This document shows positions 1 to 64,000 of a stretch of DNA of 64,000 bases, piece by piece (position 1 is the first letter of the stretch; the number at the start of each line of letters is the position of its first letter). A program made the position numbers and the translations under genes. Source of the DNA: Vicinamibacteria bacterium (lineage in GTDB: Bacteria > Acidobacteriota > Vicinamibacteria > Marinacidobacterales > Marinacidobacteraceae); the NCBI GenBank assembly GCA_963668695.2, contig CAXXLQ010000004.1, positions 1,664,001 to 1,728,000 of the forward strand, in the 5' to 3' direction. The notes under the pieces are model-generated. The model was not told the origin of the DNA, ran no database searches, and saw only the letters and a list, made by a program, of their open reading frames with translations.

Positions 1-215
1 GCCTCGCGCCAACTCCGGGCCTGTTCGAGCCGCGCGCGCGGCAGATCGCCGAAGTTGCGGCGGAAGACCGAGATCGCGGTTTCGAGATTGCTGCCCTCGA
101 AGCAGCGGGCGCGCTCCCGCGGCGAGGGCCGCTCGGCCAGCGCGATCGCCAGCGCGGCGCTTTCGAGACCGATCTGCGGGGGTTGCTTGTCGGGCGTCGA
201 GGTGTGGTTCGTCAT
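1..215 (-). CDS. Hypothetical protein, 5' part only (runs off the window)
   Basis: ATG at 215 (minus strand) preceded by GGAG-AAAAAACCC; frame MTNHTSTPDKQPPQIGLESAALAIALAERPSPRERARCF... is open to the window edge. Confidence 0.6.
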   Translation of the reverse strand, partial: MTNHTSTPDKQPPQIGLESAALAIALAERPSPRERARCFEGSNLETAISVFRRNFGDLPRARLEQARSWRE

Positions 216-447
216 GGGTTTTTCTCCAGGAGTCCTTGCCGCCCGCCCGGGGGACGGGGCGGGCCGCGGCCTCTCCAAAGGTCTTGACGAAATTCGTGTT
301 GTCTTTGTCTCACCGCGCTGCCGTTTTCGCCCACTTCTGGCACGCGCTACTATCGGTGGCCGTTCGGATTTGCATCCGGAGTCTTCTCCAGGGCCGTCGC
401 CCGGGAAACAGCGAGAAATGGCCTGTTCATTGCATTCAACCGCAACG

Positions 448-882
448 ATGCTCCGGTCGCCGCTCTTGCGCCCCGTGGTGTCTACTACCGCGCTGCTCTT
501 CGTTGCGATCCTGGCGGTGGGAGGATCCGCCGCGGCCCAACCCGGCCCCGGCCGGGGGGCGACGGACCCCGCCGATGGCGAGCGGTCCGGCGAAGAGAAC
601 TCCTTCGGCGTCGAAGTCGCCAGCAAGGGCCTCTGGAAGGAAGCGGCCTACCGGTGGGAAAAGGCGGTACGGCTCGATCCGCAGAACGCGAAGGCTCGCA
701 ACAATCTCGCGGTTGCCTACGAGCGTTCCGGCAAGTTCGAGGAAGCGCTCGCCGCCTATGAGACCGCGCTTGGATTGCTTCCCAGCAACGAACAGATCCG
801 TCAGAACTACGAGTTGTTCCGCGAAGCCTACGAGCGCAAGAAGCGCAAGGACCGGGACGCCGCCCGCTCCCAGAGGCGTTAG
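448..882 (+). CDS. Secreted tetratricopeptide-repeat (TPR) protein
   Basis: Signal peptide then TPR-like helices WKEAAYRWEKAVRLDPQNAKARNNLAVAYERSGKFEEALAAYETAL; start at 448 or 418. Confidence 0.85.
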   Translation: MLRSPLLRPVVSTTALLFVAILAVGGSAAAQPGPGRGATDPADGERSGEENSFGVEVASKGLWKEAAYRWEKAVRLDPQNAKARNNLAVAYERSGKFEEALAAYETALGLLPSNEQIRQNYELFREAYERKKRKDRDAARSQRR

Positions 883-888
883 CAACCG

Positions 889-1692
889 GTGGGTCTCTCG
901 CGCTACCGCCAGTTCGCCTCGGGAGTCGCGCTCTTCCTGCTCGGCATCACCGCTTGCGCGTCCGGGCGCTACGTTGAGGTGCCCATCGAGATTCCGATCG
1001 ATGCCAAATTGGACCTTTCGGAATACGGTCGGGTTCTCGTAGGCAGCTTCGTCAGCCAGACCAACGAAAACCTCGATCTCGATTCGGAGACCTGGCGCCT
1101 GTTGCGGAACCAGCTCCGCCTGAACTCGCGGTTGGCCGTGATCGAGGCCGAGGTCGAGCCGCTGGGTGATTTTTCGGACGCGGCACTTGAGGCAAGCGGC
1201 CTCGCCGAGCAGTTCGATGACATGTCTGCCGAAGCGGTGGCGGTCGGCGACGGGGAGATTTCGCGTCAGGAGTGGATCGACCTGGAACAGGACAAGATCC
1301 TCGAGGACGAGGAGTACTGGCGGCGGCTCGGTGAGGAGTTCGAAGAACCCCTGATCATCAGCGGCCGGCTCCGGTTTGCCGCGGAGGAGCGCTCCGGATT
1401 CTCGCGTCGCGACCGGTACATCCGCGACAACTTCAACCGGCCCCGGCTGGTGCGCAGCACCCAGTTCCAGGAGCGAAGCGCCTATACCCTCACTGCCGAG
1501 TTCTATTTCATTGACGGCGCCAGCGGCCGCACGATCCATCGGGAGCGCTTCACCGAGGAGGTCATCTTCGGTCGGGACGAGGAGAGTTCGGCGCTCTCCT
1601 CCTATTTCGAGCTGATGGACCGCATCCTCCCGAATTTTCTGAGCGTGGTCACGCCGCAGACCTTCCGCGGCACCCGCATCCTGTTGCGCTGA
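889..1692 (+). CDS. Putative lipoprotein
   Basis: Hydrophobic N-terminus ending in lipobox-like ITAC; lies 6 nt after the TPR gene in an apparent operon. Confidence 0.8.
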   Translation: MGLSRYRQFASGVALFLLGITACASGRYVEVPIEIPIDAKLDLSEYGRVLVGSFVSQTNENLDLDSETWRLLRNQLRLNSRLAVIEAEVEPLGDFSDAALEASGLAEQFDDMSAEAVAVGDGEISRQEWIDLEQDKILEDEEYWRRLGEEFEEPLIISGRLRFAAEERSGFSRRDRYIRDNFNRPRLVRSTQFQERSAYTLTAEFYFIDGASGRTIHRERFTEEVIFGRDEESSALSSYFELMDRILPNFLSVVTPQTFRGTRILLR

Positions 1693-1732
1693 ACGCCCCA
1701 CTTTGTCCACGGACTGCCAAAGGAGAAGGCTC

Positions 1733-4700
1733 GTGACTCGCGACTCTTCGAAAGCCGGCCCCCCGGTCCGGACGCGGCTGGTCGTCGCCGCCCTGTGTGC
1801 GGTGCTCGGGATCGCCAGTACGGCCCCGGCGCAGTACTTCATCCCGTTCTTCGGAAAGAACAAAGTCAAGTACGACAAGCACGACTGGCAGGTGTATCGG
1901 TCGCCGCACTTCGACGTCTACTACTACCCCGAGATGGAGCAGGAGCTGGGCCGGCTGGTCAGCTACGCGGAGAGCGCCTACGAGACGATTTCCGACGAGT
2001 TGAAGCACGAGATCCCCTTTGCCATTCCGCTGATCCTCTACAAGACGTTTTCCGAGTTCGCGCAGACCAACCTCTCCCCTTCCGAGATCCCGGAAGGCGT
2101 CGGGGCGTTCGCGGAGTCCACGCGCGACCGGATGGTCATCCCGATCGACAATCCGCCCGACGAGCTCCAGGAACTCTTCCTCCACGAGCTGACCCACATC
2201 TTCGAGTTCGACATCGTGCCGCGGTCGCTCTTCCGGCAGACGGTGCCGCTCTGGATCGACGAGGGACTCGCCACGTACATGGAAAACGAGTGGGACCCGC
2301 TCGATCTGATGGTGATTCGGGACGCCGCCGTCTCCGACGAGATTCCCACGTTCGAGGCGCTGAACCAGGCCTTCGCCCGCACGCCGTATTCCTTCGGGGC
2401 GTCCATTTTCGACTTCATGGAGGAGCGTTTCGGAAAGGAGGGCGTCCGGCAGTTCGTGTTCTCGCTGCGCCGGGCCGTCACCGGCGGGGTCAGCGAGGAA
2501 GTATTCGAGCAGGCCTTCCGGATGCCGCGCGAGGAGTTCTACCGCGAGTACAAGCGCTGGATGAAGGAGCGGTTCAAGCCGTATCGGGACAAGGAGATTC
2601 CCGAGGACTACAGCGCGGACCTCTCACCGCGCGAGGGGCGCTACATCGGAGCGATTTCGGCGGCGCAGTCACCGTCCGGTGAAGTCATCGCGGTACTCGC
2701 GGGCAATCGCCGGGAGTCGGAATACGACGTGGTGCTGTTGTCCGCGAGAGACGGTGAGGTCATCCGGAACCTGACGCCCGGCTACGCCGGCGAGTTCATC
2801 AACGTGGTCGGGCTTACCGGCGAGGATCAGCTCATCGGGAGGAACCTCAGCTGGACACCGGACGGATCTCAGGTCGCCTTCTTCGGGCGGTTCCAGAAGC
2901 GCCGCGCTCTGTTGTTCGCGGATGTCATCAAATCCGACATCGTTCGGCGCATCGAGATTCCCCTCGATCGCGCCAAGTTCCCGCACGTGGGACCGGATGG
3001 CCAGTGGGTGTACTTCACCGCGCTCCGGGACGCAATTTCAGACGTCTATCGGGTGAACATCGCTACCGAAGAAATCGAGAACCTGACCCGCGACGACTTT
3101 CACGACAAGTTCCCCACCGTAAGCCCGGATGGCGAATGGGTCTATTACAGCCGGCGGATCAGCGGTTACGACAAGCTCTACCGCCTCCGGATCGCCACCG
3201 GCGAGAAGGAGCAGGTCACTTTCGGCACCTTCAACGATGTGGCCCCGATCTTCGCGCCCAACGGGCGCGACCTCGTCTATTCCTCGAATGAAGACGACGG
3301 GATCTTCAACATCCGCGCCCTGGACACCGAGACCGGCGACATCCTCCAGTACACCGATGTTCTCGGTGGGAATTTCGCGCCCAGCGTGATCGTCGATCCC
3401 GAGAGCGGCGAGGAGACGCTGTTGTTTACCAGCTACTACAAGGGGAACTGGGGCCTGCATACGCTGAGCATGGACGAGCCGGTGAAGGAGATCTTCGCCG
3501 ACACCATCGTCCGGACGCCGGGGCCGGTCATCGATTTCGTGCCGACCGTGAACCATCAGATCATCAGCGAAAACAAACGGGAAAAGGGTCGTTTCGAGAA
3601 GCTGTTCCTGGATGGGCCGCCTCCGATCACGGCCGGATTCACGAGTGATTTCGACTTCCTCGGCGGCACGGCAATTTCACTTTCGGACGTGTTGGGGGAC
3701 GACCGGCTTTCGTTCACCGCCTATTCCGTCCGTTCCTACCGCGTCTATAACGCTCAGTACGCCAACCTCTCGGGGCGGTTGCAGTACGCCTTTGAGGCGC
3801 ACGATCAGACGTCCTTCTTCTATCCCTACCTTCCCTACTACATCACGAGCTTCTGGTCGCGGGCGGACAGTATCGGCACGATTCGCTCCTCCGGCGCGTC
3901 GGCGCGGGCCCTTTACCCGTTGAGCCGATTCCGCCGGTTCGAGATGGGGATCGGCTATGACCACCAGAGTGCCGGCTTCGAGAACATCTATCTCCAACCG
4001 GGCGAGGATCCGCTGTTTCCCGATCAGTTCATCGACCAGTACAACGACTTCTACACGCGGATCTTCCCGAGTGGCCATCTCCTGCCGGCGCGTTTCTCGT
4101 TCGTGCAGGACACCATCCGCTTCCGTCAGCTCGGCCCGGCGGTGTTCCCGCAGGCCGGAAGCACGGTGTACGCGGGCATCGAGTGGTCCCCCGGTGGCGC
4201 CTTTCTTTCCCGCACCACGTTCAACCTCGACGCCCGCAAGTACCTCCAGGTCACGACCGCCAGCGTGCTGGCGGCGCGCCTCAAGTGGTTCCACAGTGCT
4301 GGCGACGCCCCCGGCTTCTTCTGGTTCGGCGGGAACGGCGAGCTCCGCGGCTACCCGCTCTATTCGTTCGTTGGGAACCGGGGCGGCCACGCCACCGTGG
4401 AGTTCCGCTTCCCGATCATCGACGCTGCCATCACCCCCTTGGGCCTCGTCGGACCGCTGCGCGGGAGTTTCTTTGTGGATGCGGGCGGCGCGGCGTACGC
4501 GGGGGAGGAACTCAGTCTCTATTCTTCGGAGCGGAGGGAGTCCCGGCTGGGCCAGCTCTGCGGCCCGCGTCAGAATGTCCTGTGTGTCTCCGAAGGGTTC
4601 GGCCTGGATGACTTCGTAGCTTCCTATGGATTTAACGCGCGCGTCTACTTCCTTGGGTTGCCCCTGAACTTCGCCTGGTCCAAGCGCACCGATTTCGCGA

Positions 4701-4750
4701 CGACGCTCGACGGTTGGAAGTTCGACTTCTGGATGGGCTGGCCGTTTTAA
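1733..4750 (+). CDS. BamA/Omp85-family outer-membrane protein with N-terminal zincin-like peptidase domain and TolB/PD40 propeller
   Basis: HELTH (HExxH) plus downstream EGLA; repeated SPDG/APNG PD40 blades; ELRGY (VRGY-like loop-6 motif); C-terminal aromatic beta-signal WMGWPF; start GTG 1733 or 1703. Confidence 0.85.
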   Translation: MTRDSSKAGPPVRTRLVVAALCAVLGIASTAPAQYFIPFFGKNKVKYDKHDWQVYRSPHFDVYYYPEMEQELGRLVSYAESAYETISDELKHEIPFAIPLILYKTFSEFAQTNLSPSEIPEGVGAFAESTRDRMVIPIDNPPDELQELFLHELTHIFEFDIVPRSLFRQTVPLWIDEGLATYMENEWDPLDLMVIRDAAVSDEIPTFEALNQAFARTPYSFGASIFDFMEERFGKEGVRQFVFSLRRAVTGGVSEEVFEQAFRMPREEFYREYKRWMKERFKPYRDKEIPEDYSADLSPREGRYIGAISAAQSPSGEVIAVLAGNRRESEYDVVLLSARDGEVIRNLTPGYAGEFINVVGLTGEDQLIGRNLSWTPDGSQVAFFGRFQKRRALLFADVIKSDIVRRIEIPLDRAKFPHVGPDGQWVYFTALRDAISDVYRVNIATEEIENLTRDDFHDKFPTVSPDGEWVYYSRRISGYDKLYRLRIATGEKEQVTFGTFNDVAPIFAPNGRDLVYSSNEDDGIFNIRALDTETGDILQYTDVLGGNFAPSVIVDPESGEETLLFTSYYKGNWGLHTLSMDEPVKEIFADTIVRTPGPVIDFVPTVNHQIISENKREKGRFEKLFLDGPPPITAGFTSDFDFLGGTAISLSDVLGDDRLSFTAYSVRSYRVYNAQYANLSGRLQYAFEAHDQTSFFYPYLPYYITSFWSRADSIGTIRSSGASARALYPLSRFRRFEMGIGYDHQSAGFENIYLQPGEDPLFPDQFIDQYNDFYTRIFPSGHLLPARFSFVQDTIRFRQLGPAVFPQAGSTVYAGIEWSPGGAFLSRTTFNLDARKYLQVTTASVLAARLKWFHSAGDAPGFFWFGGNGELRGYPLYSFVGNRGGHATVEFRFPIIDAAITPLGLVGPLRGSFFVDAGGAAYAGEELSLYSSERRESRLGQLCGPRQNVLCVSEGFGLDDFVASYGFNARVYFLGLPLNFAWSKRTDFATTLDGWKFDFWMGWPF

Positions 4751-4852
4751 CCCCAAGCGGTTCGGCGGCGGGGCCCGCGGCTGATTTCCTTGTCAGCCGT
4801 CCGTCAACCAGCCGCGGGCCCCGCCGCCGAACCGCCCGGCACTTCGTGCCGC

Positions 4853-4946
4853 GCTTCCGAAGTGCGGCGAGAGCCGCGCGGAGACCCCGGAGCAGGAGGG
4901 GTTGGGGTCGGGGGACCCGACTCCCAGCCGCTCCTGGCTCGGGAAT
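4853..4946 (+). repeat. Single diverged copy of the 90-bp repeat unit that is tandem-arrayed at 33796-34246
   Basis: gcttccg...cgcggagaccccggagc...ggggacccgactccc...tggctcgggaat aligns by eye with the array unit. Confidence 0.75.
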
Positions 4947-5051
4947 CGCAACTTCCTTGCGCGCCTGCGGCGCGCTGCGGCAAGTTCCGATTCGTAGTTG
5001 TTGTTTTGTGAAGGGGGGGGGCCCCTTTCACACTTTCCCCCCGGACACGCG

Positions 5052-5087
5052 GGCAGCGAACGAAGTTCGCTGCCGTTGGTTTTTTTC
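5052..5087 (+). terminator. Rho-independent terminator-like hairpin downstream of the BamA-like operon
   Basis: GGCAGCGAAC-GAA-GTTCGCTGCC stem followed by GTTGGTTTTTTT. Confidence 0.55.
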
Positions 5088-5127
5088 GTTCGGCAATGCG
5101 CCGCTTGCTTTCACGGTACGCGCGCAA

Positions 5128-5560
5128 GGGAACGCCGACCTCCGGGCTTGCTGTGAAAATGCAGTTGCGCCGAGCCCTCGACAGAGCAGATGGCGCACAG
5201 GCCCGGGAACGCCGGTGTTCACACCGGCACAGCGGCCCGCAGGGCCGCGGCGGCAGAGACCCCAACCGTCGGGATGGCGCCCGTCTCGGCGCGTACCTCT
5301 CGAGGGCAGGATGGCGCGCGACAGCGGAACCCCCACCGGGAGAACTGGGCTGGCCTCCGGCCGGCATCGCGCGGGAGCGCGAAACCTGTGGCGCTCGCGC
5401 CAGGCCCCGCCACGTGAGTGCCACGCCACCTTTTTCAGCTCCGCCCGCCTACGGCGAGCTACAGCGGTCTTGCTCTCCCGGTAGGGGCTTTCGGATCAGA
5501 CCGCCAGCGCTGCCCGGAGGGCAGCCAAGACCGACGTCGCCGGAGCAGATCCCGGCCTAC
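5128..5560. repeat. Cluster of REP-like palindromic elements, including an 18-nt oligo copy (5331-5348) and an inverted GTAG...CTAC pair (5481-5560)
   Basis: gggaacgccg...ccggca hairpins resemble 19764-19835, 56967-57045 and 61311-61340. Confidence 0.55.
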
Positions 5561-6261
5561 CCCAGCTCCTGGATCCACGACACCGCCTCGGGCGCGAGGC
5601 CTGGTCCGTCGTGTTTTACGTAGAGGTAGAGCGTTTCTACCTGGTCCCGGAGCCGGTTGAGCATCCCCGAAATCACCTTCCGCTCCTCCGGGCCGTATGG
5701 CGGGTCGCGGCGGAGGCGGACATAGGCGAAATCCGCGGTCACCGGGATTTCCGGATCCTCTTCGAGATCCGAGATCCCTGCGACAAGGGCTGCTCCGGCA
5801 CAGCGGCACAGGGTGCGGACCGCGTCGCACTGCCACGAGTCGTGCCGGAACTCGAGCGCGAAGCGGCCTCCCTTGGGAAGGCTTCCGAGGAAGCTCTCAA
5901 GCCGATCGTCGTCCCGGCGAAACCACGGCGGGCACTGAAAGAGGACCGGCCCGAGCCGGTCTCCGAGCGGCTCGAGTGCCTTGAGAAAGTGAATCACGGA
6001 TTCCTCGGTGTCCGCGAGCCGGGCCCGGTGGGTGATTCCCTGGTGCGCCTTGATCGCGAAGCGGAACGCGTCCGGCGTGCTCGCCGCCCACGAGGCCGCG
6101 AGTTCCGGTTTCGGGAAGCGCCGGAAGGTGTGATTCACCTCGACGCTCCGGAAGACGGAAGAGTAGTACGAAAGGAAATCGGCGGGTTTCGTCTTCTCGG
6201 GATAGAAGGTTCCCACCCACTCCCGGAAGCCGTAGCCGGACGTGCCGGCGAACAGTTTCAA
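5557..6261 (-). CDS. DUF72 family protein (YecE-like TIM barrel)
   Basis: GTSG, YPEK, VEVNHTF, LFQCPP, ALEFRH and YVRL motifs; TTG start overlaps the upstream TGA (TTGA). Confidence 0.9.
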   Translation of the reverse strand: MKLFAGTSGYGFREWVGTFYPEKTKPADFLSYYSSVFRSVEVNHTFRRFPKPELAASWAASTPDAFRFAIKAHQGITHRARLADTEESVIHFLKALEPLGDRLGPVLFQCPPWFRRDDDRLESFLGSLPKGGRFALEFRHDSWQCDAVRTLCRCAGAALVAGISDLEEDPEIPVTADFAYVRLRRDPPYGPEERKVISGMLNRLRDQVETLYLYVKHDGPGLAPEAVSWIQELG

Positions 6262-6704
6262 CTGCTCTCGAAGAGGCTTTCGAAGGCGGCCTTCGCGTCG
6301 CGGGCGGTGTCGAGCTTCCTGCCGGTCACATCGAGCATTTCCGTAGGGCGGAAGTGGAGACACTCGTTACCGGCCCACTTGTTCACGATGCGCTCGGGTA
6401 TGTCGGCCCGGCACTCGTACCGTTCCACTGGATCGAACAGCGCACAGTGCAGGCATGACCGAAGCGCCGTGTTGCAGGTGGGACAGGTCGAGCCGACGAC
6501 GATGGAAACCTCGCCCGTGGACCACTGATATCCGCAGCGGGCGCATCGAGTCACGATGGTGGCGCGGCGATCGCCGGCGAGTCGGAGCGTCCGCAGTTGT
6601 TCCGTGTTGCCGAGATCAGCGAGCCGCTCGTTGACCTCCCGCTGGAACCTGCGTTGCTCCTCGTCATCGCGTGGTTTGCGCTGTCCGCGGCGGCGGTACT
6701 TCAT
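6258..6704 (-). CDS. Cys-rich Zn-ribbon hypothetical protein
   Basis: CARC, CPTC and CLHC plus further Cys; C-terminal AKAAFESLF; translationally coupled to DUF72. Confidence 0.8.
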   Translation of the reverse strand: MKYRRRGQRKPRDDEEQRRFQREVNERLADLGNTEQLRTLRLAGDRRATIVTRCARCGYQWSTGEVSIVVGSTCPTCNTALRSCLHCALFDPVERYECRADIPERIVNKWAGNECLHFRPTEMLDVTGRKLDTARDAKAAFESLFESS

Positions 6705-6919
6705 TCGGAAGAAAGATCTACGTTGGATTCGGGGGATGGCTGGGTGGCCATCCGAAGCAATCGCGCAACGGGTGCGCGACACGTTGGCCAATCGGGATGC
6801 CCGGGACGACTCAACGGCGCTGAATCGCCGACAAAAAGAGCAGATCGAGGAGCGCTAGGGACGCGGGCATCGGCCCCGACTGCTGTTCCCGAAGCCTAAC
6901 ATGTCGAGAACATTCGCCG

Positions 6920-7744
6920 TCAAGTCTGGCACCGGGAGCAATAGAAGGACGAGCGGCCGGCAATCGGTATGCGGGCGATGACGCCCCGTCGGCAGTGGGA
7001 ACAGGTGGCCCCTTCGCGTCCGTAGACGAAAAAACGGGCCGAGGTGCTCCGGCGCCCGGCCTCGCCGTCGCTCAGGTAGAGGATTTCGGGAGTCCGGGTG
7101 TTCTCGATCGACCGCCGCAGCGTCCAGCGGATCGCGCGGTGGAGTTTTGCCGCTTCCCGATCTCCAAGCTCGACAGAGCTCCGAGCGGGGTGGATTCCCG
7201 CGCGCCAGAGAGCTTCGGCTGCCTGGATGTTGCCGATCCCGGCGATCCGGTCCTGGTCCATGAGGAGGGCCTTGACGGGGCGACGCGTGGCGCGGAGCAA
7301 GGCGGCCAGCCGCCTCGTGGTGAAAGCCGGCCCGAGTGGCTCCGGCCCGAGCCGGGCGAGTCTCTCCTCATCCCGGGGAAGGCACACCGAGAAGTGGCCG
7401 AAGCGCCGCTTGTCCGAAAAGACCACCCGGCGGTCGCGGGCGATCCCGAGCACCGCGCGGACGGCCGGTGGGTCCGCCTCACCGGATTGACGCAGCGCCC
7501 ACTTGCCGCTCATGCCGAGATGGCTCAGCAGTGCGGGGCCCCCACGGGCGAACTCGATGCGCAGGAACTTGCCGCGCCTCCGGACCGCCGAGACGATCTG
7601 ACCCTCGGCCGCCGCCCGAATGGCACTCTCCGTCTGACCCCGCCGGGTGAGCGGATCGGGAACCGCGACCTCGAGCAGGTGCTCCCCGGCGAGCCAGGAG
7701 GTCAGGTTTTCCCGGTTGGCTTCGGCTTCCGGCAGCTCAGGCAC
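6920..7744 (-). CDS. mutM: Formamidopyrimidine-DNA glycosylase (Fpg/Nei family)
   Basis: N-terminal PELPE, RRGK, HLGMSG, GIGNI H2TH motif, C-terminal CxxC...CxxCQ zinc finger. Confidence 0.95.
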   Translation of the reverse strand: MPELPEAEANRENLTSWLAGEHLLEVAVPDPLTRRGQTESAIRAAAEGQIVSAVRRRGKFLRIEFARGGPALLSHLGMSGKWALRQSGEADPPAVRAVLGIARDRRVVFSDKRRFGHFSVCLPRDEERLARLGPEPLGPAFTTRRLAALLRATRRPVKALLMDQDRIAGIGNIQAAEALWRAGIHPARSSVELGDREAAKLHRAIRWTLRRSIENTRTPEILYLSDGEAGRRSTSARFFVYGREGATCSHCRRGVIARIPIAGRSSFYCSRCQT

Positions 7745-7777
7745 GCGGTATATCGCGGGACTTGCCGGGACCCTGGA

Positions 7778-9721
7778 CTATCCGCCGTTCACGATTTCGC
7801 TGACGGCGCGGTGGGCTTCATCGATGGCGGCCTGCGTGTACGCGTAGGCCCCGGCATCGGAGTTTGCGATGTGGACCCGCCCGAAGGGCTTCCGGCCAAT
7901 CTCGTTCGGGGCCTCCCCGGGGGCGAACGGCGGATCCCAGAGGGAGTTGTATTCGAACGCGTACCCGTGCGGCCAGCGGTTCACGGTTAGCCCGAGGATG
8001 TCGCGGGCCGGGTCGAAACCCCCGGGAGCGAGAGCCCGGGCGAGCTGGCTGCGGGTTTCGCGTTCGAAGGTCTCGAAGCTCATCTGCAACAGGTCGTGCT
8101 GTCCGGCCTGATGCTGGACGCGGGCGCTCGCCCCCGGCAGACACGGTGTGCGCACCGCGTGCAGCACGACGAGGTCCTCGGGGCCGCTCGAGAAGGCATA
8201 ACCCCCGATGCTCACCGGGAAATCGAGCGACACGCTGGCGTGGAATCCTGCCGGGAAGTAGATGCCCGAAGCACCGGCGGCGACGAAGGAAGTCCAATTG
8301 CGGATCAGCACGTTCGAATAGACGAGAGGCACCTTCGGCGGGTAGGCGAGCGCTTCACGCTGCTCCTCGGGGAGTTCCGGCAACAGGTAGGGAATCACCC
8401 GGTTGTAACAAGCGAGCACGATGTGGCGGGCGCCGACCCGGACCTCGTTTCCGTCCTGGACGTAGGTCACGCTTCCCTCACCGCCCGCTCCGTTGCGCAC
8501 CCGCACCGCGGTGCTGTTCAGCCGGATCCGGCACGGCGAGTCCGGACGGTCCAGCGCACCGTAGTCGAGACGCGCCAACACGATGTCCTCCCCGGTGTTG
8601 CCGGCCGCTGCCGCCGGCACCAGCTTTCGCACCAGCAGGCGGGCGATGGTGGCGCTTCCGTCCGGGAAGTGGAAGATGTAAGGATCCGGACTTGCGTTCG
8701 GTTTCGCGGTGAGGCTGAGGCGAGGGTGGTCTTCCCTGGCGAGACCCAGGTCCTGAAAGCCTGGGTAGCCGAGCGACCAGAGGTCGAGAGCGGGAACCCC
8801 GTCCGGGCCCATCCCGAACAATCCGTGGGTCCGCTGGCGGTAGAGCGCCTGGATTTCGGCGCCCATTCCGAGCGCCTCGAGGAAGGCCTCGTAGCTGGCG
8901 GCTGCCAACCGTTCCTTTTTGGCCGCTTCACCGAGTTCGGGCCAGGGATCGCCGGGCGCCTCGTTCAGGCGAACGAAATCCGACCGCCCGGCTTCGCTCA
9001 GCGGCGCCTCGGCGGCGAACTCCCCGGCGGGACGCCGGCCCATACCGGTCACCAGACGGTCCTCCCCGAAATCCTCGCTTCCGAAGAAGACCGCGTTCTG
9101 CAACCCGTGCGATCGGTAGAGCTCGCGGTCGAAGGCGGTGGAAAAAAGATCGAGATCGACACCCAGATCGTCCAGCAGACCGTGGACCGCCGGGCTGAAG
9201 GTAGAGGGCGAGTCGAGCGACTGGGTTCCGCCGTAGCCGAGCACGGTGCGGCCCTCGTGGGTGAACTCGTTCCGCTTCGCGTGTCCTCCGAAGTCGTCGT
9301 GGTTGTCGAGCACCAGGATGCGGGCATTGGGGCCGAAGGCCTTTCGGTAGAACCAGGCAGCGCTCAAGCCGCTGATGCCGCCACCGACCACCACCAGATC
9401 GAACTGCCCACCGTCCACCGCGCCCGAGTCGTCCCAGGGACCGGTATTCGCGACGCGGTCGCGCAGTTCATGGGCCACCTCGAAGGAACCGGGGTGGCTG
9501 CCCCGCAGTCCGGTCAGCGCCGGTGGATAGGGGCCACTCGGCCCGGGCGTCGTGCAGGCTCCCAGCAGCCATCCGGAAGCTCCGGGAAGCGTGAGCGCAC
9601 CGAGGCCCAACGGAATCCCGTTCAGGAAGTCCCTCCGGCTGATTCCTCGCTCCATCCCGAGCTCGCGGTCACGGTTCCGGGTCTCGCCGGCTGAATGCGT
9701 GGAGTCTCGATTCCTTGGCAT
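7778..9721 (-). CDS. Tat-exported FAD-dependent oxidoreductase, spermidine dehydrogenase (SpdH)-like
   Basis: SRRDFL Tat motif; YPPALTGLRGSHPGSF; GGGISG; DNHDDFGGHAKRNEF; VNRWPHGYA. Confidence 0.85.
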   Translation of the reverse strand: MPRNRDSTHSAGETRNRDRELGMERGISRRDFLNGIPLGLGALTLPGASGWLLGACTTPGPSGPYPPALTGLRGSHPGSFEVAHELRDRVANTGPWDDSGAVDGGQFDLVVVGGGISGLSAAWFYRKAFGPNARILVLDNHDDFGGHAKRNEFTHEGRTVLGYGGTQSLDSPSTFSPAVHGLLDDLGVDLDLFSTAFDRELYRSHGLQNAVFFGSEDFGEDRLVTGMGRRPAGEFAAEAPLSEAGRSDFVRLNEAPGDPWPELGEAAKKERLAAASYEAFLEALGMGAEIQALYRQRTHGLFGMGPDGVPALDLWSLGYPGFQDLGLAREDHPRLSLTAKPNASPDPYIFHFPDGSATIARLLVRKLVPAAAAGNTGEDIVLARLDYGALDRPDSPCRIRLNSTAVRVRNGAGGEGSVTYVQDGNEVRVGARHIVLACYNRVIPYLLPELPEEQREALAYPPKVPLVYSNVLIRNWTSFVAAGASGIYFPAGFHASVSLDFPVSIGGYAFSSGPEDLVVLHAVRTPCLPGASARVQHQAGQHDLLQMSFETFERETRSQLARALAPGGFDPARDILGLTVNRWPHGYAFEYNSLWDPPFAPGEAPNEIGRKPFGRVHIANSDAGAYAYTQAAIDEAHRAVSEIVNGG

Positions 9722-9835
9722 CTCGCTGCCAATCTTCCCACGCCCGGACGAGGTGCAAGACGAGGTGAAACTCGCCACCCTCCGGATTGTCCGGTAAATT
9801 GGGCGTTCCCTTTAGCCTTACCGGAGGCTTGTTCC

Positions 9836-10987
9836 ATGCACACTTCGAAGTCCCGACGCGAGACGCTGCGCGTCCTTTCCGCACTCGCCGCCGCCGCGGC
9901 CCTCCCGAAGGGCGTCTTTGCCGGCTTCCCCGGCCTGCAGGACGAAGAGGTCATCCCCTTCACCGACATCGGCGAGGAGTTCGCGACGATGCGCGGTGAA
10001 CACCCGTTCCGCCTCGATCTGCGGGAGTTGCGCACCTTCATCACCCCGAATGACGACTTCTTCTCCGTCGCCCACTACAACCGGCCGGAGATCAACGCCG
10101 CCGGCTGGTCGCTGCGGCTTGACGGCCTCGTGGAACGCCCCGCTACCTACGCCCTCGATCAGTTGCGCGCCATGCCCCGCGTGGAGAAAACGGTCACCTT
10201 CGAGTGTTCCGGAAACCAGGCGATCCGGCACCACGGCATGGTCGGGAATGCGGTCTGGGCGGGAACGCCGCTGATGCCGCTCATCGAGGCCGCGGGACCG
10301 CACCAGACGGCGATCGAGACGGTCTTTTGGGCCGCCGACGAGGGGACCGAGACGATCCGCAACAACGAATATCCCCAGCACTTCGGCCGGGCCATGTCCC
10401 TCGCGGACACCAAGGCCTCCGGCGCGATCCTCGCGTACGAGATGAACGGCGAAGCACTGCCCGCCAAGAACGGCTTCCCGCTCCGGCTCATCGTGCCCGG
10501 TTGGTACGGCATCAGTCACGTGAAGTGGCTTACCCGCATCCAGCTCGCCGACCGGCGCCTGATGAACCGCTTCATGGGCCGCGACTACGTGACCATCATC
10601 GGCGAAGAGATGGACGGCGAAACCGTGTGGTTCGAACGCTCGGTGACGACCCAGCGCATCAAGTCGGTGGTTGCGCGGGTCGCGCGCACCGCGGGTGGCG
10701 GCACCCGGGTCTTCGGGGTGGCGTGGAACGACGGAACGCCGATCCGCGAGGTCAAGGTGCAGATTGACGGCGGGGACTGGATGCCGGCGACGCTCGAACG
10801 TTCGGGCAACCCCTACGCCTGGACCTTCTGGAACCTGGAGACCGGCGCGCTCGGCCCGGGCGAGCACAAGCTGGTCTCGAACGCGGTGGACGAACTGGGC
10901 CGCGAGCAGCCCGCCGACCTCAGCCTCAAGAAGACCTACTGGGAGGACAACGCTCAGTTCACCCGCTCGGTCATGGTGACCGGGTAG
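9836..10987 (+). CDS. Sulfite oxidase-family molybdopterin oxidoreductase (Tat-exported)
   Basis: SRRETL; ECSGN Mo-ligating Cys; LAYEMNG...GFPLRLIVPGWYG...VKWL; C-terminal Ig-like dimerisation domain. Confidence 0.92.
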   Translation: MHTSKSRRETLRVLSALAAAAALPKGVFAGFPGLQDEEVIPFTDIGEEFATMRGEHPFRLDLRELRTFITPNDDFFSVAHYNRPEINAAGWSLRLDGLVERPATYALDQLRAMPRVEKTVTFECSGNQAIRHHGMVGNAVWAGTPLMPLIEAAGPHQTAIETVFWAADEGTETIRNNEYPQHFGRAMSLADTKASGAILAYEMNGEALPAKNGFPLRLIVPGWYGISHVKWLTRIQLADRRLMNRFMGRDYVTIIGEEMDGETVWFERSVTTQRIKSVVARVARTAGGGTRVFGVAWNDGTPIREVKVQIDGGDWMPATLERSGNPYAWTFWNLETGALGPGEHKLVSNAVDELGREQPADLSLKKTYWEDNAQFTRSVMVTG

Positions 10988-10994
10988 GTCGGTC

Positions 10995-12167
10995 GTGCGG
11001 CGGCGGCGGTTCCTGACTTCGGCCGCGGGGGTCGCGGTGGCTTCGGGCTATCGGGGGGTGTCTGCGGCCCGGCGCCTGAACGGCCGGATCGGAGTGGTCG
11101 GCGGGGGCATCCTCGGGTCGTCCATCGCTCTCCATCTTGCCCGGCGGGGGGCCGAAGTCACGGTGTTCGAACGCGAGGGGCCCGCGGCGGGCGCCACCGG
11201 AAACTCCTTCGCGTGGATGAACGCCAGTTTCTCCAAACGCCCCCACTCGTACCACGAGTTGAACTGGCGCGGCATGCAGGGTTGGCGGCGGCTCGAGGCC
11301 GAACTCGGCGGCGCCCTCAAGGTGAGCTGGGGCGGCAGCCTGGAGTACCGCATCGAAGCTGATCGCGTACGGCTCCTTCACGAGCAGCTCGCCCGGAGCC
11401 AGCGCTGGGGGTATCCCATCCATCAGGTGGATGAAGCGCGGTTTCATGAACTCGAACCGGGGTTGACTCCCGAGGCGCCGGTCCTCGGAGCGATCTGGGC
11501 AAGCGCCGAAGGCTCCATCGAGCCGCGTTCGGCGACGCGCGCCCTGTGGGCCGCTGCCGAAGCCGCCGGGGTGAAATTCCTGATCGCCGAGGTTGCATCC
11601 CTGGACATCGGCTACGGAGTCCTGCGAGGTATCCGGACCTCTGCCGGCGATCACGAACTCGACACGCTGGTCCTCGCCGCCGGCGTTCAGGCGCCCGAGC
11701 TCGCGCGGCAGGCGGGGGTCGAGGTTCCGCTCATCGAGTCCCCCGGAATCCTCGCCCATTCGAAACCTGCGACGTCCATGGTCAACCGGATCGTGCTCGC
11801 CCCGAACATCCACGCGAAGCAGACTGCTGACGGGAAGGTGGTGGCCGGCGTCGGCTTCGCGGGCGCGGGCTCCACGGACCACTCCCGGGCGGTGGGACAG
11901 GGGATCTTCGAGGAGGCCGCCAAAGTTCTCCCGGCGGCGAGCGGGTTGGAGGTCGACGAGGTCAGCCTCGGTTACCGGGTGCTTCCCAAGGATGGGCACC
12001 CGATCGTTGGTTTCGATCCCGCGGCTCCGGGGATCTATTTCGCCTCGATGCACAGCGGCGTGACGATGGCCCCCGTCATGGGGACGTTCGCCGCCATGGA
12101 AATCCTCGACGACGTCGAGGTCGCCCTGCTCTCAGAGTATCGTCTCGCGCGCTTCGGGACGTCCTGA
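10995..12167 (+). CDS. FAD-dependent oxidoreductase, DAO/DadA family
   Basis: RRRFL Tat-like motif; VVGGGILG; ATGNSFAW; DGHPIVG; HSGVT. Confidence 0.9.
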   Translation: MRRRRFLTSAAGVAVASGYRGVSAARRLNGRIGVVGGGILGSSIALHLARRGAEVTVFEREGPAAGATGNSFAWMNASFSKRPHSYHELNWRGMQGWRRLEAELGGALKVSWGGSLEYRIEADRVRLLHEQLARSQRWGYPIHQVDEARFHELEPGLTPEAPVLGAIWASAEGSIEPRSATRALWAAAEAAGVKFLIAEVASLDIGYGVLRGIRTSAGDHELDTLVLAAGVQAPELARQAGVEVPLIESPGILAHSKPATSMVNRIVLAPNIHAKQTADGKVVAGVGFAGAGSTDHSRAVGQGIFEEAAKVLPAASGLEVDEVSLGYRVLPKDGHPIVGFDPAAPGIYFASMHSGVTMAPVMGTFAAMEILDDVEVALLSEYRLARFGTS

Positions 12168-12228
12168 CGTCCTAGCCAGCTCGCCACCGGGAGAGGCCGC
12201 GGACACAGACAACCCTCCGACGCGGGAG

Positions 12229-12366
12229 GTGGAAATCAAAGGCGGCTATTGAGGGCGCCTATTGAGCCGTCCCCCTTCGGGCCGCCGCTTGGGGATGGGT
12301 GGGTCTTCGCGCGACAGCCCCCGGCTACGCCGGACGCCGGAGGTAAGGAGGTGAACTTTCCAGCGC
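12229..12366 (-). ncRNA. Candidate ~140-nt structured small RNA (unassigned family)
   Basis: Lies between convergent genes; extended -10 upstream; 5' UGGAAA pairs with 3' UUUCCA; internal hairpins; contains UCACCUCCUUA. Confidence 0.45.
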
Positions 12367-12372
12367 AATGAA

Positions 12373-12381
12373 AATATACCA
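12373..12381 (-). promoter_or_regulatory. Extended -10 promoter element (TG-G-TATATT) for the candidate sRNA
   Basis: AT-rich island in GC-rich DNA; TGnTATATT with a G 7 nt downstream (12366). Confidence 0.45.
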
Positions 12382-12407
12382 CAGCAGAGCCCCCGTAAAT
12401 CACTGAA

Positions 12408-13364
12408 TTACCGGGTGTCATAGGCCCGGAAAATGGTTTCCAGATCGCGTCGCGCGGTTTCGAAGTTGGAACGCGGAGGGAGATCGGGATCCCGCACCGA
12501 CCGGAGGAAATCTTTGGCCATTGCCGCGAAACCCATGAGGTCCTCAAAGGGGCCCAAACGAAACCGAATTCCCCAACCGGCGCGTAGCGCCAGGTACAGC
12601 CCGTTGCTCTCGAAGACGATGCGGCCGCGCTCGCCTTCCACGAAGGAGTGCTGGAGGATCCCTCCCGGGAGCGAGGGGGTGTTCCACGAGTAGCGGATCT
12701 CACCGCGGACTCCGGACGGGTAGTCGAGTTCGAGGAAGGAGTGCCGCTCCGGTTCCTCGCCGCCCGGGAGGGTAGCCCGCACCGCTGTCGGTTCCTCCCG
12801 GACCAGCGCGCCCATGAGCGCGACGAAGTGGACGCCGCCCTCGAGGAGGGCGCCATGCTGGACCCGCCAGTCCGAGGGCTGCTGCCGCGTGAGCTTCGAC
12901 ACCCGGACGCGGCGCAGGGGCCCGATTTCCGGGAGCCAGGCCCGGAGCCGGCGGAGGGACGGCTTGTAGAGGTAGTTCTCGGCGACCATCAGCGATCCGG
13001 CCGGGCGCCCGGCCAGCGCGCGGCCGATCGCCTCGACCTCGGCGCGTGATTGGGCCATCGGTTTTTCGACGAGGACGGACTTGCCGGCCGCGAGAGCGGC
13101 GACGGTCTGGGATGCGTGGTACCCGAGCGGGGAACAGATCGCTACCGCCGCGACATCGGGGCGCTCGAGGGCCTGCTCGAAACTGGGGAGGGTCTCACCC
13201 CGAAAGCGTGCGGCGAGCGCCTCCGCGGACTGCGGACTCCGGCTCGTGAACAGGAGGCGGGCGTGCGGCGCGAGATTGGCTGCGTGCACCCGGGCGATCC
13301 GGCCGCACCCGACGATGGCGATCGTCGGCGCCTCCGGAGCTCCGGCGGCGGGTCCGCTCTTCAA
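12408..13364 (-). CDS. Gfo/Idh/MocA family oxidoreductase
   Basis: IVGCGRIA Rossmann motif, VLVEKP, GALLEGGVHF. Confidence 0.92.
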   Translation of the reverse strand: MKSGPAAGAPEAPTIAIVGCGRIARVHAANLAPHARLLFTSRSPQSAEALAARFRGETLPSFEQALERPDVAAVAICSPLGYHASQTVAALAAGKSVLVEKPMAQSRAEVEAIGRALAGRPAGSLMVAENYLYKPSLRRLRAWLPEIGPLRRVRVSKLTRQQPSDWRVQHGALLEGGVHFVALMGALVREEPTAVRATLPGGEEPERHSFLELDYPSGVRGEIRYSWNTPSLPGGILQHSFVEGERGRIVFESNGLYLALRAGWGIRFRLGPFEDLMGFAAMAKDFLRSVRDPDLPPRSNFETARRDLETIFRAYDTR

Positions 13365-14890
13365 GACAGCCTCCCGTTCACGATCCCCTCAGCGATCCGG
13401 AGGGCTCCCGCGGCAATTGTGAGACTCGGATTCACCCCGCCGGACGCGGGGAAGGCGCTTCCGTCGGTAACGAACAGATTGTCGAGTCCCCGCACCCGGC
13501 CCGTCGGCTCGAGGGCCGCCTCGTCGGCCTGCTCCCCCATCCGGAGCGTCCCCACCGCGTGGGAGAACGAAGAAATCGGCCAGACGTGGGTGGCGAGCGC
13601 TCCCGCGGTGCGGAGAATCTTCCGTGCTCTTCGCACGAGGAGCGCCAGCCGGTCCTCGTCGGCCCTCCGGTAGCGGTGCTCGACCCGGATGCGCTCCATA
13701 CCCAGGGCGTCCATCTCCCCCGAGAGGAAAACCCGGTTGCCCGGTTCCGCCGCGTCCTCGGCTACGCAGAGCAGGTTCTGGAGTCGGCGCACCAGTGGCT
13801 TCGCGAGGAAGGCGCCCGCGAATTTCCCGGCGGCGCGCCGGACGACGCCGGCGTCCGGGGTGTAGATGTCCTGGATGATTCCCACGGCTAGACCGTCGCG
13901 AGCCCGCTGTTCCTCGTAAGAGTCGATGAAGCAGACCTGCTTGTGGAAGACCTGCTCCGGGTTGGTCTCGAAAGGGAAGAGTCCGGCGACCACCGCGTTG
14001 CAGTGACGCATGAGGAATCGTCCTATCGGGGGTGCGCCCTCGTCCTTCCCGTTCTTCCCGGCAAGACCCGAGCGCAGCAGGATCGCCGGGCTTCCGAGTG
14101 CGCCGGCCGCGAGCACGAAGAGGGGTGCCTCGAAGGACACCGCCTCGCCGGATTCCTGATCCACGCCGTGGGCACGGGCCACCCGGTCTCCGCGAATCTG
14201 GAGGGCTCGCACCGCGATCCCCGCCCTGACCGTCAGCCCCTTCCGTTCGGCGCGGCGCAGGAGGCCGGTGGCGTCGTTCTTGGCTTCGATGGCGCATGGG
14301 AAGCCGTCGCAGGTGTTGCAACGCACGCAGCGCGGTCCGTCCTGTCCGGAGAAGTTGAGGGCGAGCGGGATCGGGAACGGCCGGAAGCCGAGTGCTTCCC
14401 CCGCCTTCCGGATGCGCTCCGCCGGCGCCGAATACGGGATCGGCGGGAAGGGATAGGCGGCAGATCGGGGAGGTTCCAGGGGGTCGGCGCCGGCGGCGCC
14501 GTGGACCCCGAGCAGCCGTTCCGCCTCGCTGTAGAAAGGCTCGAGATCCTGGTAGTCGAAGGGCCAGCGAGCGAAGTCCGCAGGCCGGAGCCTGAGAGAC
14601 GCGCCTCCGTAGAACACCGACATCCCGCCCACGGTCTCGTTCATCGGGAGCGGGCGGAACCGGCGGTCGTCCCGCTGCCGCACCGAGAGCGGTGTCTTCC
14701 CCCGGTACCGGAGGTCGTTCAGGATCGCCTGGGGGTTCCAGTCGCCCTCGTCCCGGTGCGGCCAGCGTCCCCGTTCGAGGACCACCACCCGGGCTCCCGC
14801 TTCGACGAGCCGATGGGCGGCGAGCGCTCCGCCGAGCCCGGAGCCGATAACGACTGCGTCCGCGCCGGATCCGTTCTGGGAGCGGGACAC
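13361..14890 (-). CDS. GMC family oxidoreductase
   Basis: IGSGLGG; CxxCxxCDGFPC; HAVGTLRMG; DGSAFP...VNPSLTI. Confidence 0.92.
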   Translation of the reverse strand: MSRSQNGSGADAVVIGSGLGGALAAHRLVEAGARVVVLERGRWPHRDEGDWNPQAILNDLRYRGKTPLSVRQRDDRRFRPLPMNETVGGMSVFYGGASLRLRPADFARWPFDYQDLEPFYSEAERLLGVHGAAGADPLEPPRSAAYPFPPIPYSAPAERIRKAGEALGFRPFPIPLALNFSGQDGPRCVRCNTCDGFPCAIEAKNDATGLLRRAERKGLTVRAGIAVRALQIRGDRVARAHGVDQESGEAVSFEAPLFVLAAGALGSPAILLRSGLAGKNGKDEGAPPIGRFLMRHCNAVVAGLFPFETNPEQVFHKQVCFIDSYEEQRARDGLAVGIIQDIYTPDAGVVRRAAGKFAGAFLAKPLVRRLQNLLCVAEDAAEPGNRVFLSGEMDALGMERIRVEHRYRRADEDRLALLVRRARKILRTAGALATHVWPISSFSHAVGTLRMGEQADEAALEPTGRVRGLDNLFVTDGSAFPASGGVNPSLTIAAGALRIAEGIVNGRLS

Positions 14891-14909
14891 GGCCCCGGTG
14901 GATCGTGCG

Positions 14910-15713
14910 CTAGCCGGCTCCGCCGGCTTCGAGGTAGGCGACCACCGCGACCGCCACGATCAGCACCCAGGCGCCGTAGTGGAACCCCTCGCGCCGGAAG
15001 GACTCGAGCCGCGGCAGATCGGGGCGGAATTTCCCCGACATGTTCCGCTGGATGTAGGTCTTGTAGTACTCCACCAGGAACCGCTCGAGCCCGCCGTTCA
15101 TATACACGAGGATTCCGAGAGCGACGGGATCTCCGGGGGTGCGGAGCCAGTAGAAGATCGGTGAGGCGATCGCGAGCGTAAGCCCGGAGCGGAAGAACTT
15201 CAGGGTGTGGAACCCCTCGAAGGGGGCGTCCTTCCAGGCGCCGCCTCCGGAGACGAGGAGACCGGTGAGGTACGCGACGGCGAGATAGGCCCAAAAGCCG
15301 GTCACCGGAGTCCCGATGAAGAGCACTGCGATCACTCCGGCAACGAGAACCACCCCGGCGGCGATCCGGAGCGCGCGGCTCCTTACCGGGCGTCCCAGAA
15401 TCGTCAGCGCCGAAGGTACGAAGTACTTCTCCTGCGGTTCTTCGCGGAAGCAGCCCTTGTGGAGTTCGGTGAGGAACCGTTCAAGTCCCATCACCAGAAA
15501 GAAGAGCTGCACCAGCCCGAGGGCGGCGACGCGTTCCGAGAGCGCGGGGACGGTGAGCAGGAACGCGAAGATCGCGACCGAGAACAGGATGCTCCGCGGG
15601 AAGGTGCGCGGCTTGAAGCCTTCCCAGGGTGAATCCTTGAACCCGCCCCAGAGCGAGGTGTAGAGCCCGGAGAGCGCGGAAACCAGCAGCCCGCCGAAGA
15701 CCCCGGCGCTCAT
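14910..15713 (-). CDS. Integral membrane protein with two-fold internal repeat
   Basis: Multiple TM segments; repeated G-G-x(1,2)-KD-x-P-x-EGF and GLERFL motifs. Confidence 0.8.
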   Translation of the reverse strand: MSAGVFGGLLVSALSGLYTSLWGGFKDSPWEGFKPRTFPRSILFSVAIFAFLLTVPALSERVAALGLVQLFFLVMGLERFLTELHKGCFREEPQEKYFVPSALTILGRPVRSRALRIAAGVVLVAGVIAVLFIGTPVTGFWAYLAVAYLTGLLVSGGGAWKDAPFEGFHTLKFFRSGLTLAIASPIFYWLRTPGDPVALGILVYMNGGLERFLVEYYKTYIQRNMSGKFRPDLPRLESFRREGFHYGAWVLIVAVAVVAYLEAGGAG

Positions 15714-15740
15714 CGCGTACTACCGGCCACTACCGGCCGG

Positions 15741-17996
15741 TCAGCGGAGAATGTCGAACTGGCGGGTGTATTTGACCGTCAGGCTGCGATTCTGGGGACC
15801 GATCAGAACGTTGCCGAGCCCCTCGGTGTCGTTATAGACGATGAACAGGCCGGTGCCGGCGGTGTTCAACCAGTTGAGGCGAACGTTCGACGACCAGACA
15901 TCCGAATCGTCGTTGTACTGGACGAGCGCCTGGAGGTAGATCAGGGGGGTGAAGTTGAGGGCCATCCGGACCTGGGTGAGGTTCGCTATGAAGCTGCCTT
16001 CGGCGAGCTCGATGTCGTTGTGGAGCCAGGCCACCGAAGTGATCAGCCGCGTGCCCCAGCGGTAGTTGATCGTGGTGTCCACCGACCGCTGGTTCCCTGA
16101 AAGGAAACCGCCGTAGTCGAGGGCCCCGGAATAGGAGAACGGCGCGGCGCGGTTCGTGTTCCAGCGCCAGCCGAGCTGCCAGTGCTCGTAGGCGCCGGGA
16201 GGGACCACGATGCCCTCCCGAATCTCGAAGGGCTCCTGGAGCCCTTCCGCAACGCGGTTCATCGCCGGGCTGAGGTGAGCGCCGTTCTCGAAATCAATAT
16301 GGCTGTCGACGTGCAGCCGGCTCGTCTCCAGGAATCCGTCGAGGGTGCGGAAACCGGTGTAGGTGACGTGCGGCCGCAGTTCCCGGAGAGGGATGGGAAA
16401 CCTCTTGAGGAAAGCCGGGCGGTAGTAGCCGAAGTAGCCGTAGTCGTAGTTGCGGTAGGCATTCCGGCGCAGGAAGCCGACCTCGGGGTTGAAGTTGGCG
16501 GCCACCTCGGTCATCCCGAACCAGAGGCGGAGATCCCGGCGGAAGTACTCGCCCCGGCCCATGTAGGCGTACTCCCCGCCGTCCAGAAGCTCGTAGCCCG
16601 GTGTCTCAGTGCGGGCCGCGAACCCGGTGAAAGTGAGCGTTTCTCCGATGCCGAGCCGGCCTTCCACGCCCCAGGTCCGGTTCCAGTCGTCGTCGAGAGC
16701 GGAACTCCCGGTTCCCATTCGGTTCACGAACATGGTGCCGAGGGAGGAGCGTTGGCCGAACTCGCGGCTCAGGCTCATCACCGTGTAGTTGTTGGCGGGG
16801 ATCACCCCGGCGACTTGCTGGGTCTGCATGTTCAAGAAGCCCAGGTTGTAGTCCCCGGCCTTCCCCGAGAGCCGAGCGCCGCCGAGAATCGGTACCGGGA
16901 CCCCGCCGGGTCCGATCCCGATCCGGCGGCTGAAGAAGAGATCCACCGAACTCCCCTGGCCCATGGAGAAATTGCCGGCGTTTTCGAGGAAGAACGGCCG
17001 CTTCTCGGGGAAGAAGAGGTTGAAGCGAGTCAGGTTGATCTGCTGATCGTCCACCTCCACCTGGGCGAAGTCGGTGTTGTAGGTGAGGTCCACGTTCAGG
17101 CTCGGGGTCAGGCCTACCTTGGCGTCCACTCCGAAGTCAGTGTTCGTGTTTGTCTCGACTTCGACCGCATAGTCGCGGCCGGCGGCGCCCAGCGCATAGG
17201 GGGTGATCTTGAAATTCCGGGGGCTTCTCAGTTCGAGCCCGTGGAGTTCGCCCGCGGAGGAAAGCCGGTAGAGGTCGTAGATGCGGGATACCGGGGACCA
17301 GTAGTCGTCCTCGCGTTTCCTGCGGATGTTGCGGTGGAAGTTGATCCCCCAGGTCTGGGGGCTCCCGGCGTAGCGGAGGGTGCGCAGCGGAATTGCAAAC
17401 TCGGCGGACCAGCCCTCGTCGGTCATCGCAGTCGCCACCCTCCAGCTCGCGTCCCAGTTCACGTTGAAACCGCCCCCGGAGCCGGTGCCGGCGCGCCGCA
17501 TCCCTGGACCGCCGCCGCCACCGCCACTGCCGCCGCCGGCGTTGCTCAACTGGCCGTCGTACTCGAGCCCGGCCGGGGTGGTCCCGAAGACGAAGCCGTT
17601 CTGGAGGTCGTGATAGGTGTCGAAGACGACCCGGAACGAATCCGAGTCGGTCAGGCCGGAATCGCGCCGGGCGTCGCTGGCGATGATCCCGTCCGGGTCG
17701 CTGTCGTAGAGCATGGCCCCGATGTAGACCGCATCGTCGTCGAAAAGGATCCTGACTTCGGTCCGTTCGGTGGCGGGCTGCCCCTCGAAGGGATCCGCCT
17801 GGACGAAGTCCGTCAGCGCTTCCGCGGCCGCCCAGACGTCCTCGTCCAGGCGGCCGTCGATGGCCGGTGCCTCGAGCGTTGGCGAGGCCCGTCCGATGCG
17901 GACTCCGCTGGCGGATTCATCTTCGGCCCCCGTGCCGGACCCGGCCGCGAGGAGCAGGGCGCCGAGGGCGAACAAGGGTAGAACCGGATACCGCAT
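15741..17996 (-). CDS. DUF5916 / CBM9-like domain outer-membrane protein
   Basis: Signal peptide; IDGRLDE; NTDFAQVEVD...NLTRFNLFFPEKRPFFLE; LFFSRRIG. Confidence 0.9.
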   Translation of the reverse strand: MRYPVLPLFALGALLLAAGSGTGAEDESASGVRIGRASPTLEAPAIDGRLDEDVWAAAEALTDFVQADPFEGQPATERTEVRILFDDDAVYIGAMLYDSDPDGIIASDARRDSGLTDSDSFRVVFDTYHDLQNGFVFGTTPAGLEYDGQLSNAGGGSGGGGGGPGMRRAGTGSGGGFNVNWDASWRVATAMTDEGWSAEFAIPLRTLRYAGSPQTWGINFHRNIRRKREDDYWSPVSRIYDLYRLSSAGELHGLELRSPRNFKITPYALGAAGRDYAVEVETNTNTDFGVDAKVGLTPSLNVDLTYNTDFAQVEVDDQQINLTRFNLFFPEKRPFFLENAGNFSMGQGSSVDLFFSRRIGIGPGGVPVPILGGARLSGKAGDYNLGFLNMQTQQVAGVIPANNYTVMSLSREFGQRSSLGTMFVNRMGTGSSALDDDWNRTWGVEGRLGIGETLTFTGFAARTETPGYELLDGGEYAYMGRGEYFRRDLRLWFGMTEVAANFNPEVGFLRRNAYRNYDYGYFGYYRPAFLKRFPIPLRELRPHVTYTGFRTLDGFLETSRLHVDSHIDFENGAHLSPAMNRVAEGLQEPFEIREGIVVPPGAYEHWQLGWRWNTNRAAPFSYSGALDYGGFLSGNQRSVDTTINYRWGTRLITSVAWLHNDIELAEGSFIANLTQVRMALNFTPLIYLQALVQYNDDSDVWSSNVRLNWLNTAGTGLFIVYNDTEGLGNVLIGPQNRSLTVKYTRQFDILR

Positions 17997-18036
17997 AAGC
18001 GCGCAAATTTACTTCGCTGGAGCGCCCGGCGCACCT

Positions 18037-18822
18037 TTAACAGCCGGTGGTGAAACCCACGTGAGCGCCGAGGCCGGTGAGGCGCCCGGCTGACAAGGCG
18101 CGTGAGGGAGGAATACCGGGTGTATTTCGACCGAAACGCAACGCAGAACGCAGCGAAGCGGAGTGGTGAACAGCTTGTGGTGGAACCCCCGTGAGCGCCG
18201 AGGCCGGCGAGGCCCAGTTCTCCCGGTGGGGCCAGTCCTCCCGGTGGGGGCCCGGTTGACAAGGCGCGTGAGGGAGGAGCCCCCACCGGGAGAACTGGCC
18301 CGGGTGTATTCCGACCGAAACGCAACGATGAGCGGCGCGAAGCGACGCGGTGAACAGCCGGTGGTGGAACCCCCGTGAGCGCCGAGGCCAGTGAGGCCCA
18401 GTTCTCCCGGTGGGGCCAGTCCTCCCGGTGGGGGCCCGGCTGACAAGGCGGGTGAGGGAGGAGCCCCCACCGGGAGAACTGGCCCGGGTGTATTCCGACC
18501 GAAACGCAACGATGAGCGGCGCGAAGCGACGCGGTTCAGCCGGGATGGATCGCCGGCCGAGCCCCCACCGGGAGAACTGGGCCGCGTGGGTTTCATCACC
18601 GGTTGTTTGGCCGGGATGGATCGCCGGCCGAGCCCCCACCGGGAGAACTGGGCCGCGTGGGTTTCATCACCGGTTGTTTGGCCGGGATGGATCGCCGGCC
18701 GAGCCCCCACCGGGAGAACTGGGCCGCGTGGGTTTCATCACCGGTTGTTGGGCCGGGATGGATCGCCGGTCGAGCCCCCACCGGGAGAACTGGGCCGCGT
18801 GGGTTTTGCCACAGGCTGTTCA
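18037..18822 (+). mobile_element. Nested composite MITE: three left-end modules followed by four 71-bp right-end modules
   Basis: TTAA-CAGCCGGTGGTGAAACCC at the left; left ends at 18041, 18171 and 18355; 71-nt period at 18539, 18610, 18681 and 18752; ends GGGTTTTGCCACAGGCTGTTCA. Confidence 0.8.
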
Positions 18823-18986
18823 GGAATGTGGGGCGTTTCCACCCGTGAGAACGCCGCGAAGCGACCAGCAAAAGGCGATGGAAATCGCGCCGGAGCGGCG
18901 CCCCGCAGCCGAAAATGGCGGGTGCTCCATGGCATAGTTCGCGCGCCGCCGGCTCTGGCCCGGAGGGAGAGGAGATTCTTCAGGAT

Positions 18987-19766
18987 ATGAACGACAGGGC
19001 ACCGGCCAGCACCCGCGAACTGCTTGACTTCGCCACCGAGATCGCCTGGGAGGCCGGGCGTCTCATCATGCGCCACTTTCAGGTCGGAGTGGGCGTTTCC
19101 ACGAAGCCGGACCGCACTCCGGTCACCGAGGCGGACATTGCCGGCGAAAGGCTGCTCCGGAAGCGGATCGAGGCGAAGTTTCCCGGCCACCGCATCCTCG
19201 GGGAGGAGGACGGCGAGTCCGGTTCCGATCCGACGCACCGCTGGATTCTCGATCCCATCGACGGCACGACGTCGTTCGTTCATGGCGTGCCCCTGTTCGG
19301 CATGCTGATCGGCCTCGAGATCGCGGGCGAGGCGGTGGTGGGGGTCTGCAACATCGCCGGACTCGGCGAAATGGTCACCGGCGCCCGCGGCGAGGGAGCC
19401 TTCTGGAACGGGCGGCCGGCACGCGTCTCCAGCGTGACCGAAATCGGAAACGCCCTTGCCACCACCACCGACCCGGCGACGATCGGTCCCATCTGGGAGG
19501 CGGTCGGCGCGAAGGGTGCGGTCCGCCGCACCTGGGGTGACGCCTTCGGCCACGCGCTGGTCTGTACGGGCCGTTCCGAGATCGGCCTCGATCCGGAGAT
19601 GAAACCCTGGGATTCGAGCCCCTTCCTGCCCATCCTCGAGGAGGCTGGCGGCCGCTTCACCGACTGGGACGGTAACCGCACGATCCACGGGCCGAACGCG
19701 CTGAGCACGAACGGCGCCCTCCACGACGAGGTCCTGGAGTTACTCGCTGAAGTCCACGGGACGTAG
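18987..19766 (+). CDS. Inositol monophosphatase family protein (HisN-like histidinol-phosphatase)
   Basis: PVTEAD, GEE, WILDPIDGT, WD...EAGG motifs. Confidence 0.9.
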   Translation: MNDRAPASTRELLDFATEIAWEAGRLIMRHFQVGVGVSTKPDRTPVTEADIAGERLLRKRIEAKFPGHRILGEEDGESGSDPTHRWILDPIDGTTSFVHGVPLFGMLIGLEIAGEAVVGVCNIAGLGEMVTGARGEGAFWNGRPARVSSVTEIGNALATTTDPATIGPIWEAVGAKGAVRRTWGDAFGHALVCTGRSEIGLDPEMKPWDSSPFLPILEEAGGRFTDWDGNRTIHGPNALSTNGALHDEVLELLAEVHGT

Positions 19767-19835
19767 TAGGGACCGCCGGCCAGTTCTCCCGGTGGGGGCC
19801 TTCAGACCGGCACCGCCCGCCAGCGGCGGGCGAAT
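19764..19835 (+). repeat. GTAG-headed REP-like element carrying an 18-nt oligo insert
   Basis: gtagggaccgccggcc[agttctcccggtggggcc]ttcagaccggca; similar copy at 56967-57045. Confidence 0.65.
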
Positions 19836-19910
19836 GCGCTGCTCCTGAACCCGCGACTTGCAGCAGCGAGATCGCGTACTGCCATCGGTCCTGACCGCGG
19901 AGCTGCGCTA

Positions 19911-21362
19911 TCACGCGGCGATGCATTGCATGATCCTCTTGGTTTCGACGCGAAGCAGCAGTTCGTCGTTCTGCGTGATCGGCCTTCCATGAATCGTGTC
20001 GAGGCGGACTGGTTGCAAGCGCTGGAACGACTCGCGGACACTCTCCGGACGGCCAAAGAACGATCTGAACACCTGTTCCCAGTTGTCTCGCTCACATACG
20101 ACTAGCGCGCAGTCATTGACGTCGGCATAGGCAATCAGGGGGCACGAACGCCCAGCGAACCGACCTGCCGCCTCCTGCTTCGATGTCCACTCGTCATACT
20201 TGTGATCGGGAAGCTGGTGCTGTGGCCAGTCTGGGCCAAACGCTCGGTTCATTTTGCTGTCGATGAAGCGACGCACTTGGCTCTCGAGGCCCTGAAGCCA
20301 TTCGTGGGCCTCGCGGGTGCGGGAGAGGACTTCTGCCTCGTGGGCGGGTTGCGCCGCGGATTGCGGCGGCTCGTAGGTGTCGACCAGGGAAGGAGGTTCG
20401 GATTGAATCGTGGTCGCTGCGGCCTCGCGAAAGGCCGGGGCGGGCATGTCGGTGAGATCCATGTCGAAACCGAGGTCGGCGTAGAACTCTGCGCGAGCAC
20501 TGAGGTCGGTCCAGATTTCGTCTGGCCACGCGATTGCATCGCGCCAATCGCCGAGGCTTGTACGGAGAGTGTTTGCAACGGCAGGCTCGAAGCCCGCCTC
20601 ATGGGCGATGAGTTCGCCGATACTTTGCAAGCTCAACAAACGCTGGACGGAGCCGAGTTCGTTGCCGACGTTGAGCCAAGGGCTCTTGATGGACTCGATG
20701 ACGCGTTCCAGTTCGGTGGTTCCGCCCCATAGCTGGGTAGTGGTCTGCAACTCCGCAATCAGCCTCGAAATCTCCGCCGAGGCCGGAAGGCGGAACTGTT
20801 CGTTGTAGTTGGCCAGCCACTGCTGGGTGAGGCTGAGTTCGTGGCAGAAGCTGGTATCGAAGACCCCCGCACGCTGGAGCTCGTCGAGCGGACTCTCGAG
20901 TGCGCGCAGGAGCTGGCGATTGCTGCCAAGGACGCGGAGAGATCGTTCGGCGGTTCGGAGTTGATCGCAAAGAGCCACGTTGTGTTCGATGATCCGGAAC
21001 GCCCAAGCAGCGCTGGCGGAGATGTTCTGCATTTCTCTGGCCGTGCGGGCAGCTTCCCGAATTACTTCGACTTGGTGTGGGGTGATCTGCTCTATGCGCG
21101 ATGCTGCGTCGATCTCAGCCTGGCGGATCTGCCAGGTCTGCTGCAGGTTGAGCCAAAACTGTGCGGTTGTGTCGAAATAGCGACCTAGGCGAAGGGCGGT
21201 GTCGGCGGTAATGCCGCGGTCGCCGTTCAGGATCGCGGTAACTCGATTAGCTGGTACACCAATCGCTTTCGCCAACGCCCTGGCCGAGAGACCGAGGTCG
21301 TTGAGTTCCTCGCGAAGGATCTCGCCCGGATGAACGGGGGCCATGCCGCTCTTGATGGTCAT
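19911..21362 (-). CDS. higA: HigA antitoxin (HTH) fused to a helical region and a C-terminal Swt1-like HEPN domain
   Basis: PVHPGEILREE...ITADTALRLGRYF..TAQFWLNLQ (HigA); C-terminal LESQVRRFI...GPDW...DNWEQVF...RLDTIH (RxxxxH). Confidence 0.85.
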   Translation of the reverse strand: MTIKSGMAPVHPGEILREELNDLGLSARALAKAIGVPANRVTAILNGDRGITADTALRLGRYFDTTAQFWLNLQQTWQIRQAEIDAASRIEQITPHQVEVIREAARTAREMQNISASAAWAFRIIEHNVALCDQLRTAERSLRVLGSNRQLLRALESPLDELQRAGVFDTSFCHELSLTQQWLANYNEQFRLPASAEISRLIAELQTTTQLWGGTTELERVIESIKSPWLNVGNELGSVQRLLSLQSIGELIAHEAGFEPAVANTLRTSLGDWRDAIAWPDEIWTDLSARAEFYADLGFDMDLTDMPAPAFREAAATTIQSEPPSLVDTYEPPQSAAQPAHEAEVLSRTREAHEWLQGLESQVRRFIDSKMNRAFGPDWPQHQLPDHKYDEWTSKQEAAGRFAGRSCPLIAYADVNDCALVVCERDNWEQVFRSFFGRPESVRESFQRLQPVRLDTIHGRPITQNDELLLRVETKRIMQCIAA

Positions 21363-21378
21363 GTTCGCTGGGCCTCCC

Positions 21379-21657
21379 TCAATGGTAGTCGGCGATCTCT
21401 ACGTCAAATGGACCGTCGTCGGCCCATTTGAAACAGATGCGCCATTGGGCGTTGATCCTGATGCTGTACTGCCCGGTACGATCTCCGCTGAGCCCCTCCA
21501 GCCGGTTGCCTGACAGGCCGGCCAGATCGCGCAAAGCGTCCGCGCTGTTGAGGATGGTCAGCCGACGTGTGGCTTGCCTTTCGAACGCCTGAAACCGCGC
21601 CACACCGGTACCCTCGAAGAATCGCCTAGTGTCCTTGTCCTTGAAGCTTCGGATCAT
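21379..21657 (-). CDS. higB: HigB toxin (RelE/ParE superfamily, plasmid-killer type)
   Basis: MIRSFKDK...GNRLEGLSGDRTGQYSIRINAQWRICFKW...VEIADYH; toxin gene lies upstream of the antitoxin gene. Confidence 0.95.
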   Translation of the reverse strand: MIRSFKDKDTRRFFEGTGVARFQAFERQATRRLTILNSADALRDLAGLSGNRLEGLSGDRTGQYSIRINAQWRICFKWADDGPFDVEIADYH

Positions 21658-21678
21658 GCAGGTCGCGGAGCACAGGAG

Positions 21679-21700
21679 TTATGCGTTACGTAAAGCATAA
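21679..21700. promoter_or_regulatory. Palindromic operator upstream of higB (putative HigA site)
   Basis: TTATGC-G-TTACGTAA-A-GCATAA, a 22-bp near-perfect palindrome 21 nt upstream of the higB ATG. Confidence 0.7.
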
Positions 21701-21885
21701 CATATCTCGTGACGATGGTTGACTCGATGCCGGTGCATGGTGTCTCTTCATGCGCCGAATTGGACCCTTCGCTCTACTTATCATCCCCAATTGATCCCTC
21801 GCGGAGGCTTCTCTCACCCGTCCACTGGCCGGGACGTGGCACCCGAGTGAGTCTTCCGTTCGCGGCTGGTCGTCAGCGCGCCGCT

Positions 21886-22072
21886 CTAACAGCCTGTGGT
21901 GAAACCCATGTGAGCGCCGAGGCCGGTGAGGCGCCCGGCTGACAAGGCGCGTGAGGGAGGAATACCGGGTGTATTTCGACCGAAACGCAACGCAGAACGC
22001 AGCGAAGCGGAGTGGTTCAGCCGGGATGGATCGCCGGTCGAACGCCGCGTGGGTTTTGCCACAGGCTGTTAA
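21886..22072 (+). mobile_element. Minimal 187-bp MITE lacking 18-nt inserts
   Basis: CTAA-CAGCCTGTGGTGAAACCCA ... TGGGTTTTGCCACAGGCTG-TTAA; ~25-bp imperfect TIRs. Confidence 0.8.
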
Positions 22073-22364
22073 CCCGCGCCACCACGTCCCGGACCTGATC
22101 CGCGAATCCCCGCGCGTTTCTCCATCACCTCCGCCTCGTCGAGTGTGGTGATCTCGCCGTCGCGCACCACGGTCCGTCCGTTCACCAGCACCGTCCGGAT
22201 ATCGCTGCCAGGGTCACGTACACGAGGTGGGAATACGGACGGTTGAGCGGGGTCATTCCGGCCCGTCGGGTCTCCACCAGCACGATGTCGGCCATCTTGC
22301 GCACTTCGAGGGAGCCGATGTGGTCCTGCTGGTTGAGCACCCGGGCGCCGCTGATGGTGGCCAT
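22073..22364 (-). pseudogene. Degenerate duplicate of the 3' end of the amidohydrolase gene at 23775-25202
   Basis: MATISGARVLN...IGSLEV..ADIVLVETRRAGMTP...PYSHLVYVT, then a frameshift into GSDIRTVLVNG...EITTLDEAEVMEK. Confidence 0.85.
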
Positions 22365-22400
22365 CCGGAACGCGGGACTTTACGTTCCAGCGGGAACGTC

Positions 22401-23483
22401 TCAGCCGCCCGGCCGGTTGGCGACGATCGCGATCCGGGCGCCGTCCGGACTCACGGCGAGACGGGTGATGCCCTGGACGCCGCGGTCCGAGAAGTCGGCG
22501 ATCTCCGCCCAGTGCGAGCCCTCCGACCAGGAGAACAGGCGCGAGCCGTCGCCCATCAGGATCTCGCCCTCCGGCGTCCACGCGTAGTCCTCGCGGCCCG
22601 GCAGGGTTCGCGTGATCCGCACCGCGGTTATCGCGGCGGGGTCGAGGCGTTCGATCCACCACTCCTCGTCCGAAACCTTGCGCACGAAGGAGATCTCCTC
22701 CGTCCCCGGAATCCGGTGGATGGACCGGCCCGGGCGCTCGGCGACGATCCGGATCTCCCCGCTCAGCGCGTCCCCGACCTGGAGGGTGGGCGGACTGCCG
22801 AGGATGAACATCGCGACGACATGTTCGTTGGCCCACGCGTGGTACCCCACCGGCTCGGCGGTGGCGAAGACCGGCCCCACCGCTTCGCCGGAAAGGTCGT
22901 AGCGCCACAGGTACTGCTTGCCGCGGATTTCGTGGATCGCGGAGAAGGCCTCCTGTCCGGGGATCTGGAGCGCCGAGAACTCGCTCGCCTCCTCCGTGTG
23001 CGTCACCTGCTCAGAGGCTCCGGGGCCGGCGCCGGATCCCGTCCGGGAGGTCACCCCAAGGCGCATGATTTCGGTCTGGCGCCGGTCCAGCGCCGCCGTG
23101 TGGAGGATGGCCGAGCCGTCGAGGAGGAAGCTGGGCTGGTTGTCGTAGGCGTCGCGGTCGGTCGCCTGCTCCAGGTCGGAGATCGAGAGCGCGCCGCCGT
23201 CGCGGACGAGGGTCCCCAGCCAGATGTCGGTGGCGGGTGCCCCCGCGGCCGTCGGCGTGTAATCCTCGGGCGCCGGTCCGATCTCGGGCATCGGCCCGTC
23301 CGGGGGCTCGGCCGGGAAGGAGAGCGCTGAACCCGCCTCCGCGGTCGCCCGCTTCTCGCCGGCTCCCGCCCCCGTCTCGTCACGGTCACCCGTAGCGCAG
23401 CCCGCCAGAGCCACCGTTGCGCATCCACCGAGCAGCAGGGCCGTCGCCAGGCGCGCCGCCCACCGCAGTCTCCGCTGGGTCAT
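22401..23483 (-). CDS. TolB-like beta-propeller lipoprotein
   Basis: Lipobox-like LGGC/LAGC; YDNQPSF, VGYHAW, WTPEG and VSPDG blades. Confidence 0.8.
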   Translation of the reverse strand: MTQRRLRWAARLATALLLGGCATVALAGCATGDRDETGAGAGEKRATAEAGSALSFPAEPPDGPMPEIGPAPEDYTPTAAGAPATDIWLGTLVRDGGALSISDLEQATDRDAYDNQPSFLLDGSAILHTAALDRRQTEIMRLGVTSRTGSGAGPGASEQVTHTEEASEFSALQIPGQEAFSAIHEIRGKQYLWRYDLSGEAVGPVFATAEPVGYHAWANEHVVAMFILGSPPTLQVGDALSGEIRIVAERPGRSIHRIPGTEEISFVRKVSDEEWWIERLDPAAITAVRITRTLPGREDYAWTPEGEILMGDGSRLFSWSEGSHWAEIADFSDRGVQGITRLAVSPDGARIAIVANRPGG

Positions 23484-23574
23484 TCGTTCCGTCCTTCTTC
23501 GTCTTGTGTCGCGGATCCCGTGACCCGCACATTGTCTCCCAAGCGAACCCCGCGGTAGAGCCGCACCGGTGGCG

Positions 23575-23797
23575 TTAACAGCCTGTGGTGAAACTCACGT
23601 GAGCGCCGAGGCCCCCACCGGGAGAACTGGCGGCGAGGCGCCCGGCTGACAAGGCGCGCGAGGGAGAAATACCGAGTGTATTTCGACCGAAGCGCAACGA
23701 TGAGCGACGCATAGCGGCGCGGTTCAGCCGGGATGGATCGCTGGCCGAGCCCCCACCGGGAGAACTGGGCCGCGTCACTCCGTTCGCGGACTGTTAA
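23575..23797 (+). mobile_element. MITE copy with two 18-nt inserts and a variant right end overlapping the amidohydrolase stop codon
   Basis: TTAA-CAGCCTGTGGTGAAAC ... GACTG-TTAA. Confidence 0.7.
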
Positions 23798-25202
23798 CCC
23801 GCGCCACGACCTCGCGCACCTGATCGGCGAAGCCCCGCGCCTTCTCCATCACTTCCGCCTCGTCGAGCGTCGTGATCTCGCCGTCGCGCACCACGATCCG
23901 GCCGTTCACGAGGACCGTTCGAACGTCGCTGCCGCGGGTCACGTACACGAGGTGGGAGTAGGGGCGGTAGAGCGGGGTCATCCCGGCGCGACGGGTCTCG
24001 ACGAGCACGATGTCCGCCTTCTTGCCGACTTCGAGAGATCCGATGCGGTCGTGCAGATTGAGCACCCGCGCGCCGCCCATGGTGGCCATTTCGAACACTG
24101 TCTCGGCAGGTAGCGAAGTCGGGTCCCCGTTCGCGAACTTGTGGAGCTTGGCCGCGGTATCCATCTCTCCGAACATGTCGAGGTCGTTGTTGCTCGCCGG
24201 GCCGTCGGTTCCGAGTCCCACCGGGACGCCGGCGGCGAGGAGCGCCTCGACCGGCGCCGCCCGGTCCGCCCCGAGCTTCATATTGCTCTCCGGGTTGTGG
24301 GCCACCCCCGCGCCGCCCGCTGCGATCCGGGCGATGTCCTCGTCCGAGAGATAGGTGCCGTGGGCAAGCACGGTCCCGGGACGAAGGGCCCCGATGGAAT
24401 CGAGCGCCTCGATCGTGCGCATGCCGATCGCCGCCTCGATCCGCTCGTCCTCGTCGCGCGCTTCGACGACGTGGATCTGGAAAGGCGCGTTGTAACGGTC
24501 CGCGATCTCGAAGGCGGCGCGGGTGGGCTCCAGCGGGGTGGTGTAGAGGGCGTGCGCCGCGGTTCCCGGGATGAGGAGCGGATGGTCCCGATACTTCTCG
24601 AAGAAGGCGTCCGCCTCGGCGAGCGATTCCTCCGGGGTCGCGAAATCGGGGGTCGGAAAGCCGATCACGTGCGGGCCGACCACTGCCCGGATTCCGGCCT
24701 CGATGGTGGCGCGGGCGACCTCGTCCCGGAAGTAGTACATGTCGGTGAAGGTGGTGGTTCCGCTCTTCAGCATCTCGATGGAGGAGAGGAGCGTTCCCCA
24801 GTAGACGAAATCGGGGGCCACGAGTTCGGCTTCGGCGGGAAAGATGTTCTGCTCCAGCCAGTCCATCAGCGGCAGGTCGTCGGCGAGGCCCCGGAGCAGC
24901 GACATGGCGGCGTGCCCGTGGGTGTTGATCAGGCCGGGGATGACCAGTTGGCCGGTCGCATCCAGGGTGGGGATCCCGGCCGGCCGGGGCGCCACCCGGT
25001 CGAAAAGACCAACGATCCGGTCGCCCTCGACCAGCACTGCTCCGCCTTCCAGGATCGTCCCCGCCTCGTCCATGACCACCACCGTGCCCCCGTCGATCAG
25101 GAGGCGCTCCGCGGCCTGAACCTCCGGCGCTTCGGAGCCCGTGCAGGCGGCGCCGGCGAGCGGAACGGCGAGGAGCAGGCTGTGGGTCGGGATCGGAGTC
25201 AT
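23775..25202 (-). CDS. Amidohydrolase, MTA/SAH deaminase (MtaD)-like, with possible lipoprotein signal
   Basis: PGLINTHGH, IHVVE, AHG, HNPESNMKL, GTDGPASNN. Confidence 0.9.
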   Translation of the reverse strand: MTPIPTHSLLLAVPLAGAACTGSEAPEVQAAERLLIDGGTVVVMDEAGTILEGGAVLVEGDRIVGLFDRVAPRPAGIPTLDATGQLVIPGLINTHGHAAMSLLRGLADDLPLMDWLEQNIFPAEAELVAPDFVYWGTLLSSIEMLKSGTTTFTDMYYFRDEVARATIEAGIRAVVGPHVIGFPTPDFATPEESLAEADAFFEKYRDHPLLIPGTAAHALYTTPLEPTRAAFEIADRYNAPFQIHVVEARDEDERIEAAIGMRTIEALDSIGALRPGTVLAHGTYLSDEDIARIAAGGAGVAHNPESNMKLGADRAAPVEALLAAGVPVGLGTDGPASNNDLDMFGEMDTAAKLHKFANGDPTSLPAETVFEMATMGGARVLNLHDRIGSLEVGKKADIVLVETRRAGMTPLYRPYSHLVYVTRGSDVRTVLVNGRIVVRDGEITTLDEAEVMEKARGFADQVREVVARVNSPRTE

Positions 25203-25259
25203 GGAGCGGTCCTTCGGCGGGTGGCGGGAAACCCTACCGGAAGGGAAGCTGCGTGCGCT

Positions 25260-27134
25260 TCAGGCGGGTTCACTGCGAAAGCGGCCCTTCCGGAGCCGGT
25301 TCATCGCCGCGGCGATCTCGTAGCGGCGGGGACGGGCCAGCCAGCCGGGATGAGTGCCGGCGCGACCCTCGGCGGTGAGCGATTCGAGGCCTGCCTCGTC
25401 GAGCCGGGCTTCGAGGGCGTCGAGCAGTTCGCCGACCGAGAGCCCTGCGAATTGCCGAACGGCGACGGCCACGGCGTACCCGGCGGCCCGGGTCTGGCTC
25501 TCGTCGAAAAGCTGTTCTACCGCCCGGAGGTCCACCTCCTCCTCTCCGTAGAGGAGGAGATCGCGCCGCGTTGCCCGGATGCGCGGCGTTCCCTTACGGC
25601 CGGCCGGGTCAAAGCTCTCGGGCTCCGGATGCCGTACCCGGCCGCCGAAGCTCGCCGCGGCGGCCTCGGGAGACCGCCGGGTCGGATATTGAGCCCCCAC
25701 TTCGCGCGCCAGGGCCGTGACCTCGCGCGGCCGGTAGTCCGCCAACTGGATCACGGTGTCGGCGGCGTCGAAGTAGTCCCCGGAGCCGCCCATCACCAGA
25801 ATGGTCGAGACCCGGTGGCTCTCGTAGAGCTCCCGCACCCGGTCGAGGAGGGCGACGATCGGCTCCGCGTCGCGCTCCACCAGCGCCTGCATCCGGGCAT
25901 CGCGGATCATGAGGTTGGTGGCCGAGGTGTCTTCGTCCATCAGCAGCAGCCGGGAACCCGCCTCCAGCGCCTCGACGATCGAAGCCGCCTGACTGGTGCT
26001 GCCGCTCGCGTTCTCGGTGGTGAACGCCGTGGTCGGCCGTCCTCCGGGCAACTCGCGGATAAACGGACTCACGTCCACGGAGGACACCGCGCGTCCTTCT
26101 TCGGCGCGGATCGTCGTGGCGTCGGTCCGGGTCACGACCCGCTCCCGTCCGTCTCCGGGAATGTGTGGGACCACCGAGCGGGCCAGCGCCTGGAGCAGGG
26201 TGGACTTTCCGTGGAAACCGCCGCCCACGATCAGGGTGACGCCTTCGGGAATTCCCATGCCGGAGATCTCCGGGGGGCCGCTGCCGGAGTGGAGCAGCGG
26301 GAGGCTCACCCGCAGCGAGGCCGGGCTCTCGAAAGCGACGACCCCGTCGCGAAGCGGGCGTTCGCTCGCACCGTGCGCGCGCGGGAGCACCGCGCCGTCG
26401 GCGACGAAGGCCGCCAAGCCCCGGGCACCGAGTTGGGAGCGGAGGTGTTCCTGGTCTTCGACGATGTCCACGAAGGACGGTGCGCCTCCGTCGGGCAGGT
26501 TCCGGAAAACGAGCGCCTCCCGGGCGATCCGGGGGAGCTCGCCGGCCAGCAGGTCGGCGGCCCGCTGTCCCAGGATGCGGCGGCCGGCCGCCGGCAGACC
26601 AACCTCGAGACGGGCCTCTACGGAAGCAGGTTCGGTTCCGTCGCCGAAGATGTGGACCGCAGTGCGCTCCAGCACCTCCTGTCTGCCCGCGTCGACCCGG
26701 ACTACCCCGCTGTTCCCCGACCCGGAGCGATTCCCGGAGCGCGGGATCGCCTGGTCCACGCGGCGCGCCAGGTAGTCGGAGAGCCCGATCCGCCGGACCC
26801 GATTCCGGAAGAGCTCCGGCGGGAACCCCGCCACCCCTCCGTCCACCCGGAGCCGGACGCGCGACGGGGGAGCGAAAGGGTCGCGGGCTACCCGGTCCAC
26901 GAAAACGGTGATCCCGTCCCCGAGGGACCATTGCCCTTCGAGGTCCCGGTAGGCCGGGTATCCGCGTCCGTCGAGACGGCAGCACGCGGCGGCGAGATCG
27001 GACCCGTTCCGGCCGGCGCCGCCGCGCTCTCCGCCGCGGGGGAACGGGCCGGCTCGATACGCGGTGATGGGTTTCTCCTCGGGTGCCGGCCCGACGCCAC
27101 GAGACGGGCGGCGCCCCGGATCGGGCGCGATCAT
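25260..27134 (-). CDS. ABC-class ATPase domain protein (ABC_ATPase / MRB1590-like)
   Basis: DPFAPPS, GGGFHGKSTLL Walker A, ASGSTSQAA, LLMDEDTSATN; start uncertain. Confidence 0.88.
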   Translation of the reverse strand: MIAPDPGRRPSRGVGPAPEEKPITAYRAGPFPRGGERGGAGRNGSDLAAACCRLDGRGYPAYRDLEGQWSLGDGITVFVDRVARDPFAPPSRVRLRVDGGVAGFPPELFRNRVRRIGLSDYLARRVDQAIPRSGNRSGSGNSGVVRVDAGRQEVLERTAVHIFGDGTEPASVEARLEVGLPAAGRRILGQRAADLLAGELPRIAREALVFRNLPDGGAPSFVDIVEDQEHLRSQLGARGLAAFVADGAVLPRAHGASERPLRDGVVAFESPASLRVSLPLLHSGSGPPEISGMGIPEGVTLIVGGGFHGKSTLLQALARSVVPHIPGDGRERVVTRTDATTIRAEEGRAVSSVDVSPFIRELPGGRPTTAFTTENASGSTSQAASIVEALEAGSRLLLMDEDTSATNLMIRDARMQALVERDAEPIVALLDRVRELYESHRVSTILVMGGSGDYFDAADTVIQLADYRPREVTALAREVGAQYPTRRSPEAAAASFGGRVRHPEPESFDPAGRKGTPRIRATRRDLLLYGEEEVDLRAVEQLFDESQTRAAGYAVAVAVRQFAGLSVGELLDALEARLDEAGLESLTAEGRAGTHPGWLARPRRYEIAAAMNRLRKGRFRSEPA

Positions 27135-27191
27135 AGTGCGGCACCGGAAGCCGGCAGGACCGCGGCGCGGGAAGTACCATGACCGGCAAGC

Positions 27192-28181
27192 ATGGGATCC
27201 GCTGGCGGAGGGCGTTCGTACTGGGCCGATCAGACCGGGGAGCTGCGTTCCCGGCTGGCCGCCGCGGTGCCGCCTGCCGAGTTGCGGCGGCTCCACCGGC
27301 GTCGGCCGTTCCTTCACTTCCTCGTTCTGGGTTGGCAGTTCCTGCTGCTCTTCGGGGCCGGCGCGGTCGCCTGGAGGGCTTCCGAATGGTGGATCTGGAT
27401 TCCGGCCGCCGTGGTTGTCGGGTTTACGGTCTTCAACTTCACCGTGATGCTCCACGAGGTGGTGCACCTGCTGGTCTTTGGCGGCAGCGGACGCTCCGGC
27501 TACCGGGTGCTCCGCCATCTCTACGCGTTCCCGAGCGGGATCTCGGCGACCCAGTTCACCCGCTGGCACCTCGATCACCACGCCCAGCTGGGAGACGCCG
27601 AGGCGGACCCGAAACGGCACTGGCTCTCCCCGAAACGGAACGCGCGCTGGTTCAAGGCGCTCTACCTGACGCCGGCGCTCATCGCCATCTATTTCCGGGC
27701 CGCCCGCCGTGAGTCAGCGGGTTACCCGGAAGAGATCCGGCGCGCCATCGCGCGGGAGCGCACCCTGACGATGGTGGGACACCTGTTGATCCTGGCCGGA
27801 CTGATTGCCGCCGGCGGATTCTTCGCGGCCTCCAAGGCCTACCTGATCCCGGTATTCCTCGTGTTTCCGGTGGCCTTCACCGTGAACCGGCTCGGCCAGC
27901 ACTACGACATCGTGCCCGAGAACCCGGCGCTCTGGGGCAGCGTGCTGCGGCCGTCACGGTTCTGGGACGTGGCGTTCCTGTGGTCGGGATACCACCTCGA
28001 GCACCACTATTTCCCGCGCGTGCCCTTCTACAACCTCCGGGAACTCCATTTCCAGCTCCGGCCGTTCTTCGACGAAATCGGAGCGCAGCCCACGAGCTAC
28101 GGGAGACTCCTCTGGCAGTGGTTCGTCCACAACCGCGCGCCCCACACCGACTGGAGGAGGCCCGCGGAATCGGCCTCCTAG
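27192..28181 (+). CDS. Fatty acid desaturase family protein
   Basis: Three His boxes HEVVH, HLDHH and HLEHH; TM helices. Confidence 0.92.
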   Translation: MGSAGGGRSYWADQTGELRSRLAAAVPPAELRRLHRRRPFLHFLVLGWQFLLLFGAGAVAWRASEWWIWIPAAVVVGFTVFNFTVMLHEVVHLLVFGGSGRSGYRVLRHLYAFPSGISATQFTRWHLDHHAQLGDAEADPKRHWLSPKRNARWFKALYLTPALIAIYFRAARRESAGYPEEIRRAIARERTLTMVGHLLILAGLIAAGGFFAASKAYLIPVFLVFPVAFTVNRLGQHYDIVPENPALWGSVLRPSRFWDVAFLWSGYHLEHHYFPRVPFYNLRELHFQLRPFFDEIGAQPTSYGRLLWQWFVHNRAPHTDWRRPAESAS

Positions 28182-28608
28182 CAGCCCGTGGTGAAAGCAC
28201 CCCGCACGAGCCCCAGGACGTCCCGCGCGCCGAATCTGGCGGTTTGGGTGCGTGCGGGGCGCTTTCCCCACGGGCAAGCAGCCTGTAGACAGAGTCTCGT
28301 GGCGTTCGAGCGGCGTTGCATCCCGGCTGAACCGCCCCGCTTCGCGTGGCTCATCGTTGCGCTTCGGTCGAAATACACCCGGTATTCCTCCCTCGCGCGC
28401 CTTGTCAGCCGGGCGCCTCGCCCCCACCGGGAGGACTGGCCGCTCTCGGCGCTCACGCCACTCTGTCCACAGGCTGCTGGTGGTGCGAATCGCTGCACGA
28501 TTCGCTCCACCGTCTCTTGTGGGGAGGGGAAACCCCTCCCCACACCCCACCTCCGCGCCGCTACGCGCCGCGAATGGATGCCTTCAGGGTTTCACCACAG
28601 GCTGTTAG
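28178..28608. mobile_element. Composite MITE: outer TIR pair enclosing an inverted inner MITE (~28276-28480) and an 11-bp hairpin
   Basis: CTAG-CAGCCCGTGGTGAAAG ... TTTCACCACAGGCTG-TTAG; inner GCAGCCTGTAGACAGAG...CTCTGTCCACAGGCTGC; GTGGGGAGGGG-AAA-CCCCTCCCCAC. Confidence 0.75.
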
Positions 28609-28664
28609 CGGGTGAGGGCCCGGTTCTCCCGGTGAGGGCGCCCGGCCATGGCAGAATGGGTGTC

Positions 28665-28907
28665 ATGGCCGAGGGAGTCGTGAAGTGGTACGACCGCAAC
28701 CGGGGCGAAGGATTCATCCAGCGCTTCGACGGGCCGGACGTCCACGTGCCGAGCAGCGCCCTGCTGGACCCGGAGCCGGGGTTCCTGATCGAGGGTCAGG
28801 CGGTGGAGTTCGAGCTGCTCAAGATTCCCGGAGGTTTCCGTGCTCGCGGGGTGCGGGTGGTGGCGTCGGGGTTCCGCCGGGGTCCGAAAGCGTCGGCTTC
28901 GCAGTAG
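28665..28907 (+). CDS. Cold-shock domain protein
   Basis: GVVKWY...GEGFI...DVHV...EGQAVEFE. Confidence 0.85.
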   Translation: MAEGVVKWYDRNRGEGFIQRFDGPDVHVPSSALLDPEPGFLIEGQAVEFELLKIPGGFRARGVRVVASGFRRGPKASASQ

Positions 28908-28965
28908 GTTCGCCAAGCCCTTTGGGCATGCCGCGCTCAGTTCGTCGGGCGCTGTGGTTTTTCCG

Positions 28966-29207
28966 TTAACAGCCTGTGGTGGAACCCGGGTGAGCGCCGA
29001 GAGCGGTCAGTCCTCCCGGTGGGGGCGAGGCGCCCGGCTGACAAGGCGCGTGAGGGAGGAGCCCCCACCGGGAGAACTGGCCCGAGTGTATTTCGACCGA
29101 AACGCAACGCCGAGCGCCGCAAAGCGCCAGTTCTCCCGGTGGGGGGGCGGTTCAGGCGGGATGGATCGCCGCTCGAACGCCGCCTGGGTTTCACCACAGG
29201 TTGTTAA
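28966..29207 (+). mobile_element. MITE copy with three 18-nt inserts
   Basis: TTAA-CAGCCTGTGGTGGAACCC ... GGGTTTCACCACAGGTTG-TTAA. Confidence 0.8.
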
Positions 29208-29239
29208 GCCCTGGTGCCGCCCCCGCCCGGGACGCCGGG

Positions 29240-29578
29240 CTAGAACTTCTTGAGAGCCTCGTCTTCGGAGTCCGTAATCGTCAGGATCTGATTGAAACCG
29301 CTGATCTTGAAGACCTCGAGGATGTGCTCCTTCATCTTGCAGAGAACCAGCTTGCCCTTCACCCCGGCCAGCCTCTTGGCGAGAATCAGCAACACTCGCA
29401 TTCCCGTCGAGTTGATGTAGTCCAACCCTCCGAAATTCATCACTACCTGCGTGGCGCCGTCCGGCCCGATGGCGTGCGCCATCACCGCTTGCTCGAACTC
29501 GCCGCTCGTGCGGGTGTCGATGCGCCCCTGGGGCGAGAGCACGAGAACACCGTTCTTCGTCTCATCTGTCAGGTTCAT
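29240..29578 (-). CDS. STAS-domain anti-sigma factor antagonist (RsbV/SpoIIAA-like)
   Basis: GRID...LDYINSTGMRVL...FKISGF. Confidence 0.92.
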   Translation of the reverse strand: MNLTDETKNGVLVLSPQGRIDTRTSGEFEQAVMAHAIGPDGATQVVMNFGGLDYINSTGMRVLLILAKRLAGVKGKLVLCKMKEHILEVFKISGFNQILTITDSEDEALKKF

Positions 29579-30051
29579 TAGGCTTCCTCCTGATCGCCGG
29601 CTGAAAGCGACCGGGTTAGGCTGAGTCGGTTTCGATCTTTGATCCGTTCGTAGTGCGTCGAGGTCATCAGCGACTGAACGAGAAAAACACCGAGTCCTCC
29701 GATCGGCCTGTCTTCGAGAGGCAGGCTCGTGTCGGGGACCGGCGCTTCGTGAAACGGGTCGAATGGTATCCCGTGATCTTCGATCTCGAGTTGAAAGACG
29801 TTTTCGGCGATCGTCGCCCATACGTGAATGTGGGCGTGTTCGCTTCCCCGCGTTCCATACTTGATGATGTTGGTGACGAGTTCGTCCACGGAAAGGGTGA
29901 TTCGCTGAGTGTCCATGGGCGGCACATTGTGCGCTTCCGCGAACTCCTCAAGCTCTACGAGCATCTGGCTCAGCTCTCCCAAATCCTTCTCCAGCTTGAA
30001 GGAGAAGGTCGGTCCTCCTGCCTTCCCGCCTGAGTCGCGCTTGCGTGCCAT
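29578..30051 (-). CDS. Anti-sigma factor Ser/Thr kinase (RsbW-like HATPase_c_2)
   Basis: ELVTNIIKYG, DHGIPFDP, GGLGVFLV. Confidence 0.92.
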   Translation of the reverse strand: MARKRDSGGKAGGPTFSFKLEKDLGELSQMLVELEEFAEAHNVPPMDTQRITLSVDELVTNIIKYGTRGSEHAHIHVWATIAENVFQLEIEDHGIPFDPFHEAPVPDTSLPLEDRPIGGLGVFLVQSLMTSTHYERIKDRNRLSLTRSLSAGDQEEA

Positions 30052-30064
30052 CGGGGGGGCAACT

Positions 30065-30985
30065 CTATCTTGACCGTGCTGCGGCGTGCATGTTTCCCGG
30101 GCCCGCCGGGGCGCCGGAGGGCTCGGTATCCACGGCCTTGATGTTGACCTCCACCTCGAGCTGCTGCCAGGCGGCTCCCCGAAAGGTACCGCGGGTCGGC
30201 GGAACGTCGCGGTAGTCCCGTCCGGTGGCCACCCGGATGTGATGCTTCGGGGACACCGTGTTGTTCGTGGGGTCCGCCCCGACCCAGCCGAGGCCGGGCA
30301 ACAGGCATTCGATCCACGCGTGGCTGGCTTCCGCCATGGTCTGTTCCCGTCCCTCCCGGACGGGAAAGAGGTACCCGGAGGTGTACTGGGCCGGGATACC
30401 CCAGCCGCGCACGATCGCCAGCATGATGTGGGAAAAGTCCTGGCAGACGCCGCTCTCGGCCAGCAGGGCGTCGTCGATCGGCGAGTCCACGCGGGTTCGT
30501 CCGCGCTCGAACGCGAGCGCTTCGTGAATCCGGGCCGTCAGTTCCCGAAGCGAAGTGAGGGGGGTCTCGCGGCGCGCGATGCCGTGCCGGTCGACGAAGG
30601 CGGCGAGCGCCGCCGTCGGTCGGGTCAGCGCGGTCGGGTGCAGGAGGTGCCACATTGAGTGCGTCTGCACCTCCTTCAGAGCGTCCCAGCCCGAGCCGGC
30701 CGCCTCTTCGGGTTCGCTGGCGTGGAGGGCGACCAGCGATTTCGAGGTGACCGTCATTTGGTCGTGTTCGCCCGGAACGTCGAAGAAATGCACCGCATTG
30801 CCGAAGCAGTCCTCGTAATTGCCGAGTTCGGCCCCGGGATCGGTCAGGATCCGGAACGACTCCAGGTGCTGGGAGGCGTCGTTTCGGGGCTGCAGATAGA
30901 GGGTGACGACGGACTCGCGGACCGGTTCCGAATACTGGAAACGCGTGACGTGCTCTACGCGATAGAGCGCCGATGGCCGGGACAC
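30065..30985 (-). CDS. Bacterial transglutaminase family protein
   Basis: HVTRFQY N-domain; GVCQDFSH; SGY; SHAW; DPTN; GRDYRDVPP. Confidence 0.92.
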   Translation of the reverse strand: MSRPSALYRVEHVTRFQYSEPVRESVVTLYLQPRNDASQHLESFRILTDPGAELGNYEDCFGNAVHFFDVPGEHDQMTVTSKSLVALHASEPEEAAGSGWDALKEVQTHSMWHLLHPTALTRPTAALAAFVDRHGIARRETPLTSLRELTARIHEALAFERGRTRVDSPIDDALLAESGVCQDFSHIMLAIVRGWGIPAQYTSGYLFPVREGREQTMAEASHAWIECLLPGLGWVGADPTNNTVSPKHHIRVATGRDYRDVPPTRGTFRGAAWQQLEVEVNIKAVDTEPSGAPAGPGNMHAAARSR

Positions 30986-30986
30986 G

Positions 30987-31955
30987 TTATCTCCCCGGCA
31001 GGGCCCGATCTGCCGGATAGAAGATGAAGCGGCGGTAGATCTCGCTGTGGAGGCCGCGGGAAAGCCGGCGCACTTCAACGAGCGTGGACGCCAGATCGTC
31101 GGGTTTCTGGGAGCCGTAGGCCAGCAGCGCGCGAAGTTGGCCGGCGATCCGGTGGGCCGCCTGCAGCGGATGCCGGGCGCCTCCGGCCGGATCGATCCGG
31201 CCGAGCCCGTTGCGAATCTCCTCGGCGGCGAACCGGAGGGTGTGGGGCGACTCCGGTTCGTGGATCAGGAAGGTCATCACCTTCCACGGATCGATCGCGG
31301 GCGTGTAGTGGCGGCAATAGGGCTCGAAGCTCGCGCAATTCCTGAGGAGCAGCGACCAGTCCAGATCGGTGTCCGCGTCGTCGAGGCTCGGAAGATAGTT
31401 CTCGAGGATCTGGGTGGTGACCTGGATACGCTCCATGAAGCGGCCGAGCCGGATGAAATCCCAGGCGAGCCCGTGCCGGAGGCCGTTGTCGGTCACTCCC
31501 CGGAAGAGGTAGATCTGGGCGGAGGTCTCCTTGTAGAAGTTCTCCGGCTCCTTGTTCCAGAAGAAATGCAGCTTGGTCTCCCGCAGCGAGAGATAGGTTC
31601 GATTGAGCTGTCCCCACATCTCCTGGGTGATCTCCTGCCGGGCCTGCCGGGCGTTCTCCCGTGACATGCCCCACAGGAACACCATCGAGCCGGGGTTGTC
31701 CCGCTCGAAGCTCATGAAGTCCGCCAGCGTGTAGGCATCGGCAAGCAGGAAGGCGTCCTCGTCGCCGTAGAGCGGATCGCCGCCCGGAGGCTGGATTTTC
31801 AGGCTGCGGAAGAGCCGCGTCCACCCGGCTGCCACCTGCTCGGAAGTGTTGTCGGCCACGGAACGGACCTGGACTCCCAGCAGCCGGATGGTCTGGTCCG
31901 CGCGCTCCAGATAGCGGCTCATCCAGTAGAGGTTGTCGGCGACGCGGGCGAGCAT
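30987..31955 (-). CDS. Alpha-E domain protein (DUF403)
   Basis: MLARVADNLYWMSRYLER; RENAR..R..IT.EMW; GRFMER. Confidence 0.92.
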   Translation of the reverse strand: MLARVADNLYWMSRYLERADQTIRLLGVQVRSVADNTSEQVAAGWTRLFRSLKIQPPGGDPLYGDEDAFLLADAYTLADFMSFERDNPGSMVFLWGMSRENARQARQEITQEMWGQLNRTYLSLRETKLHFFWNKEPENFYKETSAQIYLFRGVTDNGLRHGLAWDFIRLGRFMERIQVTTQILENYLPSLDDADTDLDWSLLLRNCASFEPYCRHYTPAIDPWKVMTFLIHEPESPHTLRFAAEEIRNGLGRIDPAGGARHPLQAAHRIAGQLRALLAYGSQKPDDLASTLVEVRRLSRGLHSEIYRRFIFYPADRALPGR

Positions 31956-31957
31956 GA

Positions 31958-33460
31958 TCAGCCCTCCGTCGGGGCGTGGCTCCCCGGCGCTTCCGGGGTG
32001 TCCACGATCCAGGCGTCCTTCGAGCCGCCTCCCTGGCTGGAGTTCACCACCAGGCTGCCTTTCTTGAGCGCGACGCGGCAGAGGCCTCCGGGAACGATCT
32101 CGGTCCGTTCCGCCTGCAGAATGAACGGCCGGAGGTCCACGTGCCGCGGCTCGATGTGCGCCCCGATGAGGCACGGGGCCCGCGACAGGGCGAGCGTCGG
32201 TTGAGAGATGTAGTTGGCCGGGTTCTCCCGGAGCGCTCTCGCAAACTCGGTCCGCTCCGCCTGCGATGCGTGGGGCCCCACCAGCATCCCGTAACCCCCG
32301 GACTCCCCGACCATCTTCACCACCAGCTTGTCCAGGTTGGCGAGGGTGTAGGAAAGTCCGTCGCGCTCGCGGCAGAGCGTGGTCGGGATGGGATTGATCA
32401 ACGGCTCCTCGCCCAGGTAGTACTTGATGATGCGCGGCACGAAGGCGTAGACCGCCTTGTCGTCGGCGACGCCGGTCCCGGGGGCGTTCGCGATCACGAC
32501 CCGGCCCGCCCGGTAGGCGTGGAACAGTCCCGGCACGCCGAGGACCGAGTCTTCGCGGAAGGTGACCGGGTCGATGAAGTCGTCGTCGATACGGCGATAG
32601 ATCACGTCCACCTGCCGCAGCCCGGCCGTGGTCCGCATGAACACGCGCCGGTTGTGCACCAGCAGGTCGCGTCCCTCGACCAGGTCGATGCCCATCTGAC
32701 GGGCCAGGAAGGCGTGCTCGTAGTAGGCCGAGTTGTAGACGCCGGGGGTGAGCAGGACGATGTTCGGATCGTTCACCTGCGGCGGCGCGAGTGACCGGAG
32801 CGTGTCGAGCAGCAGCCGGCTGTACTGCTCCACGTCCCGCACCCGTGAACGCCGGAAGAGTCGCGGCATGCTGCGCTTGAGCGCATCGCGGCAGGCGAGC
32901 ATGTAGCTGACGCCGGAAGGCACCCGGAGGTTGTCTTCAAGGACCGCGAACCCGTCGTGGGTCCGCACCAGATCGGTTCCGCAGACCGAGACGTAGGCCC
33001 CGTGCGGGACCTCGATGCCCCGCATTTCGATCCGGTAGTGCTTGTTGCCGTACACCAGTTCGGCGGGAATCACGCCGTCCCGGATGATGAGACCCCCGTG
33101 GTAGATGTCGTGCAGGAACAGGTTAAGCGCCCGGAGACGCTGTTCCAGCCCGCGGGCGACCGCGTCCCAGTCGTCCCCCCGCACGATGCGCGGCAGGCAG
33201 TCGATCGGGAAGACCCGCTCGATGGTCTGCTCGTCGCCGTAGACGGTGAAAGTGATTCCCTCGTGGAGGAACGAGCGGGTGACGCGCTCCTGGATCTGCC
33301 GCAGCTCCTCGGGTGGGGTCTGCCGGATCGTCTCGAAGAAGTCCGCGCAGTGGCTCCGCGGGGACCCGTCGGTCTCGAGCATCTCGTCATAGAACGCCGG
33401 GTTGTGGTCGTACTGACGAAACGCCGGGGTAGCGGCATGGGGCGCCGCAGTTCGGGTCAT
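31958..33460 (-). CDS. Circularly permuted type 2 ATP-grasp protein
   Basis: EDNLRVPSGVSY; LLTPGVYNSAYYEH; VDVIYRRIDDDF; VVNSSQGGGSKD. Confidence 0.95.
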   Translation of the reverse strand: MTRTAAPHAATPAFRQYDHNPAFYDEMLETDGSPRSHCADFFETIRQTPPEELRQIQERVTRSFLHEGITFTVYGDEQTIERVFPIDCLPRIVRGDDWDAVARGLEQRLRALNLFLHDIYHGGLIIRDGVIPAELVYGNKHYRIEMRGIEVPHGAYVSVCGTDLVRTHDGFAVLEDNLRVPSGVSYMLACRDALKRSMPRLFRRSRVRDVEQYSRLLLDTLRSLAPPQVNDPNIVLLTPGVYNSAYYEHAFLARQMGIDLVEGRDLLVHNRRVFMRTTAGLRQVDVIYRRIDDDFIDPVTFREDSVLGVPGLFHAYRAGRVVIANAPGTGVADDKAVYAFVPRIIKYYLGEEPLINPIPTTLCRERDGLSYTLANLDKLVVKMVGESGGYGMLVGPHASQAERTEFARALRENPANYISQPTLALSRAPCLIGAHIEPRHVDLRPFILQAERTEIVPGGLCRVALKKGSLVVNSSQGGGSKDAWIVDTPEAPGSHAPTEG

Positions 33461-34279
33461 TTAGTAGCCCGTGGGTAAAGTGACGTGAGCACCGAGGCTG
33501 GCCAGTCTCCCGGTGGGGGCGAGGCGCGCGGCTGACAAGGCGCGCGAGGGAGGAGCCCCCACCGGGAGAACTGGCCCGTGTGTATTTCGACCGAAGCGCA
33601 ACGATGAGCGACGCGAAGCGACGCGGTGAACAGCCGGTGGTGGATCGCCGGCCGAGCCCCCACCGGGAGAACTGGGCCGCGTGGGTTTCGTCACCGGTTG
33701 TTTGGCCGGGATGGATCGCCAGCCGAGCCCCCACCGGGAGAACTGGGCCGCGTGGGTTTCGTCACCGGCTGTTTGGCCGGGATGCATCGCCGGCCGCTTC
33801 CGGAGCGGGGCGTGAGCACCGCGGAGACCCCGGAGCGAGACGGAAGGGGGACGGGGACACCCGACTCCCATCCCTCTTGGCTCGGGCTTCCGGAGCGGGG
33901 CGTAAGCACCGTGGAGACCCCGGAGCGGAAGGGACCGGGGGCGGGGGTCACCCGACCCCCATCCCTCTTGGCTCGGGCTTCCGGAGCGGGGCGTGAGCAC
34001 CGCGGAGACCCCGGAGCGGAAGGGACGGGGGGCGGGGTCACCCGACCCCCATCCCTTCTGGCTCGGGCTTCCGGAGCGGGGCGTGAGCACCGCGGAGACC
34101 CCGGAGCGGAAGGGACGGGGGGCGGGGTCACCCGACCACCATCCCTTCTGGCTCGGGCTTCCGGAGCGGGGCGTGAGCACCGCGGAGACCCCGGAGCGGA
34201 AGGGACGGGGGGCGGGGTCACCCGACCACCATCCCTTCTGGCTCGGGAATGCCGCGTGACTTTACGCACGGGGTGCTGG
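33461..34279 (+). mobile_element. Composite MITE enclosing nested inner ends and the 90-bp tandem array
   Basis: Left TTAGTAGCCCGTGGGTAAAGTGACG pairs imperfectly with right CGTGACTTTACGCACGGGGTGCTGG; inner right-end modules at ~33640-33780. Confidence 0.7.
33796..34246 (+). repeat. Tandem array of five 90-91-bp units
   Basis: Units start at 33796, 33886, 33977, 34067 and 34157 (gcttccggagcggggcgtgagcaccgcggagacccc...); no unique spacers. Confidence 0.9.
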
Positions 34280-34331
34280 GCCGGGCGTCAGGTCCCGGGA
34301 CGTTCGACCGGACGGCTCTTCATGCGGGCTG

Positions 34332-35636
34332 CTAGGCCGACTTCGGCAAGCCGTTCTTCGCGACGTGCTCGTACACCTCGCAGAAGTAGTCGAGTTCGGC
34401 CATGGTCGTGTAGAGGTTCGGCGTGATCCGGAGTCCCTGAAACTCCTCGTGCATGATCGGGGTCACGATGATGTGGTGCTTGTCCCAGAAGTAGTCCCGG
34501 AGCCGAGGGGCCTCGATCGTTTTCAGGTTGATGTTGCCGATGGCGCAACTCATCTTCGGGTCGCGCGAGGTGTGCAGTTCGGTGTCCGGAAGCGCGGACA
34601 GGCGGTCGGCCCAGGTGTTTTTCAAGTAGCGGAGCCGCGCCTCCTTGTTCTTCGCGCCCACCGTGTTGTGGAAGGTGATCGCCTCGCCGATCGCCACGAA
34701 GTTGGCGGCGGGATGGGTGCCGATCTCCTCGTACTTGCGGATGTCGGCGTCCATGCGCTCGGGGGCCGGCATCATGGGCCAGATCTTCGGGATCTTGTCC
34801 TTCTTCACGTAGAGCATCCCGGTTCCCTTGGGGGCCAGGAGCCACTTGTGGAGGCTCGTGCCGAAGTAGTCGCAGCCGATGTCCTCGTGTTTGAAATCGA
34901 ACTGGGCGAAGGAGTGGGCGCCGTCCACCATGACCTCGACGCCCCGCTCGCGGGCGACGTCGCAGACCGCCTTCACCGGCAGGATCTGCCCGGTGAGGTT
35001 GATCTGATGGGACATCAGGATGATTTTCGTCCGGTCGGTGATGGCGTTCCTGAACCCTTCCACGACCTCTTCATCGGTCTCTGCCGGAGTCGGGATCTGG
35101 ATGAACTTGAGGTCGATCCCCTCGCGGCGTATCCGTTGGCGGATGGTGGTGAGCATCCGCCCATAGTCCTGGGTGGTGGTGAGGATCTCGTCGCCGGATT
35201 GGAGATCCATGCCAAGTAGCAGGATTTCCATGGCTTCCGAGGTGTTCCGGACGAGCGCGACCTCCTCGGGGTCACATCCGAAGACCGTCGCGAGCCGCTG
35301 CCGCACGTTCTCCTTGCGGGGCTCCAGGATCTCCCACATCGTGTACACGGGGGCTTCCTCCTGCTGCCAGGTGTAGCGGACGAACGCTTCGGTGACCATC
35401 CGGGGTGACGGGCAGACCCCGCCGTTGTTCAGGTTGATGATCGAGCGCGAAACGCTGAACGCCTGCTGGACTTCGCTCCAGTAGTTCTCGTCGCCGGCCA
35501 GATCGTCAGCGCTCCGCCCGGACGCTCGCTGCGCCGCCGCTTCGACGTTGTGGATCGTCTCCGGTCCAAAAAGCGTGGTGACGAACGCAGCGCTGCCCGC
35601 TTCGCCCATCGAACTGAGAAACCGCCTGCGTCGCAT
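34332..35636 (-). CDS. Class V aminotransferase (isopenicillin N epimerase/cysteine desulfurase-like), Tat-exported
   Basis: RRRFL; NLNNGG; VDGAH; SLHKWL..PKGTG; SD AAGGAG upstream. Confidence 0.92.
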   Translation of the reverse strand: MRRRRFLSSMGEAGSAAFVTTLFGPETIHNVEAAAQRASGRSADDLAGDENYWSEVQQAFSVSRSIINLNNGGVCPSPRMVTEAFVRYTWQQEEAPVYTMWEILEPRKENVRQRLATVFGCDPEEVALVRNTSEAMEILLLGMDLQSGDEILTTTQDYGRMLTTIRQRIRREGIDLKFIQIPTPAETDEEVVEGFRNAITDRTKIILMSHQINLTGQILPVKAVCDVARERGVEVMVDGAHSFAQFDFKHEDIGCDYFGTSLHKWLLAPKGTGMLYVKKDKIPKIWPMMPAPERMDADIRKYEEIGTHPAANFVAIGEAITFHNTVGAKNKEARLRYLKNTWADRLSALPDTELHTSRDPKMSCAIGNINLKTIEAPRLRDYFWDKHHIIVTPIMHEEFQGLRITPNLYTTMAELDYFCEVYEHVAKNGLPKSA

Positions 35637-35801
35637 CGCTTTTCCACTCCTTAAAGGGAACTCGGGGCCGCAGCCGAGTCGTCGGACGGAGCCCTGAATT
35701 CAGGGCAATGTACCACTTCGGTCGGCGCCGGAAGCCTGGCTCGTGTCCTGGCTGGAAGGCCCCCGCCGGTGGGCCGAATCCGCATTCACTACCATCCCGC
35801 C

Positions 35802-37328
35802 ATGCTCGACACTCTCTCCGATCTGCTGCGCCGGATACCGCCGATCTTCGATTCGACCGTGGGTCACCTCGTGATCGCGCTGGGCGTCCTGGTGGCCGCC
35901 TTCGGTTTCGCGCTGGCGGTGGTCATCCTGCTCCGCCGGGCTCTGTTCCGCCTGGGTCTGAGGGAAAAGGTGGCCGCGCGGGTCGCCGGCGGGGTGCGCC
36001 TCGTGCTGGGGCCGGAACGGGCCGCCCGCCAGGATGTGGATGCCCTCGCGGGCCGGATCGTTTTCTGGGGTCTCCTGGTTCTGGTCGGCGCCGGAGTGGC
36101 CTCGGTGGTGGATTTGTCGAGCATCGGCGGCATCGGTGGAACGATGCTCGGGCGGATCATGGCGATGGCGGCCCAGTTGGGGCGGGCTCTCGTGGTGTTC
36201 CTCGCGGCCTGGTTCCTGGCCGCGGTGCTCCGCCGCGCCGTGCGGGTGGCGCTCGAGGCGGCCGGCGTGGACGAGCGGCTCGATCGGGGGGACGACCGGC
36301 CGCCAGGACGGATCTCGCATGCGGTCCCCGAGGTCGTCTACTGGATCGTGCTGCTGCTGTTCCTTCCACCGATCCTGAAGGCGCTCGAACTCGAGGGCGT
36401 GCTGCTTCCGATCGAGACGATCTTGAATCAGGTGATCACCTTCCTTCCGAACGTCCTCGGCGCGATCATCATCTTTCTCGTCGGCTGGTTCATCGCCCGG
36501 ATTGCGAAGGCGCTGGTGACGAATCTGCTCGCCGCGGTGGGACTCGACAGCGCCGCGGAAAGGCTCGGCCTGCGGCGGGTTCTGGGTTCGAGGACGCCTT
36601 CCGCGCTCCTCGGCGGGATCGCCTATCTGTTGGTGCTCTTCCCCGTGATCCTGACCGGTCTCGACCGCCTGAGCCTCGACGTGATCACCGGACCGGCGAG
36701 CGAGATGCTGGGTCGGGTCTTTGCCGCCCTGCCGCTCCTCCTGGTGGCGGTGGCGCTGCTCGTGACGGCCTACGTGGTGGGTTGGATCATCTCGAACCTG
36801 GCGCGCGATCTCCTGCGGGAAGCCGGTTTCGACCACGTGCTCACCCGGATCGGGCTGACCAGCACGACAACCGGCGACGAGTTCGCGGCTTCGAACGTCG
36901 TGCGGGTGGTGGTGCTGGCTCTCATCATGCTGTTTGCGAGCATCGAGGCGGCGAGCCTCGTCGGGTTCGAGAACGCGGCGGACCTCCTGGCGCTGCTGCT
37001 CCAGTTCGCCGGCCACTTCCTGCTGGGAGTGGTGTTCCTGGGATTCGGGGTCTTCCTCGCCAACCTCTCGGCGCGCGGGATTCTGGCGGGTTCGATCCCG
37101 CAGGCGCGGCTGCTGGCGCTCGCGGCGCGGGTAGGCATCCTCCTGTTCACCACCGCGGTCGGGCTAAGCCTGATGGGAATCGCCAACGAGATCATCGAGC
37201 TGGCCTTCGGCATCGTGCTCGGAGCGATCGCGGTGTCTTTCGCGGTGGCCTTCGGTCTTGGCGGCCGCGACGCCGCGGCCAGGCAGATTGAGCGCTGGCA
37301 ATCGCGGATGTCCGACGAAGATCGCTGA
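35802..37328 (+). CDS. CmpX-like mechanosensitive-channel membrane protein with conserved TM-helix repeats
   Basis: FLPNVLGAIIIFLVGWFIAR repeats; C-terminal AFGLGGRDAA. Confidence 0.85.
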   Translation: MLDTLSDLLRRIPPIFDSTVGHLVIALGVLVAAFGFALAVVILLRRALFRLGLREKVAARVAGGVRLVLGPERAARQDVDALAGRIVFWGLLVLVGAGVASVVDLSSIGGIGGTMLGRIMAMAAQLGRALVVFLAAWFLAAVLRRAVRVALEAAGVDERLDRGDDRPPGRISHAVPEVVYWIVLLLFLPPILKALELEGVLLPIETILNQVITFLPNVLGAIIIFLVGWFIARIAKALVTNLLAAVGLDSAAERLGLRRVLGSRTPSALLGGIAYLLVLFPVILTGLDRLSLDVITGPASEMLGRVFAALPLLLVAVALLVTAYVVGWIISNLARDLLREAGFDHVLTRIGLTSTTTGDEFAASNVVRVVVLALIMLFASIEAASLVGFENAADLLALLLQFAGHFLLGVVFLGFGVFLANLSARGILAGSIPQARLLALAARVGILLFTTAVGLSLMGIANEIIELAFGIVLGAIAVSFAVAFGLGGRDAAARQIERWQSRMSDEDR

Positions 37329-37338
37329 TCGGCCGGGC

Positions 37339-39399
37339 ATGGAAGGCAAGCTCGCCGGCTATTCCTGGCAGGGGCGCGCGATCCGCCGCGCCGCGGTCAT
37401 CGGCTCGGGTCAGATCGGGCCGGATATCGCCCTCCACCTGGTCAAGACGCTCGCGCCGCACGGGGTGGAGACCGCGGTCCTGGACATTTCGGAGGCGGCG
37501 CTCGAGTCCGGCCGGCGGAAGATGTTCGGGAAGATCGAGAAGGGTCGCCAGTCGGGGGCGTTCAAGGACGCCCAGGCCGAGCGGATGCGGTCAGCGGTCG
37601 ATTTCACGAGCGACTACGGCCGGCTCGCCGGCGTGGACCTGGTCATCGAGGCGGCTTCCGAGGATCTCGCGATCAAACGGCGCATCTTCGCCTCGGTCGA
37701 GGAGCTCGCGGCCCCCGGGGCGGTCCTCCTGTCGAATTCGTCGCACATCGAGCCGTCCCGCATCTTTGCCGAGCTATCCCGGCCGGGACGCGCCGCCGTC
37801 GCCCACTACTTCTTCCCGGCGGAGCGGAACCCGGTCGTCGAGATCGTTGCCGCCGAGTCCGCCCGGGGGCTCGTCCCCTGGCTCCTCGGTTTTTACGAGG
37901 AGATCGGCAAGGTGCCGGTCGCGGTCGCGAGCCGTTTCGGCCACGCCCTGAACCCCATCTTCGAAGGGCTCTTTCTGGCGGCCGCACTCGCGGTGGAGGA
38001 AGGGCTCGGAACCTCGAAGGAGGTGGACGACGTCGCCCGCCGGGCGCTCCGACTCGGGATCGGGCCCTTCACCGCCATGAACCTCACCGGCGGGAACCCG
38101 ATAGGCCACGAGGGGTTCGCCGCGATGCACGAGCGCCTCCACCCCTGGTTCCGGGTTCCCCGCCTCCTCGACGAAGCGATGGCCGAGGGCGGGCCCACCG
38201 GCCGGGTCTGGGAGGTGCCGGCGCGGGGCGAGAAAGTGCCCGTTCCGGAGCAGCGGAAGCGGGCCATCGAGGAACGGATTACCGCCGCCTACCTCGGACT
38301 CGCGGCCTGGACCGCCGCCGAAGGGGCGATCTCGGTTCCCGATCTGGACATGTCCTGCCACCTCGCGCTGGCGGTCGTCCACCCGTTCGGCCTCATGCGG
38401 AAGCTGGGGGCGGCACGGGTTTCGGACCTTCTCGCGTCCTACCGGGAACGGGAGCCCGATTTCTTCGACCCCGCGGACTTCGCTTCGCAGCTTCCCGATT
38501 GGACGTCCCGCCCGGTGCCCCGGGTGGGGAGGAGCGACGTTCCGGCAGGGACCGGCGCGGTGGCGGTGCTGACCATCCGCCGGCCGGAAGTGCTGGGGGC
38601 GCTCGACGAGGAGGTCTTCGCCGAGTTCGATGCGCGTCTCGACGAGGTGGCGGCGGATGACGCTGTCCTCGGAGTCGTCTTCACCGGGTTCGGAGTCAAG
38701 GCCTTTGTGTCGGGAGCCGACATTCGCATGCTGGCCCGCATCGGGTCACCCGGCGACGGGGAGCGGCTCTCGCGGGCCTCCCACCGGATCCTTGACCGGA
38801 TCGCGGGGTTCCAGAAGCCGGTGGTCTGCGCGCTGAACGGGATGGCCGTCGGGGGCGGGAACGAGCTGGCCATGGCCTGCCACGCCCGGATCGCGCGCGA
38901 GGGACTCCGGGTTCTCGCCAGCCAGCCCGAGCCGAACATCGGCATCATTCCGGGCGCCGGGGGGACGCAGCGGCTGCCCCGTCTCATCGGGGTGGAGGCG
39001 GCGTGGGAGATCCTCCGGACCGGGCGGGCCGTTTCGGCGAAGGAGGCGCTCGCGCTGGGCCTCGTCAGCGAGCTGGTCCCGGGGGAGCGGCTGCGGGAGC
39101 GGGCGGTTCAGGTGGTCGCCGAGGCCGCGTCGGACGGCGGGTCCCTGCCGGAGATGCCGGACGGCCCCATCCCCGTTCCGGACGAGTTGCCCGAAGTGGA
39201 CATCGGCCATCTTTCCCGGCCCGTGGACGCCCTCATCCAGAGGGCCGTCCGGGAGGGGGCCGCCACGGATCTCGCTTCCGGCCTGGACCTCGAAATCCGC
39301 CTCTTCGGCGAGGGCTGCGCCCTTGAGGACATGGGGATCGGGGTCCGGAACTTCATCGAGAACGGTCCGCGGACCAGAGCAGCGTTCGCCCACCGCTGA
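37339..39399 (+). CDS. 3-hydroxyacyl-CoA dehydrogenase / enoyl-CoA hydratase fusion
   Basis: VIGSGQIG, IEAASE, SNSS, HYFFP; C-terminal AFVSGAD, GGGNELA, GIIPGAGGTQRLPR. Confidence 0.92.
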   Translation: MEGKLAGYSWQGRAIRRAAVIGSGQIGPDIALHLVKTLAPHGVETAVLDISEAALESGRRKMFGKIEKGRQSGAFKDAQAERMRSAVDFTSDYGRLAGVDLVIEAASEDLAIKRRIFASVEELAAPGAVLLSNSSHIEPSRIFAELSRPGRAAVAHYFFPAERNPVVEIVAAESARGLVPWLLGFYEEIGKVPVAVASRFGHALNPIFEGLFLAAALAVEEGLGTSKEVDDVARRALRLGIGPFTAMNLTGGNPIGHEGFAAMHERLHPWFRVPRLLDEAMAEGGPTGRVWEVPARGEKVPVPEQRKRAIEERITAAYLGLAAWTAAEGAISVPDLDMSCHLALAVVHPFGLMRKLGAARVSDLLASYREREPDFFDPADFASQLPDWTSRPVPRVGRSDVPAGTGAVAVLTIRRPEVLGALDEEVFAEFDARLDEVAADDAVLGVVFTGFGVKAFVSGADIRMLARIGSPGDGERLSRASHRILDRIAGFQKPVVCALNGMAVGGGNELAMACHARIAREGLRVLASQPEPNIGIIPGAGGTQRLPRLIGVEAAWEILRTGRAVSAKEALALGLVSELVPGERLRERAVQVVAEAASDGGSLPEMPDGPIPVPDELPEVDIGHLSRPVDALIQRAVREGAATDLASGLDLEIRLFGEGCALEDMGIGVRNFIENGPRTRAAFAHR

Positions 39400-39481
39400 T
39401 CGCGCGGACACCGAGCGGCGAGAACTGCGCCGCCATCCACCGGGGGGCGCCGGCGAAGAAACCCCGCCGCGGCGCCCGCGA

Positions 39482-40423
39482 CTACTTGCCCAGGCTGTCC
39501 CAGATGTCGTTCATGCCGAGTTGGTAAGCCATCTGCTGGAGCGAATCGGCGGTCTTCCTTTCGAGGGGGATTCCGCGGGTACGGTGCTGTTCTTCGACGG
39601 CGGCGGCCTCCTGGCCCGGATAGTCGATCCGGGCCCGGCGCAGTGGGGCGAGCCGCTCCACCATCCGGTTCCGGAAGCCGGCCCAGGGGGCGAAGGCGCG
39701 GATCCGAAAGGCGAGGAAGAAGTGACCGGTGCCGCGGTGGGTGGGGTCGGGGTGGGGTTCCGCGGCGAGTTCCTCGGGGAGCGCCGCCCCCCCGAGCGTC
39801 ATGAGGAACTCGAGCGCGAGGCCGAGGGCGACAGCGCGCTCATCGCCCTCCGGGGGAAGGTTCAGGCTCAGGACCATTGGAGCGGCGGTTTCTGCGGTGG
39901 GGACCGCGATTCCGAGCGCCACCGGGTCGCTGGCGGGTAGCCGCTCCCCGTCGCCGGGGCGGACGGGTTCGCTCGCCATCGCGATTCCCGCCATCTGGTG
40001 AGAGAGGGCGATCGCCGCGAAATATCCCGGCGACCCCATCCGGTTGCTCCGGCGCACGGCGGTGCTGCCGATGCCGTGGCGGTTCGCACCGCTGATGGCC
40101 TCGATCATCGCGCGCCAGGCGATCGCCGGGCCGGGCCCGTTGTCCCCGTCGAGCACCGCGGTCCCCCCCGAGGAGGAGACAACTTGCATGTCCGGGGCCG
40201 GATTCACATGCCGCGTGGAGAGCCCGGTGACGAGTCCCGGCAGCCACGCCACCCCGTCCTGGTCTTCGCCCATCAGATTGGCGCCCACCATGGCGTCCGC
40301 GGTGTGGGAGGCCAGCTCGGGCGCGAGCCGGACCCGTTTCAGCGTCTCCCGGATAAAGAAATGGAGCTGTCCGTGCCGGACTCGTAGCGGGGAGCCGTCT
40401 CCGGTCACCAAAGAAGAAGTCAT
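39482..40423 (-). CDS. Ldh_2 (malate/L-lactate dehydrogenase type 2)-fold protein, degenerate
   Basis: DGDNGPG, GIG..AVRRSN, GHFFLA, YPG; canonical His residues appear substituted. Confidence 0.75.
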   Translation of the reverse strand: MTSSLVTGDGSPLRVRHGQLHFFIRETLKRVRLAPELASHTADAMVGANLMGEDQDGVAWLPGLVTGLSTRHVNPAPDMQVVSSSGGTAVLDGDNGPGPAIAWRAMIEAISGANRHGIGSTAVRRSNRMGSPGYFAAIALSHQMAGIAMASEPVRPGDGERLPASDPVALGIAVPTAETAAPMVLSLNLPPEGDERAVALGLALEFLMTLGGAALPEELAAEPHPDPTHRGTGHFFLAFRIRAFAPWAGFRNRMVERLAPLRRARIDYPGQEAAAVEEQHRTRGIPLERKTADSLQQMAYQLGMNDIWDSLGK

Positions 40424-41718
40424 GAGAACAGATCCCGGAGCGTGCCGCTCCAACCCCAGAAGAGAACCACCACGATGGCCGCGGGGATCACCCAGCGGAT
40501 CCAGAAGAGCCAGAGGCCGCCCGGAGGCTTCGTCGAGCCCCGGCCCGCCTCGGCGAGCGCCCGGCCCCGCGAGACGAAGAACCCTAGACCGATCAGGGTG
40601 AGCGCCGAACCGATCGGCTGCATCGTGGAGCCCCAGATGAGGTCGCTCCACCCCAGGTAGTCGGCGCTCACCATGGACGGTAGCGCGACCGGGATCTGGA
40701 GGGCCACCACCGCCGCGATCACCTGCGGCCGGCTCCAGCCGGTCCAGGGGACGACCGAGTTCACGATCACCTCGAGCGCGGCGAGCGCCGACAGGAAGGC
40801 GGCGAGGAAGAGTGCGAGGAAGAACACCGGACCGAAGAACTCGCCGCCCGGCATGGCGGCGAAGACCCGGGGCAGGGTGAAGAACACGAGCGGCGGACCC
40901 GAGGCCGGCTCCACCCCGAGGGCGAAGGCGGCCGGGAGCACGGCGAGCCCACCCAGGATGGCGGCGCCCGTGTCGCCCAAGATCGTCGAGGCGGCGAGGC
41001 GGCGCAGGTTGGCGGTCGAGGGCAGATAGCTGCCGTAGGCGAGGAAGAAGGTGCCTCCGAGCGAGAGGCTGAAGAACGCCTGCCCGAGCGCCGCCAGGAA
41101 GGTCTCGGCGTTGACCCGGTCGAAGTCGGGCCAGAGCAGGTAGCGGACGCCCTCGGAGGCGCCCGGAAGGGTGACGGAACGGACCGCCACGACGACGAGT
41201 CCGATCCCCACGAGCGGCATCGCGATTCGTGACAGCCGCTCGACGCCGCGCCGCACCCCGAAGGCCGCCACCAGCCCCATGGCCCCGAAGACCAGGACGG
41301 TGAGGCTGAGGTTGAGCCCCGTGATGCCGCCGAAGTTTTCGGCGTAGAACGCCTCGGGTTCGGGGACCACGCCGCCGAGTGCCGCATAAAAGAGGACCTG
41401 GGCCACCACCACCGTGTAGTAGGAGCAGGCCATGAACACGGTAAGGACGAGCAGGCCCCCCACGAAGCGGCCGCCGGGCATCCCGATCTTCGTGAAGGCG
41501 CCGCCCGGGCCGGCGCGGGTCAGGCGTCCGAGACTCCATTCGGCCATGAGCGCCGGAGCGCCGAGGAGGAGCACGAACGCGAGATAGATCGCGACGAACG
41601 CTCCGCCTCCGTACCGGCCCGCCAGGTAGGGAAACCGCCAGATGTTGGCAAGCCCCACCGCGACCCCGATGAGGGTCATCGCGGTCCCGAAACGGGTCCC
41701 GAAGCGTTCGTCGCTCAC
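40420..41718 (-). CDS. Sodium-dependent transporter, NSS/SNF family
   Basis: AVGLANIWRFPY...GGGAF; GQAFFSLSLG; YGSY. Confidence 0.95.
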   Translation of the reverse strand: MSDERFGTRFGTAMTLIGVAVGLANIWRFPYLAGRYGGGAFVAIYLAFVLLLGAPALMAEWSLGRLTRAGPGGAFTKIGMPGGRFVGGLLVLTVFMACSYYTVVVAQVLFYAALGGVVPEPEAFYAENFGGITGLNLSLTVLVFGAMGLVAAFGVRRGVERLSRIAMPLVGIGLVVVAVRSVTLPGASEGVRYLLWPDFDRVNAETFLAALGQAFFSLSLGGTFFLAYGSYLPSTANLRRLAASTILGDTGAAILGGLAVLPAAFALGVEPASGPPLVFFTLPRVFAAMPGGEFFGPVFFLALFLAAFLSALAALEVIVNSVVPWTGWSRPQVIAAVVALQIPVALPSMVSADYLGWSDLIWGSTMQPIGSALTLIGLGFFVSRGRALAEAGRGSTKPPGGLWLFWIRWVIPAAIVVVLFWGWSGTLRDLFS

Positions 41719-41725
41719 GCGATCC

Positions 41726-42454
41726 TTACCTTGCGCGCAGGTAGTCGCGGGCGTTCAGCGCCTGGCCCGTGGTAGCGGCCGATTCGGGCGACGCGAGAAC
41801 CACGAAGACTTCGGCGATCTCTTCCGGAGTGGGCAGGGTCAGGGGGTCCTCCGCGGGGTAGGCGGCGGCGCGCATCGGGGTGCGGGTCGCTCCCGGATTG
41901 ACGCTGTTCACCTGGACTCCGGTGTCTTTGAGCTCCGCGGCGAGGGTCTGGGTGAACCCCTCGAGGCCGAACTTGGACACCGCGTAGGGTCCCCAGTTGG
42001 GCTTGCCGATGCGGCCGACCGTCGAGCTGACGTTGATGATCGAGGCGGACTCCCGCTCCAGGAAAGCCGGGAGCAGGGGCTTCGTGACGTAGAGGAGGCT
42101 CGCGGTGTTGATCCGGAGGGTGTCCGCCCAGACCTTCGGGTCCTGCTCGATGATCGGCGCCCGCACTCCCAGGATCGAGGCGTTGTTCACCAGCACCGAG
42201 AGGTCGGGGAAGCGGACGAGCGCCGCGTGCGCCATGGCCTCCGCTGAATCCGCGTCCCCGACGTCGGAGGCAGCGAAGCCGGTTCGTCCGGGGTGCAGAG
42301 CTTCCAGTTCGTCCGCGGTTTCCCGGAGTCGCTCCTCCCCGCGCGCAGTGAGGAACACCCGCGCTCCCTCCTGGAGGAAGATGCGCGCGAGCCCACGCCC
42401 GATCCCGGACGAAGAGCCGGTGATCAGCGCCGCGACGCCTTCGAGCCGTCTCAT
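41726..42454 (-). CDS. Short-chain dehydrogenase/reductase, YciK-like
   Basis: TGSSSGIG, NNA, YAVSK, NPGATRTPMRAAAYPAED. Confidence 0.92.
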   Translation of the reverse strand: MRRLEGVAALITGSSSGIGRGLARIFLQEGARVFLTARGEERLRETADELEALHPGRTGFAASDVGDADSAEAMAHAALVRFPDLSVLVNNASILGVRAPIIEQDPKVWADTLRINTASLLYVTKPLLPAFLERESASIINVSSTVGRIGKPNWGPYAVSKFGLEGFTQTLAAELKDTGVQVNSVNPGATRTPMRAAAYPAEDPLTLPTPEEIAEVFVVLASPESAATTGQALNARDYLRAR

Positions 42455-42594
42455 GATTCGTCCCTGGGCGCCTCCGACGCAGTCAGACGCTCCCGTTCGC
42501 GCCGGAGGCCCCGTTCGAGCAGTGTGAGCCGGATCAGGTAGCCCGCGAGCAGCACGAAGAAGGCGATGTAGCCGGCGGCCAGCCAGTCGTTCAT
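42451..42594 (-). CDS. ccmD: Heme exporter protein CcmD
   Basis: 47-aa single-TM protein with AGY and a charged tail; ATGA-coupled to ccmC. Confidence 0.7.
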   Translation of the reverse strand: MNDWLAAGYIAFFVLLAGYLIRLTLLERGLRRERERLTASEAPRDES

Positions 42595-43289
42595 GAGGCC
42601 TCCGCGAGACGGCGCTGGCGGAGCGCCTCGACGGAACGGGCCTCGCGCTCGAGATCCATCCGCCAGCCGAAGAGCCACCAGAAGAGCAGCGTGAAGGCGG
42701 CGAGACAGATGAGGAGCGCGATCCACATGTCAGGATGCAGACCCGAGTCCGGGCCCCCCATGATCACCGGCGCCGGATGCTGGGTGCGCCACCAGCGGAT
42801 CGAGAAGTACACGATGGGGACGTCGGCGCCGCCCAGGATTCCAAGCACCGCCGCCAGGTTGGCGCGCCGCGTCGGGTCGTCCACGTAGCTGCGGAGCAGG
42901 AGATAGCCGAGGTAGATCAGCCAGAGGACGAATGCGGTGGTGAGCCGGGCGTCCCAGGTCCACCAGATCCCCCACGCCGGCTTTGCCCAGATGGTTCCCA
43001 TCGCGAGTCCGGCGGTGGTGAAGAGCGTCCCGATCTCGGCTGCGGCGAGCGCCGCGATGTCGTAGCGCGGATTCCGGGTGCGCAGCCAGCCGATGCTCGC
43101 TCCGGCCACCAGCAGGAAGGCGGCGAACGCCAGCCACCACGACGCCAGGTGGAAGTAGAAGATCCGCTGCAGGTTGCCCATCGTGAGTTCGGTGGGCGCG
43201 TAGAAGAAGACCGCCCAGAGGGCGACGACCAGCGCTACTCCGGCAGCGGCGGCCCGCCAGCCGTGTCGCCGAGACGCGCTGCGAGGCAT
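42591..43289 (-). CDS. ccmC: Cytochrome c biogenesis heme exporter CcmC
   Basis: RIFYFH; WAKPAWGIWWTWDARLT (WWD motif); WWRTQHP. Confidence 0.93.
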   Translation of the reverse strand: MPRSASRRHGWRAAAAGVALVVALWAVFFYAPTELTMGNLQRIFYFHLASWWLAFAAFLLVAGASIGWLRTRNPRYDIAALAAAEIGTLFTTAGLAMGTIWAKPAWGIWWTWDARLTTAFVLWLIYLGYLLLRSYVDDPTRRANLAAVLGILGGADVPIVYFSIRWWRTQHPAPVIMGGPDSGLHPDMWIALLICLAAFTLLFWWLFGWRMDLEREARSVEALRQRRLAEAS

Positions 43290-43393
43290 GGTCTGGCTGG
43301 GTTCGGCGGTGCTTTCGGCGGGGTTTTTGGCAGCGCTCCGGCGCTCTATCCAGCGCGGGAAGCGGCGCGATGCGCCATGACTATACTCGGGCC

Positions 43394-44233
43394 ATGCGCC
43401 TCAATCTCCGCTCTTCCCGTCCTCTTGCGCTCGCTCTGGGCGCGCTTCTTGCCGGCGGTGCGCTTGCCGCCGGCCAGCTCCTCCCGGGGTCCGATGACAC
43501 CGCCCGCGACCGGCTGAACACGTCGGCCCGGCACGGCGAGTGGGTCTCGGTGCCCGCTCCCGGCGGGGATACGGTCGAGTCCTGGATCGTCTATCCGGAG
43601 CGGTCGGACACCGCGCCGGTGGTGGTGGTTATCCACGAGATCTACGGCCTCACCGACTGGATCCGGGGGGTTGCCGACGAGTTCGCCGCGCAGGGGTTCA
43701 TCGCGGTCGCTCCCGACATGCTGACCGGGAAGGGCCCGGACGGCGGCAGGACGGATTCGGTGGACCGGGACGGCGCGGTGGCGCTGGTCCGGGGGCTCGA
43801 CGCCGATGAGGTGCACACCCGGCTGAAAGCGGTCGCGGACTGGGCGACCGCGCTTCCTGCGGCCGAAGACGCGTACGGCGTGGTCGGCTTCTGCTGGGGC
43901 GGGCGCACCAGCTTCAGCTTCGCCACTTACGATCCGGAACTCGGCGCCGCCGTCGTGTACTACGGCACCTCACCGGATAACGAGGCGCTCGCTGCGGTCG
44001 AGGCGCCGGTACTCGGCCTCTACGGCGGCGACGACGCCCGGGTGAACGAGACGATTCCGCCGGCGCAGGCGCGGATGGAGGAACTCGGCAAGGTCTTCCA
44101 GGTGGAGATCTTCGACGGCGCGGGACACGGGTTCCTGCGGGCGCAGGAAGGCCGCGAGGGACGGAACCTGGCGGCCTCCTCCCAGGCGTGGCCGCTCACG
44201 GTTCGTTTCTTCCGGGAACATCTGGGTTCCTGA
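43394..44233 (+). CDS. Dienelactone hydrolase family protein (secreted)
   Basis: HEIYGL, GFCWGG, AGHGF. Confidence 0.93.
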   Translation: MRLNLRSSRPLALALGALLAGGALAAGQLLPGSDDTARDRLNTSARHGEWVSVPAPGGDTVESWIVYPERSDTAPVVVVIHEIYGLTDWIRGVADEFAAQGFIAVAPDMLTGKGPDGGRTDSVDRDGAVALVRGLDADEVHTRLKAVADWATALPAAEDAYGVVGFCWGGRTSFSFATYDPELGAAVVYYGTSPDNEALAAVEAPVLGLYGGDDARVNETIPPAQARMEELGKVFQVEIFDGAGHGFLRAQEGREGRNLAASSQAWPLTVRFFREHLGS

Positions 44234-44265
44234 GTTCCTGAACGGGGTTACCAAGGAGGGTTTCG

Positions 44266-44763
44266 ATGCCTGTTGCGCGACTGCTGTCTGCGGCCCTGGT
44301 GTTCAGCCTTGCTGCCGCCGGGCCCGCCCGTGCCCAGGAGGTCGAGGCGTTGAGCTTCGTGCTGATCGGCAAGCGGGACTACACGACGATCCAGCATCCG
44401 GGCAAGACGGTGATCGCGGGATCGCTCCACGGAGTCATGAGGGTCACCGACGCCCCGGAGGGCAACGCCCTCGCCCCGGGGGCCACCCTGCACGGGACCT
44501 GCGCCATCTTCATTTCGCGGTCGGAAGCCGAACTGGATATCCACAGCGAGTGCACCTTCGAGGACGGCGATAGAGACGAGGTGTACACGACCGCGTGGCG
44601 TCAGGAAGGCGACGCCGCCGGCGGGGGCGGCGGTGACGGTGGCTTCGAGTTTGCCGGCGGCACCGGGAAGTACGACGGCATGCAGTCGCAGGGTCAGTGC
44701 CCCTATACGGTGAACTACCTGGAGGACGATGACGTCGTCATCGTCTCCGACTGCGTGCGGTAG
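44266..44763 (+). CDS. Secreted hypothetical beta-barrel-like protein
   Basis: SD AAGGAGG; signal peptide ending ARA; GGTGKY motif; four Cys. Confidence 0.75.
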   Translation: MPVARLLSAALVFSLAAAGPARAQEVEALSFVLIGKRDYTTIQHPGKTVIAGSLHGVMRVTDAPEGNALAPGATLHGTCAIFISRSEAELDIHSECTFEDGDRDEVYTTAWRQEGDAAGGGGGDGGFEFAGGTGKYDGMQSQGQCPYTVNYLEDDDVVIVSDCVR

Positions 44764-45009
44764 GGACGACGATCTGCCGATCTTCGGCCGCTACCTGCAC
44801 TGCCCTGTCCGGGAGCCGGGCCACGCAGGTGTCCGGATTTCTCCTGGTCTTGACGTTGGTTTCGTTCGGATTGGCTTGGTTTGGCGTTCTGCGCAGGGGC
44901 TGAATAGAGTTCGGTTCCGGTCGATGAGAACGTCCGAAGGGTAGACAACCTGGAACCGGTCAAGAACAACGGTCGAGCGTCGGACGGCATTCCGCCCGAT
45001 GGGCTCCGG

Positions 45010-46419
45010 ATGGCGCCGGAACGCATGCTGGAACTGGCCCGCCACGCGGCCGAGCTGCTCGTGGAACGCTTCGAGAACCTGCCGCAGACGGAGGCGTGGG
45101 ACGGAGATTTCCGGACCGCCCTCGCCGACCGGCTGGTGGAGGAACCCCCGGAGGAAGGACGGGCGGCGGAAGAGGTCATCGACCGGGCGGCGCGCGAGAT
45201 CCTGCCGTTCGCGACCCGGCTCGATCATCCCCGCTCCTTTGCCTTCGTGCCGTCTTCGCCCACCTGGCCCGGGGTGCTCGCCGATTTCTTGGCGTCCGGG
45301 TACCACATCAATGCCTGCACCTGGCTGGTGGCGAGCGGCCCGGGCCAGCTCGAACTGGTCGTCATCGACTGGTTCCGGCAGTGGGTCGGCTACCCCGAGG
45401 GAGCCGGCGGCCTCTTCACGAGCGGGGGTTCGGCGGCCACCCTGAACGCGTTCGTGGCGGCGCGGGAAGCGGCGGGCAATCCCGAGCGCGGCGTGGTGTA
45501 CCTGAGCAACCAGAGCCACAGCGTGCTCGACCGCGCCGCCATGATCATCGGGATTCCCCGAGACCGGGTTCGGCGGCTTCCGGCCGACGGACGCACCGGC
45601 CTCGACCTCGACGCCCTGCGCCAGGCTGTCCGCGAGGACCGCGCCGCCGGGCTTCACCCTCTGGTGGTGTGCGCGAACGCCGGGGCGGCCAGTACCGGAA
45701 CCATCGATTCCCTTCCCGAGATCGCCGATTTCTGCGCCGCGGAAGAAATCTGGATGCACGTGGACGCCGCCTACGGCGGCTTCGCCGCGGTGACCGAACG
45801 AGGGAAGGCTCTGCTACGCGGAATGGAACGCGCCGATTCCATCGGGCTGGACGCGCACAAGTGGTTCTTCCAGCCGTACGAGGCGGGATGTCTGCTGGTG
45901 AAGGACGCCCGCACTCTGGAGACCCCGTTCGGGCTTCACCACGACGTGCTCCAGGACACCCTCTGGGGGAAGAACCACCCGAATTTCGCCGACCGCGGGC
46001 TGCAGCTCAGCCGCTCGTTCCGCGCGCTCAAGGTCTGGATGACGATCCAGACCTTCGGGATGGCGGCGCTCCGGAAGGCGATCGCGGGCGGGATGGAGTT
46101 GGCCGCGAGAGCCGACGACCATGTTCGCGAGAGCTCGGATCTCGAGCTGCTGAACCCCGCTTCGCTCGGGATTCTCTGTTTCCGGGCTCGCCCTCGCGGT
46201 GCGCCGGACGACGAAGATTCACTCCAGGCGATCAACCGGAAAGTGCTCGCCCGGGTGTTCTGGGGCGGCGAAGCGATGCTTTCGTCCACGCAGGTCCGCG
46301 AGACGTTCTCGCTCCGGCTCTGCATCATCAACCACACGACGACCTGGGACGACGTCCGTGGGACGCTCGAATCGGTGGCGCGGTTCGGAAGGGAGGTCGC
46401 GGCAGAGACGGAGTCCTGA
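45010..46419 (+). CDS. PLP-dependent decarboxylase, aromatic-L-amino-acid/glutamate decarboxylase family
   Basis: TSGGS, HVDAAYGG, DAHKW, SRSFRALKVW. Confidence 0.93.
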   Translation: MAPERMLELARHAAELLVERFENLPQTEAWDGDFRTALADRLVEEPPEEGRAAEEVIDRAAREILPFATRLDHPRSFAFVPSSPTWPGVLADFLASGYHINACTWLVASGPGQLELVVIDWFRQWVGYPEGAGGLFTSGGSAATLNAFVAAREAAGNPERGVVYLSNQSHSVLDRAAMIIGIPRDRVRRLPADGRTGLDLDALRQAVREDRAAGLHPLVVCANAGAASTGTIDSLPEIADFCAAEEIWMHVDAAYGGFAAVTERGKALLRGMERADSIGLDAHKWFFQPYEAGCLLVKDARTLETPFGLHHDVLQDTLWGKNHPNFADRGLQLSRSFRALKVWMTIQTFGMAALRKAIAGGMELAARADDHVRESSDLELLNPASLGILCFRARPRGAPDDEDSLQAINRKVLARVFWGGEAMLSSTQVRETFSLRLCIINHTTTWDDVRGTLESVARFGREVAAETES

Positions 46420-46487
46420 GAGTGCGCTCTCCAGATGGATCGCCGCCCGCAGGGCAGCCGAGGCAGGGCAGCCGAGAACGAGCGCCG

Positions 46488-47906
46488 TCAGCGGACCAGC
46501 GTGAACGCCTTCTGGGTCTCGTAGACCTGATCGCCGTAGAGGACCCGGATCCCGAGCTCGTAGCGCCCCGGAGCAAAGCCGCGTAGCTCGATCTCCGCAT
46601 TCGCGGCCGCCTGGCGGGTGCTGGTCGGCAGCGCCTCCGGACGGACGAAACCGGTGTCGCGCCCTTCCCGGCTCAGGGTGTACTCGGCCACGATCTCGGG
46701 CAGCTCTCCGTCGTCAATGCGTTCGCCCGGATAGAAGAAATAGAAGGCGCCGAGCGTCTCCTCCTGACGGAACACTCCGGTCGAGCGGGGTTTGAAGTGC
46801 GTGCGGCCGAACTGGAAGGCGCGTCCCGGGGCCGTGCCGCTGTACTGCTGGGTGGTGGTGTCGCTGTAGAGGACCACCGAAGAGAACCCGGGCTCGGTCT
46901 CGGGGAAGACCGGCGCCTCGATCTCCACCTGTGCGGCGCCGTAGGCGTCGGACTGCTCGTCCACCACGCCGACGAGCAGGCGATGGGCCCCGGGCGGCAG
47001 CACCAGGGACGCCTCGAACCGAGCGGGACCGTCCGCTGCCTGGATCGAGGTATGCGCGGTTTGGAGCCGGTAGGTCGCGGCCCCGGGACCTTCTTGCTGG
47101 GCGGATGCGGTCCTCGCGAAGACGGAGGCCGCCAGTTGGCCATCGGTCCCCGGAGCGAGCGCGCCGGCGGGCGTTTCGAAGAGCAGGGCCACGTACGTCG
47201 CCCGATCGCCTCTCCGGAAATAGGCGGGGGTCACCCGGAACGAAAAGGTGCTCTCGGCCGCAGCGCCGGCCTCCAGGCCCGCGAGGACCTGGCGGGCGCG
47301 TTCGGAGCCCCCGGTGGGGAGGTTCGGAATGACCAACCGGTTAGCTTCATCGCGTTCGAAGCCGATCTCGGGGCGGGCGATCAGACGCCGGCGCATCTCT
47401 TCGAGGTTCTCGTCCACGACGGTGCGGTTCTCAAGAAAGAGCTGGCCTTCCTCGTCGCGGTAGTAGAGGGCTGCGAGCGTGTCCGCGAGGCCGTGTTCCG
47501 GGTCGGGCGGGAACACCCAAAGGAGGCCTTCCGGGGTTTTGTCGGTGGCCGGCTGGAGCAAGGCCTGCACCGGCATGCCGAGCAGCACGAACACCCGCGC
47601 CCGGTCGCCCCCGCCGTAGCCGCCGTCCTCCGAGAAGCTCGAGTCGGCGAGGCGCACCCGCGCCAGATAGAGGTTGAGGGTCTCGTTCTGCGGCGTGGAC
47701 GGGTCCGGATCGCGCCGCATCCAGAAGAGACGCCGGAAGGCCTCGCGGTCCCCGTAGGTCATCGCCTGGATGGACGCGCGCCGCTCTTCCTGGGTCATCA
47801 GGAAGGATTCCACCCAGCCGAGTTCGGTGACCGTGGGCCGGCCTCCCTGCGCGAGCGCGGCCGCCGGGACGGTCAGCAGCAGGGCGATCAGAAGGACGAG
47901 GGGCAC
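46488..47906 (-). CDS. GWxTD-domain protein
   Basis: FWMRRDPDPSTPQNE...R...AD..F; degenerate GYGGGDRARVFVLLG; C-terminal Ig-like domain. Confidence 0.8.
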   Translation of the reverse strand: MPLVLLIALLLTVPAAALAQGGRPTVTELGWVESFLMTQEERRASIQAMTYGDREAFRRLFWMRRDPDPSTPQNETLNLYLARVRLADSSFSEDGGYGGGDRARVFVLLGMPVQALLQPATDKTPEGLLWVFPPDPEHGLADTLAALYYRDEEGQLFLENRTVVDENLEEMRRRLIARPEIGFERDEANRLVIPNLPTGGSERARQVLAGLEAGAAAESTFSFRVTPAYFRRGDRATYVALLFETPAGALAPGTDGQLAASVFARTASAQQEGPGAATYRLQTAHTSIQAADGPARFEASLVLPPGAHRLLVGVVDEQSDAYGAAQVEIEAPVFPETEPGFSSVVLYSDTTTQQYSGTAPGRAFQFGRTHFKPRSTGVFRQEETLGAFYFFYPGERIDDGELPEIVAEYTLSREGRDTGFVRPEALPTSTRQAAANAEIELRGFAPGRYELGIRVLYGDQVYETQKAFTLVR

Positions 47907-47915
47907 AGAGGAAAC

Positions 47916-48120
47916 CTAGCAGCCTGTGAACAAGGTCGCGCGGCGTTCGAGCGGCGATTCATCCCGGCTGAAACGCGCCGCTTCGCGTCGCTCATCGTTG
48001 CGCTTCGGTCGAAATACGCTCGGGCCAGTTCTCCCGGTGGGGGCTCCTCCCTCGCGCGCCTTGTCAGCCGGGCGCCTCGCCACTCTCGGCGCTCACGCCA
48101 CTTTGCCCACAGGCTGCTAG
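47916..48120 (-). mobile_element. MITE copy (reverse orientation) with one 18-nt insert
   Basis: CTAG-CAGCCTGTG ... CACAGGCTG-CTAG; exact CTAG on both flanks. Confidence 0.85.
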
Positions 48121-48249
48121 CGCGGGGAGGGGGCGTGATCCGGCCCCACGCAGGCAGGAAGCGGGGCGCTGGCAAACCGACGGTCCATCCGGTCAGCGCG
48201 CGGATGACATCCTGATGTTCAATCTATGTGATGCTATGATGCTCCAGTG

Positions 48250-48528
48250 ATGCGAACCACCCTGACCCTCGATGAGGACACGGGCCGAGCCCTGCGGGAA
48301 GCGGCCCGGAACAGCGGGAGATCCTTCAAAGCCGTCGTGAATGAGGTGCTCCGGCGCGGTCTTGCGGTCGGGGAAAAACCGGTGGGGTCGCGGGAGCCGT
48401 TCCGGGTCATTTCTGCGCGGCGGGGATTCGTCCCTGGGGTGGACCCGCTCAAGCTGAACCAGCTCGTGGATGAATTGGAGGTGGATCGGTTTCTCCGGCG
48501 AAACCGCGGGGAGACGTCCGGTTCGTGA
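48250..48528 (+). CDS. vapB: VapB-type (RHH) antitoxin
   Basis: MRTTLTLDED...SFKAVVNEVLRRGL; GTGA overlap with the PIN gene. Confidence 0.85.
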   Translation: MRTTLTLDEDTGRALREAARNSGRSFKAVVNEVLRRGLAVGEKPVGSREPFRVISARRGFVPGVDPLKLNQLVDELEVDRFLRRNRGETSGS

Positions 48529-48953
48529 TCGTCCCCGACATCAATCTGCTGGTCTACGCGTACAACGAGGACGCCCCGTTTCACGACGCGGCGAAAGCCT
48601 GGTGGGAGCGGTGTCTGTCAGGAAATGAGCCGGTCGGTCTTCCTTGGATCGTGATCGTGGGCTTTGCCCGGGTGATGTCGAACCGGAGAGTGCTGGTGGC
48701 CCCGATGGCAGTCGAGGAGACGATGGAGCACTGTAGGGCTTGGCTTCGGCAACCCAACGTGCAGATTCTGAATCCCGGTCCGTCCCACCTGGACGTGCTT
48801 TCCAGCCTGGTGCACGGACCGGCGATCGGCTCCTCGCTCGTTACCGATGCTCATCTCGCGGCGCTCGCCATCGAACACCAGGCGGAATTGCATTCGAATG
48901 ATGCGGACTTCGCGCGTTTTTCGGGATTGCGCTGGCGGAACCCGGTCGCCTGA
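48525..48953 (+). CDS. vapC: VapC PIN-domain toxin
   Basis: PDINLLVYA; TDAHLAALAIEH; SNDADFARF. Confidence 0.95.
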   Translation: MIVPDINLLVYAYNEDAPFHDAAKAWWERCLSGNEPVGLPWIVIVGFARVMSNRRVLVAPMAVEETMEHCRAWLRQPNVQILNPGPSHLDVLSSLVHGPAIGSSLVTDAHLAALAIEHQAELHSNDADFARFSGLRWRNPVA

Positions 48954-49320
48954 CTGGCGCCGGGCTGGCGGGACTCAGTCCAGTGACTTTCATCGGGTTG
49001 ATCTTGCCGTGGCCCGGAAGTCGGACTACGCCCTGCTTGACGAGGACGTCAACGCTTCGTTCGGGGAGTGCAAGGACCGCGAGGACGGGTTGGGACTCAT
49101 CCCAGCGGGCGTCGACGCGGAAGCGTTGGTGGGCCGACGCGATGTCCGCGGCAGCTCCCGACGTCGGTTCACCGCGCTTGCACCGGATAGCGGCGTCGGT
49201 CGAACGGCGCCAGGCCGTCGGCCGGGGAATTCGCCGAGACTGAGGTGGCCCCGGTTACGTAGACGCGTTGGCCCGCGTACCCGATAACCTTTCCATCGCC
49301 TCCAGAGGTGGCTCTTTGCC

Positions 49321-49998
49321 ATGCTGACGTTCTCGGAAGAAGTGTTGCTACTCCTGCTCGATGAGGACGAGGGCATTTTTCTTTCCGTCGGCAAGAACAC
49401 CCTCGAACTTGCGATGGCGGGCGCCGCGATGCTGGAGCTTGCGTTCGCCCGTCGCATCGAAACCGATCTGCAGCGCCTCATGATTCAGGATCGGGCGCCG
49501 ACCGGCGATCCGTTGCTCGACGATGTGCTGGAGCTGATGGCGGATCGCCGTGAGATCGACCAGACCCGGCAGTGGATCGAGATCCTTGCCGCTGAGAAAA
49601 CGGCCTCGATCCAGGAACATGCGCTCGCCAAACTGGTCGAGCGCGGGATTCTGAGACGCGAGGAGAGGCGGCTGTTTCAGGAGACGATCAAGCACCTCTG
49701 GATCTTCCGCTCGCCGCGGTACTTCCTCGTCGATCGGAAGGCGCGCTACAACGCCAGGACGCGGTTTGCGGACGTCCTGATGGAGGGCGAGATTCCGGAT
49801 CCCCGAGATGTCGCGTTGATCTGTCTCGCGGACGCCTGCGGGGTCCTGCACGCGCATTTCGGGGGAGACCTGGAGCGGGTCGCAGCACGGCTGCAGTTGA
49901 TCCGCCGGATGGACCTGATCGGTCGGGAGATCGCGAACGCGATCAGGGCCATTGACCCCTCGGTCATCCAGTCGATGGCTCACCCGCTCGCCCGATGA
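49321..49998 (+). CDS. GPP34/GOLPH3 family protein
   Basis: LTFSEEVLLLLLD...AGAAMLEL...PTGDPLLD...LVERGIL. Confidence 0.85.
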   Translation: MLTFSEEVLLLLLDEDEGIFLSVGKNTLELAMAGAAMLELAFARRIETDLQRLMIQDRAPTGDPLLDDVLELMADRREIDQTRQWIEILAAEKTASIQEHALAKLVERGILRREERRLFQETIKHLWIFRSPRYFLVDRKARYNARTRFADVLMEGEIPDPRDVALICLADACGVLHAHFGGDLERVAARLQLIRRMDLIGREIANAIRAIDPSVIQSMAHPLAR

Positions 49999-50078
49999 TC
50001 CCGACCTCGGGGCCGGCGCCCCGGGCCAAGGGCGGCACGGCTGTCCCCTCGACGGCGCCACGCGGGTAGGAGCCAGCC

Positions 50079-52328
50079 ATGCCAGCGGACTCCCCGGTCG
50101 TCGGTATGGATCCGGTGCAGGTCCTTGCCGACAGCCCGCTTATGCGGGGCGCCGGCCACTCGAGCCTGGATGGTTTGCGCGCCGAACTGGAATCCGTTGC
50201 TCTCGACGAAGACGCGCTCCTCCGACTCGACGGAACCGGAGGCGGTGCGCTCTACTTCGTCGCGTCCGGCCGCCTGGAGATCGTCCAGTCCCTGACGGAC
50301 GGCGGCGCGGTTGGCGACCAGCGGGTACTGGCCACGATCGTCCCCGGCGATGTCGTGAGCGAAATGCGGGCGCCCACCGGCGACGAGGGCGCGGCCGTCC
50401 TCAGGGCCGCTACCGAGGCGCATCTCGTCACGCTCTCCAAGGAACGGTTCGATCGCCACCTCGGCAGGCATCCCGAAATCTCGGGGAGGTTGCGGACGAT
50501 CCTGTCGCCCCGGTTCTACCACCGGGAACTGGTGCGCGTACTGGGGGAGATGTTCGGCGACCTGACGGAAGAACTGCTGGGGGACATCGAGCAGCGATTG
50601 GCCTGGCGGCACGTCGCCCGCGAGGACGTCCTGGTGCGGCAAGGCGAGCCCGCGGAGGGATTGTTCGTCATTGTCAGCGGGCGCCTCCGGGAACTGGCGG
50701 AAACGGGTGGCGGGACCAAGGTGGTCCTCGAAAGCGCTGCGGGTCAGGTTGTCGGGTCGACAAGCGTCTTCAGCGACACGGTGCAAAGCACCACCGTCGT
50801 TGCCGCGCGCGACTCGATGCTGCTCGAGTTTTCGCGCGAGGGCTTTCGCGAACTGGCGGGTCGCTATCCGAAGCTCCACGAATGGCTGGCGCGGCTGTTG
50901 TCCATTCGCCTGCACGGCGTTCTGCACGAGACCCGGCCCCGGCAACCGGGCACCAACATCCTCCTCGTTCCGGCCAGCGACGGCGCGCCGCTGGAGGAAT
51001 TCGCCCGCCAGCTTGCGGAGGCGCTGTCGCGTGGTGCGGCCTGCGCCCTCGTCACCAGCGCGCGGCTGGATGCGCTGCTTGGCGTTGCCGGCATTGCGCA
51101 GGCGCCGGAGGGGAGCCCCGAGGACCTTCGCCTCCGCGCCTGGCTGCAGGGGCAGGAGACGCATCACCGGTACACGATCTACGTGCCCGATCCGACGCTG
51201 ACGAATTGGACCAGGCTCTGCAACCGGCAGGCCGACGAGGTGGTTGCCGTCGGGGTGGCCACCGCCGCACCGGGCTTGACCGAGGTGGAAGCGGAGACGC
51301 TGCGCTCAGAGGGTCAAAGGCGGGCGAAGTCCCGGATGACGCTCGTTCTGCTGCACCCGCCCTCGACCGTGAGACCTCGGGGGACGGAGCGATGGCTGAA
51401 GGAACGACGCGTTGACCGCCATTTCCACCTGCGCGAGAGCGACCGCGGCGATCTTGAGCGTTTTGTCCGGTACGTGTCCGGGAGTGAAGTCGGGCTGGTC
51501 CTCAGCGGGGGCGGTTCACGCGGCTTTGCGCATGCCGGGGTCATCAGGGCTATTGGTGAAGCCGGACTGCCCATCGACATGATTGCCGGGGTGAGCATGG
51601 GCGCCATCATCGGCGCCGCGTTTGCCTTAACCGAGGACTTCGACGCCAGGGTGCGGTCCCTGAAGGAGCGGTTCAAGAAGGCATTCGGCGACTACACCCT
51701 GCCGTTTGTGTCCCTCACCCGGGGGCGGCGGTTCGACCGGATGCTGCAGTCCGTTTTCGGCGATGCGAACATCGAAGACTTGTGGATCCCTTATTTCTGC
51801 GTATCCAGCAACATCACCCGCGCCGATATCGTCGTGCACCGGGCCGGACCGGTGTGGTGGTCGCTGCGGGCTACCAGCAGCCTGCCGGGGCTGGTGCCTC
51901 CGGTGGTTCACAACGGCGAACTGCTCTACGACGGCTGTTTGTTGAACAATCTGCCGATGGACGTGATGCGAGAGGAGATCAAGGGCGGACGGCTGGTTGC
52001 CGTGGATGTCGTACCGCCCCTGGACGCCGATCTTGGCGCCGTGGGGGAGCCGAGCCCCTCCGGCTGGAGGACTGCCTGGAACCGGATCAACCCCTGGGGT
52101 CCGGCGATCCGGATGCCCGGCATCGTTTCGGTTCTGCAACGCGCCAGCACGCTGGGCAGCATCTACAACCGGCAGCGGATGATCAGCGAGGACATCGCCG
52201 ACCTCTACATCAGACCGCCCGTGGAGCAGCTCAAGATCCTGGACACCAGCGTCGCCGACGAGGCTGATCGCCTCGGTTATGCCCACGGTGTAACCGAGCT
52301 GGCCGCCTGGGCGAGGCATGAGCGGTAG
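50079..52328 (+). CDS. Dual cNMP-binding domain plus patatin phospholipase (NTE/RssA-like)
   Basis: Two CNB-like domains; GGGSRG, GVSMG (nucleophile), DGC (DGG-like). Confidence 0.92.
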   Translation: MPADSPVVGMDPVQVLADSPLMRGAGHSSLDGLRAELESVALDEDALLRLDGTGGGALYFVASGRLEIVQSLTDGGAVGDQRVLATIVPGDVVSEMRAPTGDEGAAVLRAATEAHLVTLSKERFDRHLGRHPEISGRLRTILSPRFYHRELVRVLGEMFGDLTEELLGDIEQRLAWRHVAREDVLVRQGEPAEGLFVIVSGRLRELAETGGGTKVVLESAAGQVVGSTSVFSDTVQSTTVVAARDSMLLEFSREGFRELAGRYPKLHEWLARLLSIRLHGVLHETRPRQPGTNILLVPASDGAPLEEFARQLAEALSRGAACALVTSARLDALLGVAGIAQAPEGSPEDLRLRAWLQGQETHHRYTIYVPDPTLTNWTRLCNRQADEVVAVGVATAAPGLTEVEAETLRSEGQRRAKSRMTLVLLHPPSTVRPRGTERWLKERRVDRHFHLRESDRGDLERFVRYVSGSEVGLVLSGGGSRGFAHAGVIRAIGEAGLPIDMIAGVSMGAIIGAAFALTEDFDARVRSLKERFKKAFGDYTLPFVSLTRGRRFDRMLQSVFGDANIEDLWIPYFCVSSNITRADIVVHRAGPVWWSLRATSSLPGLVPPVVHNGELLYDGCLLNNLPMDVMREEIKGGRLVAVDVVPPLDADLGAVGEPSPSGWRTAWNRINPWGPAIRMPGIVSVLQRASTLGSIYNRQRMISEDIADLYIRPPVEQLKILDTSVADEADRLGYAHGVTELAAWARHER

Positions 52329-53171
52329 CCCGTCCTTCACGACGCGACGGCGCAACAACAGCGCCACCGCCCAAATACTCGTTCCACTGCGCGAAGAGGG
52401 CGGCAAACCGCCACTCTTTCACATCCCCGCGGGTTACGGCGACATGCGTTTCTTCAAGCACGCCGCGGAAGGGCTCGATGAGGGGCGGCCGGTCTACGGC
52501 TTGCAGCCCCCGGGGTCGTCAACGGCGTCCGTGAAAAGCCGCTCGACTGGCTGATATCCGAATACATCAAGCAGATCAAGAGAGTTCAGAAGACCGGACC
52601 CTATTGCTTGTCAGGGTTCTCCGGCGGCGGGTTGCTTGCCGTCGAGACGGCGAAGACGCTGATCGAGGCCGGAGACCGCGTTGCCTTTCTCGCGGTCATC
52701 GACCCGCCTCTCCGGGTGTCGCGCTGTTTGACGCTGTTCTACGTGAGCCTCTACAAGCTCTGCAAGCTGACGCCGACCGCCGACAGAATCCGGTGGCGGA
52801 TCATCCGCCGCTCAGGCAACCGCCTCTTGCGCTGGGTGTCGGACGAGGGCATGCGGACGCACATGGCGATCTTCCGGGATCTCGAGGTCAGGTCCTATCC
52901 CGGCTGCCTGATCTACATCGGCCCCGAAAGGTCGTGGATACGAGGGCTGAACCGGACCCAGATCGGCAGATCCTGGCTCAAGGTCGCGCGGGACGGGACG
53001 GAGGTCCATTGGACTCCCGGCACCCATCATTCGATGCTGTTGCCAGGACATGTGGAACGTGTCAGCGCCATCCTTCGAGATTGCCTCGTGCGCAGCGACG
53101 CCGCCGATTCGGCAACCCGTTCCGGGCTTCCTCGTGACCCTGCCGTAGCGGATCGCGGGTCGCTGACCTGA
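52318..53171 (+). CDS. NRPS/PKS-type thioesterase domain protein, split by a -1 frameshift near 52507-52515
   Basis: PLFHIPAGYG...VYGLQPP continues in the -1 frame as ...GPYCLSGFSGGG...GTHHSML. Confidence 0.75.
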
Positions 53172-53232
53172 GCGGAGCCTGTCGAGGGGTAGCGCGAATC
53201 GCCGCTGCGGCTGCCGCCAGCGGCGCTGCCCG

Positions 53233-53685
53233 TTAGTCCGTCGAGGGCCGGGCGGGGCGCTCTTTGAACTCGAACTCCTGCTGGCAGCACCAGCAGGGCC
53301 CCGGCAGGTGCGAGGTGATGTTGCAGGTGAAGCAGAAGTAGTAGGGCTCGATCGCCTCGCCGTTTTGGATCGTGTGGAGGCGGATGATCTTTCCGAGGCC
53401 GTCCTCCTGCCAGAGGGCGACCTCCAGCGGATGCATGTTCACCCGTTCGTCGGTGAGGATCTCCACCCGCAGGTCCGCCGGGTCCAGCCGGTGGATCGTG
53501 CCGTCGGGGGATTCGATCCCGAATTCCTCGCCGAAAGAGCACTCGGCGACCGGTCCCGGGGCGCCGTCCTTCAGGCAGATCGCGCGTCCGGAAACGATGA
53601 CCTCACGGCCTTCCCGGGCGGCTTTCGCCACGGCGGGTGCGGCAAACAGGAGGAGCGTTGCCCGCAGCGCCTCGCGTCTCTGCAT
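53233..53685 (-). CDS. Exported hypothetical protein with C-terminal CxxC metal-binding motifs
   Basis: RR signal; YFCFTC...PGPCWCC. Confidence 0.7.
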   Translation of the reverse strand: MQRREALRATLLLFAAPAVAKAAREGREVIVSGRAICLKDGAPGPVAECSFGEEFGIESPDGTIHRLDPADLRVEILTDERVNMHPLEVALWQEDGLGKIIRLHTIQNGEAIEPYYFCFTCNITSHLPGPCWCCQQEFEFKERPARPSTD

Positions 53686-53822
53686 CGTCCGCGAAGGCTA
53701 GCAGGGTTGGGGCCGTTGGCGTTCCCTTTGACAGCGGCGCTGAGGGCGGGTGAAGTGGTAGCCGGGGCTCTTGCTTCAAGGCAGACGCCCCGCCCGAATC
53801 CACGAAGAATCAGGAGGCACGA

Positions 53823-56800
53823 ATGAAGTCCAACCCTGCACGTTTCCTGGCCCTCTTGCTGTTGGGGGCTACGTCGGGAGCCGCGCCCGAAGCACCGCAG
53901 TCCTCCGGCGCGGAGAACGTCATCTTCGACCTCGCCGCCTACCAAGCCCTCAAGTACCGCATGATCGGGCCGCACAAGGGGTCCCGGGTCACCGCCGTGA
54001 CCGGAATCGCCGAACAACCCTGGACCTACTTCATGGGGACGAACGGCGGCGGTCTGTGGAAAACGACGGACGCCGGGGAGAGCTGGGTGAACGTCTCGGA
54101 CGGCTACTACACCTCGAGTTCCATCGGCGCGATCGACGTGGCCGACTCTGACCCTGCCGTCGTCTATGTCGGCACCGGCTCGGCCTGCATCCGGGGGAAC
54201 GTCTCCCCGGGGGACGGCATCTACAAGTCCACGGACGGCGGGGATAGCTGGACCCATCTCGGTCTCCGCGACGCCGGGCAGATCGGCCGCCTGGTCGTCC
54301 ATCCCGAGAACCCGGACGTTGCCTACGCGGCGGTCCTCGGCCATGCCTTCGGGCCGAGCGAGATGCGCGGCGTCTTCCGGACCACCGACGGCGGCGCGAG
54401 CTGGGAGAAGGTGCTCTACGTCAGCGAACGGACCGGCGCGAACGACATCGCGATGGACCCCTCGGACCCGAACGTCCTCTACGCCACCATGTGGACCGGG
54501 GAGCGAAAGCCCTGGACCATGATTTCAGGCAGCGAAGAGGGGGGCATTTACAAGACCACGGACGGCGGGGATACCTGGGCGCAGCTCGAAAACGGACTCC
54601 CCACCGGGATGATCGGGCGGACGGGCATCAGCGTCTCCGCCGCGAACCCGAACCGGGTCTGGGCGCTCGTGGAAGCGCGGGACGGCGGCGTCTATCGCTC
54701 GGACGACGCCGGCGCGTCCTTCATGCTCGTCAATGACGACCGTGAACTTCAGAACCGGCCCTGGTACTACATGCACATCGTCGCGGACCCGGTGGACGAG
54801 GACCGGGTGTACGTGGTGAGCCGCTTTTTCCACCGCTCCGACGATGCGGGGGAGACCTTCGATCTCATCGCCACCCCGCACGGCGACAACCACGACCTCT
54901 GGATCAACCCCGAGAACAACGCGGTCCTGATCGAGGGGAACGACGGGGGCGCGAATATCTCCTGGAACGCCGGCAGCACCTGGTCGAGCCAGTTGAACCA
55001 GCCGACCTCCGAGATGTACCGCGTGAGCGTGGACAACCAGTTCCCCTACCGGGTGTACGGCTCGGCGCAGGACAACTGGGAGGTGCTCTCGGTGCCCAGT
55101 CGCTCGGGTCACTACGGAATGCGGCTCCAGCTCCAGCACTGGGACGGCGTCGGCGGCATGGAGGGCGGGGTTGCGGTGATCCGGCCCGACAACCCGGACA
55201 TCGTCTACGCCGGGAGCACGAGCGGCGCCATCACCCGTTACGACCGCTCCACCGGCCAGATCCGCCCGATCAAGGCCTACCCCGAGGTCGGCGGGTTGCC
55301 CGCGAAGCATCTTCGCTACCGCTTCCAGCGGACCGCGCCCATCGTCCTCTCACCGCATGACCCGAACGTCCTCTACCACGCCTCGCACGTGGTCCACCGT
55401 TCCACGAACGAGGGGCAGAGCTGGGAGGTCATCAGCCCCGACCTGACCACCGGTGATCCCGAGAGGATCAACACCTGGGGCGGCCCCATCACCCGGGAGG
55501 TCTCGAGCGAGGAGGTCTACTGCACGATCTTCGCGCTGGCGGAATCGAAGCATTTGCCGGGGGTGCTCTGGGCGGGCACCGACGACGGTCTCGTCCACCT
55601 CTCGCGGGACGCCGGGGAGAACTGGAAGAACATCACCCCGGCGGCTATGCCGGACTCGGGGACGGTGAACATCCTGGAGGTCTCGCCGCACGCGGCGGGC
55701 CGGGCCTTCATCTCGGTGGTCCGCTTCCGGCTCGACGACTTCCGGCCCTACGTGTTCCGTACCGACGACTTCGGCGAAAGCTGGGAACTCCTCACCGACG
55801 GGACGAACGGGATCCCGGCCGACCAGTTCGTGCGGGTGGTCCGCGAGGATCCAGACCGGAAGGGACTTCTCTACGCCGGGACCGAGTACGGGGTGTTCGT
55901 CTCTTTCGACGACGGGGCGCACTGGCAGTCGCTGCAACTCAACTTCCCGGTGGCGCCGGTCACCGACCTGGTGGTCCACGAGAAGGATCTGGTCCTGTCC
56001 ACCAAGGGCCGTTCCTTCTGGATCCTGGACGACCTGTCGCCGCTCCACCAGTTGACGGACGAGGTGGCGGCGTCGGCGGCGCACCTCTTCGCGCCGCGAG
56101 CGATCCACCGGGTGCGAACTGCGGAAGAGGAAGCGGTGGATGAGTACGTGGGCGGCTGGCGGTCGGTCGCGAACCCCCGCGACCTCTACGGCGGCGCCCG
56201 CATCACCCGGGACCGCCAGGGCACGGACTCCCCGAACGGCGCGACGATCTACACCTGGTTCGCGGAGGCTCCCGAAGGCGAAGTGACCCTCGAGATCCTG
56301 GATGCGGCCGGGGAAGTCGTCCGCCGATTCTCCAATCAGGACGATCCGCCGGATCCTTCCGTGATCGCGCGGCCGGAGGCGCCCTTCTTCAAGGAGGAGA
56401 GCGCCTTCTCCCGGGCGGGGCTGAACCGTTTCGTCTGGGATGTGAGGCACGCCTCGGCGTACGGCGGCTCGCCGCTCGGGCCGCTGGTGGTGCCGGGCGC
56501 TTATCAGGTTCGCGTTTCGACTGAGGGTTGGAGCGGAACCCAGCCCATTGAGGTGTTGCCCGATCCGCGGGTCACGACCACCTCCGAGGAGTTCCAGAGC
56601 CAGTTCGATTTGTTGCTGAAGCTGCGCGACCGGATCAGCGACCTCCACCGGGCGGTGGCGGAGATCCGCGAAATGCGGGAGGGGGCGTCCGCGTCCGTCG
56701 CGGACCGGCTCACCATGATCGAGCGCGAGCTGGTGCCGCTCCCCGAGGACTACGACCGCGAGGATCAGGACTACGCCCCGAAGCTGATCCAGCAGCTCGA

Positions 56801-56948
56801 CCTCCTCTACGGCTACGTGGAGGGCGCCGACTCGCAGCCGACGGACGCCGCCTTCGAGCGATTCGACGACCTGGACCCGGTCCTCAGCGGCCTGCTGGAG
56901 GAACTCCGGCGGGTCGTGGAGAGCGCCGACTTGGGGCAGGGGTCCTGA
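53823..56948 (+). CDS. VPS10/sortilin-like BNR-repeat glycosyl hydrolase
   Basis: SD AGGAGG; many S/TxDGGxxW Asp boxes; HGDNHDLWINP; GNDGG. Confidence 0.92.
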   Translation: MKSNPARFLALLLLGATSGAAPEAPQSSGAENVIFDLAAYQALKYRMIGPHKGSRVTAVTGIAEQPWTYFMGTNGGGLWKTTDAGESWVNVSDGYYTSSSIGAIDVADSDPAVVYVGTGSACIRGNVSPGDGIYKSTDGGDSWTHLGLRDAGQIGRLVVHPENPDVAYAAVLGHAFGPSEMRGVFRTTDGGASWEKVLYVSERTGANDIAMDPSDPNVLYATMWTGERKPWTMISGSEEGGIYKTTDGGDTWAQLENGLPTGMIGRTGISVSAANPNRVWALVEARDGGVYRSDDAGASFMLVNDDRELQNRPWYYMHIVADPVDEDRVYVVSRFFHRSDDAGETFDLIATPHGDNHDLWINPENNAVLIEGNDGGANISWNAGSTWSSQLNQPTSEMYRVSVDNQFPYRVYGSAQDNWEVLSVPSRSGHYGMRLQLQHWDGVGGMEGGVAVIRPDNPDIVYAGSTSGAITRYDRSTGQIRPIKAYPEVGGLPAKHLRYRFQRTAPIVLSPHDPNVLYHASHVVHRSTNEGQSWEVISPDLTTGDPERINTWGGPITREVSSEEVYCTIFALAESKHLPGVLWAGTDDGLVHLSRDAGENWKNITPAAMPDSGTVNILEVSPHAAGRAFISVVRFRLDDFRPYVFRTDDFGESWELLTDGTNGIPADQFVRVVREDPDRKGLLYAGTEYGVFVSFDDGAHWQSLQLNFPVAPVTDLVVHEKDLVLSTKGRSFWILDDLSPLHQLTDEVAASAAHLFAPRAIHRVRTAEEEAVDEYVGGWRSVANPRDLYGGARITRDRQGTDSPNGATIYTWFAEAPEGEVTLEILDAAGEVVRRFSNQDDPPDPSVIARPEAPFFKEESAFSRAGLNRFVWDVRHASAYGGSPLGPLVVPGAYQVRVSTEGWSGTQPIEVLPDPRVTTTSEEFQSQFDLLLKLRDRISDLHRAVAEIREMREGASASVADRLTMIERELVPLPEDYDREDQDYAPKLIQQLDLLYGYVEGADSQPTDAAFERFDDLDPVLSGLLEELRRVVESADLGQGS

Positions 56949-56966
56949 CTCAGGATGTCGCCGCCG

Positions 56967-57045
56967 GTAGGGGAACGCCGCCAGTCCTCCCGGTGGGGAC
57001 CTTCAGACCGGCATCGTCCGCCGCCGGCGGGCCAAACCGCGTAGT
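56967..57045 (+). repeat. GTAG-headed REP-like element with an 18-nt oligo insert
   Basis: Similar to 19764-19835. Confidence 0.65.
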
Positions 57046-57092
57046 GCCCACAGCCCTCGAGGTGCCGACGCAAACTCGCAAAGGAGTTCGCT

Positions 57093-60000
57093 ATGAATAG
57101 GAAGTCCACCGCGTGGGTCCTCGGAAGCCTCGCCGCCCTCGCCCTCCTCTACTCGGCCTCCGCCGGGAAGGCCCAACCGGACAGTTCCTCGGGCGGCTCC
57201 CTGGCCGGCCTCGAAGACGTCTTCGCCCCCGGCGTCTTCCTCGAGGACCGGAACGGGGATGGAGTGGTGGACTTCATCAACGCCCGGATCGTGCTGCCGG
57301 CCGACGCGGTGCCCGAGGAGGTGGCCGCGGCCGCCAACATCGCGGCCCGGCTCGGCTTCGAGTCCTCCGCCTTCACTCCGGGGCTGGCGGTTCTCGATTC
57401 CGACATCGCTCCCGGAGCGGACAGCCCGCCGCTCTTCCTGGTTGGCAGGTCGAACCGCTGGGTGAGCCGTCTCGAGGAGGAAGGGCGCATCGACCTGTCC
57501 CGCCTGACCCCGGGGCAGGGGCTCTTCGCCATCGTCTCCGCGCCCTTTGGGGGCGCGGACGCGGTGGTGGTGGCCGGCGCGGACCCGGCGGGAACCCTGT
57601 ATGCGGCGAGTTCGGCCTCGGCGCGGCTTCCCTACCTCTGGCAACTCCGGAGCGACACGCTCTCTTCGGTGATGGAAGACGTCGAGTCCTTCCTCTCCGA
57701 GAGCCGCGTCGAGGTGAACGACGTGCAGCCCACCGAGGCGATGTACGAGAAGGGTCGGGAGGAGGTAGGCCGTCTCGTCCTCAGTCTCGACGTCGTGAAC
57801 CCCCCGGACGCGGCCGAAGTGCTCGACGAACTCGCCGCCGACCACCGGGTGGGACAGGCGAGCTTCACGGACCGGCGGGCGGTGCGGCTCAACTACTACG
57901 GCGCGGGAGCCCTCGATTTCCAGCTTCCCGACGGCACCGGCGTCATCCTGGACCGGTTCGGCCCGCCCTACAAGAGCGGGTTCCCCGACAATCCGTGGAG
58001 GCCGAAGGTCAAACCGCTGGACCTGACCCGGCTCTACTCGACCGCGGGACTCCTCGGCGACTCGCGCGGAGACGATCAGATCCCGGATGAGTCGGAGACG
58101 GTGCTCATCATCGGTTCCGGGGTGGGGCCCGTACTGGGCGCGGTGGACCTCGCCGCGCGGATCGGAGTCGAGACCACCGGCCTGACCCTGCCGCTGGCGC
58201 ACGTGGAAGACGACATCGGCGACCCTTCGCTCCTCCCGAACCCGTGCTGATCGGCCCGGGGGATCTGGTCTCGTCGCTGCCGCGCGGAGCGGATCTCCCG
58301 GCCGGGGAGGGTGTCGTGGAAGTCGTTCCCGGCGCCTTCGGGGAGTTTCCGGCGGTGGTCGTCCGCGGGGGTGACGCCGCGGGGCTCGACGCCGCGACGG
58401 CGTATCTGGCCGGCAGGCTTCCCGCGCTCTGGGAGACCCGCCGCGGCGAGGTGGACTTCGAGTCCATCGAGGAGGACGCGCGGGCCTTCTTGCGATCGCG
58501 GTCCAGCGCCGGGCAGGCGGCGCGGGCGCTCGTGCACCTCGACGACCTGAGCGGCATGTGGGCCGGCGGCAACGTCGAGTCGCTCGAAGTGGACGTCTAC
58601 CTCGAAGAGGCGGATGCGGACGTCGGCGCTTTTCTCGAGCAGCGCCTCAAAGAGCGGACCGGCGTGCCACAGGTTTCGGTGACGGCAGCTTCTCGCTATG
58701 GGCCGGTCACGGTGTTCGACGAGCAACTCGACCTCGGCTGGGAGGTGGACGAGCTCCGCGAGCGTTTCGCGGCGGAGGTGGTTTCGAGAGTGGGCGCCGG
58801 GGACCGCGTGGACGTCGAGATCCTGGTGAGCGAGCCGCCGGAGCTTCGGATGAGGCTCCAGTCGGAATTCGAAGCCGCACTCCGGGAAGCCGGCGCGGCG
58901 GAGACCCGGGTCCGGGTCATCAGCGCCTACAAGCAGGGGTTCAGTTGGCTTGCCGACTACGTGATGCCGGCGGTCCGGGGCCAGGACGTCGGCCGGATCA
59001 CGGTGCGGTTCCCCACCGCTCACTATCCGGAGAACGAGCGCTGGTACGGGCAGGACATCCGCTGGCTCCAGGAGATCTTCCCGATCGACTGGATCCTGGC
59101 CCGGGAACTCGGCATCGAGGTGGACGACACCGAGTTCGTGAAGGTGGATGAGGGACCGATCGAATACCAGGTGGAGGTCACGGACGAGCTGGGGCGGGTG
59201 CTCCTTGTGGACCGCTTCGCCCCGCGTTTCACGACCCGCGAGTACTTCCCCTACCGCCCGACGGCGAAGGTCCACTACACGACGGGCGGGTTCCGGGCGC
59301 TCGTGAACGGGGAGGAGGTCGCCGAGGTCCACGTCCGCACCGACCCCGAACGGCTTTGGGACTACTACCAGCAGGACGCGCAGCCCCGGATGTTCGACTT
59401 TGCGCGGGAGTACACGAGGGGGGACCTGAGCCTCAAGAACCAGCCCTTCTTCCGCGATTTCATCGTGGACATCAAGATGAGTGAGCCGGACGCCCGGCTG
59501 GACCTCGACGAGGAGCGGATCTCTTCGCTCGACTCGCTGCACGAGGATCTCACCTTCACGACGATCGATTTCTGGAGCATCTTCAGCGGACAGGAATCGG
59601 GGAGCCGGGAAGTCGCCCCCGGGCGGCTCATGCCCATGATCCATCCCCCCCGGGAGGGCCCGCCGGAGGTGCGCGTCACCTTCGTCGGGAACGCGGTGCC
59701 GCACCCCGAGCTCGCGGTGAAGTGGACGACACGGAGCGGAGCGGTCGGCGAGCGCCGGATCGGGCTGACCGAGCTGGACGTTTCACCGCCCCGCATCACC
59801 TCGGTGAGGGTCCGGGCGGGGGCCGAGGGCGCCGCCAGCCTCACGGCGAGCGTCGAGGCGGAGCACTTCGAGGCTGCCCGGACCCTCGGCCGGATGGTCG
59901 AGGGTCTCGGCGAGATGCAAGCTGCTGGGGGGCTCCCGACCGCGCTCGGCTACGCGCGCCTCGAGGAGCTCGTGCTTTCCGCTCGGATCGGAAACGCGGC

Positions 60001-61264
60001 GATCGAGGCGGCGGTGCGGCCGCCGGACCCGGGCCTCCTGCCGCGGCCCGGGGACTTCCCCACCATCGAACCGACGCCCGGCGAACGGTTCGTCACCTGG
60101 GATCACGTGATCGGTCCGGACGAGTTGGAGGAGGAACTCATCCCCCGTCTCCAGACGTTCCCCGAGATCAACGCCTACGCCGCCGGCCGCACCTACCGGG
60201 GCCGGAACGTTTGGGCAATCGACGCGATGCTGCCGCACGAGGCGGCACTCTTTTCGCAGGCGAAGGCCAGCGCCCTGAAGCCGGTCCTCTTCCTCACCAC
60301 CCGCCAGCACTCGAACGAAGTGTCGGCGACCAGTTCGGCCTTGCGGTTCATGGAACTGGTGGCGACCGACCCGGATTACCGGAAGTACCTGGAGCGGATG
60401 AACATCGTCTACAACCCGATGGAGAACCCGGACGGCGCCGCGAACCACCACGAGTTCTACAAGCTCCGGCCGACCTACATCCTGCACGGCGGCTACTGGA
60501 GTTCAGTGGCGCGCGACGTTGGTGCCTACATCTGGGACGACGATCCGCTGCTTCCGGAGGCGTTGGTGCGGCGCCAGCTCTACTACCGCTGGCTGCCGGA
60601 CGTGTACATGAACCCCCACGGCTACCCGAGCCACGAGTGGGTCCACCAGTTCGCCGGCTACAAGGTGCCCTGGTTCCTCGCGTTCTGGATCCCGCGCGGC
60701 TATCACATCAACCTCCACCACATCGACGACCCGAACTACCCCGACCACAAGGCGGTGGGCAGCGAGCTGCGCGAGCGCATCATCGAGGAGGTCCAGGGGG
60801 TGGACGACATCCGCGCCGCGAACTCGCGGTTCGTCCACCGCTTCGAGAAGTACGCCCGGCGCTACCAGCCCGACCCCTTCCGCCTCGAGATCTACCAAGG
60901 CATGAACATCCTGTTCGACTACAGCTATTCCTTCCGGGAGGGCGGTTCGTTCAGCGACGAGATCTACGTGAGCTCCATGTGGAAGCGGCCCGACCCGAAC
61001 GGCCGGAGCTTTCTCGAGCGCTACCCCCAGATCACCGTGCTCGATCTCGGCTGCGACATGCCCGACGAGACGGCGGGCCCAGAGTGGATGGAAAAGGTCG
61101 CCGCCAGGGGCCAGTTCGGCTACCTGATGTCGGTAGTGAAGCTGCTCTACGAGAGCGACTGGGAAGTCCAGCGCTTCGAGGAGGACTTCACCGACGGCGT
61201 CCGGCTATCCCTCTTCCGCCCCCGCCCGATCAAGGCGGACCGGCGAGCCCAGTTCACGCAGTAG
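57093..61264 (+). CDS. Large secreted M14 zinc carboxypeptidase (~1390 aa), split by a -1 frameshift near 58243
   Basis: Signal peptide; adding one G restores NPVLIG across the junction; HSNE (HxxE), NPDG and NPHG motifs. Confidence 0.8.
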
Positions 61265-61345
61265 GGGGACCGGCGGGGCCGCCAATCAAGCAAGGCGGCA
61301 CCGCCGGCCAGGGACCGCCGACCTCCGGTCGGCATCGCCGCGCGA
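61261..61345 (+). repeat. GTAG-headed REP-like hairpins
   Basis: gtagggggacc...; ggaccgccgacctccggtcggca resembles 5128-5150. Confidence 0.5.
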
Positions 61346-61559
61346 CAGCCCCGCGCAACGTCCATCCGCGACCTCCGTGAAGCGCACGCACGCGGGGTCA
61401 CCGCCTGTGCGATCACCCGCGTCCAAGCGGGCGGGGCGACGCGGCGGTCAGCCTCACCTGCAGGGACGAAGCGACCGGCTCCACCAGATCCTCCTTTCCC
61501 GGGATGACGAGTGTTACGGAGGCCGACGCCCGCCGCGCCGGTAAGCTATTCGACGCACC

Positions 61560-62039
61560 ATGAGGATCCCCGTCCACGCCGAGGAGCAACTGGCGGCGCT
61601 CCAGGCGATGCCGAAGCGGGTTATCAATCCTCGAGCAAAATGGACAGAGAAGCCCACCGTTGCGCCGGCGTACCGCCAGCGCTCCTTCAAGGCGCGTGCT
61701 GAATCTGACGAGAAGATCCGCTTCGAGATCTACCAACGCGAGCACCTTGAGGATGCGACTGATTTCTCATCCGGAATCGCAGCCATCCTTCGCGACGGAT
61801 CGCGGCTCATGCTCGCCCGTTACAACGGGTCCTCCCACGAACACGAGGACATTGCGTATGAGCCACACATCCACAGGGCGACCGAAAAAGCCATGACAGA
61901 GGGCAAGAAGCCGGAGTTCTATGCCGAGCCCACCGATCGGTACCGAACGGTGCATGGCGCATTGGCGTGCCTTCTAGACGACTTCGAAGTACCCCGTGAC
62001 CCGAACAGAATTCCGCATGACCAGAGGCCGTTGCTCTGA
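61560..62039 (+). CDS. Hypothetical protein, DUF6978-like (His-rich RxNG..H...HxH motif)
   Basis: LARYNGSSHEH...PHIH; TGATG coupling to the next gene. Confidence 0.6.
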   Translation: MRIPVHAEEQLAALQAMPKRVINPRAKWTEKPTVAPAYRQRSFKARAESDEKIRFEIYQREHLEDATDFSSGIAAILRDGSRLMLARYNGSSHEHEDIAYEPHIHRATEKAMTEGKKPEFYAEPTDRYRTVHGALACLLDDFEVPRDPNRIPHDQRPLL

Positions 62040-62821
62040 TGTCCCTTGATCTCAACGCTATTCAGCGGCAGCTCTGCGAGAGACTGTGTGCCGATGTCCG
62101 CTTCGTGACGCGCCCTGATGGTGCGCTGATGCTCCGTACCGGCTTCGAGTTCCCGGACGGCGACCGGTTCCCCATCCATGTCAGGGAGCTCGCTTCCGGT
62201 GGACTACAACTGTCCGATCGCGGGCACACCCTAATGCACCTCAGCTACGACCACGATATTGACGCTTTCCTCAAGGGGACACGCGGGGCACTCCTCGACC
62301 AGATCGTGGTCGAAGCGAACCTGAATAGGGAAGGCGCCGTGTTGAGTGTGAATACTCCGATCGAGGGTCTGCCCGAAGCGATCTTCCGCTACGGCCAGAC
62401 CTTGACGCGCATCTACGACCTCAGCTTCCTCTCGCGGTCCGGAGTGCGATCCACGTTCTACGACGATCTCGCCGATGTCGTGACCGGGCTGATCACTGAC
62501 GACCGACTGCAGGCCGACTACATTCCGGAAGAGGTTCCGAATGCGGATGCATACCCCGTTGACTATCGGATCAAGGCAAACGGCGCACATCCGCTGTTCT
62601 TGTATGGAATTCCGAACCGCGACAAGGCACGGTTGACGACGATCATGCTGTCGCATTTCCATCGGCATCACCTGCAGTTTGAATCCCTTCTTGTTTTCCA
62701 CGACCAGGAAGAGATTCCCCGGCCAGACCTAGCGCGGCTCTCCGATGTTGGCGGCGAGATGATCTCTTCGCTCAACGCGCAGGACGATTTCGCACGCAAA
62801 CTCTTGCGGCGCGTCGGATAG
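62039..62821 (+). CDS. DUF1828/DUF1829 family protein
   Basis: TGFEFPDGD...LSDRGHTL (DUF1828 signature); C-terminal VDY nuclease-like region. Confidence 0.75.
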   Translation: MSLDLNAIQRQLCERLCADVRFVTRPDGALMLRTGFEFPDGDRFPIHVRELASGGLQLSDRGHTLMHLSYDHDIDAFLKGTRGALLDQIVVEANLNREGAVLSVNTPIEGLPEAIFRYGQTLTRIYDLSFLSRSGVRSTFYDDLADVVTGLITDDRLQADYIPEEVPNADAYPVDYRIKANGAHPLFLYGIPNRDKARLTTIMLSHFHRHHLQFESLLVFHDQEEIPRPDLARLSDVGGEMISSLNAQDDFARKLLRRVG

Positions 62822-63051
62822 CAACCATCGTCTAGATCAACGCTAGCAGGCCGAATCAGGTCCCCACCGCGATCCCGGTGCGGCGTCGCGTGAGATTCGG
62901 CGTGGTGAGGATCTAATCCGATCGGCGCAATTCCCGCCTCTCGAATCTTGGAACCCGGGTTCCGGTGTCTCCGGCGAGATCAGAAGACGGGGACGCACGA
63001 ATTTCTGGGCCGCGCCCAAGTATGCTGCCGATGGCACAAAGAACCCTCCAC

Positions 63052-63884
63052 ATGCCTGCTAAGCAGACGATCACTTTCAAGAAGCCGACGTGGATCCTGG
63101 CCTGGCTGGATACCGCCCTGAAGAAGGAAAAGGAGAAATACGAGAGATGTCCGCCAAAGCCGGACATGGTTCCCGGGCATGAAGCGGCGCAGGGATGGGG
63201 GTACGTTGTCGCTGGCTATTCCCTGTTGGAAGCTGCGTTCAAGGCCATTCTCTTCTTGCGCGGCAAGCGAGTACCGACGAAGCATGCGCTGCTACCTCTA
63301 TTAACAGTGCTCGATCAGAATGACAAGGACATCCTCCGTGAGTTTATGCGGACTATCGAGGCAGCCTCGGAGGGCATATAGCTGCGTTTCCATTTGCGAC
63401 CCTAGACGACTTTCTTGCGAATCTAGATGGTGACGAGAACGCAAAGGGAGACCGCATCGGCTCGTTTGACTGGCGGTATTACCTCATCGAGGAAAAACGG
63501 AGCCAGAAGATGCCATTGGTGAGCGTCGACTATATGCATGAGATTGCCTATGGATGCATCCGCATAGTCGAGCACTTGACCTACGGTCGCTCCGAGCCGT
63601 CCAAATGCACTCATAGCTGGCGAATGCGATGGGAGCGCGAGAGGAAACTGCGAGAGTGGTTGATGGTTCGGATGAACTCCGAAGGTTGGCGCGATCTTGT
63701 CGACAGATTGGAAATCGTGTGGGGCCCGGACTACCGGGAGCGCTACGACCTGTGCGTATTCCGTGGCAAAGAGATGAAGGGCTGCTTCGCGGACATTCCA
63801 GAGGACTTCGGGCTGCCAATCATTGACAAGAGGCAAGAGTTCGCTACGTTCGATGCAAAGGAGGGACTCCGAAACATCGGGTGA
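63052..63884 (+). CDS. HEPN-like domain protein, split by a -1 frameshift near 63343
   Basis: YSLLEAAFKAIL...KHALLPL; adding one T gives EFYADYRG...DWRYY and runs in frame into ORF 63510-63884. Confidence 0.6.
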
Positions 63885-64000
63885 CCGGTATTTCGGTCTC
63901 GGGTAAGCAGTTGTCGGCTCACGCCGATTACGCCAGACCTGGGCTTGGCGAATCCTGCGGGGGGCAGGGGGAGAGCGCTCTTCGCGCCTCTCGGCGCCGT

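Follow-up and report, generated by a model that had tools for sequence, protein, structure and literature searches.

What is an 18-nucleotide word doing inside repeats that are otherwise unrelated, and by what process was it placed there? The question was raised by a 64,000-nt stretch of a Vicinamibacteria contig (hereafter the window), in which the initial annotation had described a fixed 18-nt oligonucleotide inserted into many repeats. A search for this 18-mer at up to two mismatches returned 24 copies in the window, 17 of them exact (shuffle mean 0.04; no shuffle reached 24), and all 16 positions that had been listed were among them (Table 1). Both orientations, tandem pairs and copies within GTAG-tagged REP hairpins were seen as described. 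The word was indeed neither palindromic nor equipped with TIRs, and the 22-nt cassette alone was predicted not to fold (-1.4 kcal/mol, z 0.7). None of its six reading frames contained a stop codon. The window contained no match to known RNA families at the Rfam gathering score, two sub-threshold matches being attributed to chance.

Table 1. Copies of the 18-mer and their host repeats in the window. [18] stands for the 18-mer; A, A+, B, C, D and E are sites within the MITE.
Position	Strand	Feature	Details
5331..5348	+	18-mer, exact, beside a REP-type hairpin	sequence match; 5′ dinucleotide AC here
18037..18535	+	Array of 184-nt MITE units (~2.3 units)	site-B doublets 18214/18232 and 18398/18416 (minus strand), head-to-tail pairs at 18 nt, second unit of each the A13G variant; site-C copies 18281 and 18465 (plus strand)
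18539..18806	+	71-nt tandem array (3.8 units) of the MITE right end, site E filled	copies 18563, 18634, 18705, 18776
19780..19797	-	18-mer in the loop/3′ stem region of a GTAG-tagged REP-1 (GTAGTAGGGACCGCCGG[18]GCCTTCAGACCGGC)	downstream of a gene ending at 19766
21886..22072	+	Empty reference MITE, 187 bp, palindromic, without 18-mer	one long hairpin, -52.5 kcal/mol, z -6.2
23575..23797	+	MITE with 18-mer at minor site A+ (23613) and site E (23751)	site A+ copy a clean 18-nt insert after GAGGC
28290..28480	-	Reverse-orientation MITE, A13G-variant 18-mer at site A	28422-28439, plus strand
28620..28637	-	Degenerate 18-mer (2 mismatches) just beyond a MITE end	upstream of a small cold-shock-like ORF
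28966..29208	+	MITE, three filled sites	A 29007 minus, 2 mismatches; C 29063 plus; D 29127 minus
33460..33796	+	MITE and 71-nt array	site A decayed 17-nt copy (~33503), C 33557, E twice 33658/33729
47918..48120	-	Reverse-orientation MITE, site C filled	48025-48042, minus strand
56981..56998	-	A13G-variant 18-mer within a GTAG-tagged REP-1 (GGTAGGGGAACGCCG[18]ACCTTCAGACCGGC)	

Counted genome-wide in G000 (4.1 Mb), the 18-mer occurred 1631 times, 1288 of them exactly. The copies were divided between the strands (802 plus, 829 minus) and the replichores (428/422 and 343/372) without bias, and every 100-kb bin held at least three. The word was present in all 15 other genomes of the genus that were searched and in genera g2, g4, g5 and g6 of the same sponge-associated Vicinamibacteria family, while 0 of 16 genomes from two other families contained it. 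At up to three mismatches, the complete genomes of g3 and g6 and the draft of g7 yielded only background-level matches, equal to a reversed-pattern control, and G020 had a single exact copy in its whole genome. The exact word and an A13G variant were common to different genera, between which the surrounding MITE was only ~80% identical. Sponge metagenome runs from 9 studies contained the stretch; Logan contigs of four runs ended at MITE borders, and an RNA library included MITE-containing contigs, a presence that alone does not show transcription. Literature searches on Marinacidobacterium and on repeats of sponge Acidobacteria and Vicinamibacteria yielded no description of the 18-mer, which does not exclude that one exists.

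The immediate context of the word was also constant. The dinucleotide GC stood directly 5′ of it in 321 of 464 distinct contexts, and the same 20 nt (GC plus the 18-mer) recurred across at least 15 distinct contexts. On this reading, a cassette of ~20 bp, 5′-GC followed by CCCCACCGGGAGAACTGG, has the 18-mer as its invariant core. Both flanks were unique for only 24 of the 1631 copies in G000.

The main carrier was a palindromic MITE of 187 bp, predicted to fold with long inverted arms. Seven fixed optional positions of this element accounted for 84% of the G000 copies (E 354, C 324, B 239, A 221, D 64, A+ 17 and X 3, with 151 second units of tandems, or 1373 of 1631). A second repeat, REP-1, held 159 copies (~10%) at two positions, and 99 copies lay elsewhere; thus, as had been proposed, the word may be present or absent at several different places within unrelated repeats. 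The lengths of 263 full-length MITE copies were quantised in steps of 18 (186, 204, 222, 240, 258 ...), and site occupancy was combinatorial, with 96 of the 263 empty. The MITE also occurred without the word: G020 had 44 MITE matches versus its one 18-mer. At site C three bases were replaced by 21, and the contrast given in the initial annotation was reproduced in the empty element at 21886-22072 and the filled one at 28966-29208 (gagggagga-ATA-ccgggtg versus gagggagga-GC[18]C-ccgggtg). Sites C and E were strictly biallelic with linked junction bases (r2 0.94-0.97), and the same ATA / GC[18]C alternative was found in genus g6, where a single filled copy, old and diverged, is left. Within the MITE itself, conserved blocks were as invariant between genera as the 18-mer. 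In the folded element at 28966..29208 the site-C and site-D copies were predicted to base-pair with each other. No autonomous partner of the MITE was found; pairs of MITE ends 600-4000 nt apart enclosed unrelated ORFs and had no recurring size. These contexts indicate that most copies of the 18-mer arose as the MITE, and tandem pieces of it, were amplified.

Several simple origins of the filled and empty forms were rejected. The empty form of site C completes a 7-bp stem whose pairing covaries, and quasipalindrome-templated loss was an attractive candidate there; it left the other sites unexplained. Copying of site C from an inverted site-B copy did not fit the flanks, and restriction-type excision at GGCC fitted REP-1 and not sites C or E. 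The suggestion that the word is an excision footprint, or the solo ends of a larger IS, was not borne out, as cassette sub-words outside full copies were few and no larger element had the two halves at its ends. Following the sub-words uncovered only a further family of short repeats, the third, with 17 copies of 70-330 nt and no ORF.

The occupancy of the sites turned over. Orthologous copies, and near-identical ones, could differ in being filled or empty: across 72 pairs of syntenic loci, 22 of 72 clean 10-60-nt indels involved the 18-mer, 17 of those 22 being exactly 18 nt, and filled/empty differences were present between haplotigs 99.3-99.7% identical. Insert states were scarcely linked to any of the MITE SNP columns (r2 <=0.07), whereas pairs of SNPs reached 0.6-0.8; some plain MITE SNPs (columns 42 and 83) were as unlinked as the inserts. 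A GA doublet allele lay on many haplotypes, and MITE copies therefore exchange short patches. Orthologous copies of the 18-mer diverged by point mutation. The sites thus switch rapidly, and in place, between filled and empty, and 18-nt units are gained or lost by slippage.

Four insertions of the 18-mer were identified in unique coding DNA, each exactly +18 nt relative to empty orthologues, and in three of the four GC and the 18-mer stood in place of two target bases. An AcrB-type gene (ACR_tran, 762 bits) carried an exact copy in frame; the site was filled in both G000 haplotypes and in G001, and was empty in 14 other genomes of the genus and in outgroup G026 (GAGCCCG-CG-CGGGAT, empty; GAGCCCG-GC[18]-CGGGAT, filled). 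At L093, GGG-CG-CCGCC had become GGG-GC[18]-CCGCC in G001, G004 and G008, with G000 and 10 others empty. At L044, AA was replaced by GC and the 18-mer in G004 only, the sole lineage-specific coding insertion that was dated, and L078 differed by +18. At least two of the four were confined to a young clade or a single genome. Overwriting by GC and the 18-mer was also seen at MITE sites C, E and X; where an empty site was available, the dinucleotide replaced was AC, AT, CG, AA or GC, with a net gain of 18. Exceptions to a uniform +18 rule were one A+ copy and REP-1 site R2 with its CCGGCG flank, both with a net +19.

Other copies outside the repeats were less informative. The unique-flank copy at C4:1947198 proved ancient, with point-mutated orthologues, and that at C4:3267755 was common to G001, G004 and G008 and bordered a segment absent from more distant genomes, so that a clean empty site was lacking; for C4:1898242 and C4:2597725 no usable alignment of orthologues was obtained. 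A further 143 matches fell inside crudely called ORFs, nearly all within the first ~150 codons, an artefact because ORFs were called from the first start after a stop. All 24 copies in the window lay outside called ORFs, so the description of the word as wholly intergenic held there and failed genome-wide on account of the in-frame copy in the AcrB-type gene.

The comparison with empty orthologues indicates that the word is also written anew, beyond MITE amplification. The AcrB-type and L093 patterns conflict with each other on any single tree, and recurrent gain, exact loss or exchange of alleles between species is required. The proposal of a micro-element written into repeats is thus upheld by the four coding insertions as regards fresh writing, but does not extend to most of the ~1600 copies, which are not independent events: 84% share a few positions in the MITE, whose own multiplication, or that of its tandem arrays, multiplied them too. 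Conversely, one ancestral insert per site followed by recombination explains much of the combinatorial MITE pattern but not the insertions into coding DNA.

The initial annotation could match the word to no described class. Its nearest kin can be named, as the REP-1 host hairpin flanks the gene of a REP-associated tyrosine transposase (RAYT) in sister genomes. REP-1 was predicted to fold (-8.3 kcal/mol, z -5.1), with the 18-mer in its loop/stem region; the REP-1 copies at 19763 and 56966 carry GTAG, a tag absent from the 18-mer. REP-1 flanked a RAYT gene at three of four sister-genome loci examined, and the 18-mer was inside the flanking REP at one of the four. Of 13 other genomes sampled from the genus, 12 encoded the RAYT domain PF01797, as did G016 and G023, the G001 ORF matching NF047646 at 94.7 bits (cut-off 80); the domain was found in 0 of 7 genomes of g3, g6 and g7, genera without the 18-mer or nearly so. 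G000 gave neither a PF01797 match nor a tblastn match with the G001 protein, and at its syntenic locus, in contiguous assembly, the RAYT gene and everything downstream had no match. RAYT was likewise not detected in G004, G018 and G019, which hold 776, 259 and 70 copies of the 18-mer. RAYT is reported to show low cleavage specificity (a dinucleotide), strand transfer and the creation of repeat variants (PMC3333891), and this biochemistry fits the behaviour of the cassette.

Like REP/REPIN-RAYT elements and E. coli BIMEs, the 18-mer is a short, very abundant and mostly extragenic word on both strands; it lies in or beside GTAG-tagged hairpins that flank the RAYT gene in sister genomes, and forms inverted pairs at fixed spacing (239 pairs, 49-56 nt apart) and mosaics with other short motifs. 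RAYT has been lost in some genomes with the repeats kept, as is reported for E. coli (PMC3333891). Unlike those elements, the 18-mer is non-palindromic, with no hairpin and no tag, and enters as a single insertion rather than a doublet; the cassette overwrites two target bases, enters the MITE and coding DNA, and is most abundant in a genome without RAYT. Pneumococcal BOX elements vary in length by tandem boxB copies at one place. The quantised MITE lengths resemble BOX and nested MITEs in that a small repeat varies by whole internal modules; unlike boxB, the 18-mer occupies seven MITE places, in both orientations, and also lies outside the MITE. It differs from the MITE class itself in the lack of TIRs and in that two bases are lost rather than duplicated at the target. 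PATEs of the IS200/IS605 type have sub-terminal hairpins and insert 3′ of a fixed target tetranucleotide, which is unchanged, whereas the 18-mer has no hairpins and its target dinucleotide varies and is overwritten. Rickettsia palindromic elements are described as in-frame repeats within unrelated protein genes that do not destroy them (PMC10969869). The 18-mer similarly adds six codons in frame, but those elements are ~150 bp and palindromic, and coding insertions of this 18-20-nt unit are a rare exception.

The reading tentatively preferred, at a little under an even chance, is that the cassette belongs to the REP/RAYT system of the lineage and is itself the insertion unit, with RAYT most likely its writer and template switching otherwise. 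The 18-mer would be a non-palindromic micro-cassette of the REP/RAYT world hitch-hiking on the MITE; the writer, whether an enzyme or some other process, is an inference. RAYT would act by single-strand cleavage and strand transfer at hairpins extruded at replication forks; failing RAYT, a polymerase could switch templates onto the very abundant copies. In G000 the copies would now spread only passively because RAYT would have been lost. Against RAYT as the writer stand the copies in the four genomes in which it was not detected (G000, G004, G018 and G019), the dated L044 insertion in one of these, G004, and the single RAYT locus in four with the 18-mer in its flanking REP. Known HUH 'peel and paste' involves no overwriting of target bases and moves no hairpin-less unit, unlike a cassette that has no structure of its own and overwrites its target. 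The preferred reading is also weakened by the biallelic sites C and E and by the recurrence of the same alternative in another genus, so that much of the MITE pattern can be old polymorphism and recombination. The two net +19 cases and the clash between the AcrB-type and L093 patterns count against it as well.

A bolder version, somewhat unlikely, holds that the cassette, non-palindromic and 20 nt long, is mobile in its own right, which would make it the smallest such unit known from bacteria. A RAYT-type or yet unknown enzyme would write it into single-stranded hairpin DNA, and occasionally into genes, replacing two target bases; the MITE would have captured several copies and would carry them, and six-residue inserts would have been added to proteins. 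We know of no transposase for which two-base replacement has been described as an insertion mode.

That no dedicated enzyme exists is less likely still. Here the cassette would be copied where forks stall or DNA breaks in hairpin-rich stretches, through template switching by a polymerase or repair primed by microhomology, and would serve as ectopic template simply for being more abundant in the cell than any other short sequence. In favour of this, target bases are replaced in register, which resembles a copied patch and not cut-and-paste; the AcrB-type joints have short identities (G to the left, CGG to the right) that also occur beside REP-1 copies (GGC[18]CGGCG); most sites lie in hairpin-forming repeats, where forks stall; and copy numbers are high in genomes without RAYT. 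Such copying should, however, leave variable boundaries and donor flanks, whereas the same 20 nt recur in at least 15 contexts and the net change is almost always exactly +18. Equally abundant other segments of the MITE were not noticed in unique DNA, in an incidental view rather than a systematic screen.

Purely passive spread is improbable. A few ancient chance insertions in ancestral MITE and REP copies would have been multiplied by MITE transposition and shuffled by ectopic gene conversion, with no specific writer at any time. The concentration of copies at seven MITE sites, the linked biallelic states of C and E, the same two alleles in g6 with its one old filled copy, the GA doublet that moves between haplotypes, and SNP columns 42 and 83 are all in keeping with this. 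The four unique-coding insertions, with the same boundaries and the same 2-nt overwrite and at least two of them young or in a single genome, count heavily against it; the same 20 nt in at least 15 distinct contexts also speak against it.

More doubtful again is the idea that a host protein recognises the word, which selection would then hold exact while biased uptake and recombination spread it, whether as a DNA-uptake sequence (DUS/USS) or as the target of a site-specific single-strand nuclease (NTS/Ssn). The Neisseria repeats of these kinds are conserved words in hundreds to thousands of strand-symmetric copies, often in inverted pairs (PMC11893778), and the 18-mer, conserved in its family, resembles them in each respect. 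Its balance between the strands and presence in every 100-kb bin, the exact word and A13G variant shared across genera while the MITE diverges, and an L093 allele distribution at odds with relatedness, which is what recombinational transfer of filled alleles would produce, would suit such a role; ComEC is present, but also in 10 of 14 control genomes. The 18-mer differs from those repeats in being almost never in unique DNA, although a selected signal should also occupy ordinary DNA, and in falling to background level in whole genera of the family, with the lone copy of G020 alongside. No dialects were found, nor was a small GIY-YIG (Ssn-like) gene, the sole PF01541 match lying in a 664-aa ORF; the MITE blocks, moreover, are equally invariant between genera. 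Two last possibilities, RNA-templated addition by a reverse transcriptase and an artefact of assembly or adapters, are largely refuted: an identical unit sometimes in head-to-tail pairs would suit templated addition, but no RVT_1 (PF00078) was found in G000 (91.7% complete), the word recurs in many independently assembled genomes and in the sponge metagenomes, and its orthologous copies evolve by point mutation.

To our knowledge, the spread of REP-type repeats has yet to be understood, and no defined insertion product in a genome has so far been linked to RAYT activity. The filled and empty sites, some of them in unique genes, define such a product to the base, with a constant 20-nt block, a 2-nt overwrite and a net gain of 18, and would provide a concrete substrate and product for biochemical work with the RAYT of the sister genomes. 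They present one repeat, the MITE, as vehicle for another, and a route by which repeats may add in-frame peptides to proteins. The several hundred paralogous, fast-flipping sites could also serve to gauge short-patch recombination in an uncultured symbiont.

The 18-mer CCCCACCGGGAGAACTGG matched the window 24 times at up to two mismatches (17 exact), against a mean of 0.04 in shuffled sequence, and all 16 coordinates listed for it in the initial annotation were recovered among these matches. The window covers positions 1664001-1728000 of contig C4 in the source genome assembly (G000; 4.10 Mb, 67% G+C, four contigs), which contained 1631 copies at the same threshold, of which 1288 were exact; the single common variant, G at position 13 (G13), accounted for 156. 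Copies were present in every 100-kb bin, were split between the strands (802 plus, 829 minus) and showed no strand bias on either replichore. These counts contain some duplicates because contigs C1 (144.5 kb; 99.3-99.7% identity) and C3 (31 kb; 97.6-99.7%) are near-identical second versions of parts of contig C4 (see the table), probably representing a strain variant assembled alongside it, which agrees with the contamination figure of 9.3%. The bases bordering the 18-mer were constrained, with G (88%) then C (86%) on the 5′ side and C or G followed by C (92%) on the 3′ side, and GC lay directly 5′ of the 18-mer in 321 of 464 distinct contexts.

The 187-bp palindromic MITE that hosts most copies was represented by 765 BLAST-defined loci. 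An empty copy in the window was predicted to form one long, near-perfect hairpin (-52.5 kcal/mol, z -6.2), and symmetric columns of the MITE arms covaried in a compensatory manner (4-184, 17-172, 20-168 and 67-100). Blocks of 20 nt were identical between genera, the remaining sequence being about 80% alike. The MITE is constrained by more than neutral decay, by transposase binding or as a structured strand; no autonomous partner for it was found. The 263 full-length copies differed in length by steps of 18, and their five main sites showed more than 45 combinations of occupancy, with 96 copies empty. The second host, the hairpin REP-1, consists of GCCGGTCTGAAGACCGGC followed by GYTCC and bore a GTAG tag on both window copies. 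Both 60-nt flanks were unique for only 24 of the 1631 copies, most of which still lay beside a REP arm.

Besides spreading by dispersal, parts of the MITE multiply locally, because its right end with site E filled forms tandem arrays of 71-nt period, in the window and genome-wide; the 71-nt spacing occurred 109 times in the genome. Directly after one such array, a 90-nt unit was repeated five times in tandem (a 181-nt period was scored as well; 95% matches); its sequence is unrelated to the 18-mer. MITE copies flanked, on both sides, a small ORF whose N-terminus resembles a cold-shock domain (MAEGVVKWYDRNRGEGFI...). A third short repeat family, found in 17 places, opens with nt 1-14 of the 18-mer, continues with ACCCYCATGATCGGGTCC..., has its own hairpin and usually stands directly after a REP-1 arm.

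Contexts of the 18-mer, junction states and feature positions (window coordinates unless a contig is given; [18], the 18-mer; numbers of copies in a state in parentheses)
Feature	Position	18-mer copies in G000	Empty state	Filled state
MITE site E		354	ACG (211)	GC[18]G (252)
MITE site C		324	ATAC (241)	GC[18]CC (256 exact)
MITE site B		239	pre-existing GC	clean 18-nt insert behind GC
MITE site A		221		
MITE site D		64	GCCC (17)	GCCC[18] (51)
MITE site A+	23613 (window copy)	17	pre-existing GC	clean 18-nt insert behind GC
MITE site X		3	AT	GC[18]
Second units of 18-nt tandems		151		
MITE-associated total		1373 (84%)		
REP-like hairpin REP-1		159		
Other contexts		99		
Empty MITE copy	21886-22072			
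71-nt arrays	18539-18806; 33633-33796			
90-nt tandem array	33796-34247			
Small ORF	28656-28907			
Third repeat family (examples)	C4:327509; C4:2362065			
AcrB-type gene, codon 417	C4:394435 (outside window)		GAGCCCG-CG-CGGGAT	GAGCCCG-GC[18]-CGGGAT
Locus L093, aligned to G000			CG	GC[18]
Locus L044, aligned to G000			AA	GC[18 with one mismatch]
Locus L078, aligned to G000			AACC	GCC[18]T
Old copy upstream of a gene	C4:1947198			
Site C of a G020 MITE			GGA-ATA-GCAGCG (neighbours)	GGA-GC[18]C-GCAGCG
Part duplicated as C1	C4:304184-421223			
Part duplicated as C3	C4:3505137-3538141			

Site C showed no intermediate forms, and at site D the 18-mer occurred on the GCCC background only. Taken together, the junctions show two target bases, of any identity, giving way to GC and the 18-mer, a cassette of about 20 nt with a net gain of 18. 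Two exceptions were +19, namely REP-1 with a CCGGCG right flank and one A+ copy.

The key result, judged from alignments of orthologous loci, is that the 18-mer is written anew, unique DNA included. One exact in-frame copy lay in a gene for an AcrB-type transporter (ACR_tran, 762 bits), where it encodes six extra residues, PHRENW, beside the conserved LDDSIVV...E motif. The site was filled in both haplotypes of the source genome and in the comparison genome G001, and exactly 18 nt were missing in 14 other genomes of the genus and in the outgroup G026. In a screen of 213 copies at loci of relatives, 17 had flanks that were unique or absent in G000, and three of these (L093, L044 and L078) aligned to it as an exact +18 inside ORFs with coding periodicity; all six frames of the 18-mer are free of stop codons. 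Site L093 was filled in G001, G004 and G008 (the last with the G13 variant), while G000 and ten genomes at greater distance had the empty site, reading CG or CA as in the ancestral state. At L044, G004 was the only filled genome. No single tree accommodates both distributions, the AcrB site being filled in G000 and G001 alone and L093 in G001, G004 and G008 with G000 empty; either the same site was filled more than once, the insert was lost exactly, or alleles passed from one species to another.

Turnover within the MITE was compared in 72 syntenic locus pairs from relatives 75-97% identical. Among 72 clean indels of 10-60 nt in these pairs, 22 involved the 18-mer, 17 exactly 18 nt; the 18-mer indels between species ran in both directions and always fell at known MITE sites. 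Within these alignments, only 21 of 260 copies from the source genome were cleanly shared and 157 were missing in the relative, most of these because the entire MITE was missing. Between the haplotigs C1 and C4 (345 SNPs in 113.8 kb), site-B states and doublet or singlet states differed despite 99.3-99.7% identity, and between C3 and C4 site C differed in two adjacent MITEs. Among MITE paralogues, insert states were correlated with any SNP column at r2 of at most 0.07, even for columns a few bases away, while SNP pairs spanning an insert site retained r2 of 0.6-0.8; the plain SNP columns 42 and 83 were as unlinked as the inserts. The site-B GA doublet (a G13 unit plus an A13 unit) was found on many SNP haplotypes, a distribution for which short-patch exchange among copies is the best explanation. 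The initial annotation had proposed an optional unit inserted independently at many sites in unrelated repeats, and had named one ancestral insertion followed by recombination as the scenario that would refute it. Most of the MITE pattern went the way of that scenario, being accounted for by old alleles, conversion and slippage; independent insertion held for unique coding DNA, where the word is written anew.

Exact matches in named public records came from MAGs labelled Candidatus Marinacidobacterium, Vicinamibacteria or Acidobacteria; four unrelated records had one exact match each, which look like chance or mis-binning. The window stretch was also found in sponge metagenome runs from several studies. 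At up to one mismatch, the 18-mer was present in every one of the other 15 genus genomes, at 8 to 776 copies per genome (counts that draft assemblies probably underestimate), and in the family genera g2, g4, g5 and g6, and was absent from all 16 genomes of two sister families. Genomes of g3 and g6 (complete) and g7 (draft) had background-level matches alone, even at three mismatches, and therefore hold no dialect forms. The surroundings varied: in G018 the 18-mer adjoined a different REP hairpin, and in G019 it filled partly different MITE positions. At four loci of one genome from another genus (L015, L017, L043 and L057), the 18-mer led into between one and three partial copies of its final 13 nt (CCGGGAGAACYGG), behind which stood an arm of another REP hairpin (GGAGTCCGGCG).

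The MITE is independent of the 18-mer and exists without it. G020, of genus g6, had 44 MITE matches, almost all as long as an empty copy, and its genome contained a single 18-mer, at site C of an old, diverged MITE. The MITE and the 18-mer were both absent from G017, G022 and G024.

As to what writes the cassette, reverse-transcriptase-mediated addition, one mechanism raised in the initial annotation, was not borne out, as no reverse transcriptase was found in G000. The most plausible candidate is a REP-associated tyrosine transposase (RAYT, PF01797), on the strength of its gene distribution, its REP-1 flanks and the biochemistry of its E. coli counterpart. Of 13 other genus genomes sampled, 12 had the domain, as did G016 (g2) and G023 (g4); none of seven genomes of g3, g6 and g7 had it. 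An ORF of G001 scored 94.7 bits (cut-off 80) against the NCBIfam equivalog 'REP-associated tyrosine transposase'. REP-1 hairpins flanked the gene in G001, G013 and G014, one of the G014 hairpins carrying the 18-mer, and none was seen at the RAYT locus of G016. In G000 no Y1 transposase was found; the left flank of the locus was conserved and the gene was absent from the contiguous stretch. According to the E. coli study (PMC3333891), TnpA_REP cleaves single strands with a dinucleotide sufficient and generates repeat variants by strand transfer, and some strains have lost the gene and retained their REPs. Against a simple RAYT model stand the overwriting of two bases, a cassette without a hairpin, and the many copies in genomes lacking RAYT, including G004 with its own coding insertion.

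The 18-mer has REP-like ancestry, because in the old copy upstream of a gene, with orthologues bearing point mutations across the genus, the final 13 nt of the 18-mer supply one arm of a 15-bp hairpin. The cassette behaves like an element of a REP system and resides in one, but departs from the definition of a REP in being neither palindromic nor tagged. Nor does it classify as a MITE, having no TIRs and no duplication, or as an IS200/IS605 miniature. RPEs resemble it in in-frame entry into genes (PMC10969869), and uptake or NTS-type signals in copy number and symmetry (PMC11893778); it differs from the latter in that whole genera have background-level matches only and that it almost never lies in unique DNA. 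No Ssn-like partner gene was found for the 18-mer. The cassette is filed as a non-palindromic micro-cassette of the REP/RAYT system that hitch-hikes on the MITE, with a RAYT as its candidate writer.

Follow-up and report, generated by a model that had tools for sequence, protein, structure and literature searches.

A HigBA toxin-antitoxin pair with the antitoxin fused to a Swt1/AbiF-type HEPN domain in a Vicinamibacteria genome

The nearest tested analogue of the locus described here is PD-lambda-2, an anti-phage system of E. coli made up of a HigB-like protein and a fusion of a HigA helix-turn-helix (HTH) domain with a peptidase (Vassallo et al. 2022, PMC9519451). In the account given there the fusion protein (B) is toxic when present alone and is rescued by the HigB-like protein (A), and defence is by abortive infection (Abi). 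Our locus lies in a 64,000-nt stretch of the genome of a Vicinamibacteria bacterium (contig CAXXLQ010000004.1), which we call the window. It resembles PD-lambda-2, as described, in having a toxin-antitoxin-like arrangement, with a HigB-like first gene followed by one that encodes a HigA-type Xre HTH joined to an effector. The two differ in the effector; PD-lambda-2 carries a peptidase, whereas in the window fusion there is a HEPN domain following a 240-aa helical domain, with no peptidase found by Pfam. Moreover, PD-lambda-2 is described as needing a third, P4 antitoxin-like gene, while none is conserved with fusions of the window type. The window proteins gave no match to the PADLOC models of PD-lambda-2. 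The HigA part of one relative (L025) matches PD-Lambda-2_B weakly (17.8 bits) because the HTH is shared.

The window HigB, of 92 aa and ending in DYH, matches the toxin GraT among the GraTA and HigBA pairs of known structure (PDB 6f8s, 6f8h, 4mct and 7csv). The HigA of these pairs matches that of the window in sequence and in fold, and the toxin gene again comes first with a palindrome upstream. However, a canonical HigA is a small single-domain protein of ~95-105 aa, whereas that of the window is 483 aa long, running on for 385 aa into an effector-type protein. It therefore contains a HigA domain and is not a plain HigA.

The HEPN domains of AbiF/AbiD and yeast Swt1 (PDB 8vz6 and 4pqz) are 10-12% identical in sequence to that of the window. 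AbiF is restrained by a non-coding RNA, according to the title of its PDB entry. A search of the window found no Rfam family, hence no indication of an RNA like that of AbiF. The yeast Swt1 HEPN is reported to be inactive, and is fused to a PIN domain (PMC3710099). PDC-M34 is a candidate system of PADLOC, of which the PDC-M34B models (147-192 positions) cover a HEPN domain only. The window HEPN scores 27 bits against these, and all eight of the further family proteins scanned also match; full-text literature searches found no mention of PDC-M34. Lastly, HEPN domains occur in the HEPN-MNT toxin-antitoxin modules, and in RHH-HEPN (paREP1) a DNA-binding domain of antitoxin type is fused to HEPN (PMC2701414). 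Both features are shared with our locus. As described in that source, however, these proteins belong to another HEPN family, use the RHH fold and are without a RelE-family partner.

The locus was initially annotated as an undescribed system. This is true only in part. Full-text literature searches found no paper mentioning the fusion family. The general design of HigB with a HigA-effector fusion is already known with a peptidase as effector, and the HEPN family had already been named by NCBI.

The gene pair and the domains of the fusion protein

The locus at 19911-21657 on the reverse strand is confirmed to be a HigBA pair whose antitoxin runs on into a Swt1/AbiF-type HEPN domain. The features are collected in Table 1.

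Table 1. Features of the locus and its surroundings, in positions of the window
Feature	Position	Strand	Basis or remark
higB (GraT-like, predicted ribosome-dependent mRNase toxin, 92 aa)	21379-21657	-	PF05015, GraT match
Fusion gene, HigA HTH + helical middle + Swt1-type HEPN, 483 aa	19911-21362	-	
HigA (Xre HTH) antitoxin/repressor domain, aa 1-98	21069-21362	-	
Helical middle domain, conserved, aa ~99-340	20343-21068	-	
Swt1/AbiF-type HEPN domain, aa ~341-483	19914-20342	-	
RLDTIH codons, R453-L-D-T-I-H458, HEPN Rx4H motif	19989-20006	-	sequence
Spacer of 16 nt between higB and fusion gene, GGGAGG ribosome-binding site before second ATG	21363-21378	-	
Imperfect palindrome, 24 bp, likely HigA operator (predicted)	21678-21701		ends 21 nt upstream of higB ATG
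Inserted segment, ~2.5 kb, absent from close relatives	19835-22359		
REP-like repeat, ~67 bp, cassette inserted right beside it	19768-19834		genome-wide matches
MITE-like repeat, ~187 bp, terminal inverted repeats of ~22 bp	21887-22072		genome-wide matches
Amidohydrolase gene 3' fragment, inside insertion	22075-22359	-	Amidohydro_1

The toxin matches the Pfam family HigB-like_toxin (PF05015) with a score of 53.9 bits over aa 4-85, above the curated cut-off of 27, and it matches GraT in the PDB (6f8s_B, 1.7e-23, aa 2-92). In the HigB of P. vulgaris the C-terminal D-Y-H forms the catalytic region. The window protein aligns with P. vulgaris HigB (4mct_B) along its full length, as far as the last residue, and both end in DYH. 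None of the PADLOC models matched HigB, and a PHROGs search of the window proteins returned matches to the HigA and HigB parts only.

The N-terminal part of the fusion protein gives an equivalog-level match to antidote_HigA (TIGR02607 of NCBIfam; 96.4 bits with a cut-off of 47.7, aa 7-83) and has an Xre HTH fold. It lies directly downstream of higB, and there is a palindromic putative operator upstream. No stop codon interrupts the reading frame from the HTH to the C-terminus. The initial annotation of higB followed by an uninterrupted 483-aa frame that begins with HigA is thus borne out by the gene calls and the domain scores.

The middle of the protein, which had been described as helical, is indeed all-helical in an AlphaFold2 model of the full-length protein (mean pLDDT 85.3, pTM 0.77). 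Alignment of the family reveals invariant residues in this domain, comprising LGDWR at 270-274, W279, R290, Y294 and GF at 298-299. Searches with the middle domain gave no match in Pfam, no sequence match in the PDB and no usable match in the ESM Atlas. It is not a detectable duplicate of the HEPN domain, as the hhalign probability is 0.13%. When the model of the whole protein was used as a single Foldseek query against the PDB, the significant matches were to HigA and Xre proteins only.

The C-terminal domain scores 32.2 bits against HEPN_Swt1 (Pfam PF18731, cut-off 27.5) over aa 356-468, and has a helical-bundle fold and a motif of the Rx4-6H type. All 40 members of a family alignment match PF18731 at E<=1e-3 (best 5e-11). 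In the 40 aligned sequences D455 is invariant, while R453 and H458 are each retained in at least 90%. The assignment of a Swt1-like HEPN with an RxxxxH motif in the antitoxin therefore stands, as does the placing of RLDTIH in the C-terminal domain. The domain does not end there, however, and a further 25 residues follow.

Assemblies of sequencing runs from two further studies provide an independent view of the locus. In run X3 a single DNA contig spans 19792-21800 with one substitution and no indels, and in run X8 two contigs cover the stretch. No indels are listed for the independent contigs, and of the 19 listed substitutions not one creates a stop codon. The frame beyond the HTH is thus intact in both runs, where a stop after the HTH would have undone the proposed fusion. 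A contig from the RNA library X16 (20849-21431) crosses the spacer between higB and the fusion gene, although DNA carry-over is possible and transcription is not proven thereby. A promoter scan over 19700-22100, which is uninformative for this organism, found no sigma-70-like site.

The putative operator and the inserted segment

The arms of the palindrome (21678-21689 and 21690-21701) are complementary at 11 of 12 positions. A palindromic operator upstream of higB had been noted as 22 bp at 21679-21700; the palindrome is present, and its measured length is 24 bp. A single copy of the motif TTAYNNNTTACGTAANNNRTAA is present in the window, a level that was reached by none of 100 shuffled sequences, and the whole 4.1-Mb genome contains no other copy, nor any match to the reversed control pattern. 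The core TTAC-N4-TTACGTAA-N4-GTAA is found at the same distance in six related loci (L001, L002, L003, L004, L011 and L013).

In the window 2590 bp separate the inositol monophosphatase gene from the right flank. Three close relatives that are without the cassette (G025, G026 and G027), and whose right-flank protein has 98% identity, have ~200-390 bp at this place. The cassette had been seen as bracketed by a REP-like element and a MITE, and both repeats were found genome-wide. Scoring of 40 out of 767 candidates gave at least 46 matches to the REP-like unit in the genome of the window, and the unit is also present at the empty site of G026 and G027. For the MITE-like element, 40 out of 577 candidates were scored and at least 74 matches obtained in that genome; ~40 are near full-length and 90-99% identical, and positions 8-29 are also matched on the reverse strand. 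An open reading frame at 22182-22364 on the reverse strand matches Amidohydro_1 (30.9 bits, profile positions 289-329 of 345), and the stretch containing this fragment is missing from the empty sites of the relatives. No third gene was found in the inserted segment.

In the window the cassette is flanked by housekeeping genes, not set in a defence island. The full-length fusion is present in three of the 28 genomes of the taxonomic family. Relatives of the protein occur on 19 plasmid records, while a search of IMG/VR gave no confirmed relative, with none of 46 pattern matches passing tblastn.

Fused and free-standing relatives

A HigA domain, as detected by phmmer, is present in 74 of the 268 sequences examined. 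A single clade of 74 leaves holds 70 of them. The fusion is common to ~70 protein clusters, with identity down to ~40%, so homologues are not always encoded by separate genes. Judged from these sequences the HigA-HEPN fusion is real and old.

Full-length homologues with a conserved linkage to higB, a search for which had been proposed as a check on the original assignment, were found. In nine of 12 other loci of the clade (L001, L002, L003, L004, L011, L013, L081, L082 and L083, where the near-identical L003 and L082 are both counted) the gene directly upstream is an intact higB of 92 aa, and no other neighbour is conserved across all the fused loci. In the remaining three (L017, L025 and L028) higB is damaged and the frame of the fusion is open, showing that the protein can persist to some extent where HigB is inactive. 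L025 and L028 have in common an internal deletion in higB and replacement of the HEPN histidine by isoleucine, and their frame of 503-507 aa remains open with dN/dS of 0.22-0.40. In L017 a remnant of higB is joined in frame to a truncated HigA, and both R and H are kept. These three loci give conflicting pointers as to which partner restrains which.

A second, independent fusion is seen in L012 (P0074), where a different HigA-like HTH is joined to the HEPN family. Just upstream, six-frame translation gives a sub-threshold HigB-like match (24.6 bits) with one TGA inside; the fragments there have no Pfam match to HigB. Relatives also carry plain two-gene higBA pairs that are 61-70% identical to the window pair. 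The plain HigA genes of G017 and G019 were considered as possible remnants of a fusion, and this was rejected as there is no HEPN remnant downstream.

The middle and HEPN domains also exist together without an HTH as a protein of ~400 aa, forming a large and mostly solitary family of 813 clusters at E<=1e-30. In all, the family comprises ~2,900 clusters. Those of ~380-440 aa are named 'Swt1 family HEPN domain-containing protein' by NCBI (PGAP). They align along their whole length with the middle and HEPN parts of the fusion at 38-48% identity and have the same invariant LGDWR and Rx4H; they differ in having no HTH and in being located mostly on plasmids or in defence islands. The Rx4H motif is kept in 256 of the 263 family sequences that cover the region. 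It is intact in all 192 unfused relatives, compared with 64 of 71 that are fused, including the window protein. The seven losses of R or H in the fused group correspond to ~5 independent events, and indicate that HEPN catalysis is not universally required in the fused architecture. One example (P0002, in L001) is 77% identical to the window protein and has His in place of the motif Arg, with higB intact.

No neighbour common to the HTH-less loci was found. Their company is often restriction, CBASS, Shedu or Lit-like genes, and a Lit-like protease is directly downstream in L009, L029 and L094. Neighbours include a type I R subunit, SNF2 with a methylase, DndB, Zeta toxin and ThsB-TIR, and in further loci XamI, Mrr, Cap15, HNH, Shedu and UvrD/AAA. 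Several copies lie directly behind pairs comprising a RelE/MqsR-type toxin and an HTH antitoxin. On the Sulfitobacter plasmid pSpoCB-3, MqsR, MqsA and Swt1-HEPN are encoded in series with a 12-nt gap; in L050 RelE (PF06296), HTH_3 and HEPN are three separate genes, and in L030 an HI1420-type antidote precedes HEPN. Such association with toxin-antitoxin genes is a minority, seen in a few of the ~110 HTH-less loci examined. As there are HTH-less relatives without any partner, the HEPN protein is apparently able to keep its own activity in check.

Possible function of the module

We consider that the locus is probably a horizontally acquired, self-repressed two-RNase abortive-infection module derived from GraTA/HigBA, in which HigA has become fused to a complete ~400-aa protein of defence islands. 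A candidate anti-phage or abortive-infection module had been proposed for this locus, in which dimerization of HigA or binding of HigB would gate the HEPN domain. Its anatomy has held up, and the genes found around the HTH-less relatives make a role in defence plausible, as does the analogy with PD-lambda-2.

In the mechanism that we envisage, a dimer of the HigA HTH would bind the promoter palindrome and repress both higB and the fusion gene, as expected from homology and from the conserved and unique operator. The same domain would bind and neutralize HigB, by homology with the solved GraTA and HigBA complexes. Since HigA would both repress and neutralize HigB, the fusion would keep the HigB and HEPN RNases in one autoregulated complex, in which HigA dimerization may hold two HEPN domains together. 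A trigger, infection or other, possibly sensed by the middle domain, would then lead to remodelling of the complex or degradation of the fusion protein. One or both RNases would arrest the cell, the abortive step being suggested by the analogy with PD-lambda-2 and HEPN-containing Abi proteins. HigA might restrain HigB, following the textbook pairs, or HigB might restrain the HEPN fusion, following PD-lambda-2.

Alternatively the locus could work in addiction or stress like any other HigBA pair, with HigB as sole effector, the middle and HEPN domains being a non-catalytic appendage with a regulatory, RNA-binding or sensor role that tunes the stability of the antitoxin or its repression. The loss of motif residues in some fused relatives and in none of the unfused would fit this, as would the housekeeping surroundings of the cassette, the existence of plain two-gene higBA pairs in relatives and the RNA-binding role given to inactive HEPN domains in a survey of the superfamily (PMC3710099). 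The dN/dS values can be read in two ways. They range from 0.08 to 0.42 across the HTH, middle and HEPN regions, so that all three parts of the protein are under purifying selection. In the HEPN domain they reach their highest values, 0.40-0.42, in pairs that include motif-less members, yet are 0.10-0.23 where both members keep the motif. Against an appendage, most fused proteins, that of the window among them, have R and H both in place, with D455 invariant. Furthermore the ~400-aa unit stands alone in defence islands with its motif always intact, so that the part fused to HigA is an effector protein. On this evidence we regard an appendage as unlikely. In a draft genome with an estimated contamination of 9.3%, one might suspect that the fusion arose in assembly, or that it is a recent read-through, accidental and functionless. 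This is already refuted by the unbroken frame in contigs from two further studies, by the sharing of the fusion among so many divergent clusters, and by dN/dS well below 1.

A sub-variant of the two-RNase module, which predicts different genetics, would have the roles reversed as in PD-lambda-2, with HigA-HEPN as the toxin and the HigB-like protein acting mainly as its inhibitor or co-sensor. The toxicity of the PD-lambda-2 fusion by itself, and its rescue by the HigB-like partner, are reported in the PD-lambda-2 study (PMC9519451). The higB deletion common to L025 and L028 goes together with loss of the HEPN histidine from a frame that is still open, but this is a single evolutionary event. 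Other loci point the opposite way; L017 keeps R and H despite its damaged higB, and L001 has lost the Arg with higB intact. In addition nothing of the GraT/HigB sequence is missing from the window HigB, which still has its C-terminal DYH, and there are HTH-less relatives that have no partner at all. We therefore think the reversal of roles quite improbable.

Returning to the two-RNase module, we can envisage a broader scheme, possible but somewhat doubtful, in which pairs of a RelE-superfamily toxin and an HTH antitoxin (HigBA, MqsRA and RelE/Xre) have repeatedly recruited one ~400-aa HEPN protein, at least twice by fusion to HigA. These would constitute an unrecognized class of two-RNase defence, in which the antitoxin serves as scaffold and trigger-sensor of the second RNase, and the module may persist when either RNase is lost. 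The LGDWR middle domain might then be a new fold that senses a signal of infection.

The fusion genes are likely to be labelled merely as 'HigA family antitoxin' in annotations. The natural variants provide a ready-made genetic series, in which both parts are intact, the HEPN motif is lost, higB is deleted, a higB remnant is in frame, or three genes are unfused. The series lends itself to asking which RNase kills, who restrains whom and what the middle domain senses. If the proposed function is correct, the locus would be a second and mechanistically different case of the principle of PD-lambda-2, in which the antitoxin is the carrier of an effector, and would tie the very common modules of HigBA type to the free-standing Swt1-type HEPN proteins of defence islands, a large family that has gone unstudied.

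The HigB toxin and the HigA-HEPN fusion protein

The 92-aa ORF matches PF05015 with 53.9 bits (cut-off 27). Among solved structures it is nearest to GraT of the GraTA complex (6f8s_B, E 1.7e-23), and its alignment with Proteus vulgaris HigB extends over the full length, with the DYH at the C-terminus included. The spacer before the fusion gene contains GGGAGG. In a profile search against PDB sequences the fusion protein matched HigA-type antitoxins only (3trb at 3e-32, P. aeruginosa HigA and GraA). The middle region gave no matches in Pfam, NCBIfam or PDB sequences, and the strictest conservation anywhere in the protein is found here, at LGDWR 270-274, W279, R290, Y294 and GF 298-299. The HEPN domain also scores 27 bits with PDC-M34B, a PADLOC candidate-defence model, and both R453 and H458 are retained.

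An AlphaFold2 model of the fusion protein, calculated with a 40-sequence alignment, has a mean pLDDT of 85.3 and a pTM of 0.77, and is predicted to be helical throughout. Low confidence is limited to residues 1-7, 87-89 and 337-341, i.e. the N-terminus and two inter-domain linkers. On comparison of the full model with the PDB using Foldseek the significant matches were to HigA/Xre proteins only (e.g. 3trb_A, E 2e-6, TMt 0.89), and no row covered the middle domain. That the middle domain might be a second HEPN was rejected by sequence profile (hhalign probability 0.13%).

The palindrome ends 21 nt upstream of the higB start codon. Six other loci, with otherwise divergent flanks, share its core, TTAC-N4-TTACGTAA-N4-GTAA, in the same position. 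A degenerate pattern of the palindrome occurs once in the window, where none of 100 shuffles reached one match, and once in the 4.1-Mb genome. The element is conserved across loci and unique in the genome, and is as expected of an autoregulatory operator to which HigA would bind.

Features of the window and of related loci
Feature	Position	Strand	Description
higB ORF, 92 aa	21379-21657	-	HigB-family toxin
Fusion ORF, 483 aa	19911-21362	-	16 nt after higB
Full HigA domain	aa 1-98 of fusion protein		TIGR02607, 96.4 bits vs 47.7
Middle region	aa ~99-340 of fusion protein
HEPN domain	aa 356-468 of fusion protein		PF18731 Swt1-like HEPN, 32.2 bits vs gathering 27.5
Rx4H motif, R453-LDTI-H458	19989-20006	-
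Palindrome, 24 bp	21678-21701		putative operator
REP-like unit	19768-19834
MITE-like copy	21887-22072
Amidohydrolase 3′ fragment, orphan	22075-22364	-	Amidohydro_1 30.9 bits, profile positions 289-329 of 345
Stacked repeat copies	18000-18900 (area 17800-18950)		long spurious ORFs
Free-standing Swt1-HEPN paralogue, 449 aa	G000:C4:3752374-3752814 (L056:1471-2820)	-	window genome
HigB′-HigA′-middle-HEPN open frame	L017:3773-5350		gammaproteobacterial MAG
Downstream gene, 347-377 aa	L001:5546-6589; L003:5057-6190; L081:2162-3295; L082:4073-5137		same strand as fusion
RAMA/SeqA_N-like trio	L029:3522-6104; L094:2044-4584; L007:3382-5068; L009:3893-6024
MqsR, MqsA and Swt1-HEPN	L162 (NZ_CP072616.1 68002-70020)		conjugative Sulfitobacter plasmid

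The fusion gene, its linkage to higB and its genome setting

The fusion is real, old and under selection. The initial annotation had read the frame as open beyond the HTH, and contigs from independent public runs likewise show no stop codon there. The stretch is present wholly or partly in 20 public runs from eight studies. A 2,102-nt contig from run X3 spans 19792-21800, differing by a single substitution and lacking gaps, and run X8, which belongs to a different study, has two contigs covering the stretch. The independent contigs have no listed insertions or deletions here, and none of the 19 listed substitutions creates a stop. A 583-nt contig (20849-21431) from a metatranscriptome library (X16) runs from the 3′ end of higB through the spacer and the HigA domain into the beginning of the middle domain. 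It fits with co-transcription of the two genes, DNA carry-over being possible in such libraries.

A word-indexed search with the window protein gave 259 matches among 8,000 scored candidates. An HTH Pfam family (from a precomputed list) is present in 74 of the best 120, nearly all of 463-516 aa, and the remainder of these 120 are HTH-less proteins of ~400 aa with ~38-48% identity to aa ~100-483. In a FastTree phylogeny of the shared region (263 rows) the window-type fusion forms one 74-leaf clade in which 70 are fused; three of the four unfused leaves are short and probably truncated, and the other is a 394-aa protein. Another fused protein, P0074 (locus L012), is placed outside this clade and has a differing HigA-like HTH (HTH_3, 30.9 bits), and is therefore a second, independent fusion. 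All three parts of the protein are under purifying selection, with dN/dS between fused genes (Nei-Gojobori) of 0.08-0.25 for HigA, 0.17-0.32 for the middle and 0.10-0.42 for HEPN.

We recovered 12 further loci of the window-type clade, nine from one-genome-per-species contigs and three metagenomic. The initial annotation had joined higB and the fusion in a single module, and a search of full-length homologues upheld this linkage, with an intact 92-aa higB directly upstream at nine of the 12 (L001, L002, L003, L004, L011, L013, L081, L082 and L083). HigB was confirmed by Pfam at the first six of these, and the calls at metagenomic loci are based on tblastn and the presence of an ORF. L003 and L082 are near-identical (dS 0.02-0.06) and L081 is apparently the same, so that the independent higB-linked lineages number about seven. 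When all immediate same-strand neighbours were clustered HigB was the sole family common to many loci (seven members), and the HTH-less proteins had no common partner. At the remaining three loci higB is damaged. L025 and L028 have an identical internal deletion; at L017 the remnant has lost its start and its last eight residues and continues in frame into a HigA without the first ~39 residues, giving a single open frame with a stop just upstream of the remnant. A six-frame search of L012 found a HigB-like match, which by our own arithmetic lies immediately before the fusion gene; it scores 24.6 bits, below the cut-off of 27, covers profile positions 41-91 and contains one TGA.

In acidobacterial relatives a gene of 347-377 aa, with no Pfam or PADLOC matches, is conserved ~100 nt downstream of the fusion; it is absent from the window insertion. 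Three of its four loci (L003, L081 and L082) probably represent a single lineage.

The cassette is mobile. The nearest named relatives of the window genome (four contigs) are acidobacterial MAGs, and the flanking genes are of housekeeping type (inositol monophosphatase, amidohydrolase and oxidoreductases). Three close relatives have a right-flank protein of 98% identity, and in them the flanks are ~200-390 bp apart, compared with 2,590 bp in the window; these empty sites carry the REP-like unit that is seen in the window. The ~2.5-kb insertion contains the two genes, the putative operator, the MITE-like repeat and the amidohydrolase fragment, which presumably came along from the donor locus. 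The full-length fusion is present in only three of 28 genomes of the family, and several relatives have a plain two-gene higBA (HigB 67-70% and HigA 61-69% identical to those of the window).

The window genome also encodes one plain higBA pair and the free-standing Swt1-HEPN paralogue, which has 33% identity over the HEPN domain, scores 44.7 bits with PDC-M34B and lies ~2.7 kb from a MITE copy. This genome is dense in short repeats, with 577 first-look candidates for a ~187-bp MITE-like element with terminal inverted repeats and 767 for the ~67-bp REP-like unit.

Conservation of the HEPN motif

The motif was surveyed in 268 sequences (the window protein and 267 retrieved), 74 of which have a HigA domain by phmmer. 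Rx4H is retained in all 192 unfused sequences that cover it and in 64 of the 71 fused ones, whereas R, H or both have been lost in the other seven; we give this contrast without a probability because related sequences are not independent. The losses (P0002 HLDTMH, P0004 HHDTMY, P0053 RRDTLL, P0079 SQDTLY, P0068 Rx4M, and P0069 and P0071 Rx4I) correspond to about five independent events. On this clear contrast, some lineages depend less on HEPN catalysis once the domain has been fused to HigA. As to the relation with higB, the individual loci disagree. Where higB is deleted (L025 and L028) the histidine has become isoleucine, but both R and H are kept at L017, where higB is damaged; at L001, where higB is intact and the fusion is 77% identical to the window protein, the arginine has become histidine.

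The HTH-less family and known systems

A profile of aa 100-483 and the HTH-less relatives, searched against 1.84 billion representative proteins, matched 2,892 clusters at E ≤ 1e-3 and 813 at E ≤ 1e-30. The majority of the top 150 are 380-440 aa in length, and 27 N-terminally longer representatives contained no Pfam domain besides HEPN_Swt1. All 40 members of the family alignment match PF18731, and the NCBI pipeline labels plasmid-borne members 'Swt1 family HEPN domain-containing protein'.

The unfused family inhabits defence islands and recurrently pairs with RelE-type toxin-antitoxin modules. Defence-type genes adjoin it in genome loci, metagenome loci and plasmids: type I restriction R subunit, SNF2 helicase with DNA methylase, DndB, Zeta-toxin-like kinase, ThsB-type TIR protein, Schlafen/AlbA_2 protein, XamI and Mrr endonucleases, Cap15 CBASS effector, AAA_13 ATPase, HNH protein, Shedu nuclease and a UvrD/AAA pair. 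A Lit-like peptidase (Peptidase_U49) is directly downstream in L009, L029 (PADLOC Lit, 55 bits) and L094. The logic of the window is repeated with separate genes at three loci. On the Sulfitobacter plasmid pSpoCB-3 an MqsR toxin gene is followed by those for the MqsA antitoxin and Swt1-HEPN, with a 12-nt gap and CBASS-like genes adjacent; in L050 the order is RelE (PF06296), HTH_3 protein, HEPN protein, and in L030 the HEPN protein comes after an HI1420-type antidote. Loci paired in this way are a small minority of the ~110 HTH-less loci examined, and their toxin families differ while being of RelE/BECR type.

Some arrangements deserve separate mention. Among HTH-less relatives a small RAMA/SeqA_N-like protein, Swt1-HEPN and the Lit-like peptidase recur in that order as a trio, possibly a defence system of three genes in its own right. 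In L162 the MqsR, MqsA and Swt1-HEPN genes have 12-nt and overlapping junctions and adjoin mCpol and DncV-like (CBASS) genes. On two sphingomonad plasmids (L166 and L167) a tyrosine recombinase gene directly follows distant Swt1-HEPN relatives (~25% identity).

According to the 2013 HEPN survey (PMC3710099) these domains are frequently joined with other RNases, and many fusions are given for the Swt1-like group; the passages found by term search include no Xre/HigA fusion, and the supplements may list an HTH-Swt1 architecture. The closest tested system is PD-lambda-2 of E. coli (Vassallo et al. 2022, PMC9519451), in which a fusion of HigA-HTH and peptidase is toxic alone and rescued by a HigB-like protein, and defence needs a third gene. 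By contrast, the window module has the middle and HEPN domains in place of the peptidase and lacks a conserved third gene, so on that description it belongs neither with plain HigBA pairs nor with PD-lambda-2.

The domain identities of the fusion and its linkage to higB are direct observations. By homology to GraTA and HigBA, HigA would repress the operon and neutralize HigB; the HEPN domain is probably an RNase, and the module is likely to act in abortive infection. The natural variants, in which the HEPN motif is lost or higB is deleted or damaged, provide material on who restrains whom and on the role of the middle domain.
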